Shown: one piece after another, positions 1-64,000 of the stretch
Layout of the letters: each line of letters opens with the position of its first letter
Position numbering within the stretch: position 1 is the stretch's first letter
NCBI GenBank assembly: GCA_009392915.1
Contig: CP045477.1
Coordinates: 160,001-224,000 of the forward strand
DNA from: Candidatus Forterrea multitransposorum CG_2015-17_Forterrea_25_41
GTDB taxonomy: Archaea > Iainarchaeota > Iainarchaeia > Iainarchaeales > CSSED10-239
DNA: 64,000 nt
Direction: 5' to 3'
The notes under the pieces: generated by a model
Seen by the model: only the letters and a program-made list of their open reading frames with translations
The model's database searches: none
Told to the model about the DNA's origin: nothing
Program-made: the position numbers and the translations under genes

Positions 1-2480
1 TAGCAGAAATTAAATATTCTCCTAAAGATTTTGATAATCAATCAAAAATTATTCAAGAAGAATTATTTTTTGAAAGTGATTTATTTTCAGATTCATTAAC
101 TCTTCCAATAAACATTATTAAAACAGATTCTGCAATTGTCTACACTTATCCAGATCCAAAAAACTATAATAGCATAAGACTTGAAGTTGAGGAAAATGGT
201 TGGATCTTAAGTAATAGAGTAAATTATCCTTATAGTTTTACAGAAATGGAAGAAGTTTTTACTTTTAATTTAACTGAAGGTGCTTTTGGGTCCTTTAGAT
301 ATACTCTTAATAATTATAATGAAAATTTTGCAGATGTTACTGTTAATTATTTAGATAAAGAAGAATCTTTATCTTTTAGTAATTTTTTACCATCAAGTTA
401 TTTTTCTATAAATGATGGTAATTTTAATACAGATGTTATAAGTAAATTAAATAGAAATAATGGTCATTTAATATTTAACAATTATCAATTATATAATGTT
501 GTGGAAAACAGAAGAAAAAGAAGATTATCAATAAATGATAATTATCAAGATTCTTTAAATGTTTTATCAAGAAAAGAATATTCTTTAGTATATACTCCTT
601 CTTTTTATAATGAAAATAATTTTTATCTTCATTTAAATTCAGGAAAATACTTAAACCCAATAATTAAAGGTAACATGCATTTATTTTATGATGTTGATCC
701 TTTACTTTTCAAAACCATTGATTTGTTTATGATAAATAATGATAATGGTAAATTTTATTTTTCAGAAAACATGGCAAACTATAATTATAGTACAACAAGT
801 TTTCTTCTAGAAAACGATACTCTTAAAATCAATGAAATATATTCTTCAAAAGACTATACTTCTTTCCATATTCTTTTTAAAGATGAAAATGTTCCTATAG
901 TAATTTCAACAGATAGAAAAAATATTCTTTCAACAAACGATCCTTATTTTTATATTTATAAAGATTATTTTATAATGACTTTAAATGGTACTTTAAGAGT
1001 TTATAAAAATAAAAATATAAATATTACAGAAAAAGTAAACACTTATAGTAATTATGATGATAAATTTTTAACATTAACAGGCAGAAATCCTAATTTTGAT
1101 AAAAATCAAAACATTTATTTTACAAATAATCTAAAATTATTTAATGACTATATATATGATGTCTCAACAGCACAAGACCTATCTTTAATTGAACAAAAAG
1201 TATTTTGGGCAAATTCTTTTAAAAAAGCAGACTTAGAAGTTGATGATTGGTTCTCTGAAAATAGTTTTTGTGATTCTAATCTTTTAATGGAAGATTTTAA
1301 TAAAGTTTCAGAAAATCTAAAAAGACTAAATTTTACAATTCTTAAGTACCCTAATCTTAATTTAACTCCTTTTAGTAATGTTTTAGAAAATACTAAAAAC
1401 TATATTATTCCAAGAAACACTTTTACAAAAGAAAATTATGATTTTTTATGTAATTATACAAAAGAAGATTCTTTTAGAAACTATTCTAATATTATTTTAA
1501 ATTCTTCAGAATATTTAAATGATCAAAATAGTTTTATTGAACAACTTTCTTTTTTCCAAACTCCAATCTCTCAAATCTATCCTGGTCCTGATAATTATAA
1601 AGCTAAATATTTATCTGATTATTTTACTTCTTATAAAGAAGGTATTATTTTTATAGATGAAAATAATATTATTAAGGGTGCTTCTTCTCTTAATTTTAAG
1701 GATGATTATTCTTCAGTAATTGATTTCTTTTCAAATTATTTAGTGTTTGACAGATTATCTATCTTTTATCCTGATAATTTAGTTTTTAGTTTTGAAACTT
1801 CTGAAAATTTAGCAACTAGAAATTATATTAGAAATAATTTTTTAAAAGATAAAGAAAAATTATCTCTAAAATTTAAACTTCCAAAAAGAAGTGATGAGTT
1901 AGATGAAGATTATATTTATGAAAGATTTATTTTTCAAGATAGAGTAAATAATTATGTTGGTAATTGTACAAGGTTAAGTTTAGATGTTGCAAGAAAATAT
2001 ATCTATAACAATGTACGTAATTTTTCAGAAGATAACTCTTGGTGGGGTTCAGATTATAGAAGAGAAGATGCTTGGTTTCTTGCAAAAGAAAATCAAGTTA
2101 TTTGGAATCATGAAAATGATCTTCCTTTAAATCAAGAAAATGTTTTTGAAGGTGTTGTTTTAGGGGTCTATATTGGTTCAACAGAATACACTTATAGTCC
2201 TGATTCAACAGTTCTTATTAGAGCTGGAAAAACTTTTAAAGATCTAGAATACACACATACTATGCCATATCTTGATAATTATAAAAATAAAACAGGAATT
2301 ACTCTTAATGCAGGTTCAAGAAGTGTTAGTGTTGAAAACGCTTTTGAGTATACTTCTTCTTATGGAAGAGAATTAAGAGAGATAATTGTTCCTAGAAATT
2401 TTTATGATAATAAAATAAAAGATAAGTATGGTAAAACAGAACTTGATTATGTTAAAGAATATTTAACTTCTTTTGACTAA
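1..2480 (+). CDS. 5'-partial CDS for a large Asn/Tyr-rich hypothetical protein. The reading frame is open from window position 3 with no stop, so the true start lies upstream of the window.
   Basis: The ORF track gives 246..2480. Frame 3 translation of positions 3-245 (AEIKYSPKDFDNQSK...) has no stop and is in phase with 246. The low-complexity N/Y/F-rich composition is typical of DPANN surface proteins. No motif was recognised. Confidence 0.45.
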   Translation, partial: AEIKYSPKDFDNQSKIIQEELFFESDLFSDSLTLPINIIKTDSAIVYTYPDPKNYNSIRLEVEENGWILSNRVNYPYSFTEMEEVFTFNLTEGAFGSFRYTLNNYNENFADVTVNYLDKEESLSFSNFLPSSYFSINDGNFNTDVISKLNRNNGHLIFNNYQLYNVVENRRKRRLSINDNYQDSLNVLSRKEYSLVYTPSFYNENNFYLHLNSGKYLNPIIKGNMHLFYDVDPLLFKTIDLFMINNDNGKFYFSENMANYNYSTTSFLLENDTLKINEIYSSKDYTSFHILFKDENVPIVISTDRKNILSTNDPYFYIYKDYFIMTLNGTLRVYKNKNINITEKVNTYSNYDDKFLTLTGRNPNFDKNQNIYFTNNLKLFNDYIYDVSTAQDLSLIEQKVFWANSFKKADLEVDDWFSENSFCDSNLLMEDFNKVSENLKRLNFTILKYPNLNLTPFSNVLENTKNYIIPRNTFTKENYDFLCNYTKEDSFRNYSNIILNSSEYLNDQNSFIEQLSFFQTPISQIYPGPDNYKAKYLSDYFTSYKEGIIFIDENNIIKGASSLNFKDDYSSVIDFFSNYLVFDRLSIFYPDNLVFSFETSENLATRNYIRNNFLKDKEKLSLKFKLPKRSDELDEDYIYERFIFQDRVNNYVGNCTRLSLDVARKYIYNNVRNFSEDNSWWGSDYRREDAWFLAKENQVIWNHENDLPLNQENVFEGVVLGVYIGSTEYTYSPDSTVLIRAGKTFKDLEYTHTMPYLDNYKNKTGITLNAGSRSVSVENAFEYTSSYGRELREIIVPRNFYDNKIKDKYGKTELDYVKEYLTSFD

Positions 2481-2494
2481 ATATGTGATTTATA

Positions 2495-3484
2495 ATGAAA
2501 AAAATAATATCTTTAGGAATTGAATCAACTGCACATACTTTTGGTGTAGGGATTATTGATAATTCAGGAAAGATTTATGCAAATGTTAAAAAACAGTATA
2601 CTGCTGAGACAAAAGGAGAAGGTATTAGACCTTATGATGCATCTGTTTTTCACTTTCAAAACGCAATAGATGTTCTAAAACAAGCCTTAAGTGAATCAAA
2701 TTTAACTATTGATGATATTAATGTAATTTCTTTTGCAAGAAGTCCAGGTCTAGGACCTTGTTTGTCTGTAGGAGCAACTTTTGCAAGAAGTTTATCCTTA
2801 AAATACAATAAACCAATAGTTGGTGTAAACCACTGTGTTGCTCATTTAGAGATTGGAAAAACTTTAATGAAAGCAAAAGATCCTCTTTTCATATACACTT
2901 CTGGTGCAAACACACAAATAATTGCAAAAGACAATAAAAGATATAAGATATTAGGTGAAACTTTAGATATTGGTCTTGGAAATCTTTTTGATTCTTTTGC
3001 AAGAGATTTAGGTTTTGGTTTTCCAGGAGGACCTATTTTAGATAAAATGTATTTTCAGTCAAATAATTATATTCTTCTTCCATATTCTGTTAAAGGCATG
3101 GATATTGTTTTTTCTGGTCTTTTAACTTCTTCAAGAAAATTAATTGGAAAAGTAAAAACTGAAGATTTAGTTTATTCATTTATGCATACTGCTTATGCTA
3201 TGGTTTTAGAAGTTTGTGAAAGAGCATTATCTTATACAAATAAAAAAGAGATTATGGTTATTGGTGGTGTTGCAGCTTCAAAGGCTTTAAAAGAAATGCT
3301 TGAAAGTTTTTCAAAACAAAGAAATATTAAATTATTTATTCCTCCTGTTTCAGTTTGTCTTGATAATGGTGCTATGATTGCAGACTTAGGTTTAAAGCAT
3401 TTTATTTATGATAAAAAACAAAAAATGAAAGATACAGTTATTAATCCAGAAGAAAGAACTGATCAAATAATTATTAATTGGTGA
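2495..3484 (+). CDS. kae1: tRNA N6-adenosine threonylcarbamoyltransferase Kae1 (t6A synthesis; Kae1/TsaD/Qri7 family)
   Basis: The N-terminus GIESTAHTFGVGII..., the metal-binding motif NHCVAHLEIGK and the C-terminal IGGVAASKALKEML are present. Length 329 aa, with no fused Bud32 domain. Confidence 0.85.
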   Translation: MKKIISLGIESTAHTFGVGIIDNSGKIYANVKKQYTAETKGEGIRPYDASVFHFQNAIDVLKQALSESNLTIDDINVISFARSPGLGPCLSVGATFARSLSLKYNKPIVGVNHCVAHLEIGKTLMKAKDPLFIYTSGANTQIIAKDNKRYKILGETLDIGLGNLFDSFARDLGFGFPGGPILDKMYFQSNNYILLPYSVKGMDIVFSGLLTSSRKLIGKVKTEDLVYSFMHTAYAMVLEVCERALSYTNKKEIMVIGGVAASKALKEMLESFSKQRNIKLFIPPVSVCLDNGAMIADLGLKHFIYDKKQKMKDTVINPEERTDQIIINW

Positions 3485-3637
3485 ATATTAAATATGTTTA
3501 AAAGAATTAAATTTAAAACAAAAGATTTTTTTAATAACACTTCTTTAGGAGTTTCTTTAAGAGAGAGAAAACTTAAAAAAATTAGAGAAGAAAGATTAAA
3601 GGAAGAAAAATTAAAAAGAGATTTAAAGAAATAATAT

Positions 3638-4396
3638 TTATTTTTTTTTACTTTTAAAAATAATTGTAGGTCCAATTAATCTTACTAATTTTAATGGATA
3701 TACTTTTTTCCAGAAGTTTTTTGTCCATCCTTTTTCTATTTTTTCATCAAATGGTTCAATTATTTCTTCAACAATAAAGTTATTATCTACAAGGCATTTA
3801 TAAGTCTCACTAATTTTATGTGTGTACGCTATAAATTCTATTTTACTTCCATCTGGTCTAATTGTTTCTTGACTACATATTTTTAGTTTGTTGTAGTTTA
3901 AAACTAGTTTAGATGTTTTAGGATCTAAGCTTGAATAGAAAGGATGATCAAAACTAAAAACAAATAATCCATTTTTTTTTAAAACTCTGTTAACTTCTTT
4001 AAAACATTTTTTTAAATTAGGTATATACTGAAGTGCAAAAGCAGAAAAAACTATATCGTAACTATTTGATTTTATACCTTCAAGGTTTTGGATATTTTTT
4101 GTTGAAAAATCAACATTTACTTTTTCTTTTTTTGCAAGTTCTTTTGCATATTTTATTTGTTCTACACAAATATCTAATCCTTTACAAACTGCACCTCTTT
4201 TTGCAAAAGCAATTGAACATTGTCCTCCTCCACACCCAATTTCTAGAATCTTTTTGTTTTTTATATTTCCTAGTAATTTAAGTTTATCTTCGTGAGGCGC
4301 ATATGGTCCATAATGAGCATAGCTTGTACTTATTGTTGATTTTTCTTGATATTTTTTAGAAGATGCTTCCCAATATTTTTTAATTTTTTTAATCAT
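3638..4396 (-). CDS. Class I SAM-dependent methyltransferase
   Basis: Motif I ILEIGCGGGQCSIAFAKRG is followed by an acidic loop DICVEQI and a post-I D/N-x-F pattern. 252 aa. Confidence 0.7.
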   Translation of the reverse strand: MIKKIKKYWEASSKKYQEKSTISTSYAHYGPYAPHEDKLKLLGNIKNKKILEIGCGGGQCSIAFAKRGAVCKGLDICVEQIKYAKELAKKEKVNVDFSTKNIQNLEGIKSNSYDIVFSAFALQYIPNLKKCFKEVNRVLKKNGLFVFSFDHPFYSSLDPKTSKLVLNYNKLKICSQETIRPDGSKIEFIAYTHKISETYKCLVDNNFIVEEIIEPFDEKIEKGWTKNFWKKVYPLKLVRLIGPTIIFKSKKK

Positions 4397-4403
4397 ATTA
4401 ATT

Positions 4404-4970
4404 CTATTCTTTATAAGTCTCTTTATATCTTTTTAATGCTCTTAAAATTTCTTTTTGAGCCTCTTTTCTACCTTTTATTCCCATAATTGTGGATTTTTTT
4501 CCTTGAAGTTCTTTATATGTTTCAAAGAAATGTCTAATCTCTAAAATAACATGATCACTAAAGTCTTTAATATCCATTCTCTTATCCATTCTAGGGTCTG
4601 TTGAATGAACTGCAATTATTTTTTCATCTTTTTCATTATTGTCAACCATAAACATTACACCTATAGGTTTTGCTTTAACAATAACTCCTGGTGCTACAGG
4701 ATAATTTGAGATAATAATAATATCAAGTGGATCATTATCTTCAGATAAAGTTTGTGGAATAAAACCATAGTCTCCAGGATAATGTACTGCAGAATAAAGT
4801 ACTCTATCAAGTTTTATATGTCCTGAATCTTTATCAAGTTCGTATTTTAAGATACTACTTTTTGGAACTTCAATAAAAGCTGTTACTTCTTCAGGTATAT
4901 TTTCTCCAGGGCTAAGTTCATGCCATGGGTGTTGTACATGTTTTATTTTCTTATTCATTTTTTCTCGCAT
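4404..4970 (-). CDS. ppa: Family I inorganic pyrophosphatase
   Basis: HPWHELSPGENIPEEV...IEVPKSS..KYELDKDSG..KLDRVLYSAVHYPGDYGFIPQTL.EDNDPLDIII is the classic soluble PPase signature. Confidence 0.9.
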   Translation of the reverse strand: MREKMNKKIKHVQHPWHELSPGENIPEEVTAFIEVPKSSILKYELDKDSGHIKLDRVLYSAVHYPGDYGFIPQTLSEDNDPLDIIIISNYPVAPGVIVKAKPIGVMFMVDNNEKDEKIIAVHSTDPRMDKRMDIKDFSDHVILEIRHFFETYKELQGKKSTIMGIKGRKEAQKEILRALKRYKETYKE

Positions 4971-5059
4971 TTTTTATTTATTTTAGTAATATATAATATA
5001 TATCTATAATTTTATAAACAAATAGTTTTTTTAAAGAAAAAATCTGTTTTTAAACTTAT

Positions 5060-5455
5060 TTGTCTTTACATATTATATTTAAGAATATTTATTTTAATTA
5101 TAAAAGGGAGAGATATAATATGGAATATGTCTTTAAGATTGAAAAAAAAGTAACACATATGGAAAGTCCTTCTAGAAATACTTTAGAAGAAAACACAATA
5201 GCTGTAGAAATTAATGATTCTTTTGAAGAAGATGGTAATGATGGTCATGTTTTTAAATTATTGTCTGCAAATGGAAAAGATGCATGCTTAGAGTATGATA
5301 GACATTATTTAGTTAAAAATGAACATAAAGGTTATGAGTTTAATACAGACTTAATAATTAACCAACCAAAACAAATAACTTCAATGTGGGGTCCTAAACA
5401 AATAACTTATACTTTAACTTATTTAGGAATCTACGGTGAACATTTTAAAGAATAA
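5060..5455 (+). CDS. Hypothetical protein (131 aa)
   Basis: Intact ORF in a dense gene context. No recognisable motif. Confidence 0.35.
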   Translation: MSLHIIFKNIYFNYKRERYNMEYVFKIEKKVTHMESPSRNTLEENTIAVEINDSFEEDGNDGHVFKLLSANGKDACLEYDRHYLVKNEHKGYEFNTDLIINQPKQITSMWGPKQITYTLTYLGIYGEHFKE

Positions 5456-5457
5456 AT

Positions 5458-5805
5458 ATGTATAAACAAATAATTCTTGTAAGAAATGATTTAAAGCTTG
5501 GAAAAGGCAAGATTGCTGCCCAAGCTTCTCATGCATCTTTAGAAAGTTATCTTTTAACTTCAAGAAAAACTCCTTCTATTGCAGAAAATTGGCTTTCTGA
5601 AGGTCAAAAGAAAGTTGTTTTAAAAGTTGAAAGTAGAGAAGAACTTTTAAAAGTCTTTCAAGAAGTAAAATCTTATTTTCCTGCAGTCTTAATTAAAGAT
5701 GCAGCTCATACACAATTAAAGGAACCTGATTTTACTTGTGTTGGTGTTGGTCCTATTAAGGAATTTGAAATTGATAAGTTTACAAAAAGATATAAGTTAT
5801 TATGA
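5458..5805 (+). CDS. pth2: Archaeal-type peptidyl-tRNA hydrolase (PTH2)
   Basis: LGKGKIAAQASHASLESY and the C-terminal block match the PTH2 family. 115 aa. Translationally coupled to flanking genes. Confidence 0.85.
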   Translation: MYKQIILVRNDLKLGKGKIAAQASHASLESYLLTSRKTPSIAENWLSEGQKKVVLKVESREELLKVFQEVKSYFPAVLIKDAAHTQLKEPDFTCVGVGPIKEFEIDKFTKRYKLL

Positions 5806-6320
5806 ATGAAATAAAATATAAACTAATAGATTATAATAATTTTTCAGAACTTACAAAAGAAACTTTAATACAAGTACATGATATTTTAAAAAAAGAAGCT
5901 TCCTGGAACGATACTTTTTCTGAATTTAAAAAAAGATATACAAAAAGTAATTTTAAGAATACTAAGTTATTTTTAGTTTTTGAAAGTACAAAACTTGCAG
6001 GCTTTATTGAAGGTTATTCTATAGGGGATAAAGAGTTTTATGCAAGATCTTTTTATGTTTCTTCAGAGTTTAGAAATAAAAATATTGGAACAAAGTTAAA
6101 GGGTAGAGTTTTAGCTCATTTAAAAAAATTAGGTTATAAAAAATATTCAGATGGTTTAGTTGTAAATCCTTTAGTTTCAAAAATAAGTGATAATCTTATT
6201 AAAAGAAGAAAAAAAGATTCTTTAAAAAAACAACCTAAATTAACTTTTCCTTATGGTTTTAAAGATAAGGGAAGTATTTTGTTTAAAAATATTAAAAAAA
6301 GAAAGCCTGGTAAAAAATAA
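5802..6320 (+). CDS. Putative GNAT-family N-acetyltransferase
   Basis: FYVSSEFRNKNIGTKLKGRVLAHLKKLGY resembles GNAT motif A (R/Q-x-x-G-x-G/A). The start overlaps the pth2 stop by 4 nt. Confidence 0.45.
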   Translation: MNEIKYKLIDYNNFSELTKETLIQVHDILKKEASWNDTFSEFKKRYTKSNFKNTKLFLVFESTKLAGFIEGYSIGDKEFYARSFYVSSEFRNKNIGTKLKGRVLAHLKKLGYKKYSDGLVVNPLVSKISDNLIKRRKKDSLKKQPKLTFPYGFKDKGSILFKNIKKRKPGKK

Positions 6321-6326
6321 AATTTA

Positions 6327-6461
6327 TATTGCATCTTTTCTATTTTTAAGTTCTGATAAGGCTTTTATTGCATTTTCATAAAGAATTCTATTTTTTAATC
6401 CTTTTTCTTTTAACATATCTCTTTTAAGGCTTGCAATTACTTCTTCAAGTTCTAAAAACAT
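6327..6461 (-). CDS. Possible small ORF (45 aa, MFLELEEVIASLKRDMLKEKGLKNRILYENAIKALSELKNRKDAI) beginning 3 nt after the hjc stop
   Basis: It is below the ORF-track size cutoff. The ATG at 6461 is read on the minus strand directly after the hjc TAA, suggesting translational coupling. No homology recognised. Confidence 0.2.
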
Positions 6462-6464
6462 AGT

Positions 6465-6869
6465 TTATCTATCCTCTTTTTTTTGTTTAATAAAATCATT
6501 AAAAATTAATCCTTTTTGAATAATTTCTTCTTTTTTTATAGAAAATGCTTTTTTTGTTTTATTTAGTTTACTAAAATGGACAAAATACCATTTTTTACCA
6601 GTTAGTCTCCAAGCAATATATGCTTTATGTCCTGATATTTTTTCCCAAGTCTCAAGCTCTTTTATCTGTTCTTCTCTAATATTTAGATATTCCCCTGATT
6701 TTGTCTTACATTCAATTGCAAAACCTATATTGTCTTTAATAACAATAATATCAGGTGTAGGAAGAGTAGAAGATCCTGAGCCTGCAACTCTTGCAGCCAT
6801 AAAACCAATGTCAAAGAACATAAAAAGAAGCTCTCTTTCTGCGTTTGACCCTTTTTTCTTATGCTGCAT
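6465..6869 (-). CDS. hjc: Holliday junction resolvase Hjc
   Basis: GSNAERELLFMFFDIGFMAARVAGSG...PDIIVIKDN.GFAIECKTKSG is the archaeal Hjc catalytic core (E..D..E.K). Confidence 0.8.
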   Translation of the reverse strand: MQHKKKGSNAERELLFMFFDIGFMAARVAGSGSSTLPTPDIIVIKDNIGFAIECKTKSGEYLNIREEQIKELETWEKISGHKAYIAWRLTGKKWYFVHFSKLNKTKKAFSIKKEEIIQKGLIFNDFIKQKKEDR

Positions 6870-7128
6870 GTATGTTTTTCACATTTAATCTATTATATAA
6901 ATATAATATAGAACAATAATGTTTATATATAGTTTGATACTATATATTTTATAGTAGAGAATATATTTGTTTTTAGATATAAGATGTTCTACAGTTTATT
7001 ATTAAATTATAAATTAAACATAAATTATTAAAAAGAAGAAAAGTACTTTTAAAAAAATAAAAGAACTTTTTTATAAAAAAACTTAAACAATTAAATTAAT
7101 CTTTTAAAAGTTATTTAAAATAAATAGT

Positions 7129-7362
7129 ATGACTAAAAATTTACAGTTAAAAGCAGGCGAAATTATTGAAGTTACTGTGGTATGTAATTCAAAGTTTCAA
7201 GAGATTCAGAAGTTATCAGAAATTTACAAAATAAGGCTTAAATCACAAGCTATTAAAGGAAAAGCCAATAAAGAGTTAAAGGAATATTTTAAGTCTTTAG
7301 GGTATTTAGTAGAAATAGTTAAAGGAGAAAGGTCAAACCATAAGTATATTAAAATTTTATAG
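7129..7362 (+). CDS. DUF167 (YggU/UPF0235) family small protein
   Basis: IRLKSQAIKGKANKELKEYFKSLGYLVEIVKGERSNHKYIKI matches the DUF167 pattern (KG.AN..L..FL...L......I..G..S..K.I.I). Confidence 0.55.
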   Translation: MTKNLQLKAGEIIEVTVVCNSKFQEIQKLSEIYKIRLKSQAIKGKANKELKEYFKSLGYLVEIVKGERSNHKYIKIL

Positions 7363-7515
7363 TTTGGTTTTTTATTTAAGTATTTCATAGTTTTTTTATA
7401 AAAAAATATTTGTTTTTTTAAAATCATTTGTTTTCTTTAAAAGATTTTTATTTCTTTTAACAAAAATCTTCTTTTTTTTAGTTTATAGAGAAAATACATT
7501 ACAGGTGATTTTAAA

Positions 7516-9327
7516 ATGGGTAAAACTTATTTAGAAACAATTAAATATTTAATTGTTGCAGATTTTCAAGTAGATGGTTTAGTTGAAAAACCAGATGTTA
7601 TTGGTGCTATTTTTGGACAATCTGAAGGTCTTTTAGGTTCACAACTTGATATTAAAGAACTTCAACAGAATGGAAAAATAGGAAGAATAGAAATTACAAC
7701 TAGTCATAATAACAATAAAACTTTTGGAACTTTAAAACTTCCATGTTCTCTTTCAATGGTTGAAACTGTAATCATAGGTGCATCTATTGAATCTATTGAT
7801 AAAGTTGGTCCATGTGACACTAGATTTACTATTAAGAAAGTAGAAGATACAAGAGGACTTAAAAGAAAACAAATTAAAGATAGAGCAATTGATCTTTTAG
7901 GAAAATTAATGCAAGAAGAAATTCCTGACACAAAAGAGCTTATGGAAGAAATTGTTGATACTTTTAAAACAAAAGAAATTGTTTTTTATGGTCCAGATAA
8001 ACTTCCAGCAGGCCCAACAATTGATGCAAATAAAGAAATTATTATTGTTGAAGGAAGAGCAGATGTAATAACTATGTTAAAATATGGATTTACAAATGTT
8101 ATTTCAACTGGTGGTGCTAGAGTTCCAGCTTCTCTTGCAAATATTTGTAAAGATAAAATGGTAACTTTATTTTTAGATGGAGATAGAGGTGCTGATATTC
8201 AACAAAATCAACTTGTAAGAGCAATTAAAGTTGATTATATTGCAAGAGCTCCAGATGGAAAAGAAGTTGAAGAATTAACACAAAAAGAAATTAATCAAGC
8301 ACTTAGAAGAAGAATTAAATCAACTTTTGTTTTAGATTTAAAAGATAAAAGTAAAGATGATAGAAATTCTAAAAGTTTTTCAACTCAACCAAATATTGTT
8401 AAAAATACTAAATTTTCAACAACAAATGATCATAAAGTAATTTCTTCAAGACCAAGCTTTGATTCAAGACCTAAGTTTGATGGAAATAGAAGAGATGATA
8501 GAAGAGATGATAGAAGAGATGATAGGTTTAAAGAAAAACCTGTAAATGATTTTTCAAGTATGCTTTCAAATATTCCTGATGTTGAAAGAATTGATGTTTC
8601 TAATGAAAGATCTAACTTTAGAGATAATAATAGAAATAAACATAATTCATTTCAAAAAGAAAGACCAAACTATGATAGAAACTCTAAATTTGATTCTTCT
8701 AAAAAGACTTTTGATTCTAAAAAGACTTTTGATTCAAGAAAACCTTTTGACTCAAAAAATAATTTAGAGGCTGATAAAGCATTAAATAAACCTTCTCAAA
8801 CTAAAATAACTTTAAAAGATAGACTTGAGAGTGCTTTAAAAGAATTTGATAGTAAATCACAAGGAGATAAGTCTTTAAAAGAAAGTGTTTCTGAATCTAT
8901 TGATAAAAAAATAAATACTTCTCTAAAAACTGAAGCTTCTTATCCTGTAAAAGCAGCTGAAGCTTTAAATAAACCAAAAGAAGAAGTTAAAGTAGAGGTT
9001 AAAAAGAAAAAACCTCTTGCAAAGATTACAGAAAAAAGTAAAAAGAATTTTTTAAAGATTCTAGAAGAAGTTGATGGTAAAGGACAATCTAGAATTTTAA
9101 ATGAAAAATTAAGAAGGATAGGAAGTTCAAAGAGTAGTGAACTTTTATCTAAAATAAAATCTTTTAAAACTGGTAAGATTTTTGCAGTTGTAACTGATCT
9201 TGAAGTTGATGTTGAGATTTTAAAACTTTTAAAAGAAAAAGATGCTTCTTTTATTGTTTCTCCAAAATCTAAAATTAAAGAAGATCAAGAGATAAACATT
9301 GTAACTTACAATGAATTAAAGAAATAG
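7516..9327 (+). CDS. dnaG: Archaeal DNA primase DnaG (Toprim domain) with a long low-complexity repeat-rich C-terminal half
   Basis: The N-terminal MGKTYLETIKYLIVADFQVDGLVEKPDVIGAIFGQSEGLLG and the Toprim block IIVEGRADVITMLKYGF...LFLDGDRGADI are characteristic. Internal repeats RRDDRRDDRRDDR and KKTFDSKKTFDSRKPFDSK. Confidence 0.8.
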   Translation: MGKTYLETIKYLIVADFQVDGLVEKPDVIGAIFGQSEGLLGSQLDIKELQQNGKIGRIEITTSHNNNKTFGTLKLPCSLSMVETVIIGASIESIDKVGPCDTRFTIKKVEDTRGLKRKQIKDRAIDLLGKLMQEEIPDTKELMEEIVDTFKTKEIVFYGPDKLPAGPTIDANKEIIIVEGRADVITMLKYGFTNVISTGGARVPASLANICKDKMVTLFLDGDRGADIQQNQLVRAIKVDYIARAPDGKEVEELTQKEINQALRRRIKSTFVLDLKDKSKDDRNSKSFSTQPNIVKNTKFSTTNDHKVISSRPSFDSRPKFDGNRRDDRRDDRRDDRFKEKPVNDFSSMLSNIPDVERIDVSNERSNFRDNNRNKHNSFQKERPNYDRNSKFDSSKKTFDSKKTFDSRKPFDSKNNLEADKALNKPSQTKITLKDRLESALKEFDSKSQGDKSLKESVSESIDKKINTSLKTEASYPVKAAEALNKPKEEVKVEVKKKKPLAKITEKSKKNFLKILEEVDGKGQSRILNEKLRRIGSSKSSELLSKIKSFKTGKIFAVVTDLEVDVEILKLLKEKDASFIVSPKSKIKEDQEINIVTYNELKK

Positions 9328-9360
9328 TTTTTTTTAAAAAAATAAAAAAAAAGAAAGAAA

Positions 9361-9789
9361 TTATTTCTTTTTCTTTCTTACTACTTTTTTCTTTTTAGTA
9401 GTTGGTTTTACAATTGCTTTAACTTTTGTTTCTTTTACTTTTTTTGTTTCTGTTTTATTTCTTTTACTTGAGATATATAAAAAGTCTCCAAGTATTATTA
9501 AAAGAACAGCAAGTAAAACATTAATTATTTGTCTTATATAGATTTTAAGGTATTGTCCTGTTGTAAACTCTACTTGGTTTGTTCTAATTGCAATTCCAAG
9601 TCCTTCAGATACATTTTCTTTACAGATATCTAATACTTCTGGTTGATATTTTGAAACTTCAATACAGTTACTATATTGGTCCATAAAGTCTATATCGTTA
9701 AAAATATTAGTAATTGATAAAAGTAAGAAAAATATACCAAAAACAAATATAAAAGCTCCAATTACTTTTAAAATATTATTTTTTTCCAT
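9361..9789 (-). CDS. Hypothetical membrane protein with two TM segments and a Lys-rich tail
   Basis: Hydrophobic segments VIGAFIFVFGIFFLLL and INVLLAVLLIILGDFL, then a C-terminal KKKKVVRKKKK tail. Confidence 0.4.
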   Translation of the reverse strand: MEKNNILKVIGAFIFVFGIFFLLLSITNIFNDIDFMDQYSNCIEVSKYQPEVLDICKENVSEGLGIAIRTNQVEFTTGQYLKIYIRQIINVLLAVLLIILGDFLYISSKRNKTETKKVKETKVKAIVKPTTKKKKVVRKKKK

Positions 9790-9968
9790 TTTTAAATCAC
9801 CTTTTTATTATAAACTATAATAATACATAAGATTATAGTTTATTTAAATCTTTTGTTTTTGTATAGATCTTTTGTGTATAATAAAAAGAAATACCTTTTT
9901 ATATCTTTTCTATATTAAATATATTACTTAAAATCTTTTTTTAAAAAGCAAAAGATTAAATCAAAAAA

Positions 9969-10041
9969 GGTTCTGTGGTCTAGTGGTTATGATATCGCCC
10001 TTACAAGGCGAGGATCGGCGGTTCGAATCCGCCCAGAACCA
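9969..10041 (+). tRNA. tRNA-Val (anticodon TAC)
   Basis: Hand-folded. Acceptor GGTTCTG/CAGAACC, anticodon arm TCGCC-CTTACAA-GGCGA, T-arm GGCGG-TTCGAAT-CCGCC, discriminator A. Confidence 0.85.
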
Positions 10042-10115
10042 CTTTTTAAAATCTCTTTTTATTAAAAATATAATATTAATTTATTTTATAAATATTATGG
10101 TATACTATTTTTCTT

Positions 10116-11897
10116 ATGAAATTTAAAATTATTTTACTTATATTTTTATTATTAATTACTCCTTTAGGATATCTTGAAGAAACAGATAGTCAATCTTTAG
10201 ATTTTGATGTAATAAAAACAAAATTTATGGATGTTAATGTTTCAATTGAAATTCCAATATATCTTGATCAATATTCTCAAGAATCTTCTTTTGTCTTAAC
10301 TACTCCTGTTTTTGTAACAACTAATTCTCAATCAGTAGACTTAGAGGCTTATTATTTAGAAAATGGACAAAAAGTTTATGCAGATTACAGTGAAGATGAA
10401 TATGGTAATAAATTTGCAATTTTTGATATTAAAAAAATAACTAAAGCTCAATATTCTTTTTTTGTAGATGCAAGAATAGTTTCTGAAAATAAAATTATTT
10501 TTGCAGAAGATGTTTTTTCTCTTGAAAATGAAATTACTGATTTTAAGGAATATAAAGCTTCAACAAGATATATTAATTCAGATAGTAGTGAAATTATTTC
10601 AATGGCAAATTATTTAAAAAAATCAGATAATGCTTTAAAAGAACTTACAAATATTATTGATTGGACTTATAATTTTGTCGAATATGATTTAAGTTATTCA
10701 GATAAAACTGTTGAAGCAGTAAATGTTTTATCAGAAAGAAAAGGAGTTTGTTCAGAGTTTGCAATTCTTGCAGCTGCTATCTTAAGAGAAAGAGGTTTTC
10801 CTACAAGATATGTGACAGGTTATGCAAATAGTACTCTTGATTGGCAAGCCCATGCATGGCTTGAAGTATACATCCCTGGACAAGGTTGGGTTCTTGCAGA
10901 TCCTACTTTTGGAGAAGTTGGTCTTGTTGATGCAAGTCATCTTTTAATTTCAAGATCTTTTGATCCTTCAGAAATTAAAGATAGAATAACTTCTTTTGGA
11001 AATGTATCTTTAAGATTTGGAGAAAAAAAAGCAAGCTTTAAGATTAATGATCATAAAAGTTTTTCAGATCTTGGATATTCAAATGCAATTTCTGTAAATT
11101 TTGATTTTCCTGAAAAAATAAAAGAAAATTCTGCTTTTTTTATAAAAGCAAATATTACAAATACAACCTCAAGAGCAATGTCTGTTTTTTTTATGTTAAA
11201 TACACATCAGGATTTTGAATTAATCTATCCTGAAAATACAGATAAAATAATATATCTTGAACCATTTAAAGAAGAAGTTTTAACTTTTTATTTAAAATCA
11301 AATGTTGATGTTCCAAATAATTATTATAAAACTTATAGTTTTAATCTTAAGTCACAAGTAACAGACTATAGTGGTTCTTTAAATATTTATAATGATGAAG
11401 GTTATTTTCAAGAAGCTTTTTTTGTAACAGCGCCTTTATTGTATGTTGATAAAGATGTTTTAAAATATAGTTTAGAAATTATTAATTTTACTGATGAAAA
11501 AAAAGTTTTAAATTTTGATTTTAATAACAATAATGTTTTAAGTTCTGAAATTATAGAGGTTCCAATTAATTCTACGTATGTTTTTGAAAAAGAATTTGGT
11601 GTTTTAAAAGATACTTCTTTTAGTTATTTAATTTCACAAGATTATGATCTTTCAAATAATTTTTTTATTTTTGATGATTCTATTGAAGAAAAAGAAGTTG
11701 TTGTAATTGATGGTAATGTTCAAGATCAAGTTAAGCCTTCTGAAAAAGATAATAATTTAGTTGTTTGGGAAGATGAAAAATTTCCTAAAGAAGAAACTTC
11801 TTCAAATAACTTAATTGGTATAATTATTGTGATTGTTTTTATTATTTTTACAATAGTTATTTTTGTTTCAAATAAGAAAAATAAAGAAGGTTTATAG
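10116..11897 (+). CDS. Membrane-anchored extracellular transglutaminase-like cysteine protease superfamily protein
   Basis: N-terminal signal MKFKIILLIFLLLITPLG. Cys-His-Asp core: KGVCSEFAILAAAILRERGFPTRYVTGY, then QAHAWLEVYIPGQGWVLADPT. C-terminal TM helix IIIVIVFIIFTIVIFV. Confidence 0.7.
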   Translation: MKFKIILLIFLLLITPLGYLEETDSQSLDFDVIKTKFMDVNVSIEIPIYLDQYSQESSFVLTTPVFVTTNSQSVDLEAYYLENGQKVYADYSEDEYGNKFAIFDIKKITKAQYSFFVDARIVSENKIIFAEDVFSLENEITDFKEYKASTRYINSDSSEIISMANYLKKSDNALKELTNIIDWTYNFVEYDLSYSDKTVEAVNVLSERKGVCSEFAILAAAILRERGFPTRYVTGYANSTLDWQAHAWLEVYIPGQGWVLADPTFGEVGLVDASHLLISRSFDPSEIKDRITSFGNVSLRFGEKKASFKINDHKSFSDLGYSNAISVNFDFPEKIKENSAFFIKANITNTTSRAMSVFFMLNTHQDFELIYPENTDKIIYLEPFKEEVLTFYLKSNVDVPNNYYKTYSFNLKSQVTDYSGSLNIYNDEGYFQEAFFVTAPLLYVDKDVLKYSLEIINFTDEKKVLNFDFNNNNVLSSEIIEVPINSTYVFEKEFGVLKDTSFSYLISQDYDLSNNFFIFDDSIEEKEVVVIDGNVQDQVKPSEKDNNLVVWEDEKFPKEETSSNNLIGIIIVIVFIIFTIVIFVSNKKNKEGL

Positions 11898-11965
11898 ATT
11901 ATTATATTTATAAAAATAGATATCAAATCTATTTATAAATATTTATCTTCTTAATTATAGTATAG

Positions 11966-12037
11966 GCACTCGTAGTATAGTGGTTAGTATGGGAGCTTGC
12001 CAAGCTTTCGGCCCGGGTTCGACCCCCGGCGAGTGCA
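11966..12037 (+). tRNA. tRNA-Gly (anticodon GCC)
   Basis: Acceptor GCACTCG/CGAGTGC, anticodon arm GGAGC-TTGCCAA-GCTTT, T-arm CCGGG-TTCGACC-CCCGG, discriminator A. Confidence 0.85.
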
Positions 12038-12038
12038 T

Positions 12039-12070
12039 CAACTGGTTATGCTCAGTTGACACGCAAAAAT
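12039..12070 (+). ncRNA. Conserved hairpin (CAACTG-gttatgct-CAGTTG) followed by ACACGCAAAAAT immediately 3' of tRNA-Gly. Member 1 of a three-copy motif family.
   Basis: A perfect 6-bp inverted repeat with an 8-nt loop, then the ACGCGCAA-like tail. The same architecture recurs at 44314-44342 and 44351-44379 with compensatory stem changes. Confidence 0.4.
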
Positions 12071-12132
12071 ATCCAAGCTTGCAGGCGTTGTTGTCATGCA
12101 AAACTTGCTAAGCTTTAAGGCGTTTTTTATAT

Positions 12133-12438
12133 ATGGTTAAAGATAAAAAAAAAGTTATTGAAAAAATAAATTTTTTAATCGATTTTGCAATTTCTCAAAA
12201 ACAAGAAAGTAATCCTTATATTTATGATTATATTAATATTTCTTTTAATTTAGCAAAAAAAATAAACTACAGGATGCCAAAAGAGATACATAGAAAAGTT
12301 TGCAAAAATTGTTTTTCTATAAGATCTTTAGAAAACACAAAGATTAGAACTTTAAGAGATAAGAAAAATGGTGTTATTGTAAAATCTATAAAGCTTCACT
12401 GTCTTTCCTGCAACCATATTAAAAAAATAAGAGTTTAA
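12133..12438 (+). CDS. rnp4: RNase P protein component Rpp21/Rpr2 (Rnp4), a zinc-ribbon protein
   Basis: Basic N-terminal helices (VKDKKKVIEKINFLIDFAI...AKKINYRMPKEIHRKVCKNC) and a C-terminal C-x2-C...C-x2-C ribbon (CKNC...CLSC). About 100 aa. Confidence 0.65.
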   Translation: MVKDKKKVIEKINFLIDFAISQKQESNPYIYDYINISFNLAKKINYRMPKEIHRKVCKNCFSIRSLENTKIRTLRDKKNGVIVKSIKLHCLSCNHIKKIRV

Positions 12439-12491
12439 TCTTCTTTATATGTTTAACACTCTTATATTTATTTTAAAATCTATTTTTTTAC

Positions 12492-12591
12492 AAAATCCTT
12501 ATATTTATAAATATTATGCCTAACATATAAGTATAATATATTTTAATAAATGATAGCTGATGTTTATAGATAGAATAAAAATTCAAAGAAA
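12492..12591 (+). promoter_or_regulatory. 100-nt promoter/leader block, copy A, identical to 15412-15511. It contains a TATA-like element (tttataaata) upstream of pilin-like gene A.
   Basis: Exact 100/100 identity with 15412-15511. The AT-rich TATA-like box lies about 30-40 nt upstream of the ORF. Confidence 0.6.
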
Positions 12592-14044
12592 GGTACAACC
12601 TTTTTTTGAAAAAAATGTTAACGAAAAAAGAAAAGCTATTAGTCCACTTATAGCAACCATTCTTTTAGTGGTTGTTGCCATAGCTATAATCGGTATTGTT
12701 CTTTCCTGGGGTAAAGGTTTTACAAACACAACTCTTTCTTCTGCAGATAATATTAATACCAAAAATTCTTTCACAGGTCTTGTTTGGTCTTTTGAAACTT
12801 TTGGAAATAATGTCTTGGTTGAAAATAAATCAAAACAAGATTTAAACATTACTGGTTATACTATTAACTCTCTTGATCATAATGGTTTTTGGATAAACTC
12901 ATATCATCCTTTAGAAACTACTTTATCAATTTCTCCTGGAACTTCAAACAATGTTCCTTTGATCTGTATGCCTGAGGGAAAATTTATTTTAACTCTAAAG
13001 ACATCCTCAAATGAAAATATACCTCTTAACATCTCTCCTTCGAAAACACTTTTAGGAGGAACTTGTGAAGAATATAATGTTTCTCTTTGGGAATTTGCAG
13101 CAGAAACTGGAAGTTATGAGATTAATGAGATTGCTTTAGAGCAGGGTAATAATTATAGTAATTATAATTTTTTATTTAGTTGGACTGAAGTAAGTGCTAC
13201 TATAAATGATTCTAATACATTTAGTTCAACAAGTGTTGGTGGAATCACTAAGCAAACTACATGGATGGAGGTAGGTAAGAGATATAAATTAAAAATTTCA
13301 GGGACAACAACCGCTTCAGGAATAGTTATATTTTCTGGAAACAACGGAACATATATAGGTTCTTTAACTACTGGCAATTTTAGTCAAACATTTAAAAAAA
13401 CAATACTTGCTGTAAATCCTGGTTTAGACTTATATATAAGGAATTCATCAGCAGGAGTTACAACAATTACTGAATTGTCAGTAATAGAAATTCCTCCCCT
13501 TCCTGATTTTAACACAGGCACAAAATATTTACAAAATACTACTTCAGGAACAACTGCTATTGAAAGTAAACAAGCTTATGGTGAATGGGAGTTTGATGTT
13601 TATAAAGGTAGTACATTAACCAATTCATTTGTAAAAATAATCTCAGATGCCATAATAGGCAGCGTAGGTGGAAATTCTTATACTATTCAATTTAATGTAG
13701 ATGAAGCATTAAAGTTATGGAGAGGTGGCACTGCCATTATGAGTACAGCAAATTCCTACATCTCCAAAAACACTTGGTACAGAATAAAAGTAGCAAGACT
13801 TCAAAGTTCTGGAACATTTGCAATTATAGTTCCTTCGATGACCACAACCTATCCAAAAGACACATTTGCAGTTTTCATAAAAGGTGGGGAGTTTGGAGAT
13901 GATTGGACTTTAGTAGATACAACAGGTGGAAGTGGAACAAACCCTGTCACAGACTCTACATACACTACAAGCAATTATTTTGTTGCAGACCTTGATGTTG
14001 GAGATAGAATAGCAAATATTAAAATGAAGGAGAGTGTTGACTAA
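12560..14044 (+). CDS. Type IV pilin-like (class III signal peptide, DUF361-like N-terminus) surface protein A with a large beta-rich extracellular domain. Mosaic paralog of 15480..17333.
   Basis: KRKA|ISPLIATILLVVVAIAIIGIVLSWGKGF matches the archaeal prepilin site [KR][GA]|, followed by a hydrophobic helix. It shares the N-terminal ~180 aa and C-terminal ~75 aa with paralog C. The annotated ATG may be upstream of the true start. Confidence 0.65.
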   Translation: MFIDRIKIQRKVQPFFEKNVNEKRKAISPLIATILLVVVAIAIIGIVLSWGKGFTNTTLSSADNINTKNSFTGLVWSFETFGNNVLVENKSKQDLNITGYTINSLDHNGFWINSYHPLETTLSISPGTSNNVPLICMPEGKFILTLKTSSNENIPLNISPSKTLLGGTCEEYNVSLWEFAAETGSYEINEIALEQGNNYSNYNFLFSWTEVSATINDSNTFSSTSVGGITKQTTWMEVGKRYKLKISGTTTASGIVIFSGNNGTYIGSLTTGNFSQTFKKTILAVNPGLDLYIRNSSAGVTTITELSVIEIPPLPDFNTGTKYLQNTTSGTTAIESKQAYGEWEFDVYKGSTLTNSFVKIISDAIIGSVGGNSYTIQFNVDEALKLWRGGTAIMSTANSYISKNTWYRIKVARLQSSGTFAIIVPSMTTTYPKDTFAVFIKGGEFGDDWTLVDTTGGSGTNPVTDSTYTTSNYFVADLDVGDRIANIKMKESVD

Positions 14045-14045
14045 A

Positions 14046-15383
14046 ATGTTTTCAAAAGTAAATAAAAAAGCTATTAGTCCACTTATAGCAACCATCCTTT
14101 TAGTGGTTGTTGCCGTAGCTATCATCGGTATTGTTCTTTCTTGGGGAAAAGGCTTTACAAACACAACTCTTTCAAAAGCTTCAAGTATTGAAGTTTATTC
14201 AGAATCAGAAATTGGTTTTTATTTAAATCTTCAAAACTCAATAAACGGAAGAACCACAGTTTCTTATAACCCTCCACAAAATACTACTTATAATAATCTA
14301 ACAATAGTTGGTTATGGCCTTTTAGGATATACAACAAACATAGTTCCTTTAGAACCTCCAATAACTATTTCAAAATCACAAACTGCAAATATTGATCATG
14401 GTATAATTTTACCTGAATTTGATTTAGTTTTATATTTAGATAACAATACTATGATAACTAAATTTAATTTAAAACAAGAAATTAAACAACCTTCTTCTTG
14501 TCCTGAAGGTTTTATTCCAGTTCCTGGAAATCATTTATATGGAACCATGAATGAAAGAGGTGGTTTTTGTGTAATGAAATATCATGCAAAAAATGACACT
14601 GGCTCAAAAATAAATTCAACTTGTATAACAGGTCTAGAAGGTTCTGATAGTAATCTAACAGTTAAATCAGTTCCAGAAATTGCTCCTTCAGTAAATATAA
14701 ATTATTGTGCTGCAAAAAAATCTTGTGAAAATTCAGGATATATTTTAATGAATAATTCTCATTGGATGACTATTGCAAGAAATATTGAACTAAATGAATT
14801 AAATTATGTTTCTGGAAATCTAGGTGAAGGCTTTATTTTTAGAGGGCATTATAATAATAATCCATCTTTAATTATTGAAGCAAATTCAGATGATTCAAAT
14901 AATTTTTATTTAATAAACAGTCCAAACTCAGATCAAAGAAGAACTTTATATTTATCTAATGGAGAAATAATTTGGGATTTTACTGGAAATGCATGGAATA
15001 TATTAGAAGATTTAGTTTTAATAAAGGATCATGCAGATGGTTTTTATACTTCTGATGATACTGAGTTTAATTCTGGTAATGATAATTTATTTCTAACGGA
15101 TTATTATAAAGGTAGTAATAATTATTATTTAAAATTTAATCAATTAGGTAATACTATTTTTAATTATAAAGATATTTATTTATTAAATTCAAAATACAAT
15201 GCTGTAAATAATGGTATTGGTATTTACCATGGAAATAGTAATAGAGGAAGTGTTTCTGAAACTATTACTTTTATGATGAGAGGTGGAGATAAACAAAATG
15301 GTCAATATTCTGGTTTAATGGAATTAACATTCCCTAATTTAAGTTCTAATGGAAATACAGTTGGATTTAGATGTGTGAAATAA
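14046..15383 (+). CDS. Type IV pilin-like signal peptide fused to an FGE-sulfatase (SUMF1/C-type-lectin-like fold) family domain
   Basis: MFSKVNKKA|ISPLIATILLVVVAVAIIGIVLSWGKGFTNTTL has the same mature N-terminus as the neighbours. Ordered FGE-sulfatase hallmarks: HWMTIARN, GEIIWDFTGNAWNILED (like GN.WEW), MMRGGDKQNG (like RGGSW) and terminal GFRCVK. The track start at 14034 is GTG. The ATG at 14046 is more likely. Confidence 0.55.
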   Translation: MFSKVNKKAISPLIATILLVVVAVAIIGIVLSWGKGFTNTTLSKASSIEVYSESEIGFYLNLQNSINGRTTVSYNPPQNTTYNNLTIVGYGLLGYTTNIVPLEPPITISKSQTANIDHGIILPEFDLVLYLDNNTMITKFNLKQEIKQPSSCPEGFIPVPGNHLYGTMNERGGFCVMKYHAKNDTGSKINSTCITGLEGSDSNLTVKSVPEIAPSVNINYCAAKKSCENSGYILMNNSHWMTIARNIELNELNYVSGNLGEGFIFRGHYNNNPSLIIEANSDDSNNFYLINSPNSDQRRTLYLSNGEIIWDFTGNAWNILEDLVLIKDHADGFYTSDDTEFNSGNDNLFLTDYYKGSNNYYLKFNQLGNTIFNYKDIYLLNSKYNAVNNGIGIYHGNSNRGSVSETITFMMRGGDKQNGQYSGLMELTFPNLSSNGNTVGFRCVK

Positions 15384-15411
15384 ATATATCTCTTTTTTTA
15401 AAAAATTATTA

Positions 15412-15511
15412 AAAATCCTTATATTTATAAATATTATGCCTAACATATAAGTATAATATATTTTAATAAATGATAGCTGATGTTTATAGATAGAATAAAA
15501 ATTCAAAGAAA
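15412..15511 (+). promoter_or_regulatory. 100-nt promoter/leader block, copy B, identical to 12492-12591
   Basis: Exact duplicate of copy A, sitting upstream of pilin-like gene C. Confidence 0.6.
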
Positions 15512-17333
15512 AGAAAAAACTTTTTTTGAAAAAAATGTTGACAAAAAAAGAAAAGCTATTAGTCCACTTATAGCAACCATCCTTCTTGTAGTTGTTGCTG
15601 TTGCCATCATCGGTATTGTTCTTTCTTGGGGAAAAGGTTTTACAAACACAACTCTTTCTTCTGCAGATAATGTTAATACCAAAAATTCTTTCACAGGTCT
15701 TATTTGGTCTTTTGAAACTTTTGGAAATAATGTTTTAGTTGAGAATAAATCAAAACAAGATTTAAATATTACTGGTTATACTATTAATTCTCTTGATCAT
15801 AATGGTTTTTGGATAAACTCTTATCATCCTTTAGAAACCACTCTTTCAATATCTCCTGGAACTTCAGATAATGTGTCTTTGATTTGTATGCCAGAGGGTA
15901 AATTTATTTTAACTTTAAAAACCTCAACAAATGAAAACATACCTCTTAACATCTCTCCTTCAAAAACAAGTAGAGGTTCTACTTGTGAGGAGTATAATGT
16001 TTCTCTTTGGGAGTTTGTAGCAGAAACTGGAAGTTATTCTATTAATACTTTTACAATGCAGGAAGGAGAACTTGTAACTAACGGTGGGTTTGAGACTGAT
16101 TTATCTGGTTGGTTAAGAACAAGTCATATTATTCAAAATAATGATGTTGCAGATGTTAATCTTATTGGCTCTGATTATATTTTAGAACAACAAAATGTTG
16201 TAGAAATGGGTAAAAGTTACTTAGTTACTTTTGAAATTAAAAACTATTATTCAGGTGCAGTTTATTTTTATAATGTTAATTTGCCAGGGGTAGGTAGTGG
16301 TTATACTGCAACTTCAAATGGGGTTTATGCACTAACATTTACATCTAGTGGAAATAACATCTTATTTCGAACTGTAACTAATTTTGTAGGATCTATTGAT
16401 AATATCTCAATAGTAGAAATCCCTCCTCTTGAAACAATAACCACAGGCACAAAATACTTAGAGAACACAACAGCAGGAACAACTGCTATTGAAAATAAAC
16501 AAGCTTATGGTACTTGGGAATTTGATGTTTATAAAGAAAATGCAAATTATCATTATACATATTTTATAAATTCTACCACAAATACAATGGATAATAGTTA
16601 TAGAATTACTTTAAAAAATTTTAATGCTTTAGATTTAAGAAAACAAGGTGATTCAACTTTAACATTATTATTAACTTCTGATAATTATATTCAAGATAAT
16701 ACTTGGTATAGAATAAAAGTTGCAAGACTTCAAAGCGAAGGTGTGTTTAACGACATACCTACTTTGCAGACTAGTGATATGGTGAATAGTGCAACACAAC
16801 CTTACCAATCATTTACAAGTAAGGGGAGATATGGATTCAGTGCTATTGCAAATGGAACTACAATTACTCATGCTAATACAGCAGATGAAATAGACCTTGT
16901 AAATACAGGAAAATACCTTGTAGAATTTGATTTAAAATTAAACAGCGGGATAGCCCCAGATGTAGCATTAGCAGCAAGTGTAACAAGTGGGTTGTATTCT
17001 AATTCAGTTCAATCTATTGTAGGGAGAAATAGTTTTATACTTACTGCAAGTAATTCAATTACAGGGATATTAAGGTTTTATAACAGTTCTACTGAGTCTG
17101 CAGACTACGAAGTTTCAAACTTAACAATCAGAAGAATCTACCCAAAAGACACATTTGCAGTATTTATTAAAGGTGGAGAGTTTGGAGATGATTGGACTTT
17201 AGTAGATACAACAGGTGGAAGTGGAACAAACCCTGTCACAGACTCTACATATACAACAAGCAATTACTTTGTAGCTGACCTTGATGCTGGAGATAGAATA
17301 GCTAATGTTAAAATAAAACCAAATATTGAATAA
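15480..17333 (+). CDS. Type IV pilin-like surface protein C with a CBM4_9-like carbohydrate-binding module. Mosaic paralog of A.
   Basis: Same signal and helix (KRKA|ISPLIATILLVVVAVAIIG). NGGFETDLSGWLRTSHI is the CBM_4_9 signature. Shared blocks with A include IEIPPLxxxTGTKYLxNTTxGTTAIExKQAYGxWEFDVYK, NTWYRIKVARLQS.G and the C-terminal YPKDTFAVFIKGGEFGDDWTLVDTTGGSGTNPVTDSTYTTSNYFVADLD.GDRIAN. Confidence 0.65.
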   Translation: MFIDRIKIQRKEKTFFEKNVDKKRKAISPLIATILLVVVAVAIIGIVLSWGKGFTNTTLSSADNVNTKNSFTGLIWSFETFGNNVLVENKSKQDLNITGYTINSLDHNGFWINSYHPLETTLSISPGTSDNVSLICMPEGKFILTLKTSTNENIPLNISPSKTSRGSTCEEYNVSLWEFVAETGSYSINTFTMQEGELVTNGGFETDLSGWLRTSHIIQNNDVADVNLIGSDYILEQQNVVEMGKSYLVTFEIKNYYSGAVYFYNVNLPGVGSGYTATSNGVYALTFTSSGNNILFRTVTNFVGSIDNISIVEIPPLETITTGTKYLENTTAGTTAIENKQAYGTWEFDVYKENANYHYTYFINSTTNTMDNSYRITLKNFNALDLRKQGDSTLTLLLTSDNYIQDNTWYRIKVARLQSEGVFNDIPTLQTSDMVNSATQPYQSFTSKGRYGFSAIANGTTITHANTADEIDLVNTGKYLVEFDLKLNSGIAPDVALAASVTSGLYSNSVQSIVGRNSFILTASNSITGILRFYNSSTESADYEVSNLTIRRIYPKDTFAVFIKGGEFGDDWTLVDTTGGSGTNPVTDSTYTTSNYFVADLDAGDRIANVKIKPNIE

Positions 17334-17543
17334 AAACCAAATATTTAGTAACTTTTAATTTTTTTAAACTATTTTTAACCATAAAGAAACATATTTAAAT
17401 AGAACTCTACCTATATTATATATTATTAGACTTTTTTATATTAGTTGTTTAAACAATAACTTTTTAAAAAAAAAGAATCTATAAAGATGAGAATATATTC
17501 TTATATAAAAGATATATTTGATATAAACATGAGGTGAGAACTC

Positions 17544-18047
17544 TTGACAAGTGTTAAAGATGTAAATCCACACGCCCTTATCAATATGGTCGCAAAGGAC
17601 CTTAAAGAAACAAAGGGTGTCAAGATGCCAGAGTTTGCCGCATTTGTAAAAACCGGCTCTCATAGAGAAAGAACCCCAGATAATCCAGACTGGTGGTTTG
17701 TAAGAATGGCATCTATTTTAAGAAAAGTATACATTTCTGGAAGCGTTGACGTAAATTCTTTAAGGAATTATTATGGTGGACGTAAGAATAGAGGTGTTAG
17801 ACCAGAGATTTTTAGAAAAGCTGGTGGAAAAATAATTAGAGTTTGTCTACAAGATTTAGAAAAATTAGGTTTTGTTAAAATTTCAGATAATAAGACTGGA
17901 AGAATTTTAACATCTAAAGGACAAAAATATCTTGATTTAATGGCAAGTAATTTATCTAAAGTTTCTCCTAAAGAAATCAAAAAAGAACCTCTTGAAAAGA
18001 AAATTAAACAAGAAAAGCCAAAAGTAGAGGTTGAAGAAAAACAATAA
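17544..18047 (+). CDS. rps19e: Ribosomal protein S19e
   Basis: VKDVNPHALINMVAKDLKE...PEFAAFVKTGSHRERTPDNPDWWFVRMASILRKVY...GGRKNRGVRP matches the S19e family. Confidence 0.9.
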   Translation: MTSVKDVNPHALINMVAKDLKETKGVKMPEFAAFVKTGSHRERTPDNPDWWFVRMASILRKVYISGSVDVNSLRNYYGGRKNRGVRPEIFRKAGGKIIRVCLQDLEKLGFVKISDNKTGRILTSKGQKYLDLMASNLSKVSPKEIKKEPLEKKIKQEKPKVEVEEKQ

Positions 18048-18071
18048 AATGTTTTTAGGAGTTGAATATTT

Positions 18072-18392
18072 ATGGCAAGAAATAAAGATAAAGAATTTAA
18101 AGAGTTTTTAATAGCTCAAAGGAAAAAAGTTGGTCCAGGTTATATGAATACTCCTGTTTGGATTATTCAAAAAGCAGGAAAAAGAATCTGGAATAGAAGA
18201 CAAAAAAGAAATTGGAAAGAAACCGAATTTGGTGCCCAATATAAACAATTAAAAGAAGATCAAGAAAAAGCTAAAGCAAAAACTTATTTTAAGAGTGGAA
18301 AAAGAGTAAAATCTTCTAAGTCTTCTACAAGAAAGGTAAGAAATAGGAATACTACTATTGTACCTAAAAAAATAAAAGGTAAAAAAAGGTGA
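18072..18392 (+). CDS. rpl39e: Ribosomal protein L39e with a roughly 55-aa Lys-rich C-terminal extension
   Basis: MARNKDKEFKEFLIAQRKKVGPGYMNTPVWIIQKAGKRIWNRRQKRNWKETEFG aligns to archaeal L39e (MARNKPLAKK..LAKA.KQNRRVPVWV.VKT.R.V..NPKRR.WRR.KL). The tail is unusual. Confidence 0.75.
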   Translation: MARNKDKEFKEFLIAQRKKVGPGYMNTPVWIIQKAGKRIWNRRQKRNWKETEFGAQYKQLKEDQEKAKAKTYFKSGKRVKSSKSSTRKVRNRNTTIVPKKIKGKKR

Positions 18393-18399
18393 ATAGATT

Positions 18400-18897
18400 A
18401 TGCCTGCAGAAAGTTATATAGTACCATTACAAAGAGCTTATGATAAGCCTAGAACTAGAAGATCAAATGTTGCTGTTAAAGAAGTTTTTGATTTTTTATT
18501 TAAACATACAAGAAAGAAAAAAGAAAACATTATTATTTCAAAGGAAGTTAATGAATATATCTGGAGTAGAGGTATTCAAAAACCACCTAGAAAAGTTGCA
18601 ATTTCTATTAAAGAAAAAGACAACAATGTTTATGTTTTTTTAAAAGATTCAAAAGAAATTGAAAAATTCTTAAACAAAGATAAAGAAGTTAAAGAAAAAA
18701 AATCAATTAAACAAACAGTAACTGAAATTAAGGAAAACATACAAAATCCTACAGCAACAAAAAAGACTTCTGTTAAAAAAGAAGAAAAAGCTCCTGTTAA
18801 AAAAGAAGTTGCTTCTTCTCCAAAAACAGAAGAAAAATCTTCAGTTAAAAAAGAAGAAAAAACTAAAGATGATTCTTTAGATAAAAAGGAAGAATAG
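18400..18897 (+). CDS. rpl31e: Ribosomal protein L31e with a K/E-rich C-terminal extension
   Basis: YIVPLQRAYDKPRTRRSNVAVKEVFDFLFKHTRK...ISKEVNEYIWSRGIQKPPRKVAISIKEKDNNVYVFL is the L31e core. The C-terminus is rich in KKEEK repeats. Confidence 0.8.
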   Translation: MPAESYIVPLQRAYDKPRTRRSNVAVKEVFDFLFKHTRKKKENIIISKEVNEYIWSRGIQKPPRKVAISIKEKDNNVYVFLKDSKEIEKFLNKDKEVKEKKSIKQTVTEIKENIQNPTATKKTSVKKEEKAPVKKEVASSPKTEEKSSVKKEEKTKDDSLDKKEE

Positions 18898-18901
18898 TTT
18901 T

Positions 18902-19579
18902 ATGAGACTTTCAAGAACAAAAATAAATAATACACCTTATTTAGGTGTATATTCTGTGTGTACAGATGATTTTTGTATTGTTCCAAACAATATCTTAAAA
19001 AAAGAAGAAGCTGTTTTAGAAAAGTTTCTTCAAACAAAAATCATTAAGACATCTATAAATGATTCTCCATTGATAGGTGTTTATCTTTTAGCACATAGAA
19101 ATAAAGTTGTTGCTTGTAAAAATTCTATTAAAAAATATGAAATTGATTTACTTGAAAAGAATGGTATTGAAGTTAAATTAATTAAAGAAGAACATAATGC
19201 TTTAGGAAATTTAGTTTCATTTAATTCAAATTATGGTTTTGCAAGTCCAATTCTTTCAGATAAAACAGTTTCAGAGATTTCTTCTTTTTTTGATATAAAA
19301 ATTGAAAAAAAAGAATTATTATCTTTAGATATTCTAGGAAGTATTCTTTATGCTAATGATTATCTTTTTATTATAAATCCAACTATTGATGAAAAAGATT
19401 TTTTAGCAATTAAGAAAAAACTAAAAGTTGAAGGTATTGCAACAACTCTTAATTATGGTGGTTTATTTGTTGGTAATGATATTATTGCAAATAAAAATGC
19501 TGTTTTAGTTGGAGCTAATACAAGTAACATTGAAATAATGAAAGTTGATGATGTTGTTTTAATGCATGATAAATTATAA
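18902..19579 (+). CDS. eif6: Translation initiation factor 6 (eIF6/aIF6)
   Basis: MRLSRTKINNTPYLGVYSVCTDDFCIVP matches the eIF6 N-terminus, and the pentein-repeat pattern runs throughout. Position after L31e is the conserved archaeal arrangement. Confidence 0.85.
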   Translation: MRLSRTKINNTPYLGVYSVCTDDFCIVPNNILKKEEAVLEKFLQTKIIKTSINDSPLIGVYLLAHRNKVVACKNSIKKYEIDLLEKNGIEVKLIKEEHNALGNLVSFNSNYGFASPILSDKTVSEISSFFDIKIEKKELLSLDILGSILYANDYLFIINPTIDEKDFLAIKKKLKVEGIATTLNYGGLFVGNDIIANKNAVLVGANTSNIEIMKVDDVVLMHDKL

Positions 19580-19593
19580 AGGAGTGAAATAAA

Positions 19594-20055
19594 ATGCCAG
19601 GAAATGAAAAAAAGACTATTAAACTTAATAAAGATCAAACAATTTCACTTTATAAAGCTAAAGAAAATGAAATTAATGGTATTTCTAAAAGACTTCAAGA
19701 AATTAATAATCTTTTTACAGAAATATCAAAAGCAGAAAATACATTAAATGAAATAAAAAATGTAAAATCTTCTGAAAGTATTTTAATGAATATTGGTGCT
19801 GGAGTATTAGTTGAATGTAAAGTTAATAATACAAAAGAAGTTAAAATTTCTCTTCCAGGAACAATAATTGTTTCAAAAGATATTGATTCTGTTATTAAAG
19901 ATATTGAAAACAGAAAACAAGAGTTATTAGATATTAGAAAAAAATTATCTGATGCTTATAATAATAATGTTAAGACATTACAACAAATTTCAAAAGCAAT
20001 TCAAGTAATGCAAAAACAAAACAATAAAGAAGCTGACTCAAATAACGTGAGTTAG
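19594..20055 (+). CDS. pfdA: Prefoldin alpha subunit (coiled-coil chaperone)
   Basis: Two coiled-coil segments flank two beta-hairpin segments (NIGAGVLVECKV, LPGTIIVSKD). Conserved archaeal position between eif6 and ftsY. Confidence 0.55.
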   Translation: MPGNEKKTIKLNKDQTISLYKAKENEINGISKRLQEINNLFTEISKAENTLNEIKNVKSSESILMNIGAGVLVECKVNNTKEVKISLPGTIIVSKDIDSVIKDIENRKQELLDIRKKLSDAYNNNVKTLQQISKAIQVMQKQNNKEADSNNVS

Positions 20056-20098
20056 ATTTTCTTTTATCTTTTTTTAATTAATAGAGGTTTTTTAAAAT

Positions 20099-21391
20099 AT
20101 GTTTGGTCTTTTAAAAAAGAAATTCAAAGATTTGTCAGATAAAATATTAGGTAAATCTAAAGAAAAAATTGATTCTGAAGATCAAAGTCAAGAAGAAACT
20201 TCTTCTGATACTTCTAAGACTTTAGATGTTCCTGAAGAAAAATCTCCTGTTTCTAAAGAGCCAATATCTAATTCTGAAGAACTTTCTGTTCCTAAAGTTG
20301 AAGATGCTAAAGAAGAAATCCCTGTTCCTAAGGTTGAAGATGTTAAAGAAGAAAAATCTACTCCTAAGGTTGAAGATGTTAAAGAAGAAATCCCTATTCC
20401 TAAAGTTGAAGAAATTAAAGAAGAAAAACCTATTTTAAAAGAAGAAATAAAAGAAGATAAACAACCTTCAAAAGCATATACAGATTTAGAATCTAAAAAA
20501 GTTGAAGACGTAAAAAAAACAACTTTTACAAAAATAAAAAGTTTATTTTCATCAAAAATAAAATTATCTGAAAAAGAAATATCTGAATTTTTAGATGATT
20601 TTGAAATTTCTTTACTTGAAGCAGATGTTTCTATTGATTCTTCAACAGCAATTATTGAAGATTTAAAAAAAAGATTAGTTAATGCTTCTTTTTCAAAAAC
20701 AAATATCTTAGAAGATATTAAAAAAAATATTAAAGAAACTTTAAAAGAACAATTAAATATTGATTGTGATATTAATAATTATATTTCTCAAAAACAAAAT
20801 GAACCTTTAATAATTTTAATAATTGGACCTAATGGTGCTGGAAAAACAACAACTATTTCTAAATTTGCAAATCTTTATAAAAATCAAGGTAAATCTGTGG
20901 TTCTAGCTTCTTCAGATACTTTCAGAGCAGGAAGTATTGATCAATTAGAAGTGCATGCAAAGAGATTAGGTGTAAAAGTTGTAAAACAAAATTATGGTTC
21001 AGATCCTGCTGCAGTTGCTTTTGATGCAGTTGCTTCTGCTAAAGCAAATAAAAACGATGTTGTTTTAATTGATACTGCTGGTAGACAAGATACAAATATT
21101 AATCTAATGCAAGAACTCTCAAAAATAAAAAGAGTAGTAAAACCAGATCTTACAATTTATATTGGAGAATCTCAATCTGGACAAACAATTGTTGAACAAA
21201 TACAAAAGTTTGATAAAGAAATAGGTGTTACTGGAGTAATTTTAACAAAGATTGATACTGACCCAAAAGGTGGAGTTGCAATTTCTATTCTTAATGAAAT
21301 TAAAAAACCTATTTTCTATATTGGTACAGGTCAAGAGTATAATGATATAGAAAAATTTTCTCCAGAATATATTATTGAAAGAATTGTTTAG
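20099..21391 (+). CDS. ftsY: Signal recognition particle receptor FtsY
   Basis: N-terminal acidic A-domain with four VPKVEDVKEE(I/K)P repeats. The NG domain has GPNGAGKTTTISKFA, DTFRAGSIDQL and DTAGRQ motifs. Confidence 0.9.
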   Translation: MFGLLKKKFKDLSDKILGKSKEKIDSEDQSQEETSSDTSKTLDVPEEKSPVSKEPISNSEELSVPKVEDAKEEIPVPKVEDVKEEKSTPKVEDVKEEIPIPKVEEIKEEKPILKEEIKEDKQPSKAYTDLESKKVEDVKKTTFTKIKSLFSSKIKLSEKEISEFLDDFEISLLEADVSIDSSTAIIEDLKKRLVNASFSKTNILEDIKKNIKETLKEQLNIDCDINNYISQKQNEPLIILIIGPNGAGKTTTISKFANLYKNQGKSVVLASSDTFRAGSIDQLEVHAKRLGVKVVKQNYGSDPAAVAFDAVASAKANKNDVVLIDTAGRQDTNINLMQELSKIKRVVKPDLTIYIGESQSGQTIVEQIQKFDKEIGVTGVILTKIDTDPKGGVAISILNEIKKPIFYIGTGQEYNDIEKFSPEYIIERIV

Positions 21392-21394
21392 ATT

Positions 21395-21685
21395 TTATTT
21401 TCTAAAAGCTTTTTTAACATTTTCTTTAAATCTTTTAATTTCTGGTGTTTCTGGTGTTTTACTATTACTTAATTTTTCTTGAATAGTTTTTATATTTTTT
21501 CTAAGTATTTTTAAAGCAAGTTCTTTTTGAGCTGGTGTTGCAGTTTTATTTTCTTTAATAATTTCCATTTTTTTTCTAATGGTATTTATAGCTTCTCTTG
21601 GATTTTCTATTTTACTTTTTTCTTTAATTACAAATTTAGCATTTCCTGTTCTTAGTTTATGTGCTCTTGGATTTGGTTTTGGCAT
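21395..21685 (-). CDS. Hypothetical Lys-rich coiled-coil protein (96 aa)
   Basis: Intact ORF between ftsY and srp54. Lys/Glu-rich with no motif recognised. Confidence 0.3.
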   Translation of the reverse strand: MPKPNPRAHKLRTGNAKFVIKEKSKIENPREAINTIRKKMEIIKENKTATPAQKELALKILRKNIKTIQEKLSNSKTPETPEIKRFKENVKKAFRK

Positions 21686-21701
21686 TTTTAATCAACCTCT
21701 T

Positions 21702-22088
21702 TTATTTTTTCATTTCTTTAAGATAAGTTTTTTTAACACTTTCAAGTTGTTTTTCTAAAATATTTAAAAAAAGCTCTTTTTGTTTCTGGTCTATTGTTTT
21801 ATCAAGTCTTATTTTTCTAATATTTTCTTTAATTTTTGAATATCTTTCTTTACTAATTTCTAAAACATTTTTTTTAACATTTAATGATTTCTTTGCAGCA
21901 ATTCTATTTATATTATTTTCAAGAGATTTTTTTCCTGTTCCTGTTTTTGAAGAAATTAATTTTAAGGCTTTATTTCTCTTTTCAGCATTTTCTTTTTCAG
22001 CAAGAAATCTATTCTTAGTAGGACTAGATGTTTTTGTAATTTCTCTATTTCTTTTATTTTTAATTATAGGCATATTTTCTAACTCCAC
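21702..22088 (-). CDS. Hypothetical Lys-rich coiled-coil protein (128 aa)
   Basis: Intact ORF co-oriented with 21395..21685. Basic, with no motif recognised. Confidence 0.3.
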   Translation of the reverse strand: MELENMPIIKNKRNREITKTSSPTKNRFLAEKENAEKRNKALKLISSKTGTGKKSLENNINRIAAKKSLNVKKNVLEISKERYSKIKENIRKIRLDKTIDQKQKELFLNILEKQLESVKKTYLKEMKK

Positions 22089-22208
22089 AAATAATTAACT
22101 AATTAACTATTGTTTATAAATATATTACTTTTAAATCAATTTATATTTATATCTTTTGATATATTATATATAATATACACTTAAAAAACCACACAAATGT
22201 TTTAAAAT

Positions 22209-23612
22209 ATGGGCTTTGGAGAAAAATTAAAAAGTGCAATTGATAAAATTAAAAATTCAATGCATGTTGATAAAGATTTAATTAAAGAAGTTATTAAAGA
22301 TATTCAAAGAGCATTGATCTCTTCAGATGTAAATGTACAACTAGTTTTAAAAATTTCAAAAGAAATAGAAACTGAAGCTTTTGAAAAAATCCCTGAAGGT
22401 CTTTCAAGAAAAGAACATTTAGTTAAAACTTGTTATGATGTTATTTTAAAATATATTGGTGGAAGAGAACAAAAAAAGCTTCCTGAAAATCCAGAAACAA
22501 TTCTTCTTTGTGGTCTTTTTGGTTCTGGTAAAACAACAACTACTGCAAAACTTGCAAAATTCTATAAAAAAAGAGGTTTTAAAGTTGGAGTTATTGCTGC
22601 AGATGTTTACAGGCCAGCAGCTTATGAACAACTTGAACAATTATCAAAGCAAGTAGATTGTATTTTTTATGGTGAAAAAGAAAATAAAGTTGCAGGAGAA
22701 GTTGTTAAAAATGGTCTTTCTATTTTAAAGAAAAAAGGAGCTAATCTTATAATTGTTGATTCTGCTGGTAGATCTGCTTTAGACCAAGAGCTTACCAAAG
22801 AGCTTAAAGAAATACACTTACAATTAAATCCTAAATTTTCATTTTTAGTTCTTTCTGCAGATATTGGACAGGCTGCAAAAGATCAAGCTGAAAACTTTAA
22901 TCAAGCAGTTGGAGTTAATGGTGTAATAATAACTAAGCTTGATGGTTCTGCAAAAGGTGGTGGAGCTTTAACTGCTTGTTATATTACAAATTCTCCAATA
23001 TATTTTATTGGAACTGGAGAAAAAGTTGATGATTTAGAAATTTTTGATGCAAATAGATATCTTTCAAGAATCTTAGGTTTTGGGGATTTAGAAGGTCTTT
23101 TAGAAAAAGTTAAAGAACTTCAAGAAACTGAAGATTTACAAGATGTTAATCCTGATGATATTTTAAAAGGAGATTTTTCATTTTATCTTTTTAAAAAACA
23201 AATTTCAGCTGCTAAAAAATTAGGTCCTTTTAATAAGATTATAGGTATGCTTGGTATTGGTGGTAACATTTCAAAAGATCAAATGAATTTAGGTCAAGAA
23301 AAAATGAAAAAATATAAAGTTATGCTTGATTCTTTTACAAAAAAAGAACTTTATTTTGAACCTCAAGAAATAAATAAAAGCAGAATTAAAAGAATTTCAA
23401 ATGGTTCTGGAACAAAAGAAGAAGAAGTAAAAGAACTTGTTTCTCATGTTAAAAAAATGAAAAAAATGTTTAAACAATTTTCATCAAAAGGTGGAGGTTC
23501 TGCTGGAATGATGAAAAAGATGTTTGGTGGAAAAATGCCTGACATGTCAAAATTTAATGACATGGATCCTAAACAAATGGAAGATATGGCAAAGCAGTTT
23601 AAACTAAAATAA
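22209..23612 (+). CDS. srp54: Signal recognition particle protein SRP54
   Basis: GLFGSGKTTTTAKLA, DVYRPAAYEQL, DSAGR and a Met-rich C-terminal M-domain (MMKKMFGGKMPDM). Confidence 0.9.
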   Translation: MGFGEKLKSAIDKIKNSMHVDKDLIKEVIKDIQRALISSDVNVQLVLKISKEIETEAFEKIPEGLSRKEHLVKTCYDVILKYIGGREQKKLPENPETILLCGLFGSGKTTTTAKLAKFYKKRGFKVGVIAADVYRPAAYEQLEQLSKQVDCIFYGEKENKVAGEVVKNGLSILKKKGANLIIVDSAGRSALDQELTKELKEIHLQLNPKFSFLVLSADIGQAAKDQAENFNQAVGVNGVIITKLDGSAKGGGALTACYITNSPIYFIGTGEKVDDLEIFDANRYLSRILGFGDLEGLLEKVKELQETEDLQDVNPDDILKGDFSFYLFKKQISAAKKLGPFNKIIGMLGIGGNISKDQMNLGQEKMKKYKVMLDSFTKKELYFEPQEINKSRIKRISNGSGTKEEEVKELVSHVKKMKKMFKQFSSKGGGSAGMMKKMFGGKMPDMSKFNDMDPKQMEDMAKQFKLK

Positions 23613-23619
23613 AAAGGAT

Positions 23620-24483
23620 TTGTGTATTTTAATGATTGAAATAATTTTATTTATTAAACTTTTTATAATATTAATTGCCACAAGTATAGGTGCTTGGACA
23701 GACTATAAAACAGGGTATATCTATAACTGGATAACTTTTCCTTTAATTATCTTAGGTTTATTATTATTAATTTTAGAATCTTTTGTTTTATTTAATCTTG
23801 GTTGGTTTTATTTTTTAAAAGTGTTTATAATTGGTTTATTAATATATGGTATTGGTTATTTATTTTATTATTTTGGAAAATTAGGAGGAGGAGATGTAAA
23901 ATTATTTTTAGGAATTCATCTTTTAGTTCCTTATGTAAATGGTCAACTTTTAATTTTATGGGTTTTAATTTTATCTTCTCTATTATCTGTCTTAATTGTT
24001 TCAATTAAATATTTATTTATTCTTTTTAGAAAAATTACATTTACTGAATTTAAAAAAATTATAAAAACAAGAACCTCTAAAATGATTATTTATTTATTAA
24101 TGTTTATTTTTTTTGTTTTTCTCTTATATTCTGCAATCTATAATGTTGGTTTTTCAAAATATTATTACTTATTATTAATTCCTATATTTATAGGTCTTTT
24201 AACAGTTTTATTTGAAGAAGAAATTAAGAAATATATTTATCTTAAAAGAAAAGTTTTAAGGAAAATAGAAGAAGGAGATGTTTTAGCAATTGAGTTTTTA
24301 TCAAAAGAACTTCTTAATAAACTAAATATGGGAAATAGACAAGTTATTGAAGAAAAAGATTTATTGATTATTAAAAATTTAGATGTTAAATCTTTACCTA
24401 TATATGATAATCTTCCAAGATTTGGACCTTATATACTTTTAGGTTTTATTTTTTCTTTTTTATATTTATTTTTCTTATTTTAA
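23620..24483 (+). CDS. A24-family prepilin/preflagellin peptidase (PibD/FlaK-like), a polytopic membrane protein
   Basis: The first catalytic Asp is in IGAWTDYKTGYI and the second in YFGKLGGGDVKLFLG (GxGD-like). Multiple TM helices. It is the likely processor of the KRKA| and KG|A signal peptides in this window. Confidence 0.55.
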   Translation: MCILMIEIILFIKLFIILIATSIGAWTDYKTGYIYNWITFPLIILGLLLLILESFVLFNLGWFYFLKVFIIGLLIYGIGYLFYYFGKLGGGDVKLFLGIHLLVPYVNGQLLILWVLILSSLLSVLIVSIKYLFILFRKITFTEFKKIIKTRTSKMIIYLLMFIFFVFLLYSAIYNVGFSKYYYLLLIPIFIGLLTVLFEEEIKKYIYLKRKVLRKIEEGDVLAIEFLSKELLNKLNMGNRQVIEEKDLLIIKNLDVKSLPIYDNLPRFGPYILLGFIFSFLYLFFLF

Positions 24484-24505
24484 GGAATAATTAAAAAAAG
24501 GTTAC

Positions 24506-25702
24506 TTGAAAAATATGTATTTTAATCTTCATTCTGGAAAAAAGATTTTTATTCAAGATAAATCTTTTCAATTTATTTTTGTAGTTTTTTTAATTAGTTT
24601 AGGAATTGGTATATTTGATGCTATTTTTTCAATTTATTTAGAAAATATTTTAAAAGATCCTTCTCTTGTTGGTTTTGTAAGTGCAATCATTACAATGATT
24701 ATGTTTTTTACATATCTTTTTTTAACACAAATGTATTCTAAATATCCAGTAACTCATGTTTGGCTTGTAAGTACTTTGCTTATGGGTTTTTGTTTATTTT
24801 TACTTTATTTTTTTTCACAAATAGTTATCTTTGCAATACTTATTGGTTTAGTTGTAATTTCTATGACTCTTCATTTTAATACTACAGCAATTATTTTAAG
24901 GCATTCCAGTACTCTAGAAAATATTGGTAAAATTCAAGGTTATTATTATACTTTTAGAAATATTGGTTGGGTTATAGGTCCATTAATCTCAAGTTTTATT
25001 TTATATAAGTTTGGACTTTTAAATAATTTTCTTGCAATTGGTTTATTTATATTTTCTGGTTGGCTTTTATTCTTATATTATCAAATTAAGGCTTATGAAG
25101 AAAATAAACCTCAAACAATTAGTTTAAAGTCAATAAGACAAAATATTGTTGATTATTTTAGAAATAAAGAATTATTTAAATTATATTTTCTAAGAGGTGC
25201 ACTTTCTCTATATTGGTCTGTATTTTATATATTTACTCCATTATATATTTTGTATAATGGACTTTCAATAAGTTTTATTGGAATTTTTTTAGGAGTTGCA
25301 ACAATTCCTGTTGTTGTTATTGAATATTTTATTGCAAAGAAAATTGATGTTATTTTAAAAAAAGAATTATTTATTACAGGAAGCTTTTTAATTTCTTTAT
25401 TTTTAATTTTAGCTTTTGTTTTTAGTGGATATATTTATTTAAGTTTAATTTTTATATTACTTTCAATAATTGGTGCTGGTTTTTTAGAACCAACTTGTGA
25501 AACTTATTTCTTTAATAATGTAAATCAGTTTATTGCAGATAGATATTATGGTGTTTATAGAACTTCAGATTCTTTATTTAGTTTAACTTCTAGACTTTTC
25601 TTTGGTTTTATTTTATTATTTTTAAAGATTAAGTTTATATATTTATTTACAGGTATATTCTTTATACTTATATATTTTATTTCAAAAAACATAAAAAATT
25701 AG
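24506..25702 (+). CDS. Polytopic membrane transporter, MFS-like
   Basis: About 12 predicted TM helices over 398 aa with a short cytoplasmic central loop. No precise family motif. Confidence 0.4.
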   Translation: MKNMYFNLHSGKKIFIQDKSFQFIFVVFLISLGIGIFDAIFSIYLENILKDPSLVGFVSAIITMIMFFTYLFLTQMYSKYPVTHVWLVSTLLMGFCLFLLYFFSQIVIFAILIGLVVISMTLHFNTTAIILRHSSTLENIGKIQGYYYTFRNIGWVIGPLISSFILYKFGLLNNFLAIGLFIFSGWLLFLYYQIKAYEENKPQTISLKSIRQNIVDYFRNKELFKLYFLRGALSLYWSVFYIFTPLYILYNGLSISFIGIFLGVATIPVVVIEYFIAKKIDVILKKELFITGSFLISLFLILAFVFSGYIYLSLIFILLSIIGAGFLEPTCETYFFNNVNQFIADRYYGVYRTSDSLFSLTSRLFFGFILLFLKIKFIYLFTGIFFILIYFISKNIKN

Positions 25703-25711
25703 GTTTTATTT

Positions 25712-26821
25712 ATGAGTTTTACAATTACAAAAAAAGATAAAAAAACAAATGCAAGAATTGGTATTTTTAAAACTAATCATGGAACCATAAAGACTCCTTT
25801 TTTTATGCCAGTTGTAACTAAAGGAATTGCAAAGTTTATAACTTTAGATATTTTAGATGATATTAAAACACAATGTTTTATTTCAAATTGTTATTTATTA
25901 TACTTAAAACCAGGAAAAGAACTTTTAGAAAAAACAAAAGGTTATCATAATTTTATAAATTGGAAAAAACCTATTTTTACAGATTCTGGTGGGTTTCAAC
26001 TTAAAAATCCAAGTTTTTTTATATCAATGAATGATAAAGGAGTTTGGTTTAAATCTCCTTTTGATGGATCTAAACATTTTATGTCTCCTGAAAAAGTAAT
26101 TGAGATGCAGAATGTTATTGGTTCTGATATTGCAATGATATTAGATGATATGCAAGATGCTAATCTTTCAAGAGAAGCTTATGAAATTGCAACTGATAGA
26201 ACTATAGCTTGGGCAAAAAGAGCTATCCTTGCACATAAAAATAAGAAGCAAATGCTTTTTGGAATAGTTCAAGGTGGTGTATATAAGGATTTAAGAGAAA
26301 AATGTGCAAAAGAAATAAATAAACTTCCATTTGATGGTCTTGCAATTGGTGGACTTGCTTTAGGTGAGCCTAAAGAATCCATGCATAAAGCAATTGATTA
26401 TTCTTTAAAACATTTAGATGAAGAGAAAATAAAATATTTAATGGGTTTAGGATCTCCAGAAGACATTATTGTTTCAATTGGTAAAGGAGTTGATTGTTTT
26501 GATTCTATATATCCTACAAAAATGGCAAGACATGGTTTTATTTTTACAAGAAAAGGTCCTATTTTTTTAAAGAAAGCAAAATATAAAGATGTTTTTGAGC
26601 CTATTGAAAAAGATTGTGATTGCCCTACTTGTAAAAGGCATACACTTGCATACCTTCATCATCTTTTAAGACTTGATGAGCCAGGTGTTAAGATTCTTTT
26701 ATCTATTCATAATATTAGATTTTTACATAGGCTTTTAGAAGATTCTAGAAAAGAAATAGAAAAAGGAACTTTTGAGAGTTTTCAAAAGAAATTTTTAAAA
26801 GAATTTAAAAAAAGAGATTAA
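25712..26821 (+). CDS. tgtA: Archaeosine tRNA-guanine transglycosylase, catalytic domain
   Basis: TGT fold with a zinc site CDCPTCKRHTLAYLHHL. Motifs FMPV.TKG, FTDSGGFQL and LGSPEDI. Confidence 0.85.
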   Translation: MSFTITKKDKKTNARIGIFKTNHGTIKTPFFMPVVTKGIAKFITLDILDDIKTQCFISNCYLLYLKPGKELLEKTKGYHNFINWKKPIFTDSGGFQLKNPSFFISMNDKGVWFKSPFDGSKHFMSPEKVIEMQNVIGSDIAMILDDMQDANLSREAYEIATDRTIAWAKRAILAHKNKKQMLFGIVQGGVYKDLREKCAKEINKLPFDGLAIGGLALGEPKESMHKAIDYSLKHLDEEKIKYLMGLGSPEDIIVSIGKGVDCFDSIYPTKMARHGFIFTRKGPIFLKKAKYKDVFEPIEKDCDCPTCKRHTLAYLHHLLRLDEPGVKILLSIHNIRFLHRLLEDSRKEIEKGTFESFQKKFLKEFKKRD

Positions 26822-26846
26822 AGAATAGTTTTTAAAAAAATAAAAA

Positions 26847-27299
26847 CTATCTTAAAAATAATTTAGCAATCTTATATTTAATAGATCTAAAAAAACCTTT
26901 AGTCTTAATCTCAAGTTCTTTTGTTTTAAAAGCTTGATTAATTTCTGTCATTGGATCTTCTGCTTCTAAGATTCTATTTATTACTTCTTCTTTTCCTGTA
27001 ATCCAAACATTTACGTTTTCAATATTTTCTTTTGTAACTTTATATTCTTTATTTTCAAGTCTTTCAATAAAAATTTCTAAAGGTTCTTCAGTTGTTTGAA
27101 TCTCAATTTTCATTTTATCATTTTTAATTGCATTTTGTGCAATTTTTGGTAATTGTTCAATGTTGTTTACAAAGTCTATTTTTACTTCGTCTATATTTTC
27201 ATAATAATATCTAATATCTTTTGATTCTGCAAAAACCATTGTGCTATTAAATATTAATAATGCTAAAGTTATTCCAAATAATATATTTTTATAGTTCAT
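26847..27299 (-). CDS. Secreted hypothetical protein (150 aa)
   Basis: N-terminal signal peptide MNYKNILFGITLALLIFNSTMVFA. Confidence 0.35.
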   Translation of the reverse strand: MNYKNILFGITLALLIFNSTMVFAESKDIRYYYENIDEVKIDFVNNIEQLPKIAQNAIKNDKMKIEIQTTEEPLEIFIERLENKEYKVTKENIENVNVWITGKEEVINRILEAEDPMTEINQAFKTKELEIKTKGFFRSIKYKIAKLFLR

Positions 27300-27325
27300 A
27301 AAGTATTTAAAGCTTCAAAATATTT

Positions 27326-27994
27326 TTAAATAAGATTGTTTTCTTTAAATGAGAAATATTTTTGATTTGTAATTATTAAATGATCTAAAAAAGTTATCTC
27401 TAAAAGCTTGCAAGCTTCTTTTATTTTTGTCGTAGCTATTTTATCTTCTCTTGAAGGATAACATTCTCCTGAAGGGTGATTGTGTGCTATGATTATTGCT
27501 TGAGCATTTTCTTTTAAAGCTTCTTTTAATATTTCTTTTTCAGAAACTAAGGTTTGGTTATCTGTTCCAATAGTTATTATTTTTTTTGAAATAACTTCGT
27601 TTCCTTTTAGAAATAGTGTGATTAAATGTTCTTGTTCTTTATTTTCAATATCATGTCTTAATATTTCATATGCTGTTTTTGGAGAATAAATTTTTTCTGA
27701 AGTTTTTATATTTTTTATAGATATCCTTTTGTAAAGTTCTATGATTGCTTTTATTTGAGAGGCTTTTACAATACCAATACCTTTTATCTTAAGAAGTTGA
27801 TTAATTGATATATTTTCAAGATCTTGAAAGGTATATCTTGAAAGAATCTGGTTTGATATATCTAGAACATTATATTCTTTTGTTCCTGTCTTTAGAATGA
27901 TTGCTAGAAGTTCGCTATTTGATAGACTTTTTTCTCCATCTCTTGAAAGTCTTTCAAGAGGTCTGTTTTCTGGTGCTATATCTTTTAGTCTCAT
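27326..27994 (-). CDS. radC: RadC-like JAB/MPN-domain protein
   Basis: N-terminal helix-hairpin-helix region (KIKGIGIVKASQI) plus the JAMM motif IIIAHNHPSGECYPSREDKIATTKIKEAC. Confidence 0.8.
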   Translation of the reverse strand: MRLKDIAPENRPLERLSRDGEKSLSNSELLAIILKTGTKEYNVLDISNQILSRYTFQDLENISINQLLKIKGIGIVKASQIKAIIELYKRISIKNIKTSEKIYSPKTAYEILRHDIENKEQEHLITLFLKGNEVISKKIITIGTDNQTLVSEKEILKEALKENAQAIIIAHNHPSGECYPSREDKIATTKIKEACKLLEITFLDHLIITNQKYFSFKENNLI

Positions 27995-28140
27995 TTTATT
28001 TAAAAAAGAAAATAAATATTTCTCTCCACTAATAAATATACTTAATCCTTTATTTAAGGGAGGGGAAAAAAAGGTCTTTCCATAAAAGAAAGTACCTTTC
28101 TAATAGATGCATATTTCTAAATAATATATATCCTTTAACA

Positions 28141-28190
28141 AATATATCTCTTTTCAAGCAGGGGGTAGCTGGCCGAGTAAATTAATTTAG
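28141..28190. repeat. GC-rich 50-nt direct repeat, copy R1 (aatatatctcttttcaagcagggggtagctggccgagtaaattaatttag), upstream of the radC-like gene when read on the minus strand
   Basis: 50/50 identical to R2 at 28856-28905. The first 30 nt are identical in R3 at 29943-29972. The GC-rich core is anomalous in this AT-rich genome. Confidence 0.8.
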
Positions 28191-28513
28191 TATTTAAATC
28201 TCTTTTCATAACTTTTATGATTAAACCATTCTATAATAATAGATATAATTTTAATTTGATCACTTTTAATTGTGTATACTAATCTCCATCCATTAAATAG
28301 ATTATATTTCCAAAGGTTTGTAATTTTATATTTTTTAATATATTCTTTTGGCCATAATTTTTTTGAAATTTTAATTCCAGAAGTAGGATCTTTTTTAAGA
28401 GTTTCAATTGCTTTTAGAATATTTTTATACAAATCATGATTTTCTTTAAGGTTTTCAAAATTAATTTCTAATTCTCTTGAAACAAATACAACATAATTTT
28501 CTTTATCAATCAT
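28187..28513 (-). CDS. relE: RelE/ParE-superfamily toxin (type II toxin-antitoxin system)
   Basis: 108 aa. ...LWPKEYIKKYKITNLWKYNLFNGWRLVYTIKSDQIKIISIIIEWFNHKSYEKRF follows the RelE/YafQ pattern (W.Y.L...WRLVY.I......I....H). Overlaps the upstream antitoxin ORF by 4 nt. Confidence 0.65.
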   Translation of the reverse strand: MIDKENYVVFVSRELEINFENLKENHDLYKNILKAIETLKKDPTSGIKISKKLWPKEYIKKYKITNLWKYNLFNGWRLVYTIKSDQIKIISIIIEWFNHKSYEKRFKY

Positions 28514-28779
28514 CTTAATTTAACACCTAAAGATAATATTTTTGAAATATTTTTTTTATCATATATCCAAATTACAATATTATCTTTATCAATAATAATC
28601 TTACTAGATTCTTCTAGATATTCAAGAATTATTTTGTATGTCTGATACATCATTTTTTTAGGTATTTTTTTCCATAATTGATAGATAGTATACTGAGAAC
28701 TATATTTTTTAATAGTATTTTCAACCATTAAGATACTCTCAAGCTTTGGACTATGATATTTTATTTTTTCTTTAGGCAT
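28510..28779 (-). CDS. Putative antitoxin partner of the RelE-family toxin. Start taken at MPKEKIKYHS.
   Basis: An 89-aa ORF immediately upstream of, and overlapping, the toxin gene. The ORF-track start at 28872 would run through repeat R2 and is probably too long. Confidence 0.4.
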   Translation of the reverse strand: MPKEKIKYHSPKLESILMVENTIKKYSSQYTIYQLWKKIPKKMMYQTYKIILEYLEESSKIIIDKDNIVIWIYDKKNISKILSLGVKLR

Positions 28780-28855
28780 ATTATATAACTTTATATAAGT
28801 TAAATTTTTAAATATTTTTATTTGCCTAAAGTATATATTAATATGTGTTTTAAAA

Positions 28856-28905
28856 AATATATCTCTTTTCAAGCAGGGGGTAGCTGGCCGAGTAAATTAA
28901 TTTAG
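28856..28905. repeat. GC-rich 50-nt direct repeat, copy R2, upstream of the antitoxin-toxin operon
   Basis: Identical to R1. Confidence 0.8.
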
Positions 28906-29904
28906 AACTTTTTTTAATTCTTTTTCATTTGGTAAAAATGTACTTAATTTTTTAGGAATTTTAGATAATTTGTATTCTGCTATTCCTAATGGATATTTAT
29001 TATTTAATAAAGAATATTCTACTATTGTCTTATTCTTAGATTTACATATTAATAATCCAATAGTTTCTTTATCTTCTTTTCTTTTCATATCTTTATTTAT
29101 TACATTAATATAAAACCCTATTTGGCCAAGATATTCTGGTTTGAATTCAGTAATTTTTAATTCAATTACTATAAATCTTTTTAAAATATAATTATAAAAT
29201 AATAAATCTATATAAAAATCTTTATTTCCAACATTAATTTTAAATTGTTTTCCAATAAATGCAAATCCTTTTCCTAATTCTATTAAAAATTTAGATATAT
29301 TTGAAACAATAGATTCTTCTAATTCTTTTTCATTAAATTCTTCTTTTAAATGTAAAAAATCTAATATATAATTTTCTTTAAAATAATTTAAAATAAATTT
29401 TGAATCTTTTTTTGGAAGTGTGTTTAAAAAATTAATGTTTATGTTTTTTTTTCTTGCATATAAATTTAATTCTATTTGATGTTCTAATAATACTTTAGAC
29501 CATAAATTATTAATTGATTCTTGAATATAGAAAAGTGCTTCTTCTTTATTTTTAATTTTATCTAGAATTAATCTTATTTGATTCCAAGGTAATTGTGCCA
29601 CAACTTGTGGCACATTTTCTGTTTTAAAAAATAAATAGAATTTTCTCATATAAAATAAATTTCTTCTCGAAAAACCTTTTACATTAGGGAATTCTTTTCT
29701 TAAATCTTTTTCTATTTGCCCAATTAAATTTATTCCCCAATTACTTTCTTTTTGTTTAAAATAAATTTCTTTTCCAAGAGTGTAATAAAGATTAATTAAT
29801 TCTGAATTTACTTTTAATATTGCATTTTGTCTTGATTTAATAATGTTTTCTTTAATTTTAGAAATAAATTCTATATATTCTTTATTAAATATATTTTTTT
29901 CCAT
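28897..29904 (-). CDS. YhcG-like DUF1016 protein with a C-terminal PD-(D/E)XK nuclease domain
   Basis: The N-terminal region resembles DUF1016 (KENIIKSRQNAILKVNSELINLYYTLGKEI). The C-terminal DLLFYNYILKRFIVIELKITEFKPEYLGQIGFYIN carries the D...E.K restriction-endonuclease-like motif. Confidence 0.65.
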   Translation of the reverse strand: MEKNIFNKEYIEFISKIKENIIKSRQNAILKVNSELINLYYTLGKEIYFKQKESNWGINLIGQIEKDLRKEFPNVKGFSRRNLFYMRKFYLFFKTENVPQVVAQLPWNQIRLILDKIKNKEEALFYIQESINNLWSKVLLEHQIELNLYARKKNININFLNTLPKKDSKFILNYFKENYILDFLHLKEEFNEKELEESIVSNISKFLIELGKGFAFIGKQFKINVGNKDFYIDLLFYNYILKRFIVIELKITEFKPEYLGQIGFYINVINKDMKRKEDKETIGLLICKSKNKTIVEYSLLNNKYPLGIAEYKLSKIPKKLSTFLPNEKELKKVLN

Positions 29905-29942
29905 ATCTTATCTATTCTAGATATATTTTATATTTTTACAAA

Positions 29943-29982
29943 AATATATCTCTTTTCAAGCAGGGGGTAGCTAGCTGAGTAA
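29943..29982. repeat. GC-rich direct repeat, copy R3 (the first 30 nt identical, then agctgag in place of ggccgag), upstream of the yhcG-like gene
   Basis: aatatatctcttttcaagcagggggtagct is identical, followed by a variant tail agctgagtaaa. Confidence 0.75.
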
Positions 29983-30083
29983 AAAAGATTAAATTTTAAT
30001 TTCTATAGCCAATAACCTACATTAACATTATAAACTCTTTCTCTCTTAAATATATTATTAAATATAAAAAATAAGATTATATT

Positions 30084-31298
30084 ATGAGATATTCACATTC
30101 TTCCATGGAGACTTTTAGAAATTGTCCTCTTCAATTTAAATATAAGTATATTGAAAAAGTAGATATACCTATTAAAAATAATATAGAAGCATTCATGGGT
30201 TCAATGGTCCATAATACTTTAGAAAAATTATATACAGATCTAAAATATAATAAATTATTATCTTTAGATGAAGTATTAGATTATTACAATAAATCTTGGA
30301 CAGATAATTTTTCATTTGATAAAGTAGAAATTATAAGAGAAGGTTATACTGAAGAAAACTACAAGTCTTTAGGTCAAGATTACCTAAAAAATTATTATAA
30401 TACTTATAAACCTTTCAATCAAGGAAAAACTATTGGCCTTGAAATGCAAGTAAATATTTCTTTATATGATAAAGAAAGACAAAAAACTTATGATCTTATA
30501 GGTTATATTGATAGACTTTCTTTAGTTTCAGATAATCATATAGAAATTATAGATTATAAAACAAATAATTCTGCAAAAACTCAACAAGAGGTAGATGTTG
30601 ATAAACAACTTGCTCTTTATTCTATAGCAATTAAAGAAAAATTTCCTTTTGTTGAAAAAATAGATCTTTGTTGGTTTTTTTTGTCAGCTGGTATAAAACA
30701 AGTTTCAACAAGAACTGTAGATGATTTAGAAAAATTAAAACAAGAAACAATAGAAATTATAAGGGAGATCGAAGATTCTAAGCAAAAAAATAATTTTCCA
30801 GGTAAACCTTCTGCTCTTTGTGATTGGTGTGCTTTTAGGTCAATTTGTCCTTTTAAAGCACACGATGTTATTACTAAAAATCTTTCAGAAAATGAATATT
30901 TAAAAGAAGAGGGTGTTTTCTTAGTTGATAAGTATCAAGAATTTACTGAAAAAAAGAAAGCTTTACTTGATGAAATTGATCCAGAGATTGAAAAGGTAAA
31001 AGAAGCAATAATTAATTATTCTAAAAAGAATAATTTAGAAAAGCTTTTTGGAAAAGAAAAATCTTTAATTGTAAAAGAATATTCTTCTTTTAAAATACCT
31101 GAAAAAAAATCAAAAGAAAGAGAAGAACTTGAAGCTCTTTTAAAGGAAAATAATTTTTGGCCTTTTGTTTCTGATCTTTCATATATAGAAATTTCAAATC
31201 TTATAAAAAATGGTTTTTTTGAAAGTTCTTTTAAAGAAAAACTTTTAAAATATTTAAAAGAAGAAAAAATAAATAGACTTTATTTAAATAAAAAATAA
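30084..31298 (+). CDS. PD-(D/E)XK-family nuclease with a C-terminal Cys cluster (Cas4/RecB-like nuclease fold), with no CRISPR nearby
   Basis: Catalytic block GYIDRLSLVSDNHIEIIDYKTN (D...E.K). The cysteine cluster CDWCAFRSICPF plus an N-terminal CPLQF suggests a 4Fe-4S-binding Cas4-like domain. Confidence 0.6.
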   Translation: MRYSHSSMETFRNCPLQFKYKYIEKVDIPIKNNIEAFMGSMVHNTLEKLYTDLKYNKLLSLDEVLDYYNKSWTDNFSFDKVEIIREGYTEENYKSLGQDYLKNYYNTYKPFNQGKTIGLEMQVNISLYDKERQKTYDLIGYIDRLSLVSDNHIEIIDYKTNNSAKTQQEVDVDKQLALYSIAIKEKFPFVEKIDLCWFFLSAGIKQVSTRTVDDLEKLKQETIEIIREIEDSKQKNNFPGKPSALCDWCAFRSICPFKAHDVITKNLSENEYLKEEGVFLVDKYQEFTEKKKALLDEIDPEIEKVKEAIINYSKKNNLEKLFGKEKSLIVKEYSSFKIPEKKSKEREELEALLKENNFWPFVSDLSYIEISNLIKNGFFESSFKEKLLKYLKEEKINRLYLNKK

Positions 31299-31300
31299 TT

Positions 31301-31564
31301 TTATTTATTTCTCATAAAAAACTCTAAAACTTCTTGTTTAGTTTTACCTGTTTTTTCTGCAACTTCTTTAATAATAATTTCTACAAATTTAGAAGATACT
31401 ACTTTATTTCCTTTTTTTAAAATTATTTCTCTACCATGACTATCTCTAAAAACAATATGTCTATGGTTTCCTTTTTCCTTTTCAAAACCAAGTTTATTGT
31501 ATATTCTTTCAAGTTGTTCTGGTCTTAATGTTGAAGGTTTTTTTCCATTAAAAGGTTTTGCCAT
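31301..31564 (-). CDS. hicA: HicA-like (YcfA family) mRNA-interferase toxin, with no recognisable HicB partner
   Basis: LERIYNKLGFEKEKGNHRHIVFRDSHGREIILKKGNKVVSSKFVEIIIKEVAEKTG follows the HicA pattern (l.k.Gf....kGSH..f.hp.g....vP.h...l..g.l.sIlkqag). Confidence 0.5.
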   Translation of the reverse strand: MAKPFNGKKPSTLRPEQLERIYNKLGFEKEKGNHRHIVFRDSHGREIILKKGNKVVSSKFVEIIIKEVAEKTGKTKQEVLEFFMRNK

Positions 31565-31578
31565 TTTTAATCTTTCCT

Positions 31579-32142
31579 TTATTTAAAATCCATATTTATT
31601 TTAATTTCTTCTAAAACAGCAGTAATAAATTCATTTAAGGGTATATTTAGTTTAGTTTCACATAATCTTATTTCTTCTCTTGAAACAGCTGCTGCAAATG
31701 TTTTGTCTTTAAATTTTTTAATAATAGATTTTGTTTCTGCATTTTTAATTTCTTTATCTGGTCTCATTAAAACATATGCTCTAATAATTCCAGTTAAGCC
31801 ATCTACAGAAAAGAGAGCATTTTCTACAGTTTCTTTTCTTTCTATTTTCAAAGCATCGTTATGTGATTTAATAATATCTATTATCTCTTGAGAGATTCCT
31901 TCTTCTTGTAATATTTTTTCTCCAACTAAACAATGCACATTAATATCTCCATTATATTTTTCAATATCAATGTCATGGAGTGCACCAATCAAAAACCATT
32001 CTTCTTGTTTTTCTTCTGGTAATTTAAGATATTTAGAAACTCCTTTCATTCCATAACCTACCATTAAACAATGTTCAAGGTTTGCTTTTTCTTTAATATG
32101 TTTGTTTAATATTTCTATAGTTTTTTCTTTTGTATTGTTCAT
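31579..32142 (-). CDS. HD-domain phosphohydrolase
   Basis: His...HD...D motif (LMVGYGMKG...FLIGALHDIDIEKYNGD). 187 aa, lying 15 nt upstream of the hicA-like gene. Confidence 0.55.
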   Translation of the reverse strand: MNNTKEKTIEILNKHIKEKANLEHCLMVGYGMKGVSKYLKLPEEKQEEWFLIGALHDIDIEKYNGDINVHCLVGEKILQEEGISQEIIDIIKSHNDALKIERKETVENALFSVDGLTGIIRAYVLMRPDKEIKNAETKSIIKKFKDKTFAAAVSREEIRLCETKLNIPLNEFITAVLEEIKINMDFK

Positions 32143-32154
32143 ATTTTAAAACCT

Positions 32155-35100
32155 TTAATTTTGATATTTATATCTTACAATAACAATTCCAGAACCACCA
32201 TTTCCACCATTTGCTGATGAATTTGTTGCTGATCCGTTTCCACCATTTCCTGTGTTTGCAGCAGCAGAAGATGCATCTGAGTGAGCATCACCACCTTTAG
32301 CATAAGTGTTTCCCCAAATGGTCATACCAGGACCTCCATTAGGTACTGTTCCAGGTCCTCCCGCTCCTCCTCCTCCACCAGCTCCAACATTAACAACAGA
32401 GGTTGCACCAGGATATCCAAATCCTGTATTAGGATACCCATCATTTGTACTTGGTTGTGTTGCACTTCCACCATTTGCAGGCACTGCACTATAAAGGTTT
32501 GCACCTCCACCTGAACCACCTGATGTACCATCTCTGGAAGGATTATCTCTTGATCCTCCACCACCACCACCATATGCAATTAAATTTTTAAATACAGAAT
32601 TATTTCCATTATTTCCTGTAAAGTCTTGATTTGTAGAACCTGTTCCTCCTGCTCCTACAGTAACAGTAATATTTCCAGTACTTGAAAGTGTGTAGTCTTC
32701 AACATATACAAGACCTCCAGCACCTCCTCCTCCAGGATTTCTTAAAGTATTTGTTCCTGCTTTTCCAGCACCTCCACCACCACCAACAACTAAAACATCT
32801 ACTTTTCCCTCTCCTAATGTTGTTACATTAAATGTTCCACTTGATGTAAAAGTATGATATTTATAGTCTCCAGAAGTTGTAACTGTTCCTCCTGTTGCTT
32901 CTAAATATCCTTGATTTATTGTTAAGTTTATAGATGCTCCTGCTGTTTGATATTGATCATTTACTATTAAAGTTATCTTATGTTCTCCTGATGATAGATT
33001 AGTTGTTGAAAAGTTACAAGTTGAACTTAAAGTTCCATCTATATTTGAATCCCAATAACATGAATGGCTTCCAGATGGATTTGTAATTGTTGAATTAAAA
33101 GTTAGGTTTTCGCCATAATTATGTGTTGATGAGTTTGAGGGAGTATCAATTGTAACTGATATTGGATTAGGTATGCTACGCATAAATATCCAAGATATAC
33201 CTACAATTCCAATTTCTTCAACTCTTAATAAAGGAATTGTACCATCGGGATCAAATGAAGAAATACTGACTGATGTAAAATCTCCACTTGTTCCTGTTAC
33301 AACTGTTGAATTATTAATTATTAAATTTCCTGAATTTGAAGAATAAGATGCAGCAGTAGATCCTAATCCATAATAGACTCTTAATTGGTTTATGTCACTA
33401 GGTCCATTCCATGTATTCATTGTAAGTAATCCATTATCTGCAGGTCCACTATAGAAAAATGATAAAAATTCAGGTCTTCTTGTATAACTTGCAAAATTAA
33501 CATTTACTCCATCATTATAATGTGTATAATAATCTAGATTATAACCATATGTAGATAGATCTGTAGTTAATATACGGTTACCATTCCATGCAGGATAAGA
33601 TGAGTCATAAGTATTATCTGTTGAAAATGAAGAATACAACATCCAACCTCCTCCATTATCTTCCATATTACAATAAATTTGAGTTGGAACTCCGTCTTTT
33701 AATATCCAATAAACTCCGTTTGTAGCACTTGGATTGTTATTTTTAATATACATTGCAGAAGGTGCTGCTTTTTCTGAAGAACTTCCATCTAAATCTATAA
33801 TTGTTATTGAAATATTTTTATCTATAGTTTGTTCTTGATCAGTAACAGATAATGTTATTGTATGTTCTCCAACTGTTAAACTACTTGTTGAAAAATCACA
33901 ATTACTTGATAAACTTCCATCTATAGATGATACCCAAGAACAACTATAACTTCCGTTTTCATTTTCTATTTGAGAATTAAAATCAATTGCTTCTCCAAAA
34001 CTGAATGTTTGTAAGTTTGTAGGAGAATTAATATTTATTGTAAGTTCTTCAACATATTCATTTTTAGTATTATCATAAATTGCTTTAATTTCATTTAAAT
34101 TTAAACTTCTGCCATATAGTCTATAGTCTGAAATCATTCCTTTAAAATATCTTGTATTTGTAGAATTTATTCCAAATTTAACTCCTCCACCTTGTGTTTC
34201 ATAACTATAAATTTCTTCTAATGTTTTTTCTAAGTTTCCATTAATATAACCTTTTAAAGTTTTTAATGTTTCATCATATGTAACTGTATAATTAATCCAT
34301 TTATTTTCTTCAACAGGATCTGAAAGCTCATAAGTTGAATATCCTCCATCTAAATCTCTCCATCTTATTTCCATTTTTTTATCAACAGGATTAATACTAA
34401 CTCTAAGATTATTTTTTTGAGACCAAAAGAAACTTTCATGTTCTAAACTTTGATTTTCTGTATAATATATCCATCCATTTATTGTAAATGAACTATAATC
34501 ACCTACATTTGAAACATTAATATAATCATTAGCTCCATCTAAATTTAATTTAGAACTACTATTCCAATTTGCAGTTCCAACAATACTTCCATTATTAGAA
34601 TTTCCTGAATAATCGTATACTGTGCTTCCTTCTCCTTCATCTATTTTCCAATATCCAATTATTTGATAATCAATACAGTCAAGTACATTATAGTTATTTG
34701 TTTTAATAGGTTTTACAATTTCTCTCCCTTTATCTGTATTTAATTTTAATATATAATTTTCTTCAGGAGCACATACAACATCTATTTCTTTAGTTTCTTT
34801 TTTTTCAATAGTTATTGGTTCTTCAAAAAATATATTTTTATTTAAATATTCTGTATCAACAGCATCTGATGCAATAAAATAACTAGTTAATACTAAATCT
34901 TGATTAATATTGTTGTTTGAAAGTACAATACTTTGATTTACAACTTCTTCAATTAAGATTTCATCTCCAATTCTTTGTATCTCAATTATAGGAATATTAT
35001 TATTTTTATCCACAACACTAAATCTTAATTCTTCAAGTCCAGGCATAATATCAATGTAGTTATAAAAAAGAATATTATTATTATAATCAATATTATAAAG

Positions 35101-35463
35101 TAGACTTGTTTCTTGTCTATTAATTATAAGTGATCCTATTTGGCTTTGTGTTTTTAGATTTTCAATACTTCTTTTATTTTTAATTTCTTGTCTTAAATAA
35201 AGATTACTTGAGTTATTATCAACTGTAATTGGGTCACTTAAATCTAAATAAACTTCTTTATAGCTTCCAACTTCTGAATCTTTTAAATCTGTTAAAATAT
35301 CATTAATATATGCTAAGTTATCTCTGTTGTTTTTCATTCTTTGTGAATCTTCTAGAGTTCCAAAATAATTCATTGCAAAATAAATAAATATACCTAAAAA
35401 TATAATACTTACAAAAAGAATTGCTATTCCTGAAAATAAAGATGTTACTCCTTTTTGATTCAT
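32155..35463 (-). CDS. Giant pilin-signal adhesin (1102 aa) with a class III signal peptide, LamG/ConA-like domain, PKD-like domains, a fibrinogen-related domain and a Gly-rich C-terminal beta-rich domain
   Basis: Signal MNQKG|VTSLFSGIAILFVSIIFLGIFIYFA. LamG_3 region IGYWKIDEGEGSTVYDYSGNSNNGSIVG...TINGWIYY. PKD-like repeats ending GEHTITLSVTDQEQT / GEHKITLIVNDQYQT. Fibrinogen motif GVYWILKDGVPTQIYCNMEDNGGGWMLY. C-terminal VDVLVVGGGGGAG...GGGGAGG...GSGIVIVRYKY. Confidence 0.7.
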   Translation of the reverse strand: MNQKGVTSLFSGIAILFVSIIFLGIFIYFAMNYFGTLEDSQRMKNNRDNLAYINDILTDLKDSEVGSYKEVYLDLSDPITVDNNSSNLYLRQEIKNKRSIENLKTQSQIGSLIINRQETSLLYNIDYNNNILFYNYIDIMPGLEELRFSVVDKNNNIPIIEIQRIGDEILIEEVVNQSIVLSNNNINQDLVLTSYFIASDAVDTEYLNKNIFFEEPITIEKKETKEIDVVCAPEENYILKLNTDKGREIVKPIKTNNYNVLDCIDYQIIGYWKIDEGEGSTVYDYSGNSNNGSIVGTANWNSSSKLNLDGANDYINVSNVGDYSSFTINGWIYYTENQSLEHESFFWSQKNNLRVSINPVDKKMEIRWRDLDGGYSTYELSDPVEENKWINYTVTYDETLKTLKGYINGNLEKTLEEIYSYETQGGGVKFGINSTNTRYFKGMISDYRLYGRSLNLNEIKAIYDNTKNEYVEELTININSPTNLQTFSFGEAIDFNSQIENENGSYSCSWVSSIDGSLSSNCDFSTSSLTVGEHTITLSVTDQEQTIDKNISITIIDLDGSSSEKAAPSAMYIKNNNPSATNGVYWILKDGVPTQIYCNMEDNGGGWMLYSSFSTDNTYDSSYPAWNGNRILTTDLSTYGYNLDYYTHYNDGVNVNFASYTRRPEFLSFFYSGPADNGLLTMNTWNGPSDINQLRVYYGLGSTAASYSSNSGNLIINNSTVVTGTSGDFTSVSISSFDPDGTIPLLRVEEIGIVGISWIFMRSIPNPISVTIDTPSNSSTHNYGENLTFNSTITNPSGSHSCYWDSNIDGTLSSTCNFSTTNLSSGEHKITLIVNDQYQTAGASINLTINQGYLEATGGTVTTSGDYKYHTFTSSGTFNVTTLGEGKVDVLVVGGGGGAGKAGTNTLRNPGGGGAGGLVYVEDYTLSSTGNITVTVGAGGTGSTNQDFTGNNGNNSVFKNLIAYGGGGGGSRDNPSRDGTSGGSGGGANLYSAVPANGGSATQPSTNDGYPNTGFGYPGATSVVNVGAGGGGGAGGPGTVPNGGPGMTIWGNTYAKGGDAHSDASSAAANTGNGGNGSATNSSANGGNGGSGIVIVRYKYQN

Positions 35464-35993
35464 TATTCTTCACTTTTATTAAAATCTAATAATTCTATTT
35501 CTATAATTATTTTATTTTCATCAAGATTATAATCTTGATAACTAAAAACATAATTTGTTTGTCCTTGATTTAAATTAATTAAATTACAATCTATGTTTAT
35601 TTGGGAATTATTGTTTATTGTTTTTTTAAAATAGGCTCTATTTGATTCTTTACTAACTTCAATATCTTTTATTGTAACTAATTGATCATCTCTAATCTCT
35701 GAGTTAAAGATTATTTCTCCTCTGATTTCATTTTGATTACAATCAATCTCTAAGACTTCTGGATTATATATTGTAATTTCTTTTGCTGAAAATCTAGATT
35801 TTGAAATTTCTTGAAAAGTATTTGAAATTAAATCTATGTTTTCAATCATTTGATCAAAATTATATTTTTCTTGATTTTTTTCAATAGTATCTTGCACCAT
35901 ATAAAGTATGCTTGAAAGAATGGCTATACTTACAAATATATATAGAAAGTATGAAAATAAATTTGCTGCTCCTTTTTCTTTTCTTAAAAACAT
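35463..35993 (-). CDS. Small pilin-like protein (176 aa) with a class III signal peptide, a candidate minor pilin of the adhesin operon
   Basis: MFLRKEKG|AANLFSYFLYIFVSIAILSSILYMV. Its TAA shares one base with the downstream ATG (TAATG) and it lies 12 nt downstream of the 802-aa gene. Confidence 0.55.
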   Translation of the reverse strand: MFLRKEKGAANLFSYFLYIFVSIAILSSILYMVQDTIEKNQEKYNFDQMIENIDLISNTFQEISKSRFSAKEITIYNPEVLEIDCNQNEIRGEIIFNSEIRDDQLVTIKDIEVSKESNRAYFKKTINNNSQINIDCNLINLNQGQTNYVFSYQDYNLDENKIIIEIELLDFNKSEE

Positions 35994-36005
35994 ATTTTAA
36001 AACCT

Positions 36006-38414
36006 TTATTCTATATTTAAATTTAAATTTTCAGTAATAGTTTGTTCTTGATCTGTCACTGATAATGTTATTGTGTGTTCTCCAACAGACAATGTTGAAA
36101 TATTAATATCACAATTATCTAAAGAATATTGATTATTATATAGTTTTGAAACATCTTCTTGATCTATTGCTTCATCAAAAATTAAAATATCATCCATTTT
36201 ACCATTAAAAAAATGATCATAAGTTCCAACAACTCCATTATAAGCTATAGCAGCACCAATTGCAACTGGCAAGCTATTTGATATTGATCCATAAGTTCCA
36301 ATAGGAACACTAGCATCAAGAATTCCATTAATATAAAAATTTAAATCTTGGTTGTCTTTATAAGACATAATAACATTATACCAATTATTTTGAGCATATA
36401 GAGAACCACAATTACTACAACTTTTATAGTTACTTTGAGCATCATCAATACCAGAATAAATATCCCAATTACTAGAAACATTATTAATCATTAATTGCCA
36501 ACCTGCATAACTTCCTCCGGCACCTCTTCCTCTAGTATTAATTATTCTTTGATATCCAGAACCAGTAGGATTTATCCATGTTGATACAGTAATTTCATCT
36601 AAATTTGAACTAATATTATTATCTAAAGTTGCATAGCTTGAAGTTCCATTAAAACTTAATGCATTATTTTCTCTTCCAAATCTGTCTGTTGTTCTAGTTA
36701 CATTAAATAAAGTTCCGTCAATATTCCCTATATTATCATAAATAGTATCTCCTGTAGTTTCTTCAAATCTATATTCTGCATATGGTTTTTGATATGTTAA
36801 ATTTCCATCAATTGATGATGCCCAAGAACAAGAATAATTTCCTACATTATTTGTAATATTTGTATCTATTTCTATATTATCTCCTAAAGTATATACATTT
36901 GAATCAATATTTATTTCTGCATTTAAAGATGGATTTTCTACAGTTATATTTTTTGTTTCAGTAATAGTTTGTTCTTGATCGGTCACTGATAAAGTTATGG
37001 TGTGTTCTCCAACAGACAATGTTGAAATATTAATATCACAATTATTTGAAGAATATTGATTATTATATAGTTTTGAAACATCAGAACTAGAAATTCCATT
37101 ATTAAAAATAATAATATCATCTAACTTTCCATTAAAAAAATGATTAAAAGTTCCATACACTCCATTATATGCAACTGATGTCCCAATTGCTGTTGGTAAG
37201 CTGTTTGTTATATTTCCATATGGATCTAAATTTACACTTTCATCTAATTGTCCATCAACATAAAAATTAAGATTATTATCTTCATCAAAAGACATAACAA
37301 AATGATACCATTTTCCAAGTGTCAAACTATTTCCACAAGTGTTACAACCAGTAAATGGACTTGTTGAAGAATCAACTCCTGAATAAAGATAAAAATTACT
37401 AGTTGTATCATTAATTAATATTTGCCATCCTTCAACATCTGAAGCTGCAGATCCTCTTGTGTTTATAATTCTCTGATATGTACTAGATCCATTTGATAAA
37501 AACCATCCTGATATTGCAAATCTATTAAGTTCTTGACTTATATTATTATCTAATAAAACATAGCTTGAAGTTCCATTAAAGCTTAAAGCCTTATTTTCTC
37601 TTCCAAATCTATCTGTAGTTCTTGTAATGTTATATCCATTACCATCAATATTACCTATTAAATCATAAATTATATTTCCTGAAGTTTCATTAAAATCCCA
37701 TCTTGCATAAGGTGTTTTACTTGGTATTAAGTTTCCATCAATTGATGATGCCCAAGAACAAGAATAACTTCCAACAGGGTTATTTACTTCTGATGTGAAA
37801 TTAATTGGTTCTGAAAATAAGAAAGAAGTTGCTTCTATTGGATTTGAAATATCTATAGTTGTCACAGTTTCTATTGGATTTAGATTTGGTCTTTCTTTTT
37901 GAAGATTTAATTTTTCAGAAGAATCAATTTCTCTTAAAAAACTTATTTTGTTTCTACTTATTTTTTTAATATAAATAATTGTTTTTGTGTTATTAAGATA
38001 TATTCCTTGTTCTATATCTATTCCATTGATGTCTAAACCAACAATTAATTTTTCAAATTCTCTAAAAGTATAAATTTCTCCTTCTCTAATTAATTGTCCT
38101 TCTTTATAATAATTTCCAGAAATATTATGAAATATTTCTATTTTATCTAAATTAGAATCTGCTTCAAAACTTAAACCATCAAGGTCTATTACAAAAGAGA
38201 CAACAGATCCATTTGAATTTTCTAAAACTTCTTGTATTTTTCCTTGAATTTCTTCAATATACATTCTAGATTCTTCAAATTTTTGTTGTGAATTATTTCT
38301 TTCAATTGCAGGAACAACTCCTTGATAAATAAGTCCTACAACAGCAACAATAATAAATATAACTAAGATATAACTTAAAATTTCAGAAGCTCCTCTCTGA
38401 TTTAGTCTTTTCAT
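36006..38414 (-). CDS. Giant pilin-signal adhesin (802 aa) with a class III signal peptide and two tandem [PKD-like + LamG/ConA-like lectin] units
   Basis: Signal MKRLNQRG|ASEILSYILVIFIIVAVVGLIY. Two copies of ...SYSCSWASSIDGNL...YARWDF.ETSG..IYD.IGNIDG.....TRTTDRFGREN.ALSFNGTSSY (LamG_3 signature). Each ends with the PKD-like GEHTITLSVTDQEQTIT. Confidence 0.7.
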   Translation of the reverse strand: MKRLNQRGASEILSYILVIFIIVAVVGLIYQGVVPAIERNNSQQKFEESRMYIEEIQGKIQEVLENSNGSVVSFVIDLDGLSFEADSNLDKIEIFHNISGNYYKEGQLIREGEIYTFREFEKLIVGLDINGIDIEQGIYLNNTKTIIYIKKISRNKISFLREIDSSEKLNLQKERPNLNPIETVTTIDISNPIEATSFLFSEPINFTSEVNNPVGSYSCSWASSIDGNLIPSKTPYARWDFNETSGNIIYDLIGNIDGNGYNITRTTDRFGRENKALSFNGTSSYVLLDNNISQELNRFAISGWFLSNGSSTYQRIINTRGSAASDVEGWQILINDTTSNFYLYSGVDSSTSPFTGCNTCGNSLTLGKWYHFVMSFDEDNNLNFYVDGQLDESVNLDPYGNITNSLPTAIGTSVAYNGVYGTFNHFFNGKLDDIIIFNNGISSSDVSKLYNNQYSSNNCDINISTLSVGEHTITLSVTDQEQTITETKNITVENPSLNAEINIDSNVYTLGDNIEIDTNITNNVGNYSCSWASSIDGNLTYQKPYAEYRFEETTGDTIYDNIGNIDGTLFNVTRTTDRFGRENNALSFNGTSSYATLDNNISSNLDEITVSTWINPTGSGYQRIINTRGRGAGGSYAGWQLMINNVSSNWDIYSGIDDAQSNYKSCSNCGSLYAQNNWYNVIMSYKDNQDLNFYINGILDASVPIGTYGSISNSLPVAIGAAIAYNGVVGTYDHFFNGKMDDILIFDEAIDQEDVSKLYNNQYSLDNCDINISTLSVGEHTITLSVTDQEQTITENLNLNIE

Positions 38415-38513
38415 AATTATTCTTTATTTTTAAATATATTTTACTAATATATTATATATGAAATCTTTATAAACATATTTAATCTATATTATATATACAA
38501 TACAAAATATTGT

Positions 38514-38586
38514 GGTCCGAATAGTGTAGTGGTTAGCATATGGGTCTGTGGATCCCATGACTCGGGTTCGAATCCCGGTTCGGACC
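38514..38586 (+). tRNA. tRNA-His (anticodon GTG)
   Basis: Anticodon arm TGGGT-CTGTGGA-TCCCA gives GTG. T-arm TCGGG-TTCGAAT-CCCGG. Acceptor GGTCCGA/TCGGACC. The exact 5' end and the acceptor/T-stem junction are ambiguous by 1 nt. A genomically encoded G-1 is possible. Confidence 0.7.
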
Positions 38587-38739
38587 CTCTTTATTCTTTT
38601 AAATTGTTTTAAAAATTATTTTTTCTATTTTTTTAAAAATATTTTTATATGTTTTGCCATTCATTTGTTTTTTTAAAAAAACAATCTATTTTTAAATCAT
38701 ATGATTTACTATATTTTTAAAATATAAAGGTGATATATA

Positions 38740-40188
38740 ATGCACGAAGATCTTTTTAACACCCTAAACCCACATCAAAAAGCATATATTAATTTTGAAA
38801 TTCCAAATGTTAAAAATGGAGAATATATGTTATGTGCTTTCCATTTAAGACCTGGAGGAGATTTAAATATCTTACAAGCAGCTTGTGAAACAGCAGCTGA
38901 ATCTTCAACTGGTACAAATTTTTTAGTAAACACAGAAACTCCTTTTGCAAGAGAGATGAATGCTTTAGTTTATAAATTAGATTTAGAAAAAAGTTTAGTA
39001 TGGATAGCATATCCTTGGAGACTTTTTGATAGAGGAGGAAATGTTCAAAATATCTTAACATACATTGTAGGAAATGTTTTAGGTATGAAAGAAGTTTCTG
39101 CAATTAAACTTTTAGATGTTTGGTTTCCACCAGCTATGCTTGAACAATACGATGGACCTTCCTATACTTTAGATGATATGAGAAAATATTTAGATGTTTA
39201 TGATAGACCAATTTTAGGAACAATTATAAAACCAAAAATGGGTTTAACTTCAGCAGAATATGCAGAAGCATGCTATGATTTCTGGGTTGGTGGAGGAGAT
39301 TTTGTTAAAAATGATGAACCTCAAGCAAACCAAGATTTCTGTCCATATGATAAAATGGTAAAACATGTAAAAGAAGCTATGGATAAAGCTGTAAAAGAAA
39401 CTGGTCATAAAAAAGTACATTCTTTCAATGTTTCAGCTGCAGATTATGATACAATGATTGAAAGATGTGAAATGATTGTTAATGCAGGTTTTGAAAAAGG
39501 ATCTTATGCATTTTTAATAGATGGAACTACTGCAGGTTGGATGGCAGTTCAAACTTTAAGACGTAAATATCCTGATGTTTTCCTTCATTTCCATAGAGCA
39601 GGACATGGAGCATATACAAGACCTGAAAATCCAATTGGTTTTTCTGTTTTAGTATTATCTAAATTTGCAAGACTTGCAGGAGCTTCTGGTATTCATACAG
39701 GAACTGCAGGTGTAGGAAAAATGGCAGGTACTCCAACAGAAGATATTACAGCTGCAACTGGTATTTTAAAATTAGTCTCAGAAGGACATATTTTCCATCA
39801 ATCATGGTCAACTGTTCCTGAAAAAGATTTAGATGTTGTAAAGCTTGCACAAGAGGATGAAGCTCATCATGTTATCTTAGAAGATGATAGTTGGAGAGGT
39901 CTTAAAAAATGTACTCCAATAATCTCTGGTGGTCTAAATCCAACTCTTCTTAAACCATTTATTGATTTAATGGGTGGAGTTGATTTTATAACAACTATGG
40001 GTGCTGGTTGTCATGCTCATCCAAAAGGTACACAAGCAGGCGCTAAGGCTTTAGTTCAAGCATGTGAAGCATACCAGAAAGGAATTTCTATTGAAGAATA
40101 TTCAAAAGATAGACCTGAGCTTGCAGAAGCTATTGAGTTTTTTACAAAGAAAAAGCATGTTGATAACTTAAAGAAGGAGTTTTCTTAA
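38740..40188 (+). CDS. rbcL: Ribulose-1,5-bisphosphate carboxylase, form III (archaeal nucleotide-salvage type), large subunit
   Basis: YINFEIPNVKNGEYMLCAFHLRPGGD...TGTNF, the catalytic Lys region GGGDFVKNDEPQANQ, and the loop-6 and C-terminal GGLNPTL..GGVDFITTMGAGCHAHPKG. Confidence 0.9.
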   Translation: MHEDLFNTLNPHQKAYINFEIPNVKNGEYMLCAFHLRPGGDLNILQAACETAAESSTGTNFLVNTETPFAREMNALVYKLDLEKSLVWIAYPWRLFDRGGNVQNILTYIVGNVLGMKEVSAIKLLDVWFPPAMLEQYDGPSYTLDDMRKYLDVYDRPILGTIIKPKMGLTSAEYAEACYDFWVGGGDFVKNDEPQANQDFCPYDKMVKHVKEAMDKAVKETGHKKVHSFNVSAADYDTMIERCEMIVNAGFEKGSYAFLIDGTTAGWMAVQTLRRKYPDVFLHFHRAGHGAYTRPENPIGFSVLVLSKFARLAGASGIHTGTAGVGKMAGTPTEDITAATGILKLVSEGHIFHQSWSTVPEKDLDVVKLAQEDEAHHVILEDDSWRGLKKCTPIISGGLNPTLLKPFIDLMGGVDFITTMGAGCHAHPKGTQAGAKALVQACEAYQKGISIEEYSKDRPELAEAIEFFTKKKHVDNLKKEFS

Positions 40189-40247
40189 ATTAATTTTTTT
40201 AAGAAAATCTTTTTCTTTTTTTCTTTGTTTTTTGGACAAGAGGTTTT

Positions 40248-40844
40248 GTGTTTATGCAGATAGATAAAAGTAAAATTTATTTTGAAACAGATCGTTTAAT
40301 AATAAGATTATTAAAGCCATCTGATGCTTCTGATATTTTTGAAAATTATAAGGATAAAGTATATTCTAAAAATATACCTAATCTTCCTTATCCTTATACT
40401 TTAAAACATGCAAATGATTTTATTAAAAAAAATAAATCTAAAATTAATAGAAAAAAAGATCCTGGAATTGAGTTTGCAATTTTTTCAAAAGAAGAAAATC
40501 GAGTTATTGGTGGTGCTTCTTTAAACCATATTGATTTTAAAAATAAAAAATGTGAAAGCGCTTCTTGTCTTTCAAAAAAATATTGGGGTAAAAAATATAT
40601 TTATGAAGCAAAGCTTGAAATCTATAAATATGCTTTCAATATTTTAAAATTAAATAAAATTTATGCTGATGTTTTTACTTATAATTTAAGAAGTAAAAAG
40701 CATTTAGAAAAGTTAGGTTTTAAGGAAGTCGGGCTTAAAAGAAAAGATATCTTCCATAAAAATAAGTTTATAGATCTTTACAGGCTTGATCTTTTAAAAG
40801 AGGAATTTAAGTATAAAGATTTAAAGAAAAATCTTCTTTCTTAA
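40248..40844 (+). CDS. GNAT-family N-acetyltransferase (RimJ/RimL-like)
   Basis: ETDRLIIRLLKPSDASDIFENY is the typical RimL N-terminus. The acetyl-CoA motif region is ASCLSKKYWGKKY. Confidence 0.65.
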   Translation: MFMQIDKSKIYFETDRLIIRLLKPSDASDIFENYKDKVYSKNIPNLPYPYTLKHANDFIKKNKSKINRKKDPGIEFAIFSKEENRVIGGASLNHIDFKNKKCESASCLSKKYWGKKYIYEAKLEIYKYAFNILKLNKIYADVFTYNLRSKKHLEKLGFKEVGLKRKDIFHKNKFIDLYRLDLLKEEFKYKDLKKNLLS

Positions 40845-40967
40845 TTTTTTTTTAATTTTTTAGAAAAATTTAAAAACTTTTCTAGAAAATATTTTTATTT
40901 TTTTTGTTACATTATATATTTATTAACAAAAACTATTTTTAAAAAAACAAAAAAAGGTGGTGTAACT

Positions 40968-41447
40968 ATGAAAAAATATACTATCTGGGATGAAATGAGA
41001 AGAATGCAAAGAGAGATGGATTCTTTATTTGATGACTTTGTTTATTCTCAAAAACCATATCTTCTTTCAGGTTCTAAAAAAGATGAAAATTCTTTAACTT
41101 CTTTAGAAAACTATAGAGAACCAGTTTGTGATGTTAAAGAAGATAATGATAAATATAATCTTTCTTTAGAAATTCCTGGTTCAAAAAAAGAAGATATTAA
41201 AATAAATGTAAATGATAACAACTTAGAAATAAAGGTTGAACATAAAAGTGAAGAAAAAAAAGAGGATAAAGAAAAAGGTTACTATAGCTATTCAAAAAGT
41301 TATTCTGGCTTTTATAGATCCTTCTCTCTTCCAAGAAATATAGATAAGGATAACATAGATGCAGAGTACAAGGATGGTGTCTTACATCTTAAACTTCCAA
41401 AAAAAGAAATATCTTCTTCTTTAAACAAGTTAATAGAGGTTAAATAA
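40968..41447 (+). CDS. hsp20: Small heat-shock protein (Hsp20/alpha-crystallin family)
   Basis: DVKEDNDKYNLSLEIPGSKKEDIKINVNDNNLEIKVEH...FYRSFSLPRNIDKDNIDAEYKDGVLHLKLPK is the alpha-crystallin domain. Confidence 0.85.
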   Translation: MKKYTIWDEMRRMQREMDSLFDDFVYSQKPYLLSGSKKDENSLTSLENYREPVCDVKEDNDKYNLSLEIPGSKKEDIKINVNDNNLEIKVEHKSEEKKEDKEKGYYSYSKSYSGFYRSFSLPRNIDKDNIDAEYKDGVLHLKLPKKEISSSLNKLIEVK

Positions 41448-41462
41448 TTTTTTTAACCTCTT

Positions 41463-42002
41463 TTATTCTTTAAGTAAATAATAAATATCTTTATCTAAGA
41501 TTAAGTTATTTACTTTTCCTAATTTTTCTTTTTTAATAATACCATTTTCTTCAAGTTTTAAAATTAGTCTATGAACTTTAATCTTTGATAACCCATCAAT
41601 ATATGTAAGTTCATATTGCCTTACTTTTCCATCATTTTCTAATATCTTTTCAATAATCTTTTTTTCATCTTTAGTTAAAAGATTAAGTATGGTTTTACTC
41701 TTAACATTAATATTTTTTTCTTTTTGATTAATTTCTTCAGATAAAAGATAGTAGATAAGTAACCCTACAAACATTCCAAAGAATGCACTAATAGGTATTA
41801 GATAAAAAGAATAATTTGATTTTTCTGGTTTATTTAACATCTGTTCTTTAAGTTCATCTATAGTATAAAGATCTATTGTTGTAATATCAATAGTATTCTG
41901 ACTTCTATTTATCTTTTGTTGTGCAGATAAAAATAAAAGAGTTGAAACTATTAATAATATAAAAGATAATAAGACAGCTAAGATAATTATTTTTTTGTTC
42001 AT
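41463..42002 (-). CDS. Membrane-anchored putative winged-helix DNA-binding protein
   Basis: Two TM helices, then LTKDEKKIIEKILENDGKVRQYELTYIDGLSKIKVHRLILKLEENGIIKKEK, which is MarR/TrmB-like wHTH. Confidence 0.4.
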   Translation of the reverse strand: MNKKIIILAVLLSFILLIVSTLLFLSAQQKINRSQNTIDITTIDLYTIDELKEQMLNKPEKSNYSFYLIPISAFFGMFVGLLIYYLLSEEINQKEKNINVKSKTILNLLTKDEKKIIEKILENDGKVRQYELTYIDGLSKIKVHRLILKLEENGIIKKEKLGKVNNLILDKDIYYLLKE

Positions 42003-42178
42003 AATAGATATATTGTTCTTTTCTGTTTTTATTCTTTATTGTTTATATATAGTTTCAGTTAATCAAACCATAGTTTCATAAAAGAGTATATATCGTTACA
42101 CTTATAATTATCTAGTACTTTAAAGGGTTTTTTTAAAAGTTTGTTAAAAACTTTTTAAAGTAAAATTAAAAAAAAAAG

Positions 42179-42613
42179 GTGAAAAAAAATATGAATAATA
42201 AAACAAAAATAATTGCCTCTATCCTTACATTGTTTAGTTTTCTTTTAGTTTTAGGAACAGTAAGTGCATACAGAGGAGATGTAACAAAGCTAGGTCCAAA
42301 CTACGATCCTGTAGTACATGCAAATATGCAATTTGCAATTGAAGCTGGAGATTATCAAGCTTGGAATGATATTGTTTCTTTAAGAGATAATAATTCAAAG
42401 ATAACTACATATATAACAGAAGAAAACTTTGAAGAATACAGTAAAGCATACCTTTCTGCTTTATCAGGAGATTCATCTTCTTTACAAGAGTTTAGAGCTT
42501 CTTTAGGTTTAGGCCAAGGTAATCAATATAGAGGATCTAATAAAGGTTCTTTAAATGAAAACTCTAATTCTTTAGGTCAAAAGAAAATGAATAGATACAA
42601 CTCTACAAATTAG
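42179..42613 (+). CDS. Small secreted hypothetical protein
   Basis: Signal peptide MKKNMNNKTKIIASILTLFSFLLVLGTVSA. Confidence 0.35.
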   Translation: MKKNMNNKTKIIASILTLFSFLLVLGTVSAYRGDVTKLGPNYDPVVHANMQFAIEAGDYQAWNDIVSLRDNNSKITTYITEENFEEYSKAYLSALSGDSSSLQEFRASLGLGQGNQYRGSNKGSLNENSNSLGQKKMNRYNSTN

Positions 42614-42765
42614 TTTTTTTTAATAGGTTATAAAAATTAATTAAGATTATTTATTTAATCTTTTTTTCTTTTATAAGTTCTTTTTTTAAATGTATTTATG
42701 CTTAATTATATTATTAGTTTATAATTCTATTTTTCTTTTAAGAAGAATATTTTATATGAATTTTT

Positions 42766-42837
42766 GCTTCTGTGGCTCAGTGGTAGAGCGCAACCTTGGT
42801 AAGGTTGAGGTCGCGGGTTCGACTCCCGCCAGAAGCT
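42766..42837 (+). tRNA. tRNA-Thr (anticodon GGT)
   Basis: Acceptor GCTTCTG/CAGAAGC, D-arm GCTC-AGTGGTA-GAGC, anticodon arm CAACC-TTGGTAA-GGTTG, T-arm GCGGG-TTCGACT-CCCGC. Confidence 0.85.
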
Positions 42838-42995
42838 TGATGCACAAAAATAACTAATTTGTGCATTTGAAATATACTTTTTAATCTTTAATTATACCAA
42901 ATTATATGCATTTATAAATAGATTATAACGGACTTATAATCTTTTAGTAAAAGACTATATTTAAAAACATTTCTGTTATATATTATATTAGTGAT

Positions 42996-44267
42996 TTGTA
43001 TATGGATAAAGATTTTTTAAGAAATGTTATTACTGATCAATATGAAGATCTAAAAGATGTTTCTAAAACGGTTTTAAGATATGATTTAAAAGAAATAACA
43101 TCTTTTGTAGAAAATCCTGCAATTTCAATAATTTCAGGAATTAGAAGATGTGGAAAATCAACTTTTTTAGAACAAATAATTAACCTACATTATAAAGATG
43201 ATTTTTATTATTTTGATTTTTCAGATGAAAGAATTTCAAGATTTCAAACAGAAGATTTTCAAAAACTATATGAAGTATTTTTAGAAAAATTTGGAAAAAG
43301 AAAAGCATTTTTCTTTGATGAGATACAAGAAGTTCCAGATTGGAATAAATTCGTAAATAGAATGAATAAAATAGGCTATAAATGTTTTGTTACTGGTTCA
43401 AACTCAAATTTATTAAGCAAAGAATTATCCACATACCTTACAGGAAGACATATAGATAAAGTTTTATTTCCATTTTCTTTTAAAGAATATTTAGTATATA
43501 AAAATATAAATATTGACTTAGATTCTACAAAATCAAAAACCTTAATTATTAAAGAATTTAAAAATTATTTTAAATTAGGGGGTTTTCCAGAAGTTGTTTT
43601 AACAAATGACACTTCAATTTTATTAAATATTTATTCAGATATTATTTCAAAAGACATTATTGAAAGATTTAAAATAAATGATATTTCTCTATTTAAAGAA
43701 TTTTGTAATTATGTTATATCTTTATCTACAAATGAATTTACTTATAAATCATTAAAAGATAATTTTAAAATTCAAAATATAACTACTGTTTCAAATTATC
43801 TTGATTATTTAAAACTTACATATCTTGTTTATGAAGTTAAAAGATTTTCTCCTGCTTTACAGAAATTAAATAAATTTCCAAAAAAATATTATTGTATTGA
43901 TAATGGGTTATTAAATAAAGTTGGTTTTGGATATTCAATAGAAGAGAGTAGATTTTTAGAAAATCAAGTTTTTATTGAACTTTGGAGAAACAATTTAAAT
44001 TCTGAAATTTATTATTATAGAAATAAAGATAATAAAGAATGTGATTTTTTAGTATTAAATAACAGAAAAGTTGCTAAAGCTATTCAAGTTTGTTATGCTT
44101 TTAAAAAAGCAGAAACAAGAAATAGAGAAATTGAAGGTTTATTATCTGCTTTAAAAGAATTTAATTTGTCTTTTGGAGAAATTATAACCTTTGAACATAA
44201 AGAAAGATTAGAAATTGAGGGTAAAATTATAGAAATGATTCCTATCTATGAGTGGTTATTAAAATAA
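42996..44267 (+). CDS. AAA-family ATPase with a DUF4143-type C-terminal domain, common in archaeal mobile or defence contexts
   Basis: Walker A GIRRCGKSTF and Walker B FFFDEIQ. The C-terminal DUF4143-like region includes KECDFLVLNN. Confidence 0.65.
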   Translation: MYMDKDFLRNVITDQYEDLKDVSKTVLRYDLKEITSFVENPAISIISGIRRCGKSTFLEQIINLHYKDDFYYFDFSDERISRFQTEDFQKLYEVFLEKFGKRKAFFFDEIQEVPDWNKFVNRMNKIGYKCFVTGSNSNLLSKELSTYLTGRHIDKVLFPFSFKEYLVYKNINIDLDSTKSKTLIIKEFKNYFKLGGFPEVVLTNDTSILLNIYSDIISKDIIERFKINDISLFKEFCNYVISLSTNEFTYKSLKDNFKIQNITTVSNYLDYLKLTYLVYEVKRFSPALQKLNKFPKKYYCIDNGLLNKVGFGYSIEESRFLENQVFIELWRNNLNSEIYYYRNKDNKECDFLVLNNRKVAKAIQVCYAFKKAETRNREIEGLLSALKEFNLSFGEIITFEHKERLEIEGKIIEMIPIYEWLLK

Positions 44268-44289
44268 AAAATGAGCGCTTTTAACCTAA

Positions 44290-44312
44290 GGTTTAGTTCC
44301 TGCCAGAAGCTT
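44290..44312 (+). repeat. Partial direct copy of the 3' end of tRNA-Thr (ggtttagttcctGCCAGAAGCTT, with the last 11 nt exact). Candidate attR of an integrated element whose attL is tRNA-Thr at 42766-42837.
   Basis: Fifteen of the last 15 nt of tRNA-Thr (tcccGCCAGAAGCTt) are matched 14/15, and the T-arm remnant ggtt..tcc is matched partially. It lies 1.45 kb downstream of the intact gene and brackets the DUF4143 ATPase. Confidence 0.55.
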
Positions 44313-44313
44313 T

Positions 44314-44342
44314 GAACCGGTTTCGCTCGGTTCACGCGCAAT
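44314..44342 (+). ncRNA. Hairpin motif copy 2, GAACCG-gtttcgct-CGGTTC followed by ACGCGCAAT
   Basis: Same architecture as 12039-12070, with fully compensatory stem changes (CAACTG/CAGTTG versus GAACCG/CGGTTC). Confidence 0.4.
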
Positions 44343-44350
44343 CTTTAAAA

Positions 44351-44379
44351 GAGCTGGTTTCGATCAGTTAACACGCAAT
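44351..44379 (+). ncRNA. Hairpin motif copy 3 (degenerate), GAGCTG-gtttcgat-CAGTTA followed by ACACGCAATGG
   Basis: The loop GTTTCGAT and the tail ACACGCAA are conserved. The stem is partly degraded. Confidence 0.3.
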
Positions 44380-44402
44380 GGTTCTTCTTTTTCTTCTAGA
44401 AA

Positions 44403-45170
44403 TTAAGCTTTTCTGAACAATAAAAATCCAATTGTAATTAAAAATAAAGCAATACAAATAGATGCAGCAGTAATTATTTCAGGATATTGATTATTAAAAC
44501 CAACAGAACTTGTATGCTTAATAATAATCCCAAAATATGCCCACGCAAAAACTAAAATATAAGCAATATCTCTATTTCTAACACTGGTTAAAATACCAAT
44601 AATAGAACCTACTAAAAGAATAGCAATTGTCCAAATACTTTCACTAATACCAAAACCATTCCATCCAACACTAACAAGAAAAGCTGTAATATTTGCAATT
44701 GTTGCAACTGTTATCCATCCAAAGTAAATACTAAATGGAAGGGATAAAAAGAAAAAATCTTTAGACTTATTTTCTCTTATTAGTAAATTAATTTTAATTA
44801 AACAAAATAATATACCTAGCATAAAGATTATAGATACCCATAATAAACCATAATGCCAAGAAAAGATCCATAATGCATTAGCTACAGAACTTATAATAAA
44901 ATAAATACTTATCTTGTTTAATAATTTATTTTCTTTTAAACTAATTTTTTTAAAAGTTTCAAATTGATATAAAACAAATAAACCTAATAACAAATAAATT
45001 ATACCCCAGATAGAAAAAGTAATTCCTGCAGGAGCAAATAAGTTAGGATATAGGTCAGAGACAGCCCCTGTATCAATGTTATTTATTGGCAGGGCATTAG
45101 CTAAATAATTAACTACAATCATTACTATATAGACTAATGCTACAAAAATTTTTCTTAATATAAAATTCAT
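44403..45170 (-). CDS. Polytopic membrane protein, possibly related to the TspO/MBR tryptophan-rich sensory protein family
   Basis: YLANALPINNIDTGAVSDLYPNLFAPAGITFSIWGIIYLLLGLFVLY resembles the TspO N-terminal motif. The length (255 aa) is atypical. Confidence 0.3.
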   Translation of the reverse strand: MNFILRKIFVALVYIVMIVVNYLANALPINNIDTGAVSDLYPNLFAPAGITFSIWGIIYLLLGLFVLYQFETFKKISLKENKLLNKISIYFIISSVANALWIFSWHYGLLWVSIIFMLGILFCLIKINLLIRENKSKDFFFLSLPFSIYFGWITVATIANITAFLVSVGWNGFGISESIWTIAILLVGSIIGILTSVRNRDIAYILVFAWAYFGIIIKHTSSVGFNNQYPEIITAASICIALFLITIGFLLFRKA

Positions 45171-45316
45171 AATTATTTCTTAAACCAAAACATATTTATA
45201 TGTTATTTCTTAAATATTTTTTTAAAATTAATCTACAAATATTTTTTAACTTAAGTTTTTAGCTAAAATTTTAATAATTAATATTTTTTAAAAATACATC
45301 TCTATTTATATTTTTT

Positions 45317-45784
45317 TTGTTTTATTTCTTAATTATGGCAACAAATAAAGCTGTAAAAGCAATAATCTTTAATAAAGATAATCAAATGTTAATTTTAAAA
45401 AGAACTCCTCTTTATAAAAGAAAAGGCAAAATTAATGTTTTAAAAAAATATGCACATTTAGATAAAAAAAATATATATGATCTCCCTGGTGGAAGACTTG
45501 AAATAAATGAAACTATCAAAACTGGCCTTAAAAGAGAAGTTTTTGAAGAAACAGGACTTAAAATTAAAATCTTAAAAAAAGTAAGTTCTTGGGAATTTAT
45601 TTCTTTAGATAATAAAAAAGTAGAAGTGACTAATTTTCTTTGTGAAATTAAAAAGAATACTTCAAATAAAATAATTTTAAGTCAAGAACATGATAATTAT
45701 AAATGGGTTGATCTTAAAAATATTAAAAGATATAGTTTTAAAGATAAAAGTTTTTTTGATTCTTTAAAATTTTTATCTAAATAA
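45317..45784 (+). CDS. NUDIX hydrolase
   Basis: Nudix box LPGGRLEINETIKTGLKREVFEETGL (GX5EX7REUXEEXGU). The true start is probably at MATNKAVKAII (45338). Confidence 0.75.
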   Translation: MFYFLIMATNKAVKAIIFNKDNQMLILKRTPLYKRKGKINVLKKYAHLDKKNIYDLPGGRLEINETIKTGLKREVFEETGLKIKILKKVSSWEFISLDNKKVEVTNFLCEIKKNTSNKIILSQEHDNYKWVDLKNIKRYSFKDKSFFDSLKFLSK

Positions 45785-45814
45785 TTTTTTAAAGAAAAAA
45801 AAAGAAAAGAAGAA

Positions 45815-48013
45815 TTATCTATATGTTTCATCTATATAGCTAATATCTTCTCCAATAACAACTTCTGTTTCTTCTTGACTTGTAAAGTTATATGTCTTTA
45901 ATAAATTATTAGTTATAGTATACAATTCATCTCCAATATATAAACTTCTAGCAATAGATCCATAGTAATATCTATTTTTCTTTGTGTGATCAATAGTTGT
46001 TATTTTACTAATACCATCTTTATCTGCTTTTAAAACAACAAATCCAAACTCAGAAGATGATGTATTATATCTTTCAGTAATAGGAAGTACAACTAAATTA
46101 TTCTTTGAAATATATAAGAATGCTTTATGATCGTAAGATACTTGTGTATTTGAATAACTTGCACTTGAAACCCATTTTCCAACTTCTTTAGGATTTGAAA
46201 AATCACTTACATCAAACAAAGCAACCTTAACTCCAGAATTATTAGTTCCACCCCATTCATTAGCTTCAGTTTCTTGACCAATACCTAATATTAAATTTTC
46301 AGATATTGGATGAAGATAATCAGAGTAACCTGAAATTTTTAAATAACCTAGAACTTTTGGTTTTGTAGGGTTTTCTAAATCAATTACAAAGAAAGGATCA
46401 ACTTGTCTGTATGTAACTAAATAAAGTTTATCTCCCATAAATCTAGCACTATATATTCTTTCATTTGGTGCAATTTCATCAACAATTCCAACTTCATTTA
46501 AAGAACTATTTAAAACTGTAACTGCATTTTTTGAAATAGTAGAATATCCGTTGTAATCTTGATAAGTTGTTGCAACTCTTAAATAACCTTCTTCTTCATC
46601 TAATGAAAATTGATTTAAAAGTTTTCCTTTAACTTCTCCTTGTGATATACTTCCAAAGCTACCATCTAAAAGAAGTTCAATTCTGTTAATGTATGTTTTA
46701 TCATATTGATTTCTTTCTTCTTGATAATATTTATCAGATTCTTCTTGTATTAAATTATATAATTCTTCTTTTTCTTCTTTGTCAAGAGTTTGATAGTAGT
46801 TATTTAATATTTCAATTAATTTTTCAGAATCATTTAAATTACTTTCAATTTCTTTAGCTATATTTGTAGGATATACTTTTTCATAGATTGATTCAAAAAC
46901 TAAATCTTTTGAATAGTTATTCCATCCAAATCTAAAGAAAGGATAATACATATTTTTTTCAGTTACAACATATAGGTTATTATTACTCATATATATTGTA
47001 TTTGAATTATCAAGTATGATTTCTATACTATCAATAATTGAAGATTCTTTTTCTAAATAATTAAGTGAAGTTAAATTATACATTACTTTAGATTCTTCAC
47101 TAACATCTCTTGGCATAATTATTTTAGATTCAAAATTACTTACAACATCATTTTTAATTTCTTTAACAGGCATTATAAATCTATCATAATAGATGTTAGG
47201 GTTAAAATCATATAGATAATCATTAGTTATAATATATACAATTCCATCTTTCATTCTTGATTGATAGTAGTTGCCTTTAATTTCTACGCTGTTAAGTTTT
47301 GAAAGAGAATTTTCTTCTATTCTATAAGTTTCAACAACAGTAAATGGTATATAAGTCATTTGAGGATAAAGATAAGAATATTGAGTAAATTTACTTTCTA
47401 CAATATTTTTTTCAATTATTACATATAAAAGGTCTTCTGTATCTAAGAACATTCCTTTAATTGTTAAATATTCTGCATTTTGATCATTAATTTTAACAGT
47501 ATATTTTTCTTCATCAGCTATAGGAACATCAACATCATTTATTACTGTTATTGTTTTGTCTTTTGCAATAAATATTTGTTTTCCATTAGTTTTTACAATA
47601 TCTCCTTCATCTATACCAGAAACTTGTACATTAGTTTGAGAAAAATCATTTTCAGCTCCTGTTGATTGAACAGAACTATCAGTTGCCATAATAGGCATTG
47701 ATTCTTCCATGGTTTTAGACATATCTCCTACTCTAATACTATTACTTGAATTAGTGGTAGTTAAAAGAGTTAATAGTTCTTGGGAGGTAATTGTTACAAA
47801 TGGTGATTCTTCATTTGTTTTAAAATCACTATATGTTAAATTTTCATAGTTTTTTTCTGTTGATTGATCACTAAGATATTCATCTTGGTTATCATCTATT
47901 ATTTTATTTTTTAAAATATTTTGATTAATTACAAGTCCAACAACTAATAGTGCAAGAACAAGTATTATAATCCCTAAAAATAAATTTGATTTATTTTTCA
48001 TATATCTTTTCAC
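45815..48013 (-). CDS. Large secreted, membrane-anchored hypothetical protein (732 aa), possibly with a beta-propeller domain
   Basis: N-terminal TM anchor LFLGIIILVLALLVVGLVI. Long beta-rich Asn/Tyr-rich sequence. The domain assignment is tentative. Confidence 0.3.
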   Translation of the reverse strand: MKRYMKNKSNLFLGIIILVLALLVVGLVINQNILKNKIIDDNQDEYLSDQSTEKNYENLTYSDFKTNEESPFVTITSQELLTLLTTTNSSNSIRVGDMSKTMEESMPIMATDSSVQSTGAENDFSQTNVQVSGIDEGDIVKTNGKQIFIAKDKTITVINDVDVPIADEEKYTVKINDQNAEYLTIKGMFLDTEDLLYVIIEKNIVESKFTQYSYLYPQMTYIPFTVVETYRIEENSLSKLNSVEIKGNYYQSRMKDGIVYIITNDYLYDFNPNIYYDRFIMPVKEIKNDVVSNFESKIIMPRDVSEESKVMYNLTSLNYLEKESSIIDSIEIILDNSNTIYMSNNNLYVVTEKNMYYPFFRFGWNNYSKDLVFESIYEKVYPTNIAKEIESNLNDSEKLIEILNNYYQTLDKEEKEELYNLIQEESDKYYQEERNQYDKTYINRIELLLDGSFGSISQGEVKGKLLNQFSLDEEEGYLRVATTYQDYNGYSTISKNAVTVLNSSLNEVGIVDEIAPNERIYSARFMGDKLYLVTYRQVDPFFVIDLENPTKPKVLGYLKISGYSDYLHPISENLILGIGQETEANEWGGTNNSGVKVALFDVSDFSNPKEVGKWVSSASYSNTQVSYDHKAFLYISKNNLVVLPITERYNTSSSEFGFVVLKADKDGISKITTIDHTKKNRYYYGSIARSLYIGDELYTITNNLLKTYNFTSQEETEVVIGEDISYIDETYR

Positions 48014-48180
48014 CTTTACTTTTTTATGTAAAATTATTATTAATAAGTATTCTATGCTCTAAAGTCAATATAAACCCTATTTTTTAGTTAGGTTATTTCC
48101 TTTTTATAGTTTATTTTAATTTTAAGTTATTTTTATTTGTTAAAGATTGTTTTTTAAATTATTTGTAACATTTATATTCT

Positions 48181-49008
48181 ATGCATTTTTATATTATTGA
48201 GTTTGTTATAATAATTTTATTTATACTTACTTTAATTCATTTTAGAAAAAATAAGCGATTTTTAATATTTTCATTTATTTTTGCATGTCTTTTTGAAATA
48301 TTTGGAGTCTTTATTTCAGGTTATCTTTATTCTAATGATTTTTTAATAAATATTTATGGTGTTCCAATTTTTATAATTTTATCTTGGGTTATTATTCTAA
48401 CCACATCTTATAACTTAATTTCAACTATAACAAATCATAAATTAACAAAAGCTATTTTAGTATCATTATCAGCAACTGCTTTAGACTTAGTTTTTGAAGC
48501 ATCAGCTGTTTTTCTAAATTTTTGGACTTGGAAAGTAACAGTTCCAAATATTTTAGTAAGTATTGATCCAGCTAATTTTATTGGATGGATGATTGTAAGT
48601 TTTTGTTTTGTTTACTTATATGAGCTAAATTATAAAGCAGGTATGCTTTTTTCTTTTCCTTTTTATGTTTTTTTAGGGATATCTTATAAAATAATATATG
48701 ATTTAATTTTTAAAAATAGTAATATTGATCCTTTTTTCCCTTTCTTTCTATTATTTACTTTTGTTTTTGTTTTGGCAGTTTATTTATTATATAAAAATTA
48801 TAAATTTTCTAAAAATAATCTTTGGTGGTACTCTTTTCTTTTAAGAGTGCCTTTTTTGATATTTGGAGTTTTCTTTTCAATAAAATTTAAACTATTTATT
48901 GATAATTATATTTTACTTTTTATAGTCATGGGACTTTTAATAGAAATTGTTTTCTTATATCTTAGTTTCTCTTATAAATATAATAAATTTAAAAAACATA
49001 TGAAATAA
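48181..49008 (+). CDS. Polytopic membrane protein (275 aa), unknown function
   Basis: About 8 hydrophobic helices. No motif recognised. Confidence 0.3.
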   Translation: MHFYIIEFVIIILFILTLIHFRKNKRFLIFSFIFACLFEIFGVFISGYLYSNDFLINIYGVPIFIILSWVIILTTSYNLISTITNHKLTKAILVSLSATALDLVFEASAVFLNFWTWKVTVPNILVSIDPANFIGWMIVSFCFVYLYELNYKAGMLFSFPFYVFLGISYKIIYDLIFKNSNIDPFFPFFLLFTFVFVLAVYLLYKNYKFSKNNLWWYSFLLRVPFLIFGVFFSIKFKLFIDNYILLFIVMGLLIEIVFLYLSFSYKYNKFKKHMK

Positions 49009-49075
49009 AATTCATTTATAAACCTTACTTCTCATATTTATATATACAATATAATTTTGTGAGAGGTAAATTAAT

Positions 49076-49441
49076 ATGAATTCAAATAAACAAAAAAAAA
49101 TTAATTTTTTAATTAAAATTAATACTTATTTTTTAGCTGCTTTGGTGCTTTATGCAGGAATAAATAAATTATTTATAAATGGAATTGATGGTGTTATTGG
49201 TATGCTTACAGGAGCAGGTTTCTTTTTACCAGTGTTTTTAGCATGGGTTTTAGTTATTTCAGAAATCGGTTCAGGTATAATGCTTTTTACTGGTCTTTAT
49301 AAAAAGTATGTTGTTTTAGTTCCAGCATTTATAATGATTGTGATCACTTTTACAATAGCTTTTGGTAATTGGCAAAGTATGATACAACATTTATTAATAG
49401 CATCTAATTATTTACTTATAGGTTGTATTTCCTCTAAGTAA
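49076..49441 (+). CDS. DoxX-like small membrane protein
   Basis: Four TM segments with the LYAGINKLF...G..G..G pattern typical of DoxX. Confidence 0.4.
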   Translation: MNSNKQKKINFLIKINTYFLAALVLYAGINKLFINGIDGVIGMLTGAGFFLPVFLAWVLVISEIGSGIMLFTGLYKKYVVLVPAFIMIVITFTIAFGNWQSMIQHLLIASNYLLIGCISSK

Positions 49442-49532
49442 TTTTCTTTTTTTTATTTCTTTATTTTTTGGACAGAATCTATTTAAAAACCTTTAGAAAT
49501 ATAATTATTTCATAAAACGGAGTTGATATTTT

Positions 49533-50126
49533 ATGGTTGTTAAACAAAATGATTGGATTGAAGTTGAATATACTGGAAAGCTTAAAGACGGTAATATTTT
49601 TGATACTTCAAAGGGAAGAGAAACCTTAAAATTTAAGGTTGGAACTGGTATGGTTATTCCTGGTTTTGATGCAGCTGTAATAGGTATGGATGAAAATACT
49701 GATAAAGATTTTACTATCCCTTTTGCAGAAGCTTATGGACCAAAAAACACAGAAGCAGTTGAAATCCCTAAAACATCTTTTAAAGATGTAACTAATTTAG
49801 AAAAGGGTAAAAGTTATAATTTTATGACAGATATGGGTCCTATAAAAATTGATGTTGAAGAAGTTTTAGATGAAAAAATTAAGGCAACAGTAAATCATCC
49901 TTTAGCTGGTGAAGACTTAACTTTTGAAATAAAACTTGTAAAAATTTTATCTCCAGAAGAAGCTAAATCTTATGAAGATGCATTAATTGCTCAACATCAA
50001 AATCATGAACATGCTCATTCTGATAAAGAAGGTTCTTGTGCATGTGGAGATCCTGATTGTGAATGTGATGATGATTGTGATTGTTCAGATTCAAAAGATT
50101 CATGTGGTTGTGGACACGATCATTAA
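49533..50126 (+). CDS. slyD: FKBP-type peptidyl-prolyl cis-trans isomerase (SlyD-like) with a His/Cys/Asp-rich metal-binding tail
   Basis: VEYTGKLKDGNIFDTS...KFKVGTGMVIPGFDAAVIGM is the FKBP core. The insert-in-flap region and C-terminal HQNHEHAHSDKEGSCACGDPDCECDDDCDCSDSKDSCGCGHDH are present. Confidence 0.8.
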   Translation: MVVKQNDWIEVEYTGKLKDGNIFDTSKGRETLKFKVGTGMVIPGFDAAVIGMDENTDKDFTIPFAEAYGPKNTEAVEIPKTSFKDVTNLEKGKSYNFMTDMGPIKIDVEEVLDEKIKATVNHPLAGEDLTFEIKLVKILSPEEAKSYEDALIAQHQNHEHAHSDKEGSCACGDPDCECDDDCDCSDSKDSCGCGHDH

Positions 50127-50153
50127 TTTTTTTAAAATAAATAGGATATATTT

Positions 50154-50684
50154 ATGAATAAGTTTCTACATTTATTTAGAAAATTTTCTGCATATATCTT
50201 ATTTATTTCTACTTTACTTTCTTTTATTTTTTCTGAAAATGAATTTTTAAGTATTTTATTTGTATCAATTGCTTTCGTTGCTTTTTTTAAAATAAATATT
50301 TTTGAATTATTTAAAAATAAAAGATATTTATCAAAATTAGAATTATTCTTCTCAATTTTATTATTTGTAAAAGTAATTTTATTATTTGATGTAAATATTT
50401 TTTATAAATATTTAAGTTATTTTTTTGGTTTTTTCTTTTTAATAGTTTATTTTTTATTTTTTTCAAATACACAAAATATTACTACAAATATCTTAGGTGT
50501 TAAGAAAGATAAGGCTTCTCAAGAAGATGATCTTGAAGATTATGACAATTATGAGGATGATTCTCAAGAAGTAGAAGAAGATTCTGATTTTGAGTTAGAA
50601 GATGATTTTGAAGAAGATGAAGATAATTTAGAAGAAGATGAAGATGATTTAGACGAAAATGAGGATATTTCTAAAAAACATTAA
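50154..50684 (+). CDS. Membrane protein with a strongly acidic C-terminal tail
   Basis: Three to four TM helices, then EDDLEDYDNYEDDSQEVEEDSDFELEDDFEEDEDNLEEDEDDLDENED. Confidence 0.3.
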   Translation: MNKFLHLFRKFSAYILFISTLLSFIFSENEFLSILFVSIAFVAFFKINIFELFKNKRYLSKLELFFSILLFVKVILLFDVNIFYKYLSYFFGFFFLIVYFLFFSNTQNITTNILGVKKDKASQEDDLEDYDNYEDDSQEVEEDSDFELEDDFEEDEDNLEEDEDDLDENEDISKKH

Positions 50685-50745
50685 AAATAATTCCTTTATA
50701 TTTTTTTTGCTTCTATATTATATTATACTTGTTATTAAAAAAAAA

Positions 50746-50827
50746 GCAGGGGTTCCCGAGTGGTCAAAGGGGCACGGCTAAGAACCGTGTGCTTAGTGCT
50801 TCGCAGGTTCGAATCCTGTCCCTTGCA
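50746..50827 (+). tRNA. tRNA-Leu (type II, long variable arm, A73). The anticodon loop reads CTAAGAA, giving an apparent AAG anticodon.
   Basis: Acceptor GCAGGGG/CCCTTGC (one G-U pair), D-arm CCC-GAGTGGTCAAA-GGG, anticodon arm CACGG-CTAAGAA-CCGTG, 13-nt variable arm, T-arm GCAGG-TTCGAAT-CCTGT. A34 is unusual for archaea and needs confirmation. Confidence 0.65.
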
Positions 50828-50843
50828 TTATATTTTTTTAAAT

Positions 50844-50917
50844 GCTCGAATAGTGTAGCCCGGTAATCATATCAGACTCTCACTCTGATGACGGGGGTTC
50901 GAATCCCCCTTCGAGCA
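50844..50917 (+). tRNA. tRNA-Glu (anticodon CTC)
   Basis: Acceptor GCTCGAA/TTCGAGC, D-region GTGTAGCCCGGTAATCATA (typical archaeal Glu), anticodon arm TCAGA-CTCTCAC-TCTGA, T-arm GGGGG-TTCGAAT-CCCCC. Confidence 0.8.
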
Positions 50918-50972
50918 CTTATAATATTTTTTAAAAATCTATTTAATAACTTAAATTTGTAATTACTTAATT

Positions 50973-52421
50973 TTGTGTTTTATTATGATTTTCAAACAAT
51001 CAAAGAATCAAATTAAAAGAGATTTCTCTTTTTCTGTAAAAGATGGGATTTTTTGGGTACTAATGAATTCTATAGCTATAATTTTTTTAGTTCCATATTT
51101 AGTTTCTTTAGGTGCAAATTCTTTTCAAATAGGTCTTTTAAATTCATTTCCTTTATTTATAACTTCTTTTTTAGTTTTAATATCTTATAAACTTTTAAAA
51201 ATATTTAAATCTAAAAAACATGCAGTTGTAATTTTTTTAACATTACAAGCTTTAATGTGGATTCCTCTTGCAATGGCTTATTTCTTTTTTCCAAATTCAA
51301 TTACTATTTGGATTATAATTTTAATTTATACAATAATAACTGCTTTAGGAACAATTATTCATCCAATTTACATGGACTGGATAAGAAAACTTTTTCCAAC
51401 AAAACAAATGGGTTCTTATATTGCAAAAAAAAATATAATTTTAGAGTTTGTTTCAATTTTTCCAATTTTTTTAATAGGTTATATTTTAGATGTTATTTTC
51501 AAATCAAATACTTTTATTGGTTATTCAATAATTTTTGTATTTGCAGGAATATTTAGATATTTTTCAACAAGATTTTTAAATAAAATGAGTGAAACAGAAG
51601 ATAAAGAAGCTATTTTAAAACTTGTAAAAGAAAAAGAAAAAATTCCTCTTTTAAAATCTTTTAAAGATGAAGTTATAAAAGATAAGTCTTTTTTAAAGTT
51701 TTTAATTTTTATCATTCTATCATATATTGGTATTCACTTAGCAACTTCTTATGTTTCTTATTTTGTTTTAAACTTTTTAAATTATTCTTCTACTCAATAT
51801 GTTCTATGGAAAATTTCTTTTATTTTAGGAACTGTTTTAAGTTTAAGTTATTGGGGTTATATTTCAGATAAATATAGTCCTGTAAAAGTTTTACAAATAA
51901 GTACTTTATTTATGCCTTTATTTTTAATAATTCCTGCATTCTTTTATTCTAGTTATTCTTTAATGATTTTTTCAATTTTTGTTGGAGGTGTTATTTTTGG
52001 TGCTTTTAATTTAGGGGTTTTAGATTATCTTTTTAAAAATATAAAAAGAGATTTAATAGGTCATAGTTCTTATTTTTTAATAATACAAGCAAGTTCAATT
52101 TTTATTGGAACTCTTCTAGGTTCTGGAATAATTTATTTAGCAACAAAATTTTATTCTTCAGAATTCAAGGCTTTAATATTTTTATTTGTATTTACAATAT
52201 TTTTTAGATACATAGCATTTTTCTATTCTTTAAAGCTTAAAAAATTAGAAAGAAGAGATCTTAGATTTTTTAAATATGTTATTTTTCAAAGACCTGTTCT
52301 TTATGGTTTACTTCAATTTACTCATCTTTCACATGAAGAAAAAAAATTACTACTTGATTTAAAATTAAAATCTGAATTTAAAAAAATTAAATCAAAATTA
52401 TTTAATCAGAAAAAACAGTAG
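50973..52421 (+). CDS. Polytopic membrane transporter, MFS-like
   Basis: About 12 TM helices with a central cytoplasmic loop (KMSETEDKEAILKLVKEKEK). The true start is probably at MIFKQSK. Confidence 0.4.
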   Translation: MCFIMIFKQSKNQIKRDFSFSVKDGIFWVLMNSIAIIFLVPYLVSLGANSFQIGLLNSFPLFITSFLVLISYKLLKIFKSKKHAVVIFLTLQALMWIPLAMAYFFFPNSITIWIIILIYTIITALGTIIHPIYMDWIRKLFPTKQMGSYIAKKNIILEFVSIFPIFLIGYILDVIFKSNTFIGYSIIFVFAGIFRYFSTRFLNKMSETEDKEAILKLVKEKEKIPLLKSFKDEVIKDKSFLKFLIFIILSYIGIHLATSYVSYFVLNFLNYSSTQYVLWKISFILGTVLSLSYWGYISDKYSPVKVLQISTLFMPLFLIIPAFFYSSYSLMIFSIFVGGVIFGAFNLGVLDYLFKNIKRDLIGHSSYFLIIQASSIFIGTLLGSGIIYLATKFYSSEFKALIFLFVFTIFFRYIAFFYSLKLKKLERRDLRFFKYVIFQRPVLYGLLQFTHLSHEEKKLLLDLKLKSEFKKIKSKLFNQKKQ

Positions 52422-54924
52422 CTGTTTTTCCTCCATCCCATGTAATTCTTGGTCTTATTTTTAGAAGCATTACTTTTTCGGAGTTATCATCAATCATTAT
52501 TGCATATCCTTGTTCTTTTGGCATTTGTGCATAATATTTATCCATAGGTATATTTAGATAACTAGGTCTAATTGATGAAACTGCTTGAATATCTTCTTGT
52601 GCTGTCATTCTCATACTTAAGAAAAGATCACATTGAGAGATTGTTTCAGAATGTAGTTTATTTGGTCTTTGGGTTGCAAGGATTAATGAAAGTCCTGGTT
52701 GCCTTCCAACTCTTATCCATTGCAATAAAACATCTAAAGCCATACTAGGTCTGTCTTGAGGCATAAACATGTGTGCTTCATCTATTACCATCCAGACAAT
52801 AGGCATTTCACTTGTTTTTCTTTTTCCTTCAAGAAGATTTTTTTCTTCTTCTTTTCTATAAAGCATTCTTTCTTCATATAGTCTTTTTCCTAAAAGTCCA
52901 ACTATAAGTTCTTGAACTGATTCCATTCCAATTGCTTGTTTATATGTTGAAACATCAATTGTTGTAATTGTTCCTGGCTTTGCAAATTCTTTCATAGTTG
53001 TTCCTGATTTTGAAAAAAGACCCCATGATTTTGCAATTTTCATTCTATTTATTAAAGAGTCTTTAATTTCTTTTGTTGTTTCTGAATCTGTTAAAGCTAC
53101 TTTAATAATATCATCAATATCATAAAGATTTCCAAGTTTTTGTTTTAAAATATCAATACTTCTTGACAGAAGTCCAGATTCTGGATCTCTCCAAGTTAGT
53201 CTAAAAAGACCAAGCCAGTCTTCTAAATCTACTTGTGAAGATCTTATTGAAAAAGGTGAATCAAAAGGTATTTCTTTTTCTTTATAAAAATCTTGTTTTC
53301 CTGCAGGAATCATATTTCTAATACCAATACCATCTGCCTTTAAATCCCATTTATCTAATAGTTCTTTAGGTACTTCTTTATTTGGATAGTTCATGGTCCA
53401 AAAAATACCTACAGTGTCAATAACAATTACAGAAAGTCTATCTTTAACATCAAAAGGTTGTCTTGCAAATTCTTCCATAACAACAGATAGAGTATAACTG
53501 TTGTGTATTATTATATTATTTGCAATAAAATTATGGTTTTTTAAAACTGTTATGTCATAAACTTCAAATTTTCCTTTTAAATGATTAATTTCTTTAATCT
53601 CATCCCAATAGATATCTGATGTTGCTATTTTTTCAAGTTCTTTATTATTTTCTTTTTTTGCAATAATTAATAATTTTTCTCTTGAAGGTGCATAATTTAT
53701 TGATGATCTAATTGCTTTTGGTGTTTTATAATTAAATTCTACACCAATATTTTTCCATCCGTTTAAAGGTTTAAAATTATTCCAAATTTCTTTAGGAATT
53801 GTATCAATATTTGGATTTTTAATTTTATTTTTATATTTTAATGTTTTTTTTTCTTTTTCTCCAATAAATCCAATTTCTTTAATATATTTTTCTACATCTT
53901 GTTCTAATATTTCAAGTTCATAACTATCTCTTTTTTTAGTTTTCTTTTTTCTAATTTTTGAAAGTATTTCTAGTTTTAATAAGATTCCTTGAATCTGTAG
54001 TATCATTTTTTTAGAAGAAGATGAGTAACTTATTCTACATCTTTTTTCTTTTTCAAAATAAATTGTTCCATCACAACTAAACATTCTATTTAAAAATAAA
54101 GCAAGGTTTTCTTTTTTTTGTTTAAATATAATTTCTGGAATTTCTTTTTGATATGATAATTTATTATACATTCCAATTTGTTTAATATATTCTTTTAAAC
54201 TTCCTTTCTGGTATGGATTTTCTTTTCCTTTTTTCCATATAACTTTGTAATTATATTTTCCTATTTCTTTTAAGTCTAGTTCTTTATCAAATAATTTTAT
54301 TGAAGATCTAAAATCATTTACAATTTTGTCATCACCATTACAAAAAAGTACAACTCTATTTGAAAGATGCCCTTCTGCAAGAAGATATGCAATTAATTTA
54401 ATATTTTCTTTTTTTAATTTATCTTTACCTATATTATTTAATTTTCTAGGTGTTGCAATTCTTGACTTTACTTTAAGATCTTTTGCTTCTTTCCAACCTT
54501 CTAAAGTAAGTAATGGATGTTCTAAAGTTAATTTTATTTCTTTTCCACTTCTAAGTTTAATTTCTAAAAGTTCATTTACTTTTCTTTTAAAAAAGTTTTC
54601 TTTTTTAGCTTTTTCTATTTTTAAATTATCATTAATAGACATTACTTTAAGATTTGTATTTTCTAAATCTTTTATTTCAATTTCTCTTCCATCTTCTAAA
54701 GCTATTAAAGTGTCTCCAGTTACACATTTTCCGCCGCCCCTTTTTCCGCAGATAATCATTACATGTGATCTTGAAAGATCCATTAATACTTTTTTACCTA
54801 AAACAGGGTCATCTCCTCCAGAGACAACTACTTTTCCTAAATATCCAGTTGCTTTTTCTTTGTATTTATCAAGATCGCTTTGTTTTCTTCCAACTACAAT
54901 ATTATCTGTAAAATCTAAACTCAT
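52402..54924 (-). CDS. HerA/FtsK-superfamily (DUF87-like) P-loop ATPase interrupted by an intein. The mature extein is about 431 aa.
   Basis: The HAS-barrel-like N-terminus leads into Walker A MIICGKRGGGK, which is immediately interrupted at Cys67. After the intein come SYTLSVVMEE... and the HerA-type Walker B and arginine-finger block MVIDEAHMFMPQDRPSMALDVLLQWIRVGRQPGLSLILATQRPNKLHSETISQCDLFLSMRM. Confidence 0.7.
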   Translation of the reverse strand: MSLDFTDNIVVGRKQSDLDKYKEKATGYLGKVVVSGGDDPVLGKKVLMDLSRSHVMIICGKRGGGKCVTGDTLIALEDGREIEIKDLENTNLKVMSINDNLKIEKAKKENFFKRKVNELLEIKLRSGKEIKLTLEHPLLTLEGWKEAKDLKVKSRIATPRKLNNIGKDKLKKENIKLIAYLLAEGHLSNRVVLFCNGDDKIVNDFRSSIKLFDKELDLKEIGKYNYKVIWKKGKENPYQKGSLKEYIKQIGMYNKLSYQKEIPEIIFKQKKENLALFLNRMFSCDGTIYFEKEKRCRISYSSSSKKMILQIQGILLKLEILSKIRKKKTKKRDSYELEILEQDVEKYIKEIGFIGEKEKKTLKYKNKIKNPNIDTIPKEIWNNFKPLNGWKNIGVEFNYKTPKAIRSSINYAPSREKLLIIAKKENNKELEKIATSDIYWDEIKEINHLKGKFEVYDITVLKNHNFIANNIIIHNSYTLSVVMEEFARQPFDVKDRLSVIVIDTVGIFWTMNYPNKEVPKELLDKWDLKADGIGIRNMIPAGKQDFYKEKEIPFDSPFSIRSSQVDLEDWLGLFRLTWRDPESGLLSRSIDILKQKLGNLYDIDDIIKVALTDSETTKEIKDSLINRMKIAKSWGLFSKSGTTMKEFAKPGTITTIDVSTYKQAIGMESVQELIVGLLGKRLYEERMLYRKEEEKNLLEGKRKTSEMPIVWMVIDEAHMFMPQDRPSMALDVLLQWIRVGRQPGLSLILATQRPNKLHSETISQCDLFLSMRMTAQEDIQAVSSIRPSYLNIPMDKYYAQMPKEQGYAIMIDDNSEKVMLLKIRPRITWDGGKTATVFSD
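53500..54726 (-). mobile_element. Intein (409 aa, residues 67-475 of the host ATPase) with LAGLIDADG-type homing-endonuclease motifs, inserted in the P-loop
   Basis: N-terminal splice block CVTGDTLIALEDG. C-terminal block NNIIIHN followed by the +1 Ser (SYTL). Endonuclease motifs LIAYLLAEGHLSN and LNRMFSCDGTIYFEK. The flanks rejoin as GKRGGGK|S, a canonical Walker A. Confidence 0.7.
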
Positions 54925-55601
54925 ATTTTTTCTTTTTTATATTTTTTTAAAAATTCTTTAATTGTTTTTATTGTTATATATCCTGATGCTAATATAATTA
55001 ATATAAATATTATAACTATTAGTACATATGCAATTGATCTTAAATTTATAAAGAAAATAAATAATATTTTAATTAAGTGTGTTTGTATAATTGCTCCTAC
55101 CATTATTGAAATTAAAGCTATGTAAAATAATTTAATATCTTGTTTTGTAAAGAAAATAGCTCTTATCTTATATTTATCTTCTTTAATGATTAAATTATTT
55201 AAAAATATTTTTACAATTAATAATAATGTTTTTATTCCAAGTGTTGAAAATATAATGTATGATATAAAAAATAAAAATTGAGGTATTAATTGAACTAATA
55301 ATTTTACTTGACCTAAAAATGAAGATGTTAATAGTTCAACATGAATATATGCATATTGTATACCTATTGTTAAATAAGCAAATGGTGTGAAAAAAAGATC
55401 TAATGAATTATTAAATATTTCATAAATTGTTTGTTTGAAATAAATTGCACTTGTAAGAGATAAATTTTGTATAAAGTTTGATCCTTCTGTAATTAGGATG
55501 TCTCCTCTTGAGGCATAGATAAAAGCAATTATAATTCCAATAATATATGAAATTCCAAAAGTTGAAGCAATTACTCTATAATAGTTATCTATCTTTACCA
55601 T
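54921..55601 (-). CDS. Polytopic membrane protein (226 aa) whose stop overlaps the start of the HerA-like ATPase gene by 4 nt
   Basis: Five to six TM helices. Same strand, 4-nt overlap (ATGA-type) with the downstream ATPase. Confidence 0.35.
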   Translation of the reverse strand: MVKIDNYYRVIASTFGISYIIGIIIAFIYASRGDILITEGSNFIQNLSLTSAIYFKQTIYEIFNNSLDLFFTPFAYLTIGIQYAYIHVELLTSSFLGQVKLLVQLIPQFLFFISYIIFSTLGIKTLLLIVKIFLNNLIIKEDKYKIRAIFFTKQDIKLFYIALISIMVGAIIQTHLIKILFIFFINLRSIAYVLIVIIFILIILASGYITIKTIKEFLKKYKKEKI

Positions 55602-55720
55602 ATTATTAAATATATTTAAGAAAATAGTTTAAAAGACTATGGTTTTTAAGTATTATGTTGGTTTTATAAAAATATAGGTTTTTAATATATTTATTGTTTA
55701 TTTAAATGAGATAATTAGAT

Positions 55721-56161
55721 ATGAAAAGAAAAATTAAAGATTTAAGAAATAAAAAAAATACTGCAGAAAATCATTCTGGAGTTTTAAGAATAAAAAGTGA
55801 AAGATTTAAAATTGAAAGAAATTTAGCTTCTCAAAAACCTCTTGCTATGGAATATAAGTCTGAATATAAGCAAGGATGTTTATTTATTAAGAAAATTTTA
55901 GATTATAAACAAAAAAATAAATTAATATTTTTTACTGGAAAACAAGCTGGTGAGATTTTAAAAAAATATCCAAAACTAGATTCTCCAGAAGCTATAAAAA
56001 GTATATTGATTGCAAGTTCTAATCCTAATTTAAATATTAAAAAAATAAATTCTATAGTTTCTGAAATATATAGTAAAAAGATCTCTGAAAAAGAAAGAAA
56101 AGATATTATTTTTACAATGATCAGAAGTATAAAAATAGAAAACTATGAATACCTTTTATAG
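55721..56161 (+). CDS. Hypothetical protein (146 aa)
   Basis: Intact ORF with no motif recognised. Confidence 0.3.
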   Translation: MKRKIKDLRNKKNTAENHSGVLRIKSERFKIERNLASQKPLAMEYKSEYKQGCLFIKKILDYKQKNKLIFFTGKQAGEILKKYPKLDSPEAIKSILIASSNPNLNIKKINSIVSEIYSKKISEKERKDIIFTMIRSIKIENYEYLL

Positions 56162-56205
56162 TTTTTATTTTTTAAAAAAATAAGAAAAAAAAAGAGAAAG
56201 AAAAA

Positions 56206-56490
56206 CTATTCTTGTTTAATTTCAGTTTTCTTCATTCTTTTTGGTATTACAAAATAACTTTTAGCTTTACAAACTGAACATTCAGCTGTATAAACTGGTT
56301 TTTTATTTTGTTTTTTAACAGGTTTGATTAATTTTGCTTTTCCACCATAACCTGACTTATGTTTAGCTTCATTTTTTCTAGTACCAATAGACATAGCTCT
56401 TGCTTTTCTAGGTTTGAATGCTTTTAATTTTTGTTCTGTATGTTTTTTACATTTTTTACAATATCCTTTTACTGTTTTTGGAAGGTTCAT
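56206..56490 (-). CDS. rpl44e: Ribosomal protein L44e (zinc-ribbon)
   Basis: MNLPKTVKGYCKKCKKHTEQK...GYGGKAKLIKPVKKQNKKPVYTAECSVCKAK is the L44e pattern, with C-x2-C...C-x2-C. Confidence 0.85.
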   Translation of the reverse strand: MNLPKTVKGYCKKCKKHTEQKLKAFKPRKARAMSIGTRKNEAKHKSGYGGKAKLIKPVKKQNKKPVYTAECSVCKAKSYFVIPKRMKKTEIKQE

Positions 56491-56599
56491 AATTATTCAC
56501 TCTTTTTTTATAAATTTTAATTTTTAAATAAGTTGTTCACTCTTACTCTTATATAATATATATAAGCAAGCTTTAAAAACAAATTGTTTTTTAAAGAAT

Positions 56600-58504
56600 T
56601 TAAGAAAAGAACTTTAAAATCTCTTCTTTGTATTCTTTTGTTTTTATAAATTTAATATTTTTAGGAATATGTCTCTTATAATTATCCCATTCATACCTAG
56701 AATCTAGATAAAAAACAACTCCTCTATCTTTTTCACTTCTAATTACTCTACCTGCACTTTGTATTACTTTCTGAATTGCTGGTTGAATATATGCATATTG
56801 CCATCCTTTTTTATAAAGTTTATCATAATATTCAATTCTAGCTTTAGTATAGATTTCTAATTTTGAAAGAGGTATTCCAATTATTACAGCTCCTAAAAGT
56901 AAATTCCCAGGCAGGTCAATTCCTTCTGAGGCTTTTCCACCCATTACTGCAAACAAACAAGATCCTAAAAGTCTAGATCCATCTTTAAAATCATTAATCA
57001 TTTTTTCAAAATCATCAGTTGTACTTTCTTCTAATTGATATATTTTAGGTTTATTTATTTTAATATATTTCTCAATATCTCTCATCATTTCAAAACTTGG
57101 AAAGAAAACAACTGTATTTCCTGGTATGGAGTTAACTATTTGTGAAGTAATATCTCCTATTTTTTTATATTCATCAATATTTCTATTTGTAAATTTTGTT
57201 GTAACATTATTAATTAGAATATCTAGTCTATTTTCTTTTAAAAAAGGGGAATCATATTCTTTTAAAACAGAATTATCTTTAATTCCATATATTTCTTCAT
57301 ACATAGAAAGAGGAGTTAATGTTCCTGACATTATAACAGATGAAAAGCAATTTTTAAAAACTTCTTTTGTAATTGTTGAAACATCTAAAGCATTATTTTT
57401 AAGAGTTATTACATTTTTTTCAATTTTTATATATTTTACAAAATCTTTTTCTTTTATTAAAAACCAACTTTCAAGAAAAAGAGCAACTGTTACAAGAGAA
57501 GATCTAGTTTCATTTTTCTTTTCAATATAGCTAATTCCAGCTTCTTCAATTTCTATTATTTTTTCTTCAATATCTTTTATATGTTTTTCAGAAATTATTT
57601 CATTTTCTTTTACAAATTCTTCTTTTTCATATAGACTTTTTTTATCTTTAAATTTATTGTGTGCTATTTCTTCAAGTTTTAAAACAAATTCTTTTAAGAA
57701 ACTTTCAACATTTTTTTCATCAATTTCTTCTGCTTCTTTAATAGCTCTATTTATTATATTAAGATTAATTGTTTTTGAAAGAAGTTTAATTATTCTTTCT
57801 TCTAAGTTATGTGCTTCATCAACAATAACTATACAATCTTTAATATCTACATTTATTTCTGCAAGGAAAGTTGAAGATATTTTCTTTGAAAATAAATGAT
57901 TATAATCTGCAATTATTATTTGACAAGTTCTTGCAAATATTTTTGAAAACTCATAAGGACAAAGAGGTGCTGGTTTTCCATGTAAATTTTTAAAATCATA
58001 TGAGATATTTCGTGAATTTTCTGCAGAAAGAATTGTAAGACTTCTATTTTCTCTTTCAATTAATTGTTCTGTAATTTCTCTTTCTGTTTTATTTGCAGGT
58101 CTTACATTATTATAAAAAGGACATTGTTTATTCATACATGCATTTTTACAAACTTCATAAAATCCAGCCTTTACTTGTGAAATTCCAGGTTCAATACAAA
58201 GGTTTCTTTTTCCTACAAAATCAATTGCTTTAACTCCTAAATTATACTTAAAATTTATTTCTCTAATAACTTCTAAAGCAATTTTATGTTGAGAGGTTTT
58301 TGGTGTTAGAAAAAGTATTTTTTTATCATGTTCAATTGCATAGCTAATGGCTGCTGAAAGAGAGGCATCTGTTTTCCCAGTTCCTGTTGGTGCATGTAGA
58401 ATAATGTTTTTTCTATTTTCAAAAGCTTCAAGTATGTCTATAATGATTTGTTTCTGTCCTTCTCTAAAGGATGAATGTCTAAAGTATATTTTTTTAAGCA
58501 CCAT
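56600..58504 (-). CDS. xpd: XPD/Rad3-family (DinG-like) superfamily 2 helicase with an Fe-S cluster domain
   Basis: Walker A HAPTGTGKT. DEAH box IVDEAHNLEE. Four-cysteine Fe-S insertion CIEPG...CKNAC..KQCPFY. Helicase motif VI QSAGRVIRSEKDRG. Confidence 0.8.
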   Translation of the reverse strand: MVLKKIYFRHSSFREGQKQIIIDILEAFENRKNIILHAPTGTGKTDASLSAAISYAIEHDKKILFLTPKTSQHKIALEVIREINFKYNLGVKAIDFVGKRNLCIEPGISQVKAGFYEVCKNACMNKQCPFYNNVRPANKTEREITEQLIERENRSLTILSAENSRNISYDFKNLHGKPAPLCPYEFSKIFARTCQIIIADYNHLFSKKISSTFLAEINVDIKDCIVIVDEAHNLEERIIKLLSKTINLNIINRAIKEAEEIDEKNVESFLKEFVLKLEEIAHNKFKDKKSLYEKEEFVKENEIISEKHIKDIEEKIIEIEEAGISYIEKKNETRSSLVTVALFLESWFLIKEKDFVKYIKIEKNVITLKNNALDVSTITKEVFKNCFSSVIMSGTLTPLSMYEEIYGIKDNSVLKEYDSPFLKENRLDILINNVTTKFTNRNIDEYKKIGDITSQIVNSIPGNTVVFFPSFEMMRDIEKYIKINKPKIYQLEESTTDDFEKMINDFKDGSRLLGSCLFAVMGGKASEGIDLPGNLLLGAVIIGIPLSKLEIYTKARIEYYDKLYKKGWQYAYIQPAIQKVIQSAGRVIRSEKDRGVVFYLDSRYEWDNYKRHIPKNIKFIKTKEYKEEILKFFS

Positions 58505-58795
58505 TTATTTTCTTAATTAATATTTTGTTTTCTTTATTTTAAGTAAAAGAAGATATAATATATTGTTTCTAAAAGAATATATATCTTTTGTAGGTTCTTG
58601 GCTTTTATAAAATAGTTTATAAAAGTTTCTAATGTATTAATTATCTGTAAAATATATAAATATATTTTATTTTAAGGTATGAATTAAAATGAATAATGTA
58701 AGGGAAATAATTAATTTTCATACATATTTTTTTAAGAATAAAAATTGATTTTTTCTAAACATTTGTCTGGTAAAAAGAAATAAAAAAGAAATTTT

Positions 58796-59746
58796 ATGCC
58801 AATTTTAAAAAATAAAAATAAACCTTTAAAAGGAAATTTAACACAAGGAAGATATAGAGAAAAGCTACCTTTAAAAAAACCAGTTAACTTTAAAAAAATG
58901 AAATCTCCTGGTGAGTTGTTTAAAGGTAAGTTTTCAAAATCTGTTGTAAAGTATATTTATCAACTTTATCTTGGAAAATTAAATTTAACATCTAGATCAG
59001 GGATAAAGACATATCCTTTTGCAACTAAACAAGAATTAACTAAATCTTTTGTTTTTCTTAAAAATAAACTTAAAGAAAAAAATATAGATATTTTTAATAA
59101 TTCTGGCCAGAAACTACATTTTATTTTTCCTCTTTCAGGTATGAGTCCTGTTGGTTATTTTTATAAAGGAATTATTGAACAGTTAATGCCTAAGGCAAGA
59201 ATTACTTTTTTAAAAACTATTGGAAATCGCAGAAATGTTCCTGGCTATGATTTAGTAAATCTTAAAAAGTCAATTAATAAATATGATGAATTATTTTGTG
59301 TGATTGATTATTTTGAAAAAGGTAGTACATTAAGATTAATTGAAAATAATTTAAAAGAAATTAATCCTAAGTTTGATTTAATTGGAGTTAATTCTCCAGA
59401 ATCAAGGATAGATCTTGAATCTTATAATATTATAAATAATAATAAAAATTTATTAGATATAATAGATAATGAATATAATAATAGTAATAAATTTATTAGT
59501 AAAAGTACTTTTAGAGAGAAGATGTCACCTCAAAAACCTTTAACAAGATCTTTTTATAAAGATATTGCTCAAATAAATACAAATAGATTAATAATTCCAA
59601 ACTATCAAGCTTATAAAATAGAAGCTTTAGAAAAAGGATTTTTTAATGAAAAAGTTTTTAATGCTTTAAAAGAAATGGATAAAGCACAAAAGTATACCTA
59701 TTATTATTTAGGAACTAGATTTATTAGTAATGTTTTAAAAAAATAA
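58796..59746 (+). CDS. Hypothetical protein with a phosphoribosyltransferase-like PRPP-binding motif
   Basis: DELFCVIDYFEKGSTLRLI resembles the PRTase motif (hydrophobic-hydrophobic-D-D/Y-x-x-x-G-x-T). Otherwise unrecognised. Confidence 0.3.
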   Translation: MPILKNKNKPLKGNLTQGRYREKLPLKKPVNFKKMKSPGELFKGKFSKSVVKYIYQLYLGKLNLTSRSGIKTYPFATKQELTKSFVFLKNKLKEKNIDIFNNSGQKLHFIFPLSGMSPVGYFYKGIIEQLMPKARITFLKTIGNRRNVPGYDLVNLKKSINKYDELFCVIDYFEKGSTLRLIENNLKEINPKFDLIGVNSPESRIDLESYNIINNNKNLLDIIDNEYNNSNKFISKSTFREKMSPQKPLTRSFYKDIAQINTNRLIIPNYQAYKIEALEKGFFNEKVFNALKEMDKAQKYTYYYLGTRFISNVLKK

Positions 59747-59761
59747 AAAAATATTTTAATT

Positions 59762-60574
59762 ATGGACTTTAAAAAAATAAAAAATATAGCAATTTATTAT
59801 TTCTCAGGAACAGGAAACACTTTGTTTATTTCTGAAACTTATAATAAATATTTTTTACTTAAAAGTAAATCTGTAGATTTAAAACCTATTGAAAATATTG
59901 AAATTGTTTCAAGTCAAGGTAAATATGATATGCTTGTAATTGCTTTTCCGGTTCATGCTTTTAAAGCTCCTAAGTTAGTTGAAAAGTTTATAAATAATCT
60001 TCCATCTTCAACAACTAAAAAACCAGTATTATTACTTGCAAGCTGTGGAGGAATGCCTGGATCTTCTTTTAGTATATTAAATAAAATTTTAATAAAAAAA
60101 GGATATTATATAGCTTCAAATTTTTATTATTCAATGCCAGATAATGTTTCTTTTATGTTTTCAAAAGACTTAATTTCAGAAAAAGAAATTATGGATAAAA
60201 TTGCTTTAGCAAAAGATAAATCTTTTAAAGATTTTACAAATCTTTATTCTGGAAAAGAAGAGGTTATTAAGTCTAATATTTTTAAAAGATTATTTTCAAA
60301 TATTGTTTTTTATTTTTTATCTAAATCTTTAAAGAAGAATAAATGGGTTGTTGATTATAATAAATGTATTTTTTGTGAAATTTGTTCTAAAAATTGCCCT
60401 ACTCAAAACATTACTGTTAAAAAACAGAAGAGAGAGGTTAAATTTTCAGATAAATGTATTATGTGTACAAGGTGTTATAATCTTTGTCCAGTAAATGCTA
60501 TTAATTATAAGTCTGAAAAGACTAAAGATTTTAAGAGATATAATATTTTTAAAAAGGAACTTATATCAAAATAA
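59762..60574 (+). CDS. Flavodoxin-like domain fused to a 2x[4Fe-4S] ferredoxin domain
   Basis: The N-terminal IAIYYFSGTGNT is flavodoxin-like. Two Cx2Cx2Cx3CP motifs: CIFCEICSKNCP and CIMCTRCYNLCP. Confidence 0.6.
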   Translation: MDFKKIKNIAIYYFSGTGNTLFISETYNKYFLLKSKSVDLKPIENIEIVSSQGKYDMLVIAFPVHAFKAPKLVEKFINNLPSSTTKKPVLLLASCGGMPGSSFSILNKILIKKGYYIASNFYYSMPDNVSFMFSKDLISEKEIMDKIALAKDKSFKDFTNLYSGKEEVIKSNIFKRLFSNIVFYFLSKSLKKNKWVVDYNKCIFCEICSKNCPTQNITVKKQKREVKFSDKCIMCTRCYNLCPVNAINYKSEKTKDFKRYNIFKKELISK

Positions 60575-60605
60575 ATTTTAATAAAATTAGTAAAGTGATT
60601 AGATT

Positions 60606-62342
60606 ATGAAAAAAATATTATTAATACTTTTAATAGTAGTTCTTTTACTACCTTCTTTTACATTTGCAAGGTCTTTATCCATAGATAATTATTCTATAGA
60701 TTATGTGATTAATACAGATGGACAAGTAAATGTTTCAGAAAAATTAACTTATACTTTAGAGAGGTGTTATACAGAGCTTTATCTTCAAAGACCAACTTCT
60801 CTACAAATACTAAATGCAAGTGGTTCTTGTGATGGAAAAGAATGTTTTTTTAGACATGACTTAAAAGATACCCCTTCAGGAGATCAAGAACTTGTTTTAA
60901 AAAGTAATTATTGTGATGAAACTGTAAATATTAATTTTGAATATTCTTTAACAAATGTTATAAATCAACTACAAGATGGTTATTTTCAATTTTATTATCA
61001 ACTTTATGGAAAAGAGACTGATTATTCTACAGATTTAAAAATATCTTTAACAATACCAAATAGTTTTGATAATACAGAATATTTTCTTCATTCAAAAGAT
61101 TATAACTTAAATGTAGTTAATAATCAATTGTTTTTTTCAAAGAAAGTTTTGCCAAAAGAACCAGTAGAGATTAATATTTTAATGCCTAGTAATTATCTTG
61201 TAAAATCTGATAAAATTAAATTAGATTCAACAACTTCTAATAATGTTAAAAATTTGGAAGAAAATTGGGAAAATGAGTATGATAAATATATAAAATCAAT
61301 AACTCCTTTATCTACATTTAATCAAATAATTATAATTTTCTTATATCTATTAATACCTTTTATTATATTTTTCTTAATTTGGAAAAAACATTCAAAAGAA
61401 TTTTCCAAAGAAGAAGTTGGTTTCTTTGAAGAATATTATAGAGAACTTCCTGATAATAAAGATCCTTTGTTTGCAAATTATTTTGTAAATGAAAAATTTT
61501 CTCAAAATTGGTTTTCATCAGGAATAATGTATCTTGTATGGAAAGAAAAATATTTGCTTGATAAGGAAGAAGATAATTATTTTTTAACAAGAACAGAAAA
61601 AGAAATTTCTCTTCCAGAATATGTTTCAAAGATTGATCAATTTATTTTTAAATATTTCAAAAATGATAAATTTAATGTTTTAGATATTTCTAAAAGTTTA
61701 AAAGGTCGTAATGTATTAAATGGAAATATTATAGATAATTATAAAAGATCTACTCAAATGTTAAATGATTTTAGAAAAATGGCAACAGAAATTGAGAAAG
61801 ATTATGATACTAAATTCTATAAGAACAAAGAAATTTATAATAGGAAAGGAAAAAAGTTTGCAAGTATTTTTTCAGGGTTTTATTTAATTGGTATTTTTAT
61901 ATATACTATGATAATTATAAATAGAATGCCACTTTTATTTATTTTTCTTATGTTAGTATTTGTAGCTACTTTATTTTTAATTAATTCAAGAGTATTTGGT
62001 AGATTTACAAAAGAAGGAAGAATAATTAATCTTAAATGGACTGGTTTTAAAAAATATATTACTGATTTTTCAGATATTAAAAACCATCCTCCAAAGCATG
62101 TTATTCTTTGGGAAGAATATTTAGTTTATGCAACTTCTTTTGGTATTGCAAGAACAGTTTTAAAAAATATTAAATCTTTAAATTTAGAAACTTTTAATAA
62201 TAATTCAAGACTTGGTGTCTATTCTTCATTTATTGTTTCAAATAGTTTTTCAAATTTAAATACTCTTTCATCAACTTCTTCTTCAGGTTCAGGAGGAGGT
62301 TTTGGTGGAGGTGGTGGTGGCGGCGGTGCCGGTGGAAGATAA
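60606..62342 (+). CDS. DUF2207-family membrane protein with a signal peptide, an extracellular domain, TM helices and a Gly-rich C-terminus
   Basis: Signal MKKILLILLIVVLLLPSFTFA. Internal TM helices. The C-terminal SSGSGGGFGGGGGGGGAGGR is typical of DUF2207. Confidence 0.55.
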   Translation: MKKILLILLIVVLLLPSFTFARSLSIDNYSIDYVINTDGQVNVSEKLTYTLERCYTELYLQRPTSLQILNASGSCDGKECFFRHDLKDTPSGDQELVLKSNYCDETVNINFEYSLTNVINQLQDGYFQFYYQLYGKETDYSTDLKISLTIPNSFDNTEYFLHSKDYNLNVVNNQLFFSKKVLPKEPVEINILMPSNYLVKSDKIKLDSTTSNNVKNLEENWENEYDKYIKSITPLSTFNQIIIIFLYLLIPFIIFFLIWKKHSKEFSKEEVGFFEEYYRELPDNKDPLFANYFVNEKFSQNWFSSGIMYLVWKEKYLLDKEEDNYFLTRTEKEISLPEYVSKIDQFIFKYFKNDKFNVLDISKSLKGRNVLNGNIIDNYKRSTQMLNDFRKMATEIEKDYDTKFYKNKEIYNRKGKKFASIFSGFYLIGIFIYTMIIINRMPLLFIFLMLVFVATLFLINSRVFGRFTKEGRIINLKWTGFKKYITDFSDIKNHPPKHVILWEEYLVYATSFGIARTVLKNIKSLNLETFNNNSRLGVYSSFIVSNSFSNLNTLSSTSSSGSGGGFGGGGGGGGAGGR

Positions 62343-62400
62343 ACCTTTTAAAATAGAAGGTATATATTATTATTAAAAATAAATGTAGGTGTATGAAAAT

Positions 62401-64000
62401 ATGAATAAAGACAAATATATTTTATGGTTTAAAGAAATTTCAATTGAAGATGTTCCTATTGTTGGAGGAAAAAATGCATCTTTAGGAGAAATGTATAGAA
62501 ATTTAACTAAAAAAGGAGTTTCAATTCCTAATGGTTTTGCAATAACTGCTGATGCTTATAGATATTTACTTGAAAAAGATAAAATTTCACAAGAGATAAA
62601 ATCAACTTTAAAAGATTTAGATGTAAATAATTTAAAACAACTTTCAGAAAAAGGTTCTAAAATAAGAAAAATGATTAGAACTGCAGAAATTCCTCAAGAT
62701 CTTGAAAAACAAATTATTGATTCTTATTATACTTTATCAAAACAAGAGAAAACAAAAGAACTTGATGTTGCTGTAAGATCTTCTGCAACTGCTGAAGATT
62801 TGCCTGATGCTTCATTTGCTGGACAACAAGAAACTTATTTAAACATTAGAGGCCCTGAAGAGCTTTTAGATGCTTGTAAAAAATGTTTTGCTTCACTTTT
62901 CACAAATAGAGCAATAGCTTACAGAGTAGAAAAGAAATTTGATCACACAAAAGTTGCTCTTTCAATAACTGTTCAAAAAATGGTAAGAAGTGATTTAGCA
63001 TCTTCAGGTGTAATGTTTTCAATAGATACAGAAACTGGTTTTAGAGATGCTGTAGTTATTAATGGTGCTTATGGTCTTGGAGAAAATGTTGTTCAAGGTG
63101 CTGTTAATCCTGATGAATTTATGGTTTTTAAACCTACATTAAAACAAGGAAAGAATGCTATAATTTCAAAAAGACTTGGTGAAAAAGCAATTAAAATGGT
63201 TTATGATACTCAAGGTAATAAACCTGTTAAAAATATAAATGTTGATATTAATCATAGAAATCAATTTTGTATAACTGATAAAGATGTTATTACTTTAGCA
63301 AAATGGGCTTGTATTATTGAAGATTATTATTCTCAAAAAGCAGGACACTATAAACCAATGGATATGGAATGGGCAATTGATGGTGTTACTAAAAAAGTAT
63401 ATATTGTTCAAGCAAGACCAGAAACTGTTCAATCAAATAAAAATTTAAGTCAAATTGAAACCTATTCTATTTTAGAAGAGAAAGAAGCAATAGTTACAGG
63501 TATTTCAATTGGTCAAAAAATAGCAACAGGAAATGCTTCAATTATTAAAGATGTAAAAGATATTAATAAATTTAAAAAAGGAGATATCTTAATTACAGAA
63601 ATGACAGATCCTGATTGGGTACCTATTATGAAAATTGCTTCAGGTATTGTTACAAACAAAGGAGGAAAAACTTGTCATGCTGCAATTATTGCAAGAGAAC
63701 TTGGAATACCTTGTATTGTTGGAACAATAGATGCTACTTTAAAAATAAAAGATAAGTCTCCAATAACAATTGATTGTTCATCAGGAGATTATGGTTTTGT
63801 GTATGAAGGAACTTTAAAGTTTAAAAAAGATGTTCAAGATATTAAAAAAATACCTATAACAAAAACAAAAATAATGTTAAATGTTGGAAATCCAGAACAA
63901 GCTTTAGAACAATCTTTCCTTCCAGCAGATGGTGTAGGTCTTGCAAGAGAAGAATTTATTATTAATTCTTGGATAAAAATACATCCTTTAGCTTTAATTA
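62401..64000 (+). CDS. ppsA: Phosphoenolpyruvate synthase (PEP/pyruvate-binding and phospho-His domains). The 3' end is truncated by the window edge.
   Basis: WFKEISIEDVPIVGGKNASLGEMY matches the PpsA N-terminus. The phosphohistidine motif GGKTCHAAIIARELGIPCIVG is present. The ORF is still open at position 64000. Confidence 0.85.
   Translation, partial: MNKDKYILWFKEISIEDVPIVGGKNASLGEMYRNLTKKGVSIPNGFAITADAYRYLLEKDKISQEIKSTLKDLDVNNLKQLSEKGSKIRKMIRTAEIPQDLEKQIIDSYYTLSKQEKTKELDVAVRSSATAEDLPDASFAGQQETYLNIRGPEELLDACKKCFASLFTNRAIAYRVEKKFDHTKVALSITVQKMVRSDLASSGVMFSIDTETGFRDAVVINGAYGLGENVVQGAVNPDEFMVFKPTLKQGKNAIISKRLGEKAIKMVYDTQGNKPVKNINVDINHRNQFCITDKDVITLAKWACIIEDYYSQKAGHYKPMDMEWAIDGVTKKVYIVQARPETVQSNKNLSQIETYSILEEKEAIVTGISIGQKIATGNASIIKDVKDINKFKKGDILITEMTDPDWVPIMKIASGIVTNKGGKTCHAAIIARELGIPCIVGTIDATLKIKDKSPITIDCSSGDYGFVYEGTLKFKKDVQDIKKIPITKTKIMLNVGNPEQALEQSFLPADGVGLAREEFIINSWIKIHPLALI

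Follow-up and report, generated by a model that had tools for sequence, protein, structure and literature searches.

A dispersed 28-nt hairpin module in the introns and flanks of archaeal tRNA genes: a possible mobile intron-like element

Introduction

Among the described systems closest to the locus discussed here are the transposed bulge-helix-bulge (BHB) tRNA introns of the Thermoproteales (Fujishima et al. 2010, as recounted in the review PMC4090602). In that account they encode no gene, their removal needs a bulge-helix-bulge at the junctions, and the mechanism of their spread is given as unknown. In Caldiarchaeum subterraneum (Sugahara et al. 2012, PMC3293823) an element disrupts a tRNA gene, and the 1.8-kb insert encodes a recombinase. 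The window analysed here, a stretch of 64,000 nucleotides from Candidatus Forterrea multitransposorum, carries three copies of a 28-nt hairpin next to tRNA 3' ends. These copies belong to a large dispersed family carried by small DPANN-type archaea, and for this family a small, non-autonomous, mobile and intron-like element is the best reading. No Rfam family matches the element and no match was found in the literature, the family of structured modules being apparently undescribed. Its study might shed light on the spread of archaeal tRNA introns.

Results

Copies in the window and their tRNA surroundings

All three copies proposed by the sequence-only reading were recovered on the + strand, with a 6-bp stem, an 8-nt loop GTTWYGMT and the tail ACRCGCAA. 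Conservation of the tail holds for this shared ACRCGCAA, but the exact string ACGCGCAA occurs only once. The first copy, C1 (CAACTG GTTATGCT CAGTTG ACACGCAA; 12039..12066, +; covariance model 49 bits, E = 8e-12), starts 2 nt past the end of a complete tRNA-Gly(GCC) without encoded CCA (11966..12037, +; ARAGORN; Rfam tRNA 61.1 bits), the spacer being a single T. A second hairpin of this trailer insert, AAGCTTGCAGG...CTTGCTAAGCTT, follows at 12075..12115 (+; RNAfold), and the segment 12038-12132 folds at -26.1 kcal/mol (z = -2.2; RNAfold). Behind the second hairpin, 57 nt downstream of the C1 tail, lies a T6 run (12123-12128) that is the likely transcription stop.

The second copy, C2 (GAACCG GTTTCGCT CGGTTC ACGCGCAA; 44314..44341, +; 43.7 bits), starts 2 nt past the discriminator base of a decayed tRNA-Thr 3' remnant (GAGCGC...TTCCTGCCAGAAGCTT; 44273..44312, +), an att-like direct repeat. 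C3 (GAGCTG GTTTCGAT CAGTTA ACACGCAA; 44351..44378, +; 39 bits) has an imperfect stem with one G.A mismatch and one G.U pair; it starts 37 nt after the start of C2, leaving a 9-nt spacer, and not 35 nt further on as first stated. The tRNA-Thr fragment is genuine, as had been supposed: it has GAGCGC and the 11-nt GCCAGAAGCTT in common with the intact tRNA-Thr(GGT) at 42766..42837 (+), and GCCAGAAGCTT, the 3' end of the latter, recurs at 44302-44312. The intact gene forms the left boundary of an inserted cassette, and between it and the displaced remnant sits an AAA_14/DUF4143 ATPase gene (42996..44267, +; Pfam AAA_14 8.8e-36, DUF4143 2.4e-22), which is context and no part of the hairpin module. 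Paralogues of this ATPase in three other stretches (L180, L174, L167) each end with the same tRNA-Thr-like repeat, and in L180 homologous repeats of ~40 nt follow every cassette. Orthologues of C3 are present in L211 and L180; C2 is missing in the relative L211, where C3 is kept. No 28-mer follows the four remaining tRNAs of the window (Val, His, Leu, Glu), whose trailers are plain and T-rich.

Matches to the degenerate pattern CYGGTTWYGMTCRGNNNACRCGCAA number three in the window versus none in 100 dinucleotide-preserving shuffles. A covariance model trained on 30 distinct copies recovers exactly C1, C2 and C3 there (E = 8e-12 to 5e-9; next match E = 5.6), the scores of C1 and C2 being partly circular because both sequences are, letter for letter, among the 30 used in training.

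Family spread and stem pairing

A single metagenome scan gave 83 matches in 77 stretches, or 69 distinct contexts (~70 distinct copies), on archaeal contigs that span 22-57% GC; the covariance model gave 95 matches in archaeal loci totalling 483 kb. Two Nanohaloarchaeal MAGs carry a bulged variant, and no 28-mer matched in 2.9 million viral contigs. Because the patterns of the collection scans prescribed the inner stem and most of the loop and tail, the apparent invariance of these parts is partly built in. The outer three stem pairs, which lie outside the search pattern, are fully Watson-Crick in 55 of 63 distinct contexts (shuffles: mean 23, maximum 34). Across the 30 distinct sequences, 97.8% of cells pair and double changes occur at four of the six pairs, a result reached by none of 500 shuffles. 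Selection on the hairpin structure, argued earlier from the window alone, is thus borne out, with outer pairs that covary across the family and a loop and tail that are almost invariant. In most members a second hairpin begins 1-8 nt past the tail, and a recurring domain after the tail reads GNGSGRC-AUU-[variable hairpin]-AA/UCA-GYCCCNC. The element can be described as a non-coding insert of ~55-110 nt whose 5' core is the 28-nt hairpin and tail, usually with the variable second hairpin next.

Genomic positions and insertion polymorphism

Copies lie mostly in segments of tRNA precursors that are discarded, namely introns, 3' trailers and 5' leaders. By ARAGORN they are found in anticodon-loop introns of Gly, Arg, Ser, Lys, Ala and Trp tRNAs and directly 3' of Gly, Leu and Arg tRNAs, 0-3 nt from the tRNA 3' end; overall, the introns that hold copies are in D, anticodon and T loops. 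Other sites are upstream of tRNAs or ORFs, at ORF 5' ends, in a C/D-box-like sRNA (L170, L178 and L153; read by eye) and, as three head-to-tail copies, between the RNA polymerase genes rpoA' and rpoA''. Where an ARAGORN tRNA lies within 200 nt, 22 copies are on its strand and one is opposite, so the association with tRNAs seen in the window is strong for the whole family. The two flanking ORFs both share the orientation of the copy in 22 cases and both run against it in four.

The 28-mer unit has been gained or lost between close relatives. The orthologous tRNA-Gly trailer is filled in the window and in L168, L169 and L233, half-filled in L231 (the second hairpin without the 28-mer) and empty of both in L232 and L235; relatives with Rpp21 78-81% identical have a plain T-rich trailer or the half insert only. 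At this same site the stem reads CAA/TTG in the window and TAA/TTA in L233, with pairing kept. Direct repeats of target sequence, between 11 and about 50 nt in length, flank many copies, and the right-hand one leaves the host gene intact: right-hand repeats keep long ORFs (157 aa, 328 aa, SecY), and left-hand ones stop after 10-43 aa. Nested half copies and tandem copies were found, and one insert (L155) contains a foreign tRNA 5' fragment. Neither an integrase, a transposase or a reverse transcriptase nor any other partner enzyme was identified among the 25 most frequent Pfam families of the neighbourhood (150 ORFs, <=2.5 kb from copies).

Discussion

The favoured explanation

That the family is a mobile or selfish insertion element, whatever its mechanism, we consider probable (about 0.7). 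The full statement, a dispersed mobile intron-like element whose spread includes an RNA stage, is more tentative and has somewhat less than even odds. In the window, C1 is such an insert in the tRNA-Gly trailer, and C2 and C3 lie behind an old tRNA-Thr 3' end that was displaced when the ATPase cassette integrated. The hairpin may serve as the structure by which a processing or propagating factor recognises the element. In copies within introns, the 5' arm NAACUGGUU would swap its partner and pair with AACCAGUUN, which lies close to the element's 3' end, building a bulge-helix-bulge, or a relaxed form of it, beside the splice sites; the host splicing endonuclease could then remove the element, and the tRNA would survive. 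The one case computed is the L229 pre-tRNA-Val, the others having been drawn by hand. Its predicted fold has the cloverleaf with the T stem, a 4-bp helix UUCG/CGAA and a 7-bp helix ACUGGUU/AACCAGU with 3-nt and 4-nt bulges, the latter with 1 nt opposite, and a splice at 59/60 would bring back the T loop UUCGAAU. Distal sequences complementary to the 5' arm are present in L199, L215, L170, L171 and L153.

We infer an RNA stage because the junctions match RNA landmarks (0-3 nt past the discriminator base, position +1 of the mature tRNA or a predicted transcription start, and three tRNA loops) and because copies are on the sense strand only. Element RNA, once excised, would be attached to other RNAs, or inserted in them, where these are processed; a DNA copy made from the product would then recombine with the genome. 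Against this, selection for intact genes could by itself give the same junction pattern, no reverse transcriptase, transposase or other partner is among the 25 commonest neighbouring families, and direct repeats whose length varies would be out of the ordinary for any prokaryotic element known. In L219 the repeat is antisense and lies at the secY 3' end, which departs from a rule of repeats from the transcription start. A loop and tail that stay near-invariant over lineages spanning 22-57% GC would sooner be expected of a functional RNA to which a conserved host protein binds than of a selfish repeat, and copy number seems low in some genomes (one exact match in the 332-kb contig L169).

Other readings of the family

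Two proposals of the sequence-only reading fare poorly against the wider family. A processing or termination signal of tRNA trailers does not agree with the position of most copies outside trailers or with the four of six window tRNAs that have none; nor is it supported by the plain T-rich or half-filled tRNA-Gly trailers of relatives or by the lack of a T-run after the hairpin. That last point, with the T6 run so far behind C1, also counts against an ordinary intrinsic terminator hairpin or chance similarity; the window is AT-rich, hairpins are common in tRNA trailers and the intact tRNA-Thr trailer has its own at 42839-42870, but the empty shuffles and some 70 independent copies elsewhere leave this a negligible chance. 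The other proposal, an arm-type or flank site of a tRNA-targeting integrase left beside the att sites of integrated elements, draws on C2 and C3 adjoining a real att-like remnant that closes the ATPase cassette, on the repetition of this arrangement in L180, L174 and L167 with ATPases only 45-84% identical, and on a tRNA 3' end duplicated on either side of the unit in L101. It is largely refuted and highly improbable: the 28-mer falls outside the duplicated tRNA-Thr segment, it follows only one of eight tRNA-Thr-like att repeats in the L180 cassette array, where one copy is inside such a repeat, and most copies, being in introns, leaders and ORF starts, have no cassette in their vicinity. Neither the window cassette nor the 25 commonest neighbouring families include an integrase, and stem covariation is unexpected for a protein-binding site in duplex DNA.

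The same mobile element might instead move as DNA, a hairpin-specific enzyme (an IS200/IS605- or REP/RAYT-like single-strand transposase or another recombinase) recognising the folded 28-mer; intron-type copies would be MITE-like with 9-nt inverted arms and would persist in tRNA genes only where spliceable. Terminal inverted arms (CAACTGGTT...AACCAGTTG) in such copies, flanking repeats that look like target-site duplications, tandem units and a strand asymmetry also shown by single-strand transposons all suit this reading. So do the nested half copies of the 5' part (TAATTGGTTACGCT|CGACTGGTTACGCT|...), from which breaking and joining where the loop meets the 3' strand may be suspected, and a DNA-level gain of archaeal tRNA introns is supposed in the review PMC4090602. 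We nevertheless hold it to be unlikely, since the direct repeats have no fixed length, the distal arm is missing in many copies (the window's included), junctions fall at RNA processing landmarks (tRNA 3' end plus 0-3 nt, position +1, loops) and orientation tracks the tRNA or ORF strand (22:1 and 22:4); no autonomous copy was seen, viral contigs gave no match and no transposase is among the 25 commonest neighbouring families. A host-beneficial RNA module, either a conserved hairpin for protein binding or processing or a small RNA that, like C/D-box sRNAs, has its home in tRNA introns and flanks, released by splicing endonuclease, tRNase Z or RNase P and free to drift in genomic position, would account for the near-invariant loop and tail and compensatory stem changes across distant lineages, the sense-strand copies in cut-out precursor segments, the second structural domain that recurs past the tail, the C/D-box-like sRNA host and the pairing preserved at the tRNA-Gly site. 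It is the somewhat less probable of these two, in view of empty orthologous sites in close relatives, selfish-looking insertions within the initial 10-13 codons of ORFs that target duplication rescues, the triple tandem between rpoA' and rpoA'', nested partial and decayed copies such as C3, and the foreign tRNA fragment carried along; nor is a guide-like variable segment evident or an Rfam family matched.

Comparison with known systems

Like the BHB introns of the Thermoproteales, as the review describes them, members of the 28-mer family occupy D-loop, anticodon-loop and T-loop positions. Unlike those introns as reviewed, they occur in DPANN lineages including Nanohaloarchaea with a 28-nt core conserved across them, many copies (all three of the window among them) are outside the mature tRNA, and the family shows long direct repeats and tandem units. 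With Caldiarchaeum subterraneum (PMC3293823) the locus shares a tRNA fragment and a complete tRNA copy with DNA between, tRNA-Thr(GGU) as target and an intron gain tied to mobile DNA; the 28-mer inserts, however, are 55-110 nt long and contain no gene, and the 1.5-kb tRNA-Thr insert of the window holds only the ATPase and is independent of the 28-mer. Prokaryotic MITEs and the REP- or PATE-type hairpin repeats that IS200/IS605 or RAYT enzymes mobilise are likewise short, non-coding, multi-copy intergenic hairpins with stem covariation, and some 28-mer copies have inverted arms as MITEs do. They differ from the 28-mer family in that its flanking repeats are without fixed length, no partner transposase was found among the 25 commonest neighbouring families, its copies follow the transcribed strand and would act as spliceable introns, and its sequence is conserved far past one species. 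Hairpin-type CRISPR repeats (28-29 nt, 8-nt 3' handle) resemble the 28-nt unit, in which exactly eight conserved nucleotides come after a stable hairpin, and 28-mer units can also abut head to tail; yet arrays and regular 30-40-nt spacers are absent, the gaps being 0, 9, 63 or 117 nt or kilobases, and no cas genes occur among the 25 commonest Pfam families near the 28-mer. Hosted C/D-box sRNAs, finally, are also small structured RNAs in tRNA-Trp and other introns or flanks that are freed by tRNA processing enzymes, but the 28-mer has neither C (RUGAUGA) nor D (CUGA) boxes nor a guide-like variable segment, and the copies in L170 and L153 are inserted in a C/D-like sRNA and are not such sRNAs themselves.

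The window copies

The element under study has as its core a 28-mer consisting of a 6-bp stem, an 8-nt loop (GTTWYGMT) and a tail (ACRCGCAA). The three window positions proposed in the sequence-only reading were borne out, all of them on the + strand: C1 at 12039-12066 (+; CAACTG-GTTATGCT-CAGTTG-ACACGCAA), C2 at 44314-44341 (+; GAACCG-GTTTCGCT-CGGTTC-ACGCGCAA), and C3 at 44351-44378 (+; GAGCTG-GTTTCGAT-CAGTTA-ACACGCAA), the last with an imperfect stem. The start-to-start distance from C2 to C3 is 37 nt, not the 35 nt given earlier. In the window, a degenerate pattern of loop, inner stem and tail has 3 matches, against 0 in 100 shuffles, and covariance model R1, built from 30 distinct copies of the 28-mer (two identical to C1 and C2), matches at these three sites only. 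Conservation of the tail also stands, albeit with the consensus ACRCGCAA; the exact form ACGCGCAA is found once in the window.

The window has a GC content of about 25% and carries an archaeal marker, the RNase P protein Rpp21/Rpr2; the matching contig also codes for ribosomal proteins S19e and L31e, aIF6, and prefoldin. The window organism occurs in many samples. Its six tRNA genes all lack an encoded CCA. The tRNA-Gly(GCC) gene (11966-12037) is followed by one spacer base and C1, then by a second hairpin (12075-12115) and T6. A decayed 3' remnant of tRNA-Thr lies at 44273-44312, and C2 begins two bases past its discriminator position; the remnant has GAGCGC and the 11-mer GCCAGAAGCTT in common with the intact tRNA-Thr (42766-42837). 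The placement 3' of tRNAs thus holds at two loci, whereas the other four tRNAs of the window have plain T-rich trailers. All three copies lie outside any gene, behind the complete tRNA-Gly and behind the tRNA-Thr remnant, and they are not introns, because no gene is interrupted by them. They are ordinary passengers of a widespread element family and benign for the window itself.

Extent of the family and covariation

Public metagenome contigs were scanned with the pattern CTGGTTNNGMTCAG-N3-4-ACRCGCAA, which leaves the outer three stem pairs free and fixes the inner stem, most of the loop, and the tail, so that invariance at the fixed positions is partly built in. The scan yielded 83 matches on 77 stretches. 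After setting aside about six high-GC matches, judged to be chance or coding (L165, L166, L176, L179, L189, L194; L-numbers denote fetched loci from other contigs), the contigs with copies have 22-57% GC and archaeal features; an archaeal 16S rRNA lies on L159, split RNA polymerase A'/A'' genes on L185, SecY on L219, and a secretion-type ATPase on L202. Genome collections were scanned with CRG+NNNN instead of CRG+NNN spacing, and the matches listed were mostly chance bacterial ones. Also among the matches listed is a variant with one bulged 3'-strand base, present as two copies in each of two Nanohaloarchaeal MAGs (L101, L133, L136, L153). Two loci of bacterial MAGs (L095, L126) have 6/6 stem complementarity and coding-like flanks. 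None of the 2.9 million viral contigs scanned carries the 28-mer; a viral match with the first pattern proved to be conserved high-GC phage coding sequence without the hairpin.

The family consensus is CAACTGGTTACGCTCAGTTGACACGCAA, and the tail ACRCGCAA is present in all copies. The outer three pairs, unconstrained in the scan, are fully complementary in 55 of the 63 distinct contexts (shuffles: mean 23, maximum 34) and come in five types (CAA/TTG, CGA/TCG, TAA/TTA, CGG/CCG, GTG/CAC). Among the 30 distinct sequences 97.8% of the cells are paired, with double changes in four of the six pairs; slid registers reach at most 44%. The stem covariation claimed from two copies is therefore real at the level of the family, and the finding as a whole is real and broader than originally stated.

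Rfam 15 at gathering thresholds returned tRNA and rRNA models only and none for the 28-mer, and at E ≤ 10 gave no relevant match around three elements of the family. The searchable literature held no match to the 28-mer sequence, and on the topic it held general intron-transposition work only. The elements apparently form a widespread family that is undescribed so far. For about 16 of some 70 copies a contig end is no more than about 150 nt away (L158, L172, L183, L188, L190-L193, L198, L200, L206, L207, L209, L215, L219, L220), which suggests that the repeat breaks short-read assemblies.

Genomic settings of the copies

Of the 69 distinct contexts, at least half have a tRNA association; ARAGORN by itself flags 20. 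ARAGORN with its intron search placed copies in anticodon-loop introns of tRNA-Gly(TCC), Arg(GCG), Ser(CGA), Lys(CTT), Ala(TGC), and Trp(CCA) (intron calls holding a copy: L133, L136, L171, L208, L213, L230), and ARAGORN found others directly 3' of tRNA-Gly, Leu and Arg. Flanks read by eye add T-loop introns with a copy (L199, L229, L215, L206), a D-loop intron (L215), and two loci where the element follows the T loop GGTTCAAAA (L160, L209). With its default settings ARAGORN reported no tRNA in L101, L133, L136 and L153 (nor in L095 and L126), and the intron option disclosed intron-containing tRNAs in L101, L133 and L136. The host tRNAs of the family are likely under-annotated. Relative to the tRNA, 22 copies are on the same strand and one, a doubtful call, is on the opposite strand; with respect to flanking ORFs, both neighbours run in the direction of the copy in 22 cases and against it in 4. 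The conserved hairpin-plus-tail core covaries and sits on the sense strand in the discarded parts of tRNA precursors and at other neutral sites.

Several loci hold more than one copy. Three head-to-tail 28-mers with zero spacer fill the RNA polymerase A'-A'' gap of L185 (481-564), L188 has 30-nt tandems, and some loci are multi-module arrays with nested 5' half copies. L201 and L206 have two inverted copies 2.4 kb apart, one of them in the T-loop intron of a Leu-type tRNA; none of the ORFs between the copies was recognised as a mobility gene. A second hairpin usually lies 1-8 nt past the tail, and a recurrent second domain has the form GNGSGRC-AUU-[variable hairpin]-AA/UCA-GYCCCNC, with a frequent C.C mismatch at the fourth pair (examples: L164, L171, L215, L220, L163). 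There is also a third module, GCUC-[short covarying hairpin]-UCGCAA, reminiscent of the 28-mer's 3' part. Among the 150 ORFs within 2.5 kb of copies a Pfam census brought up housekeeping genes, and the top 25 Pfam families include no integrase, transposase, reverse transcriptase or Cas protein.

Gain, loss and footprints

Orthologous transglutaminase-tRNA-Gly-Rpp21 intervals of relatives were fetched via Rpp21 homologues. The tRNA-Gly is nearly invariant among them and its trailer varies: the window and L168 have the 28-mer plus the second hairpin; L233 (Rpp21 75% identical) has the 28-mer with a compensated TAA/TTA stem; L231 (81%) has the second hairpin only; and L232 (78%), L235 and L234 have plain T-rich trailers. 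At L231 1400-1480 the second hairpin (CCAAGCTTGCAGGCGTTGTTG.CATGCAA...; window 12075-12115) is kept and the 28-mer is replaced by CTTAAGCTTTTAG, so either half of the insert can be lost without the other. At the Thr locus of L211, C3 is kept and C2 is absent. Downstream of Rpp21 the window has three large ORFs without a Pfam match (494, 449 and 617 aa; 12560-17333) before S19e, two of them having a stretch in common that is repeated on the - strand near 12836 and 15756. In L231-L235 S19e directly follows Rpp21, so this segment of about 5 kb is a lineage-specific insertion.

On both sides of many copies the target is directly repeated over 11 to about 50 nt, and 0-12 nt separate the left repeat from the 28-mer. 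Examples of repeated segments are tRNA positions 1-17 (L157), a leader plus tRNA positions 1-17 (48 nt, L195), 21 nt at the very end of a tRNA (L101), the opening 10-13 codons of methyltransferase, pilin-like and Cys-tRNA-synthetase-like ORFs (L226, L155, L222, L196), and, antisense, the last 33 nt of secY plus the stop codon (L219). In each example, truncation affects only the repeat copy that does not run into the gene; the one that does is intact. A repeat start coinciding with the transcription start fits about eight tRNA and ORF cases, the TATA-box position being judged by eye; as a general rule it fails at L219 (secY 3' end) and at L195. The insert of L155 holds a tRNA 5' fragment foreign to the locus, so an earlier flank moved along with the element. 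The family accordingly displays presence/absence polymorphism, gene-rescuing repeats, and tandem, nested and transduced copies.

The tRNA-Thr locus

The window segment 42838-44312, from the end of the intact tRNA-Thr through its displaced remnant, holds a single gene, which codes for an AAA_14/DUF4143 ATPase. Five ATPase paralogues and two HicB/HicA pairs form an array in the related locus L180 (3000-12354), and a tRNA-Thr-like repeat of about 40 nt, GAGCGCTTTTCACTTTAGATTCAACTCCCGCCAGAAGCTT, follows each unit. This array is the signature of repeated integration into tRNA-Thr, and cassette integration there looks serial and integron-like, with no integrase in view: none was found in the window cassette or near other copies of the 28-mer. 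C2 and C3 occupy the former place of the original tRNA-Thr trailer and mark an old integration site. The sequence-only reading had offered an arm-type or att-flank site of an integrase as one explanation of the motif. Such a site would be part of the duplicated tRNA segment of an integrated, integrase-coding element, or at a fixed distance from that segment, unlike the 28-mer, which in L180 follows only one of the eight att-like repeats and once lies inside a repeat. The 28-mer is hence a passenger in its own right and does not belong to the integration site.

Intron copies and predicted splicing geometry

For the pre-tRNA-Val of L229 the RNAfold centroid comprises the cloverleaf, the T stem and the junction helices. 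The T-loop UUCG pairs with CGAA at the intron 3' end in a 4-bp helix, and a 7-bp helix (ACUGGUU/AACCAGU) is formed by the 28-mer 5' arm plus two loop bases (ACUGGUU) and a segment near the intron end (AACCAGU). A bulge-helix-bulge junction has two 3-nt bulges around a 4-bp helix, or a relaxed form of this; the predicted bulges of L229 have 3 nt in one case and 4 nt with 1 nt opposite in the other; cuts in them would restore the canonical T loop UUCGAAU, which puts the intron at 59/60. A distal complement to the 5' arm is also present in L199, L215, L170, L171 and L153, and it covaries with the 5' arm (in L215, UAACUGGUU with AACCAGUUA as its partner). Two alternative pairings are therefore available to the 5' arm, which might pair either with the local 3' strand or with the distal arm, building a helix beside the splice sites. 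In the anticodon-loop cases L136, L133 and L208, 4-base complements to positions 32-35 were seen by eye just before the 3' splice site. The folding model thus gives at least one intron copy a predicted spliceable geometry.

Mode of spread

Our main reading, at a probability of roughly 0.7, is that the 28-mer marks a non-autonomous, mobile, intron-like element, whatever its route of spread. The fuller statement, which adds an RNA stage, falls somewhat short of even odds. An RNA stage is favoured because the junctions coincide with RNA landmarks: they lie 0-3 nt past the discriminator in five tRNA families, right-hand repeats begin at or near mature position +1 or a predicted start site, insertions occur in all three tRNA loops, and the orientation is strictly sense. 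Tentatively, the elements could be RNA-propagated mobile archaeal introns. The excised element RNA, possibly circular, would be joined anew to other RNAs, or inserted into them, at their loops and processed ends, guided by short pairing that pre-forms a bulge-helix-bulge, and the product would then be copied back into DNA; the cross-phylum hairpin may be the handle for a conserved protein, e.g. a ligase cofactor or a reverse transcriptase. This sequence of steps, taken together, is doubtful as a whole. If true, the spread of bulge-helix-bulge introns would for the first time have a concrete mechanism and footprint, and the family would be the first SINE-like retro-element family in DPANN archaea.

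A serious rival, itself not probable, is a DNA route via a hairpin-specific enzyme, to which the half-site nesting and the inverted arms point. As regards the terminal inverted repeats that bound a MITE, 9-nt arms CAACTGGTT/AACCAGTTG occur in the intron-type copies, whereas the window copies and most of those with flanking repeats lack them, and the repeats around the 28-mer (11 to about 50 nt) differ from the fixed-length target-site duplications of MITEs. No autonomous transposase partner with the same ends was found in 483 kb of loci around copies. A host-beneficial hosted RNA or protein-binding signal is unlikely, albeit in line with the second structured domain and with how strikingly the sequence is conserved. 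As regards C/D-box sRNAs, the consensus has neither a C (RUGAUGA) nor a D (CUGA) box; by eye, such boxes occur only in the host RNA of L170, L178 and L153. This C/D-box-like sRNA (L170 750-900; L178; L153, - strand, 640-770) has the 28-mer and second hairpin inside it and, as read by eye, a terminal stem, a GGAUGAUGA or GGAUGACGA box, a shared 11-nt guide ACCCUGCGGGA, and a CUGA/CCGA box; the sRNA occurs in two distant lineages. A peptide-coding role was rejected on an in-frame stop seen by eye in C1, in the frame common with C2. An intrinsic terminator would have a T-run behind the hairpin, and the T6 after C1 starts 57 nt past the tail; a terminator, chance, and an integrase-arm site are essentially excluded. 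The mobile intron-like element remains our preferred reading.

Significance and comparison with known systems

The family bears on how tRNA introns of archaea get into further genes and to further positions. It has a recognisable core that can be searched with model R1; many independent insertions, in each of the three tRNA loops and at either end of the tRNA, with filled and empty sites in close relatives; and footprints in the form of direct repeats from near mature or transcript 5' ends, carried-over flanks and tandem units. Intron spread thereby becomes testable by genome comparison and RNA sequencing. For annotation, many host tRNA genes are missed by tRNA finders, and truncated 5' ORF copies could be mis-called. 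The family thus deserves real interest with regard to how archaeal introns arose and spread, the mechanism of spread being one that we infer.

A CRISPR array was rejected on the spacings of the 28-mers (0, 9, 63 and 117 nt or several kb, against regular spacers of about 30-40 nt). To our knowledge, neither the K-turn, H/ACA, hammerhead and pistol motifs nor the integron attC fits the conserved positions of the 28-mer. The bulge-helix-bulge tRNA intron interrupts a tRNA (or rRNA or mRNA) coding sequence, as do the relatives with ARAGORN intron calls on other contigs but not the window copies. Nearest among known phenomena is bulge-helix-bulge intron transposition between tRNAs of Thermoproteales, by an unknown mechanism (PMC4090602); also close is the tRNA-Thr disrupted by an integrating element in Caldiarchaeum (PMC3293823). 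From both, the 28-mer family differs in its lineage, in its footprints, in a core conserved across phyla, and in the many copies, the three window ones among them, that lie outside tRNA bodies.

Follow-up and report, generated by a model that had tools for sequence, protein, structure and literature searches.

Modular pilins, including fusions to ConA-like and PF13385 domains, are widespread in bacteria; in Streptococcus sanguinis, PilC combines a pilin with a ConA-like lectin and PilB combines a pilin with vWA (PMC8179133). In archaea, a TFF survey notes class III signal peptide proteins whose domains are adhesin-like or galactose-binding (bioRxiv 10.64898/2026.04.22.720090), and ultrasmall cells are joined to host cells by pili-like appendages (PMC7906910). 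The locus considered here lies in a 64-kb stretch of DNA (the window), part of a ~0.84-Mb contig from a DPANN-like archaeon with a small, AT-rich genome. It consists of three tandem plus-strand genes, A, B, and C, with a common archaeal class III (type IV pilin-like) N-terminus. We consider them, with a probability of about 0.7, to be paralogous modular pilin-like adhesins produced by module grafting and old recombination between paralogs, with no programmed variation; overall, we regard them as co-regulated attachment adhesins. The gene A product matches the NCBI hypothetical protein GW835_02850, and tandem arrays of two to four such genes recur on other archaeal contigs. The main features are as follows.

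12492..12591, + strand: repeat copy 1, upstream DNA and start of A, identical to copy 2
12560..14044, + strand: gene A, 494 aa, modular pilin (ORF, TIGR02537, homolog alignment)
14037..14173, + strand: N-terminal helix-coding segment of B, ~88% nt identity (A 12606-12738; C 15526-15658)
14046..15383, + strand: gene B, 445 aa, pilin with a putative FGE-sulfatase/SUMF1-like family domain (ORF, TIGR02537, PF03781 in relatives)
15393..15399, + strand: T7 run 3′ of the B stop, by its sequence a likely archaeal oligo-T terminator between the A-B unit and C
15412..15511, + strand: repeat copy 2, the same promoter-like DNA and start of C, identical to copy 1
15480..17333, + strand: gene C, 617 aa, modular pilin (domain boundaries given by nt below)
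17360..17366, + strand: T7 run 3′ of the C stop, seen in the sequence, function putative
23620..24483, + strand: Peptidase_A24 (type IV leader/prepilin peptidase) homolog (PF01478, 41.2 bits, cut-off 26.5)

The N-terminal motif KAISPLIATILLVVVA[IV]AIIGIVLSWGKGFTNTTLS is present in all three genes, which confirms the sequence-only reading that each has the same mature pilin N-terminus. TIGR02537 scored 22.3 to 23.6 bits in A, B, and C (cut-off 20), and Pfam Pilin_N scored 15 to 17 bits, below its gathering score of 25.2. The AF2 model comprises a helix (20-51) and a beta-sandwich (75-158), and Foldseek matched this model to the Pyrobaculum type IV pilin 8fk7_A with a probability of 1.00. Stand-alone pilins of 150 to 180 aa are 40 to 41% identical to the N-module. 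The TIGR02537 matches, the pilin fold, and the prepilin peptidase homolog encoded 6 kb from the cassette bear out the earlier description of the genes as pilin-like. In each protein, a class III signal peptide and a hydrophobic helix precede a small pilin beta-sandwich. The nearby A24 peptidase may cleave the leaders, after which the processed proteins could be anchored in the membrane or become part, probably at the tip, of a type IV pilus-like filament.

Gene A encodes, in order, a leader (residues 1-26), the class III cleavage motif KRKA/ISPL, a hydrophobic helix, a pilin beta-sandwich extending to residue ~172, the joint motif LWEFAAETGSYEIN (residues 176-189), a jelly roll (190-~313), and a LamG-like domain without an insert (314-494). 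The modules of gene C are located as follows.

15558-15995, + strand: pilin module
16005-16046, + strand: joint motif
16047-16427, + strand: jelly roll 1
16428-16799, + strand: LamG-like domain, N-part
16800-17138, + strand: inserted jelly roll
17139-17330, + strand: LamG-like domain, C-part

A and C follow one plan, in which a pilin module is followed by a conserved joint motif and by jelly-roll/ConA-like lectin modules. Their middles had been said to diverge completely, which was overstated: they are homologous jelly-roll/LamG folds with 23 to 24% identity, and a further domain of ~113 aa is inserted in C. Since these modules gave no Pfam or PHROG match, it is their fold, similar to those of CBMs and lectins, that points to carbohydrate binding. 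The ligand-binding load grafted on the pilin scaffold would be a CBM-like jelly roll and a ConA/LamG-like domain in A, the same two jelly rolls plus a third one inserted in the LamG domain in C, and an FGE-sulfatase/C-type-lectin-like domain in B. Across the family, the idea of a constant pilin scaffold with variable binding modules is borne out: LamG/jelly rolls, FGE-sulfatase, DUF285, and PKD modules all occur fused to this pilin module.

The proteins may not be pilus subunits at all, which we consider possible but rather doubtful. They could be membrane-anchored or pseudopilus-displayed surface lectins that use the class III route and serve, for instance, to capture substrates and not to attach to a host. 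Sugar-binding proteins of the Sulfolobus bindosome use this route, no pilus assembly genes adjoin the cassette (no pilus ATPase or platform gene was detected among ~30 larger ORFs scanned in the window), and loads of 320 to 445 aa are too bulky to be packed along a filament shaft. Besides the lectin-like fold, the leader would fit as well: in A and C it has 26 aa, which is long for a class III signal peptide, although a similar leader is kept in P0032 and P0034. However, the N-module has a pilin fold and is homologous to short stand-alone pilins, and incorporation at the pilus tip has been proposed for modular pilins of comparable size in bacteria (PMC8179133). The alternative touches only localization and role and is compatible with our reading of anatomy and evolution.

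The sequence-only reading did not contain the observation that the variable module belongs to a large, mostly phage-encoded family. The 445-aa module of C is collinear with its family homologs, insert included, and is 45 to 60% identical to them. The family, for which a profile search returned 1060 clusters at E<=1e-10, is found mostly in tailed-phage contigs (the module is encoded on 41 IMG/VR contigs). Pilin fusions account for 5 of the top 150 clusters and are a rare offshoot of a mainly phage-borne module family. The genes next to the phage homologs are mostly unannotatable; those recognized are terminase, HNH and head-tail adaptor, capsid and cement, portal/MuF/capsid/tube, and NinG/Dam/YqaJ genes. 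We infer the role of the phage homologs from gene position only. The joint motif is present at every module boundary examined. Most likely, the lectin module of A and C was captured from the phage pool by fusion at this motif (W..GTGSY.I.E). Since the closest phage homolog is only ~50 to 60% identical, any transfer would be old, and its direction is suggested by parsimony.

A mostly phage-borne module, a cassette GC content (0.30-0.32) above that of the flanks (~0.24), and a tRNA-Gly gene 0.5 kb upstream would agree with a cassette that is virus-encoded or left by an integrated virus, its products being viral receptor-binding proteins. However, housekeeping genes lie on the flanks (RNase P Rpr2 on one side, S19e/L31e/eIF6 on the other) with no other viral gene near, and the cassette is not bordered by an integrase or an att-like repeat. 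The phage homologs lack the archaeal class III signal peptide and the pilin module, which are cellular features. We consider a viral cassette extremely improbable.

At the nucleotide level, A and C share two end blocks and two internal islands.

12492..13126 (partner 15412-16046), + strand: 5′ block, promoter and codons 1-189, blastn 90.9% nt, ungapped
13478..13607 (partner 16407-16536), + strand: island 1, IEIPPL..TGTKYL.NTT.GTTAIE.KQAYG.WEFDVYK, blastn 80.8%
13769..13806 (partner 16698-16735), + strand: island 2, NTWYRIKVARLQ, blastn 92%
13846..14046 (partner 17135-17335), + strand: 3′ block, last 65 codons, blastn 89% nt

The 5′ block ends just past the joint motif, and the 3′ block corresponds to the C-terminal strands of the LamG-like domain. 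Of the shared ends given earlier as ~180 and ~75 aa, the first corresponds to codons 1-189, and the second shrinks to ~65 aa. Between A and C, dS is 0.355 (dN 0.053) in the 5′ block and 0.385 in the 3′ block. At identical residues, the same codon is used with a frequency of 0.81 in the 5′ block (z = 7.5) and 0.79 in the 3′ block (z = 4.1), versus 0.54 expected. In contrast, the middle is synonymously saturated, with the same codon at 20 of 43 identical residues (0.47 versus 0.50 expected). The globular domain of the pilin is 93% identical between A and C and at most 38 to 49% identical to any other protein. Judged by synonymous sites, both end blocks are thus recently shared, and the A-C-specific codon excess at the ends next to a saturated middle shows that the mosaic is real. 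These synonymous-site ages support the earlier proposal of recombination between paralogs, divergence along the gene not being uniform. In our reading, A and C go back to a duplication or conversion at dS ~0.36, an event that still marks both gene ends; the middle may have been exchanged via recombination with a diverged family member or may be much older.

The internal islands fared differently as mosaic blocks. The islands (IEIPPL...WEFDVYK and NTWYRIKVARLQS) of A or C share 81 to 100% identity with those of distant phage homologs, versus 77 to 87% between A and C; for island 1, identity is 77% for A-C, 81% for A-P0004, and 88% for C-P0004. The same-codon excess of island 1 is also seen against several distant homologs and is not A-C specific, and the test was not significant for island 2, a very short stretch. 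Being equally conserved in distant phage homologs, the islands are best read as a conserved fold core rather than recombination tracts. This family-wide protein conservation of the islands and of the C-terminal block, as well as the island 1 codon excess, could be expected from a plain old tandem duplication without recombination, with ends held by purifying selection and a fast-diverging middle. However, the codon signal of the end blocks is specific to A-C (the same-codon fraction is 0.43 to 0.48 for C against 3′-block homologs of comparable, 73 to 88%, aa identity), the variable middle is at chance, 68 noncoding nt are 100% identical, and the C module with its insert is collinear with phage proteins. 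Duplication alone is therefore an improbable explanation.

The exact 100-nt block reported before A and C is confirmed: 12492-12591 and 15412-15511 are identical at 100/100 nt, with identity extending no further on either side. The repeat comprises 68 nt 5′ of the ATG and the first 32 nt of coding sequence; a probe of 70 nt taken from it has two sites in the window (0 expected). Copy 1 contains TATA-like boxes TTTATAAATA (12505-12514) and TATAATATAT (12532-12541) and an imperfect inverted repeat across the ATG (12502-12520 with 12556-12572; fold z = −4.9). A perfect 100-nt run inside a 635-nt alignment with 58 mismatches has a permutation P = 0.0016; the tract may have been homogenized very recently or be under unusually strict constraint. 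The most likely start of B is the ATG at 14046 and not, as given earlier, the GTG at 14034. As this ATG is 1 nt past the stop of A, A and B are probably one transcript. A-B and C would be driven by two identical promoters, so the three proteins would be made together and could give the cell a constant set of binding specificities, directed presumably at glycans of a host cell.

Gene B encodes a short leader (MFSKVNKKA/ISPL), a pilin module, and a C-terminal domain ending GFRCVK. By blastn, 14037-14173 is the only stretch of B shared with A and C. Its same-codon fraction against them is 0.80 to 0.82 versus 0.45 expected (z = 4.3-4.5), and the remainder of the pilin module is ~42% identical. The first ~45 codons of B may have been converted from A or C, or the conversion may have run in the reverse direction. 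PF03781 was matched in 11 of 15 full-length B relatives (26 to 52% identical) and not in B itself, for which the AF2 model is of low quality beyond the pilin module. Judged by its relatives, B appears to carry an FGE-sulfatase-like module instead of the lectin modules of A and C.

The age mosaic, the perfect 100-nt tract, and conserved flanks usable as recombination arms, with breakpoints at domain boundaries, could also reflect programmed variation, in which ongoing gene conversion swaps the A and C middles, as in Neisseria pilE/pilS, and changes adhesin specificity within a population. The sequence-only reading had proposed such a surface-variation system. However, A and C are both complete, promoter-bearing genes, and no silent, partial, or promoterless cassettes, further copies, or DGR template were found in the window. 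A collection of 5.8 billion proteins, this genome included, contained no other carrier of the A/C N-module. The three independent assemblies compared (L006, L007, and L008) are identical in the cassette DNA. The C protein, listed in 81 blocks and on 43 contigs, varies only by M193L and P585H; across these contigs, B has one variant (an altered 8-aa C-terminus) and A has zero. The shared blocks are already at dS ~0.36 to 0.39, so the exchange is old. Overall, nothing shows an active surface-variation switch at the locus, and we consider programmed variation very unlikely.

Several known systems resemble parts of this locus. As in Neisseria pilE/pilS, the pilin genes A and C are conserved in their 5′ parts, variable in their 3′ parts, and bear evidence that copies have recombined; unlike there, both copies are expressed-type genes with no silent cassettes and no population variation seen, and the exchange involved whole domains and is old. 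Paul et al. reportedly described, in 2015 and 2017, DGR-diversified surface proteins with a C-type-lectin or FGE-sulfatase fold in DPANN and CPR organisms. An FGE-sulfatase-like domain ending GFRCV is the usual DGR target fold, and B belongs to a family with such a C-terminal domain; unlike for DGR-diversified proteins, neither a template repeat for the 3′ end of B nor a reverse transcriptase was found in the window.

Among phage CBM/lectin modules, Lactobacillus phage J-1 Dit CBM2 (5ly8), the receptor-binding domain of mycobacteriophage TM4 gp23 (9n6a), and Douge gp23 (8zdo) are solved tail/baseplate modules related at the fold level only, the actual homolog family being the MSKIKNWQKGTGSYKI... 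proteins; unlike these, the module here is on a cellular pilin. The N-terminal motif, hydrophobic helix, and beta-sandwich fold are those of archaeal pilins (Pilin_N/TIGR02537; Pyrobaculum calidifontis 8fk7; UpsA), and, as in archaeal type IV pilin systems, the genome encodes an A24 peptidase. In contrast to structural archaeal pilins, A, B, and C are much larger and below the Pfam Pilin_N threshold, and, unlike archaeal TFF operons, they are not part of any recognizable TFF operon in the window. Further comparison systems are the Epd locus of M. maripaludis, which includes a galactose-binding class III protein, and the Sulfolobus bindosome.

Bacterial modular pilins differ from A, B, and C in having an N-methylation motif instead of the archaeal class III signal peptide (TIGR02537). 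Here, the load is built of two or three jelly rolls of a phage family, identical duplicated promoters precede two of the paralogs, and assembly and binding are predicted from sequence and models. Common to both is the design of S. sanguinis modular pilins, a small N-terminal pilin module, a short linker, and a bulky ligand-binding module; LamG/ConA-like (PF13385-type) domains are among the commonest bacterial grafts, several such pilin genes lie next to one another, and a role as tip-displayed adhesins has been proposed.

The cassette lies in an AT-rich window (GC of about 0.20-0.33), where three plus-strand ORFs, genes A, B, and C, occupy the space between the genes for the RNase P subunit Rpr2 and S19e. 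Archaeal housekeeping genes (S19e, L31e, eIF6, prefoldin, and FtsY/SRP54) follow on the 3′ side. The features considered here are the following:

11966-12037, tRNA-Gly, housekeeping neighbour of the cassette
12133-12438, gene for RNase P subunit Rpr2, 5′ neighbour of A
12560-14044, plus strand, gene A, 494 aa
14046 (ATG), plus strand, start of gene B, 445 aa, 1 nt past the stop codon of A
15393-15399, T7 run past B
15480-17333, plus strand, gene C, 617 aa
17360-17366, T7 run past C
23620-24483, plus strand, homolog of Peptidase_A24 (prepilin/type IV leader peptidase), PF01478 score of 41.2 bits versus 26.5

For B, the ATG at 14046 is a more likely start than the GTG listed at 14034. The sequence-only reading described three tandem genes with the same N-terminus and identical 100-nt blocks at A and C, and its description of the locus proved largely correct. 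All three genes encode KAISPLIATILLVVVA[IV]AIIGIVLSWGKGFTNTTLS, and 12492-12591 is identical to 15412-15511 at 100 of 100 positions, with identity extending no further on either side. The repeat comprises 68 nt 5′ of the ATG and 32 coding nucleotides; a 70-nt probe taken from it found two sites in the window, the two known copies. Blastn aligned A and C in four collinear blocks: 12492-13126 with 15412-16046 (90.9%, 635 nt, ungapped), 13478-13607 with 16407-16536 (island 1, 80.8%), 13769-13806 with 16698-16735 (island 2, 92%), and 13846-14046 with 17135-17335 (89%). The sole segment that B has in common with A and C is 14037-14173 (about 88%).

The perfect 100-nt tract, 68 nt of which are non-coding, is unexpected beside DNA of 9% divergence (permutation P = 0.0016). 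Its simplest reading is a recent short conversion tract; the alternative is an unusually strict regulatory constraint. The upstream regions of genes for three homologous proteins (P0036, P0003, and P0021) have only generic A/T-rich TATA-like strings in common with the block, and its 100% identity is therefore not that of a family-wide element. Within the block, the TATA-like region and the region of the start codon form the two arms of an imperfect inverted repeat (12502-12572 and 15422-15492), and a 140-nt fold around it reaches -26 kcal/mol (z = -4.9 versus shuffles). Since its 5′ arm overlaps the likely TATA box, the inverted repeat may not be transcribed. An Rfam search of the window returned six tRNAs and nothing else, with no known RNA family at the repeat block. 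In a public assembly of the same genome (L008, NCBI JAACSP010000001.1), the contig ends inside the 100-nt repeat, at window position 12505, presumably because the repeat confused the assembler. Inside the Rpr2 gene, 21 nt at 12211-12231 repeat the first part of the block (AATCCTTATATTTAT...) with 90% identity; in AT-rich DNA this could be a chance match. On another homolog-carrying contig, L009, TTTACTTTATAGCTA occurs three times in tandem at about 7930-7990, upstream of the pilin-like P0036 gene.

Other repeats and genes were noted elsewhere in the window. An element of ~70 nt occurs three times (28126-28195, 28841-28910, and 29928-29997; 79-100% identical), with a GC-rich core, CAAGCAGGGGGTAGCTGGCCGAGTAAA, in AT-rich DNA. 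Its copies border a YhcG/DUF1016 PD-(D/E)XK nuclease gene and two small genes; the element matches no Rfam family, and neither strand folds significantly. In the N-terminal part of an FtsY/SRP-receptor-like gene (20099-21391), a 36-nt unit (12-aa EE..PVPKVED.K) is repeated four or five times in tandem at 20276-20455. An 840-aa ORF at 52402-54924, minus strand, contains an intein (Intein_splicing and LAGLIDADG_3 homing endonuclease), and a RuBisCO large-subunit homolog is encoded at 38740-40188, plus strand, in a genome that otherwise looks reduced.

The products of A, B, and C scored 22.3, 23.6, and 23.0 bits, respectively, with TIGR02537, the NCBIfam archaellin/type IV pilin N-terminal model (cut-off 20), and each has an N-terminal [KR][GA] cleavage motif with a hydrophobic helix after it. 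The Pfam model PF07790 (Pilin_N) aligned only over profile positions 1 to 30-42 and scored 15.3-16.6 bits, below its gathering score of 25.2. An AlphaFold2 model of C based on a 40-sequence alignment (pLDDT 85.4, pTM 0.79) has, in its pilin part, a long helix at residues 20-51 and beta-sandwich strands at 75-158 (pLDDT mostly 75-92); a Foldseek match to 8fk7_A (probability 1.00, TM(target) 0.47) assigns a pilin fold. Pilin-only relatives of 150-180 aa, such as P0067 (168 aa) and P0068 (178 aa), are 40-41% identical to the N-terminal pilin part of A and C (the N-module), while module-only relatives have 454-461 aa (P0006, P0009, and P0010). The pilin module and the functional module thus each also exist alone, as in modular pilins in the sense of PMC8179133. 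The Peptidase_A24 homolog, a 287-aa protein, is encoded 6 kb 3′ of the cassette; a Pfam scan of the roughly 30 larger ORFs of the window found no assembly ATPase or platform protein. Given the passing TIGR02537 scores, the jelly-roll model, the stand-alone pilins, and the nearby A24 peptidase, A, B, and C are modular pilin-like proteins, with a binding module grafted on a pilin module. The bacterial IPR012902/N-methylation pilin motif had no Pfam match at E<=0.1 and an archaeal-type motif is present instead; therefore, the three proteins are not members of the bacterial family, though they would work in a similar way.

A second surface-protein cluster of three genes (802, 176, and 1102 aa) is located on the minus strand at 32155-38414. 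Its large genes contain Laminin_G_3, Toxin_R_bind_N, Gly_rich_2, a fibrinogen-like GGGWT motif, and a partial TafC-like match. By eye, the N-termini are class III-like (QRGA/SEILSYILVIF, EKGA/ANLFSYFLYIF, and QKGV/TSLFSGIAILF); the pilin models did not match them. The GC content reaches 0.335 at 32001-34000, and the cluster also has internal 927-nt repeats.

Beyond the pilin part, the model of C contains a first jelly roll at about residues 190-316, a second at 317-440 and 554-617, and a third, at 441-553, inserted into the second. This jelly-roll fold matches solved lectins and CBMs and is of the Concanavalin A-like (LamG/CBM66-like) type. A follows the plan of C minus the inserted jelly roll, and the first jelly rolls of the two proteins are only 23% identical. 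The modules of A and C have no Pfam match, PF13385 or related models included; in long homologs, PF13385 matches fall in their other, N-terminal domains. Among full-length relatives of B (26-52% identical), 11 of 15 contain PF03781 (FGE-sulfatase; best E = 1.1e-10). B itself has no PF03781 match at E<=0.01, and its AlphaFold2 model (pLDDT 51.8) was too poor for a fold search, with low confidence over that domain; the FGE-sulfatase-like domain of B is putative. B was also considered as a DGR target (FGE-sulfatase-type fold, end GFRCVK). This candidate was rejected, since a repeat search of the 64-kb window found no template repeat for the 3′ end of B and no reverse transcriptase was present among the window ORFs scanned with Pfam.

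The alternation of near-identical and divergent blocks in A and C had been attributed to recombination between paralogs. Because codon usage is strongly biased at a genomic GC of 25%, we used a same-codon test, which compares the share of identical residues with an identical codon to the expectation from codon usage. Codons 1-189, which together with the promoter form the 5′ block common to A and C, have a dS of 0.355 and a dN of 0.053, and the last 65 codons, the 3′ block, have a dS of 0.385 (Nei-Gojobori). The same-codon share was 135/167 = 0.81 versus 0.54 expected in the 5′ block (z = 7.5) and 44/56 = 0.79 versus 0.55 expected in the 3′ block (z = 3.8). In the pooled variable segments it was at the chance level (20/43 = 0.47 versus 0.50 expected, z = -0.5), and divergence along the genes is hence not uniform. 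Over the 3′ block, C shares codons with A at 0.79 but with P0055 (88% amino acid identity) at 0.47, with P0003 at 0.43, and with P0010 at 0.48. Since these controls reach only 0.43-0.48, the A-C signal there reflects recent shared ancestry. The N-terminal helix gave 0.77 for A-C versus 0.36-0.47 for other homologs, and A and C share 93% identity over the globular domain of the pilin (residues 61-172), which reaches at most 38-49% with any other protein found. These comparisons show that the ends of A and C have a recent common history at similar dS and that the middle is without it.

For the internal islands, the same-codon share between A and C was 0.78 in island 1 (z = 2.8) and not significant in island 2. 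In island 1, it was also elevated, at 0.65-0.77, versus several distant homologs. Protein identity between A and C is 77% and 87% in the islands and 88% in the C-terminal block; A or C versus phage homologs gives 81-100% and 85-86%, so the A-C pair is no closer. The islands thus appear to represent a conserved fold core and no conversion tracts. Recombination is therefore retained for the gene ends, the promoter, and the N-terminus of B, where a same-codon excess or an identical tract was found, but not for the islands, which are equally conserved in phage homologs. In B, the first roughly 45 codons versus A and C had a share of 0.80-0.82 versus 0.45 expected (z = 4.3-4.5), and over the remainder of its pilin module the identity with theirs falls to only about 42%; a second mosaic junction lies past these codons. 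The 5′ breakpoint between A and C (13126/16046, residue 189) is directly past the joint motif W..GTGSY.I.E, which lies between the pilin and lectin-like modules, and the 3′ block starts where the chain returns to the LamG domain after the insert of C. From these positions, whole domains are the exchanged unit. The analysis also carries a lesson of method: at 25% GC, islands shared by paralogs should be tested against codon-bias expectation and outgroup homologs before being called recombination tracts.

The further proposal that the cassette is a surface-variation system found no support. No additional or partial copies of A or C exist in the window, and A and C are both complete genes with the same promoter. 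The layout is thus not that of pilE/pilS, with an expression locus and silent promoterless donors. A 5.8-billion-protein collection that includes the annotation of this genome contains no other protein with the A/C N-module, and in protein searches no relative of the N-module above about 49% identity was found outside this population. Many assemblies of this same genome exist, and the exact protein of C is found on 43 contigs and listed in 81 blocks of the protein collection. Three independent assemblies (L006, L007, and L008) differ from the window by 0-1 SNP in up to 13.8 kb, with none in the cassette. In 90% identity clusters, C varied only by M193L and P585H (single residues on single contigs), A had no variants, and B had one, with an altered 8-aa C-terminus. 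Apart from these, no variant alleles were seen in the population in these consensus assemblies, which could miss rare variants. Tandem arrays also occur on other archaeal contigs, with four pilin-like genes at 8001-12808 of L004 and two at 791-4026 of L015. Within each set the N-terminal helices are near-identical (94% nucleotide identity over the helix for genes 3 and 4 of L004), and the LamG-type loads differ. A tandem pilin-like array is thus a recurrent gene-family layout and no device peculiar to this locus.

Residues 173-617 of C, the insert included, are collinear with proteins that lack a pilin part (45-60% identity by segment). These are of three forms: 430-460 aa with the N-terminus MSKIKNWQKGTGSYKI.E; 200-320 aa without the first jelly roll and/or the insert (P0055 and P0059); and 900-1040 aa with the module C-terminal to other LamG domains. 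W..GTGSY.I.E stands at the module start in all these forms and in pilin fusions (LWEFAAETGSYEIN). Collinearity, this joint motif, and the conserved C-terminal block FAVFIKGG..GGSGTNPV..DLD.GDR place A and C in an unnamed phage module family, that of the MSKIKNWQKGTGSYKI... proteins with the W..GTGSY.I.E joint (45-51% identity in alignment A3 of the module family); with its profile, C scored 647 bits and A 407 bits. The genomic contexts of the homologs are those of tailed phages:

L002, terminase large subunit
L001, HNH and head-tail adaptor
L012, major capsid and cement protein
L024, portal, MuF, capsid, and tail tube
L010 and L026, NinG, Dam, and YqaJ, on a contig of 39.6 kb, itself an IMG/VR genome
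a 138-kb contig, dCMP deaminase and type II topoisomerase subunits

An alignment-based scan of IMG/VR found 41 contigs encoding the module, unlike a single-protein scan, which gave no match; tblastn of the module against 50,697 GenBank phage records also gave none. An exhaustive profile search returned 1685 cluster representatives at E<=1e-3, 1060 at E<=1e-10, and 380 at E<=1e-30, and only 5 of the best 150 clusters were pilin fusions. Among species-representative genomes, the module was found on MAG contigs of Bacteroidota, Gracilibacteria, and Saccharibacteria and in a few uncultured archaea. Since PHROG annotation of the phage neighbours is nearly empty (almost only terminase, HNH, head-tail adaptor, a "virion structural protein" match, and peptidase), we infer a virion role of the module rather than read it from annotation. 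A and C themselves are surrounded by archaeal housekeeping genes and not by a viral genome. The most parsimonious reading is that the family is carried mainly by phages and that the pilin fusions form a small side branch of it, and we infer that transfer was from phage to archaeon. With the closest phage relative only about 50-60% identical, such a transfer would be old. In GC content, the cassette (0.31-0.32) lies closer to the phage genes (0.34-0.38) than to its flanks (about 0.24), and its third-position GC is host-like (0.15-0.18).

We give about one chance in five to a broader reading of these results. It holds that an episymbiotic archaeon took a whole receptor-binding-type module out of the gene pool of tailed phages and joined it to its pilin scaffold, that the joint motif, together with C-terminal strands that hardly vary, would serve as universal recombination or structural junctions, and that cells and phages trade specificities from one shared pool, possibly for the same host surfaces. 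The link to the phage family suggests that attachment specificities pass between phages and episymbionts. If the family is a receptor-binding module, its annotation would aid the reading of many phage and CPR/DPANN genomes.

Building on the observed anatomy, folds, homologies, mosaic ages, and locus stability, the cassette may work as follows. Two transcription units, A-B and C, would start at the identical promoters within the repeat block. The exported products would be cut by the A24 peptidase at KA/ISPL and anchored by their hydrophobic helix, either in the membrane or on the tip of a type IV pilus-like filament, so that three different lectin-type modules would be displayed together. The archaeon that carries the cassette is probably episymbiotic, and it is taken as DPANN-like from its size, GC, gene content, and relatives; for such an archaeon with a small genome, the likely ligand would be the glycan coat of a host cell. 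For the question of how ultrasmall DPANN archaea recognize and hold their hosts, A, B, and C provide concrete candidates, predicted to be pilin-anchored lectin-like adhesins co-regulated via duplicated promoters.

Pili-like appendages that bridge ultrasmall cells and their hosts have been described (PMC7906910), and LamG/concanavalin proteins of CPR/DPANN organisms and linked viruses have been read as adhesion factors (PMC11310336). A, B, and C have the architecture of bacterial modular pilins, among them S. sanguinis PilC with its ConA-like lectin module (PMC8179133), and a survey of archaeal TFF reported class III proteins with adhesin-like or galactose-binding domains (bioRxiv 10.64898/2026.04.22.720090). 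The cassette is therefore an archaeal member of an already known class, modular pilin adhesins; the new point is that its binding module belongs to a large, unannotated, mainly phage-encoded family.

Follow-up and report, generated by a model that had tools for sequence, protein, structure and literature searches.

The middle gene of a three-gene cassette from a tiny DPANN-type archaeon, referred to here as gene B, probably encodes an adhesin of fixed specificity: a pilin-type surface protein whose non-catalytic, lectin-fold head belongs to the family of variable proteins of diversity-generating retroelements (DGRs). It was analysed within a stretch of 64,000 nucleotides, which we call the window, and sits between two further pilin genes with ConA-like lectin heads (genes A and C). 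For the most part, DPANN archaea and CPR bacteria live as obligate episymbionts, and little is known of the ways in which they recognise their hosts and attach to them. With its three adjacent pilin-like genes carrying lectin-type heads, this locus is a concrete candidate for host attachment, and the head of the middle gene is of a kind that the same population hypermutates elsewhere by DGR.

The initial annotation described gene B as a prepilin signal peptide fused to an FGE-sulfatase/C-type-lectin-like domain, and as a whole this description is correct, with an intact gene, an archaeal class III (prepilin-type) N-terminus and all four of the quoted motifs in the order of the FGE fold. Its wider interpretation stands in part, as the fusion and the absence of the FGE cysteine pair are borne out, while the expected PF03781 match is not found and the DGR family of the protein had been missed.

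Organisation of the locus

The features of the locus are the following.

12492–12559, + strand: AT-rich block with TATA-like boxes upstream of gene A (repeat family D1, 94 % over 300 nt), repeated before gene C
12560–14044, + strand: gene A, encoding a pilin-like protein whose head is a ConA-like lectin/CBM; its stop lies 1 nt before the start of gene B
14046–15383, + strand: gene B, 445-aa modular archaeal type IV pilin-like protein (from the ORF list, stop codon included; identical public protein P0001)
15412–15479, + strand: the same block a second time, upstream of gene C, with a T7 run before it
15480–17333, + strand: gene C, longer in its middle part than its paralogue gene A and with the same pilin N-terminus (60 % identity over 70 % of gene C by BLASTP)
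about 23632–24483 (also 23620–24483), + strand: prepilin (type IV leader) peptidase, Peptidase_A24 (PF01478, 41.2 bits, cut-off 26.5)

The reading frame of gene B is intact over 445 aa, from an ATG at 14046 to a TAA at 15381–15383. Upstream of this ATG, which is the start used in public gene calls, a GTG (14034) and a TTG (14037) lie in the same frame; the public protein P0001 is 100 % identical. Only one base separates the stop codon of gene A (TAA, 14042–14044) from the start of gene B, no copy of the 68-nt upstream block common to genes A and C lies before gene B, and the T7 run (15393–15399) is found just 3′ of the gene B stop. Coupled expression of genes A and B, as first suggested from the abutting stop and start, is therefore probable, and gene B is probably co-transcribed with gene A. 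The blocks upstream of genes A and C may be promoters, and the T7 run a terminator.

The Peptidase_A24 gene, for which the public gene call is 283 aa, lies ~8 kb downstream of gene B. Among the larger ORFs scanned in the window there is neither a pilus assembly ATPase (PilB/FlaI-like) nor a membrane platform protein (PilC/FlaJ-like), and no short major pilin was seen in the 64 kb. An 840-aa P-loop ORF with a weak Zot match is a HerA-like helicase with an intein.

The N-terminal pilin module

The gene B protein can be divided into the following parts.

14046–14072, + strand: class III (prepilin) leader MFSKVNKKA, residues 1–9 (TIGR02537 match; predicted cut A9/I10)
14073–14177, + strand: hydrophobic N-terminal α-helix, residues ~10–44 (AlphaFold helix 12–44; profile matches; DNA identity with genes A and C)
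14217–14474, + strand: β-sandwich globular part of the pilin module, residues ~58–143
14493–15380, + strand: FGE-type C-type-lectin-fold module, non-catalytic, residues ~150–445
15273–15380, + strand: stretch equivalent to the DGR variable region (VR) of paralogues, residues 410–445, fixed and AT-rich (alignment with the C-terminal segment of TaqVP and the VR of the paralogue P0013)

The N-terminus, MFSKVNKKA/ISPLIATILLVVVAVAIIGIVLSWGKGFTNTTLS with the slash at the predicted cut, is common to genes A, B and C, in agreement with the initial annotation. The DNA that encodes this N-terminus, with the helix, forms a 119-nt repeat (family D2) at 12620, 14055 and 15540, 89–92 % identical between the three genes. 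Archaeal type IV pilin-like proteins are marked by a charged leader ending in K/R–G/A and, after it, a hydrophobic helix of ~20–30 residues. The gene B protein conforms to this type, and its residues 10–41 match TIGR02537 with 23.6 bits, above the cut-off of 20. Pfam Pilin_N (PF07790) reaches 16.6 bits, short of its cut-off of 25.2, and N_methyl (PF07963/IPR012902) gives no match to the protein, the N-terminus being of the archaeal type. Prepilin peptidase is predicted to cut between A9 and I10, a site that we liken to a pattern of K/R-A before the cut and V/I-S-P after it, presumably typical of archaeal Pilin_N-type pilins.

The AlphaFold model of the protein is confident (pLDDT 85.6) and consists of a pilin module (residues 10–145) followed directly by the lectin-fold module (150–445). 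Within the former, the helix leads into a β-sandwich that resembles solved archaeal pilus subunits, and the family profile matches two such subunits, 8fk7 (E 6.7e-6) and 8rey (5.7e-4). A search of the PDB with the single gene B sequence returned a weak pilin match and chance antibody matches, and nothing else.

Proposed display on a pilus

In the mechanism that we propose, the class III signal peptide would be cut, presumably by the downstream Peptidase_A24, and the pilin module, with its hydrophobic helix and β-sandwich, would anchor the protein in the membrane and enable its entry into a type IV pilus-like filament, most likely as a tip or minor subunit. The C-terminal head, which is without the FGE catalytic cysteines, would bind the ligand. 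The lectin-headed pilins encoded by the cassette of genes A, B and C would serve in attachment, with the surface of a host cell as a plausible target. The product of gene B is most likely a pilus-displayed adhesin of fixed specificity. Where the initial annotation spoke of a pilus-displayed domain, the pilin-type nature of the protein stands, and we infer the display itself and the ligand.

Surface proteins outside pili can carry class III signal peptides too, among them archaeal substrate-binding proteins such as the sugar-binding proteins of Sulfolobus (the bindosome). The signal peptide and helix of gene B could likewise serve only for export and membrane anchoring, with the protein binding a ligand or nutrient as a surface monomer or in a non-pilus assembly and never entering a filament. 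Such a role would fit the lack of assembly genes and of a short major pilin in the window, and a length of 445 aa is very large for a polymerising subunit. We nevertheless consider it unlikely, as the protein has a full pilin-like β-sandwich beyond the signal peptide, the three adjacent genes keep their helix DNA nearly identical, as expected for proteins that share one filament core or machinery, and modular pilins of comparable size do enter pili in bacteria (PMC8179133).

The fold of the C-terminal head

The C-terminal module would form the outer end of this surface protein. The four motifs lie at residues 239–246 (HWMTIARN), 314–322 (GNAWNILED), 410–419 (MMRGGDKQNG) and 440–445 (GFRCVK), and in a profile alignment they line up in order with RLPTEEEWEFAARG, LLGNVWEWT, LRGASW and LGFRCA of SUMF2. 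The family consensus (hlitnnewmTiaRN, GNvfew, lrGGsw and iGlRC) is likewise in register with SUMF2 and with the DGR variable protein TaqVP, and the gene B versions of these motifs (HWMTIARN, GNAWNI, RGGDK and GFRC) are degenerate.

The Pfam model PF03781 has no match at E ≤10 in gene B, either in the whole protein or in residues 148–445 alone, so that a direct assignment fails. The initial annotation had proposed this search and would have taken its failure as refutation, and although that is literally the outcome, the test asks too much: the fold is established by the homologues, by profile searches and by structure alike. Of 60 full-length homologues 47 match PF03781 (best 3e-11). DGR-type paralogues score 30–42 bits, and an orthologue 71 % identical to gene B has a sub-threshold 17.3 bits. 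The family profile matches TaqVP (1.8e-8) and SUMF2 (5.9e-4), and Foldseek searches with the gene B model rank formylglycine-generating enzymes first. The modelled three-dimensional structure has an FGE-type C-type-lectin fold, and this assignment is secure despite the missing Pfam match.

Of the 91 columns that are strongly conserved in the family, gene B deviates at 12. At three of these (T236N, E239H and W254Y) the 59 other sequences all agree, and gene B has also lost the Trp of RGGxW. These departures, together with the lack of a direct Pfam match, suggest that the binding site may work differently from that of its relatives.

DGR-diversified relatives

The head family is common to DPANN archaea and CPR bacteria, and many of its members are DGR variable proteins. 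Gene B, with its C-type-lectin fold and C-terminal variable-type segment, has the make-up of such a protein and is 47–50 % identical to proven DGR targets. One of its paralogues, P0013 (47 % identical), is encoded in a complete DGR cassette, a connection that had been overlooked even though the type of protein had been correctly recognised. At the P0013 locus (L002) the target gene is accompanied by bAvd, a template repeat (TR) and a reverse transcriptase (RT). Compared along 100 nt, the TR and VR have differences at 12 adenines of the TR and at one other position. P0013 has three full-length variants, representing three VR haplotypes, and wherever these differ the position is encoded by a TR adenine. 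We place P0013 in the same genome or population as gene B on the single ground that the longest listed contig is 839,632 nt for both; with this placement, a P0013-type paralogue is being diversified now in the population that carries gene B.

Clean TR/VR pairs were also found at four archaeal loci (L009, L011, L016 and L019), all four of whose targets have pilin N-termini. The bacterial DGR-positive homologues in the sampled loci are mostly large non-pilin surface proteins, and we limit the link between pilins and DGRs to the archaeal clade. No TR was found in locus L001, beside the RT of P0005; the sequence after the P0005 stop equals that after the TR in L002, so the contig joins the VR to the TR flank, through either an assembly collapse or a real deletion.

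Gene B as a fixed copy under purifying selection

The VR-equivalent stretch of gene B (15273–15380) has a GC content of 0.29 and an A content of 0.36, compared with 0.57–0.68 and 0.09–0.18 in DGR-type homologues, and the A-depleted, GC-rich signature of DGRs is thus absent from its 3′ end. No TR was detected in the 64-kb window by a search for generic repeats, by gapless scans of the last 200 nt on both strands or with a TR-derived pattern allowing 3 mismatches. Nor can the 3′ end be aligned with the TR of P0013, the only known TR of the population: a 3-nt indel and many non-A mismatches set the two apart. The window has no DGR-type RT motif in any frame, and there is no RT or Avd among the called neighbours of gene B, whereas P0013 has both.

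Comparison with the 71 % identical orthologue, which is found in another genome, gave a dN/dS of 0.31 overall, 0.26–0.34 in each part of the gene and 0.26 in the VR-equivalent stretch. The gene B protein is identical on 41 contigs, a count that is weak proof of invariance, since the exact sequence of P0013 also recurs in many contigs. Clusters at 90 % identity provide a cleaner contrast, with three VR haplotypes for P0013 and none for gene B; the one variant of gene B is altered in its final 8 residues alone, and in a way that is not DGR-like. Gene B is a separate, fixed-sequence lineage under purifying selection, a sister of the DGR-diversified proteins, and for this reason we read it as an adhesin of fixed specificity.

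The loss of family-invariant residues described above, and the fact that gene B no longer reaches the Pfam model, could also be taken to mean that it is the decaying, functionless relic of a former DGR target. That gene B is such a pseudogene is highly improbable, and we reject the idea on the basis of the dN/dS values and of conservation: the ORF is intact and recurs unchanged, an orthologue exists in another genome, each part of the gene is constrained and the protein has a confident structural model.

It could also be proposed that gene B is itself a DGR target, diversified by a TR outside the window. DGRs can act on remote targets, the identity of gene B to proven targets extends to a C-terminal segment that aligns with their VR, and another homologue, P0010, ends in a GC-rich stretch that resembles a VR although no RT lies within 10 kb of it. 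This proposal is largely refuted by the base composition of the 3′ end, which is neither GC-rich nor A-poor, by the lack of any match to the population's TR or of a TR-like sequence in the window, by the invariance of gene B next to the haplotypes of P0013, and by the constraint on the VR-equivalent stretch itself.

A binding module rather than an enzyme

The catalytic, copper-binding Cys pair of FGE is known to sit between the RGGS and GFRC motifs. The only cysteines of the gene B protein are at positions 152, 175, 193, 221, 227 and 443, and none lies between its RGG (412–414) and GFRC (440–443) motifs. These positions confirm the earlier suspicion that the catalytic pair is absent, and with no Cys where that pair would be, the head is best understood as a binding-only module, just as had been suggested. 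A true enzyme of the FGE/EgtB/PvdO type, acting as a secreted oxidase or a sulfatase-maturating enzyme, would agree with the Foldseek ranking and with the name ‘SUMF1/EgtB/PvdO family nonheme iron enzyme’ that NCBI gives to several homologues, but we reject it as having almost no likelihood, since gene B is without the Cys pair and in structure comes closest to a binding protein. For the annotation of these homologues, whose heads are non-catalytic binding modules, that automatic name is misleading; others are auto-named ‘flagellin-like’.

Comparison with known systems

FGE and its inactive paralogue SUMF2/pFGE (PDB 1y4j) share the fold of the gene B head, with the four motifs in the same order, and SUMF2 and gene B are alike in lacking the Cys pair at the FGE active-site position. 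The head of gene B differs from both in being fused to a pilin and having extra insertions (~295 residues as opposed to roughly 270–290), and its identity to them is only 12–15 %; unlike FGE, it is not an enzyme.

We take IPR005532 to be the InterPro entry for the PF03781 domain, and the architecture IPR012902–IPR005532 to represent a prepilin motif joined to an FGE-sulfatase domain. A survey of modular pilins lists 8 bacterial proteins with this architecture (PMC8179133, Dataset S1). The statement in the initial annotation that a pilus-displayed version had not been characterised is therefore true experimentally, yet the architecture had already been catalogued in bacteria (PMC8179133), in a survey restricted to the bacterial motif (IPR012902) and with no occurrence of ‘archaea’ in its text. 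Gene B, with an N-terminal pilin module and an extra functional module, is a modular pilin in the sense of Raynaud et al. 2021 (PMC8179133). Lectin-headed precedents are found among the modular pilins of Streptococcus sanguinis, where PilB has a vWA head and PilC a ConA-like head (PMC8179133), and in the lectin-like minor pilins PilX1 and PilX2 of Saccharibacteria (PMC11623550). All have the same design, in which a bulky C-terminal module for ligand binding is joined to a small pilin module at the N-terminus, and the ConA-like heads of genes A and C are like that of S. sanguinis PilC. Gene B differs from these bacterial proteins in having an archaeal class III signal peptide (TIGR02537/Pilin_N type) in place of the N-methylation motif and an archaeal-style β-sandwich as the globular part of its pilin module, and its binding and incorporation are predicted.

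The DGR variable proteins with an FGE-type C-type-lectin fold include TaqVP (PDB 5vf4), TvpA (2y3c), Mtd (1yu0) and those of DPANN archaea (PMC4372165, PMC5006420). In contrast to these, gene B is a fixed paralogue with no TR, nearby RT or Avd, A-depleted VR or population variability, and it adds a full archaeal pilin module at the N-terminus. A pilin module on DGR variable proteins is not mentioned in PMC4372165, PMC5006420, PMC5758913 or PMC8144416, from whose texts the word ‘pilin’ is absent. Archaeal DGR variable proteins borne on pilins are not described in the literature searched; Paul et al. 2017, outside it, may describe them.

The DGR-diversified tip adhesins of Bacteroides type V pili (bioRxiv 10.1101/2024.11.15.621889) resemble gene B in carrying a C-type-lectin-fold head on the end of a pilus subunit, and in both families diversified and static heads exist side by side. 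The type V pili of Bacteroidota are, however, an unrelated system, built from lipoprotein subunits by strand exchange, whereas gene B encodes a static version on an archaeal type IV pilin.

Fixed and diversified heads in one organism

The function of the DGR variable proteins of DPANN archaea has been called poorly understood (PMC5758913). The fusion of such a head to a pilin module indicates that these proteins can be placed on a pilus-type scaffold, and gene B and P0013 make a natural pair in which two receptor-binding heads of one organism, one fixed and the other diversified, can be compared. It is possible, though we put it forward tentatively, that DPANN type IV pili display FGE-type lectin heads in two regimes, one DGR-hypervariable (P0013-type) and one fixed (gene B-type). 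If so, ‘adaptive’ and ‘innate’ host-recognition adhesins would be present on the same filament system, and related heads on bacterial-type pilins in CPR would imply module exchange across domains. PF07963 is indeed present in bacterial proteins homologous to the head.

Gene B encodes a pilin-like protein

The window has a G+C content of about 25% and carries archaeal housekeeping genes (ribosomal proteins S19e and L31e, eIF6, prefoldin, SRP54/FtsY, tRNA-guanine transglycosylase and a RuBisCO large-subunit homologue), and the closest named relatives of gene B are found in 'Candidatus Iainarchaeum/ainarchaeum' genome bins, which makes the source a DPANN-type archaeon. Contigs as long as 839,632 nt hold public copies of the locus. 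We consider that gene B is best filed both as a modular pilin and as a non-diversified member of the lectin-fold family of diversity-generating retroelement (DGR) variable proteins. The relevant features of the window are:

12560–14044, gene A, with the same pilin N-terminus as gene B
14046–15383 (+), gene B, 445 aa, from ATG at 14046 to TAA at 15381–15383
15480–17333, gene C, with the same pilin N-terminus as gene B
23620–24483, type IV leader peptidase (A24), PF01478 at 41.2 bits

The gene A stop codon (TAA) occupies 14042–14044, with the ATG of gene B one base further on; GTG (14034) and TTG (14037) lie upstream in frame, and public gene calls take the ATG as the start, giving a product 100% identical to the public protein P0001. 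The N-terminus, MFSKVNKKA/ISPLIATILLVVVAVAIIGIVLSWGKGF, scores above the cut-off of the archaellin/type IV pilin N-terminal model TIGR02537 (23.6 bits, cut-off 20) and slightly under that of Pfam Pilin_N, and the DNA encoding it is 89–92% identical among genes A, B and C. The initial annotation was right in what it observed here, namely the ORF, the pilin N-terminus and four ordered FGE-sulfatase motifs, which lie at residues 239–246, 314–322, 410–419 and 440–445.

The head domain

The wider interpretation in that annotation, a pilin fused to an FGE-fold head lacking the catalytic cysteine pair, is largely right. The check it proposed, a match to PF03781 (which we take to be the domain of IPR005532), fails on gene B itself, which gave none at E≤10 with either the whole protein or residues 148–445 alone. 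This is attributable to divergence of this one copy, which deviates at 12 of 91 strongly conserved family columns, including T236N, E239H and W254Y at positions invariant across the other 59 sequences.

The assignment of the C-terminal part to an FGE-sulfatase-like fold is nevertheless secure, as it rests on homologues, profile and model together. From 168 homologues found, 60 full-length sequences were aligned with gene B, and 47 of them match PF03781 (best E 3e-11), with those at 47–50% identity to gene B scoring 30–42 bits (cut-off 23.3). A profile of the head domain matches the solved structures of TaqVP (5vf4, E 1.8e-8), which like TvpA and Mtd is a DGR variable protein, and of SUMF2 (1y4j, E 5.9e-4), and it places the family motifs in register with SUMF2 RLPTEEEWEFAARG, LLGNVWEWT, LRGASW and LGFRCA. 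The AlphaFold model built from the full-length alignment is confident (pLDDT 85.6, pTM 0.85), and its top Foldseek matches are formylglycine-generating enzymes (E 1.8e-4, probability 1.0). The model comprises:

residues 12–44, long helix
residues 60–143, beta-sandwich (pLDDT >90)
residues 150–445, lectin-fold domain

The suspicion that the head only binds was borne out by its cysteines (152, 175, 193, 221, 227 and 443), none of which falls between RGG (412–414) and GFRC (440–443), the stretch that holds the catalytic pair in FGE (human Cys336/Cys341). Pfam and NCBIfam scans gave pilin N-terminal models only, with no extra domain of the kind seen in EgtB/OvoA-type enzymes, and structurally the head matches a ligand-binding protein best; from these three points we conclude that this is a non-catalytic binding head. 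Four homologues (P0005, P0009, P0052 and P0068), all pilin-headed and without the cysteine pair, are named 'SUMF1/EgtB/PvdO family nonheme iron enzyme' by NCBI, which is probably a misleading automatic annotation of binding modules.

Relatives within diversity-generating retroelements

The homologue P0005, 48% identical to gene B, adjoins an RVT_1 gene, and the reverse transcriptase (RT) beside it contains the motifs IGNLTSQ..N.YL and YVDDF, which we take to be typical of DGR enzymes. A paralogue, P0013, is 47% identical to gene B; 839,632 nt is given as the longest contig both for it and for the window genes, which suggests that they share one genome. Its DGR cassette is complete on locus L002 (JGI Ga0210041_1001790):

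8547–12423, whole cassette: target, 128-aa ORF, bAvd, template repeat (TR) and RT
8547–9920, target gene P0013
~11027–11148, TR, 120 nt, between bAvd and RT
11407–12423, RT

Over 100 nt the TR and the target 3' end differ at 12 TR adenines and one other position. The 90% cluster of P0013 has three full-length members from different assemblies, identical over residues 1–425, and since these three variable region (VR) haplotypes differ only at positions encoded by TR adenines, this DGR is active in the population. It is also represented by loci L003 and L004, and in L002 and L003 the target is immediately preceded by a DDE transposase.

Clean TR/VR pairs were found in 17 of 57 related loci in a scan using one genome per species. 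An archaeal pilin N-terminus is present in all four archaeal positives (L009, L011, L016 and L019), and the bacterial DGR-positive relatives in the same sample are mostly large non-pilin surface proteins; head homologues with the bacterial N_methyl motif do occur in bacteria. At the P0005 locus (L001, JAQVRT010000019.1, 5560–5960) the target stop is followed by the sequence that in L002 comes after the TR, with no Avd gene or TR present. In this contig the VR has apparently been fused to the TR flank, either because the repeat collapsed during assembly or by a real recombination that removed Avd and TR. An exact second copy of the last 100 nt of the target lies some 6.3 kb downstream of it in L010 (JBBISB010000001.1, Candidatus Iainarchaeum), where there are also two DGR-type RT motifs, suggesting that either the DGR cassette or the target has been duplicated.

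Gene B is a fixed member of the family

That gene B is itself a DGR target is very unlikely in view of its composition, the lack of a TR or RT in the window, mismatch with the L002 TR, its constancy across contigs and its dN/dS. The last ~100 nt have a GC of 0.29 and an A content of 0.36, as in the remainder of the gene; in DGR-type archaeal relatives the same stretch has values of 0.57–0.68 and 0.09–0.18. No TR-like repeat was found in the 64-kb window by three methods (generic repeats, a gapless 3'-end scan and a TR-derived pattern), nor any DGR-type RT motif in any frame, and the 3' segment fails to align with the TR of L002, showing a 3-nt indel and many non-adenine mismatches. The same protein sequence occurs on 41 contigs; one variant differs in the last eight residues only, which points to an assembly or frame problem rather than to DGR variation. 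Against an orthologue in another genome (71% identical), dN/dS by the Nei–Gojobori method is 0.31 overall, with 0.27 for the pilin module, 0.34 for the head and 0.26 for the 40 VR-equivalent residues. A 3' end of ordinary composition is shared by 6 of the 14 archaeal full-length loci surveyed, and fixed lineages thus recur in the family.

In L005 (JGI Ga0451658_000012, 8564–11356) the 71%-identical orthologue of gene B lies right after secDF and directly upstream of the DGR-type paralogue P0010, the 3' end of which is VR-like (GC 0.55, A 0.17); as there is no RT within 10 kb, P0010 may be a remote DGR target.

Proposed function and relation to known systems

For leader cleavage, filament incorporation, ligand and host attachment we infer the following. 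The A24 peptidase would cut off the leader, and the hydrophobic helix and beta-sandwich would allow incorporation into a type IV pilus-like filament. The window ORFs scanned included no gene for an assembly ATPase or platform. Being so bulky, the protein would probably occupy the tip or act as a minor subunit, a placement already argued for modular pilins (PMC8179133). The exposed head would bind a defined ligand, through a surface conserved in gene B and continually rewritten by the DGR in the paralogue. A small DPANN cell would most obviously use it to attach to a partner cell or to a substrate; DGR targets of these lineages have been proposed to act in cell–cell attachment (PMC6349945), and in Saccharibacteria lectin-like minor pilins contribute to host binding (PMC11623550).

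DGRs with lectin-fold targets are known in DPANN (PMC4372165, PMC5006420), as are bacterial modular pilins with lectin heads, including a catalogue entry IPR012902 - IPR005532 with 8 proteins (PMC8179133), and the tip adhesins of Bacteroides type V pili are diversified by DGR (bioRxiv 10.1101/2024.11.15.621889). Reviews handle DGRs and pili separately, and the word 'pilin' is absent from four DGR papers (PMC4372165, PMC5006420, PMC5758913, PMC8144416). In the literature searched we found neither an archaeal type IV pilin with an FGE/lectin-fold head nor DPANN DGR targets described as pilins. What gene B hints at is a broader pattern, in which the DGR targets of DPANN are borne on pilins and have fixed sister copies.

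The A–B–C cassette and other features of the window

Genes A and C are near-identical at their 5' ends (300 nt, 94%; 12492–12791 and 15412–15711), where the match takes in a 68-nt upstream block that is AT-rich and contains TATA-like boxes, and at their 3' ends (201 nt, 89%; 13846–14046 and 17135–17335). They differ in the middle, C being longer by about 120 aa, a pattern suggestive of a recent duplication or gene conversion on either side of a central part that has been swapped. The 68-nt block is absent before gene B, which starts 1 nt past gene A and is followed after its stop by a T7 run, and A and B are likely to form a transcription unit. Laminin_G_3 occurs in homologues of genes A and C, and gene A is modelled with a ConA-like lectin/CBM fold; with the gene B head included, the three pilin-like proteins of the cassette thus all have lectin-type heads, in two distinct folds.

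Just upstream of the cassette, between tRNA-Val and tRNA-Gly, lies a gene for a 593-aa transglutaminase-like protein (10116–11897, +) with a signal sequence at its N-terminus and a membrane helix at its C-terminus. A second cluster (32155–38414, –) consists of three ORFs (1102, 176 and 802 aa) with different pilin-like N-termini (..QKG VTSLFSG.., ..KG AANLFSY.. and ..QRG ASEILSY..), heads of Laminin_G_3, Gly_rich_2, TafC-like and fibrinogen-like GGGWT type, and internal 927-nt repeats. A 70-nt repeat occurs three times (28126–28195, 28841–28910 and 29928–29997; 79–91% identical, core CTCTTTTCAAGCAGGGGGTAGCTGGCCGAGT), flanking a YhcG/PDDEXK nuclease gene, and no tRNA was called at these repeats (28126–29997). 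Finally, an 840-aa HerA-like P-loop helicase (52402–54924, –) is split by an intein with a LAGLIDADG domain.
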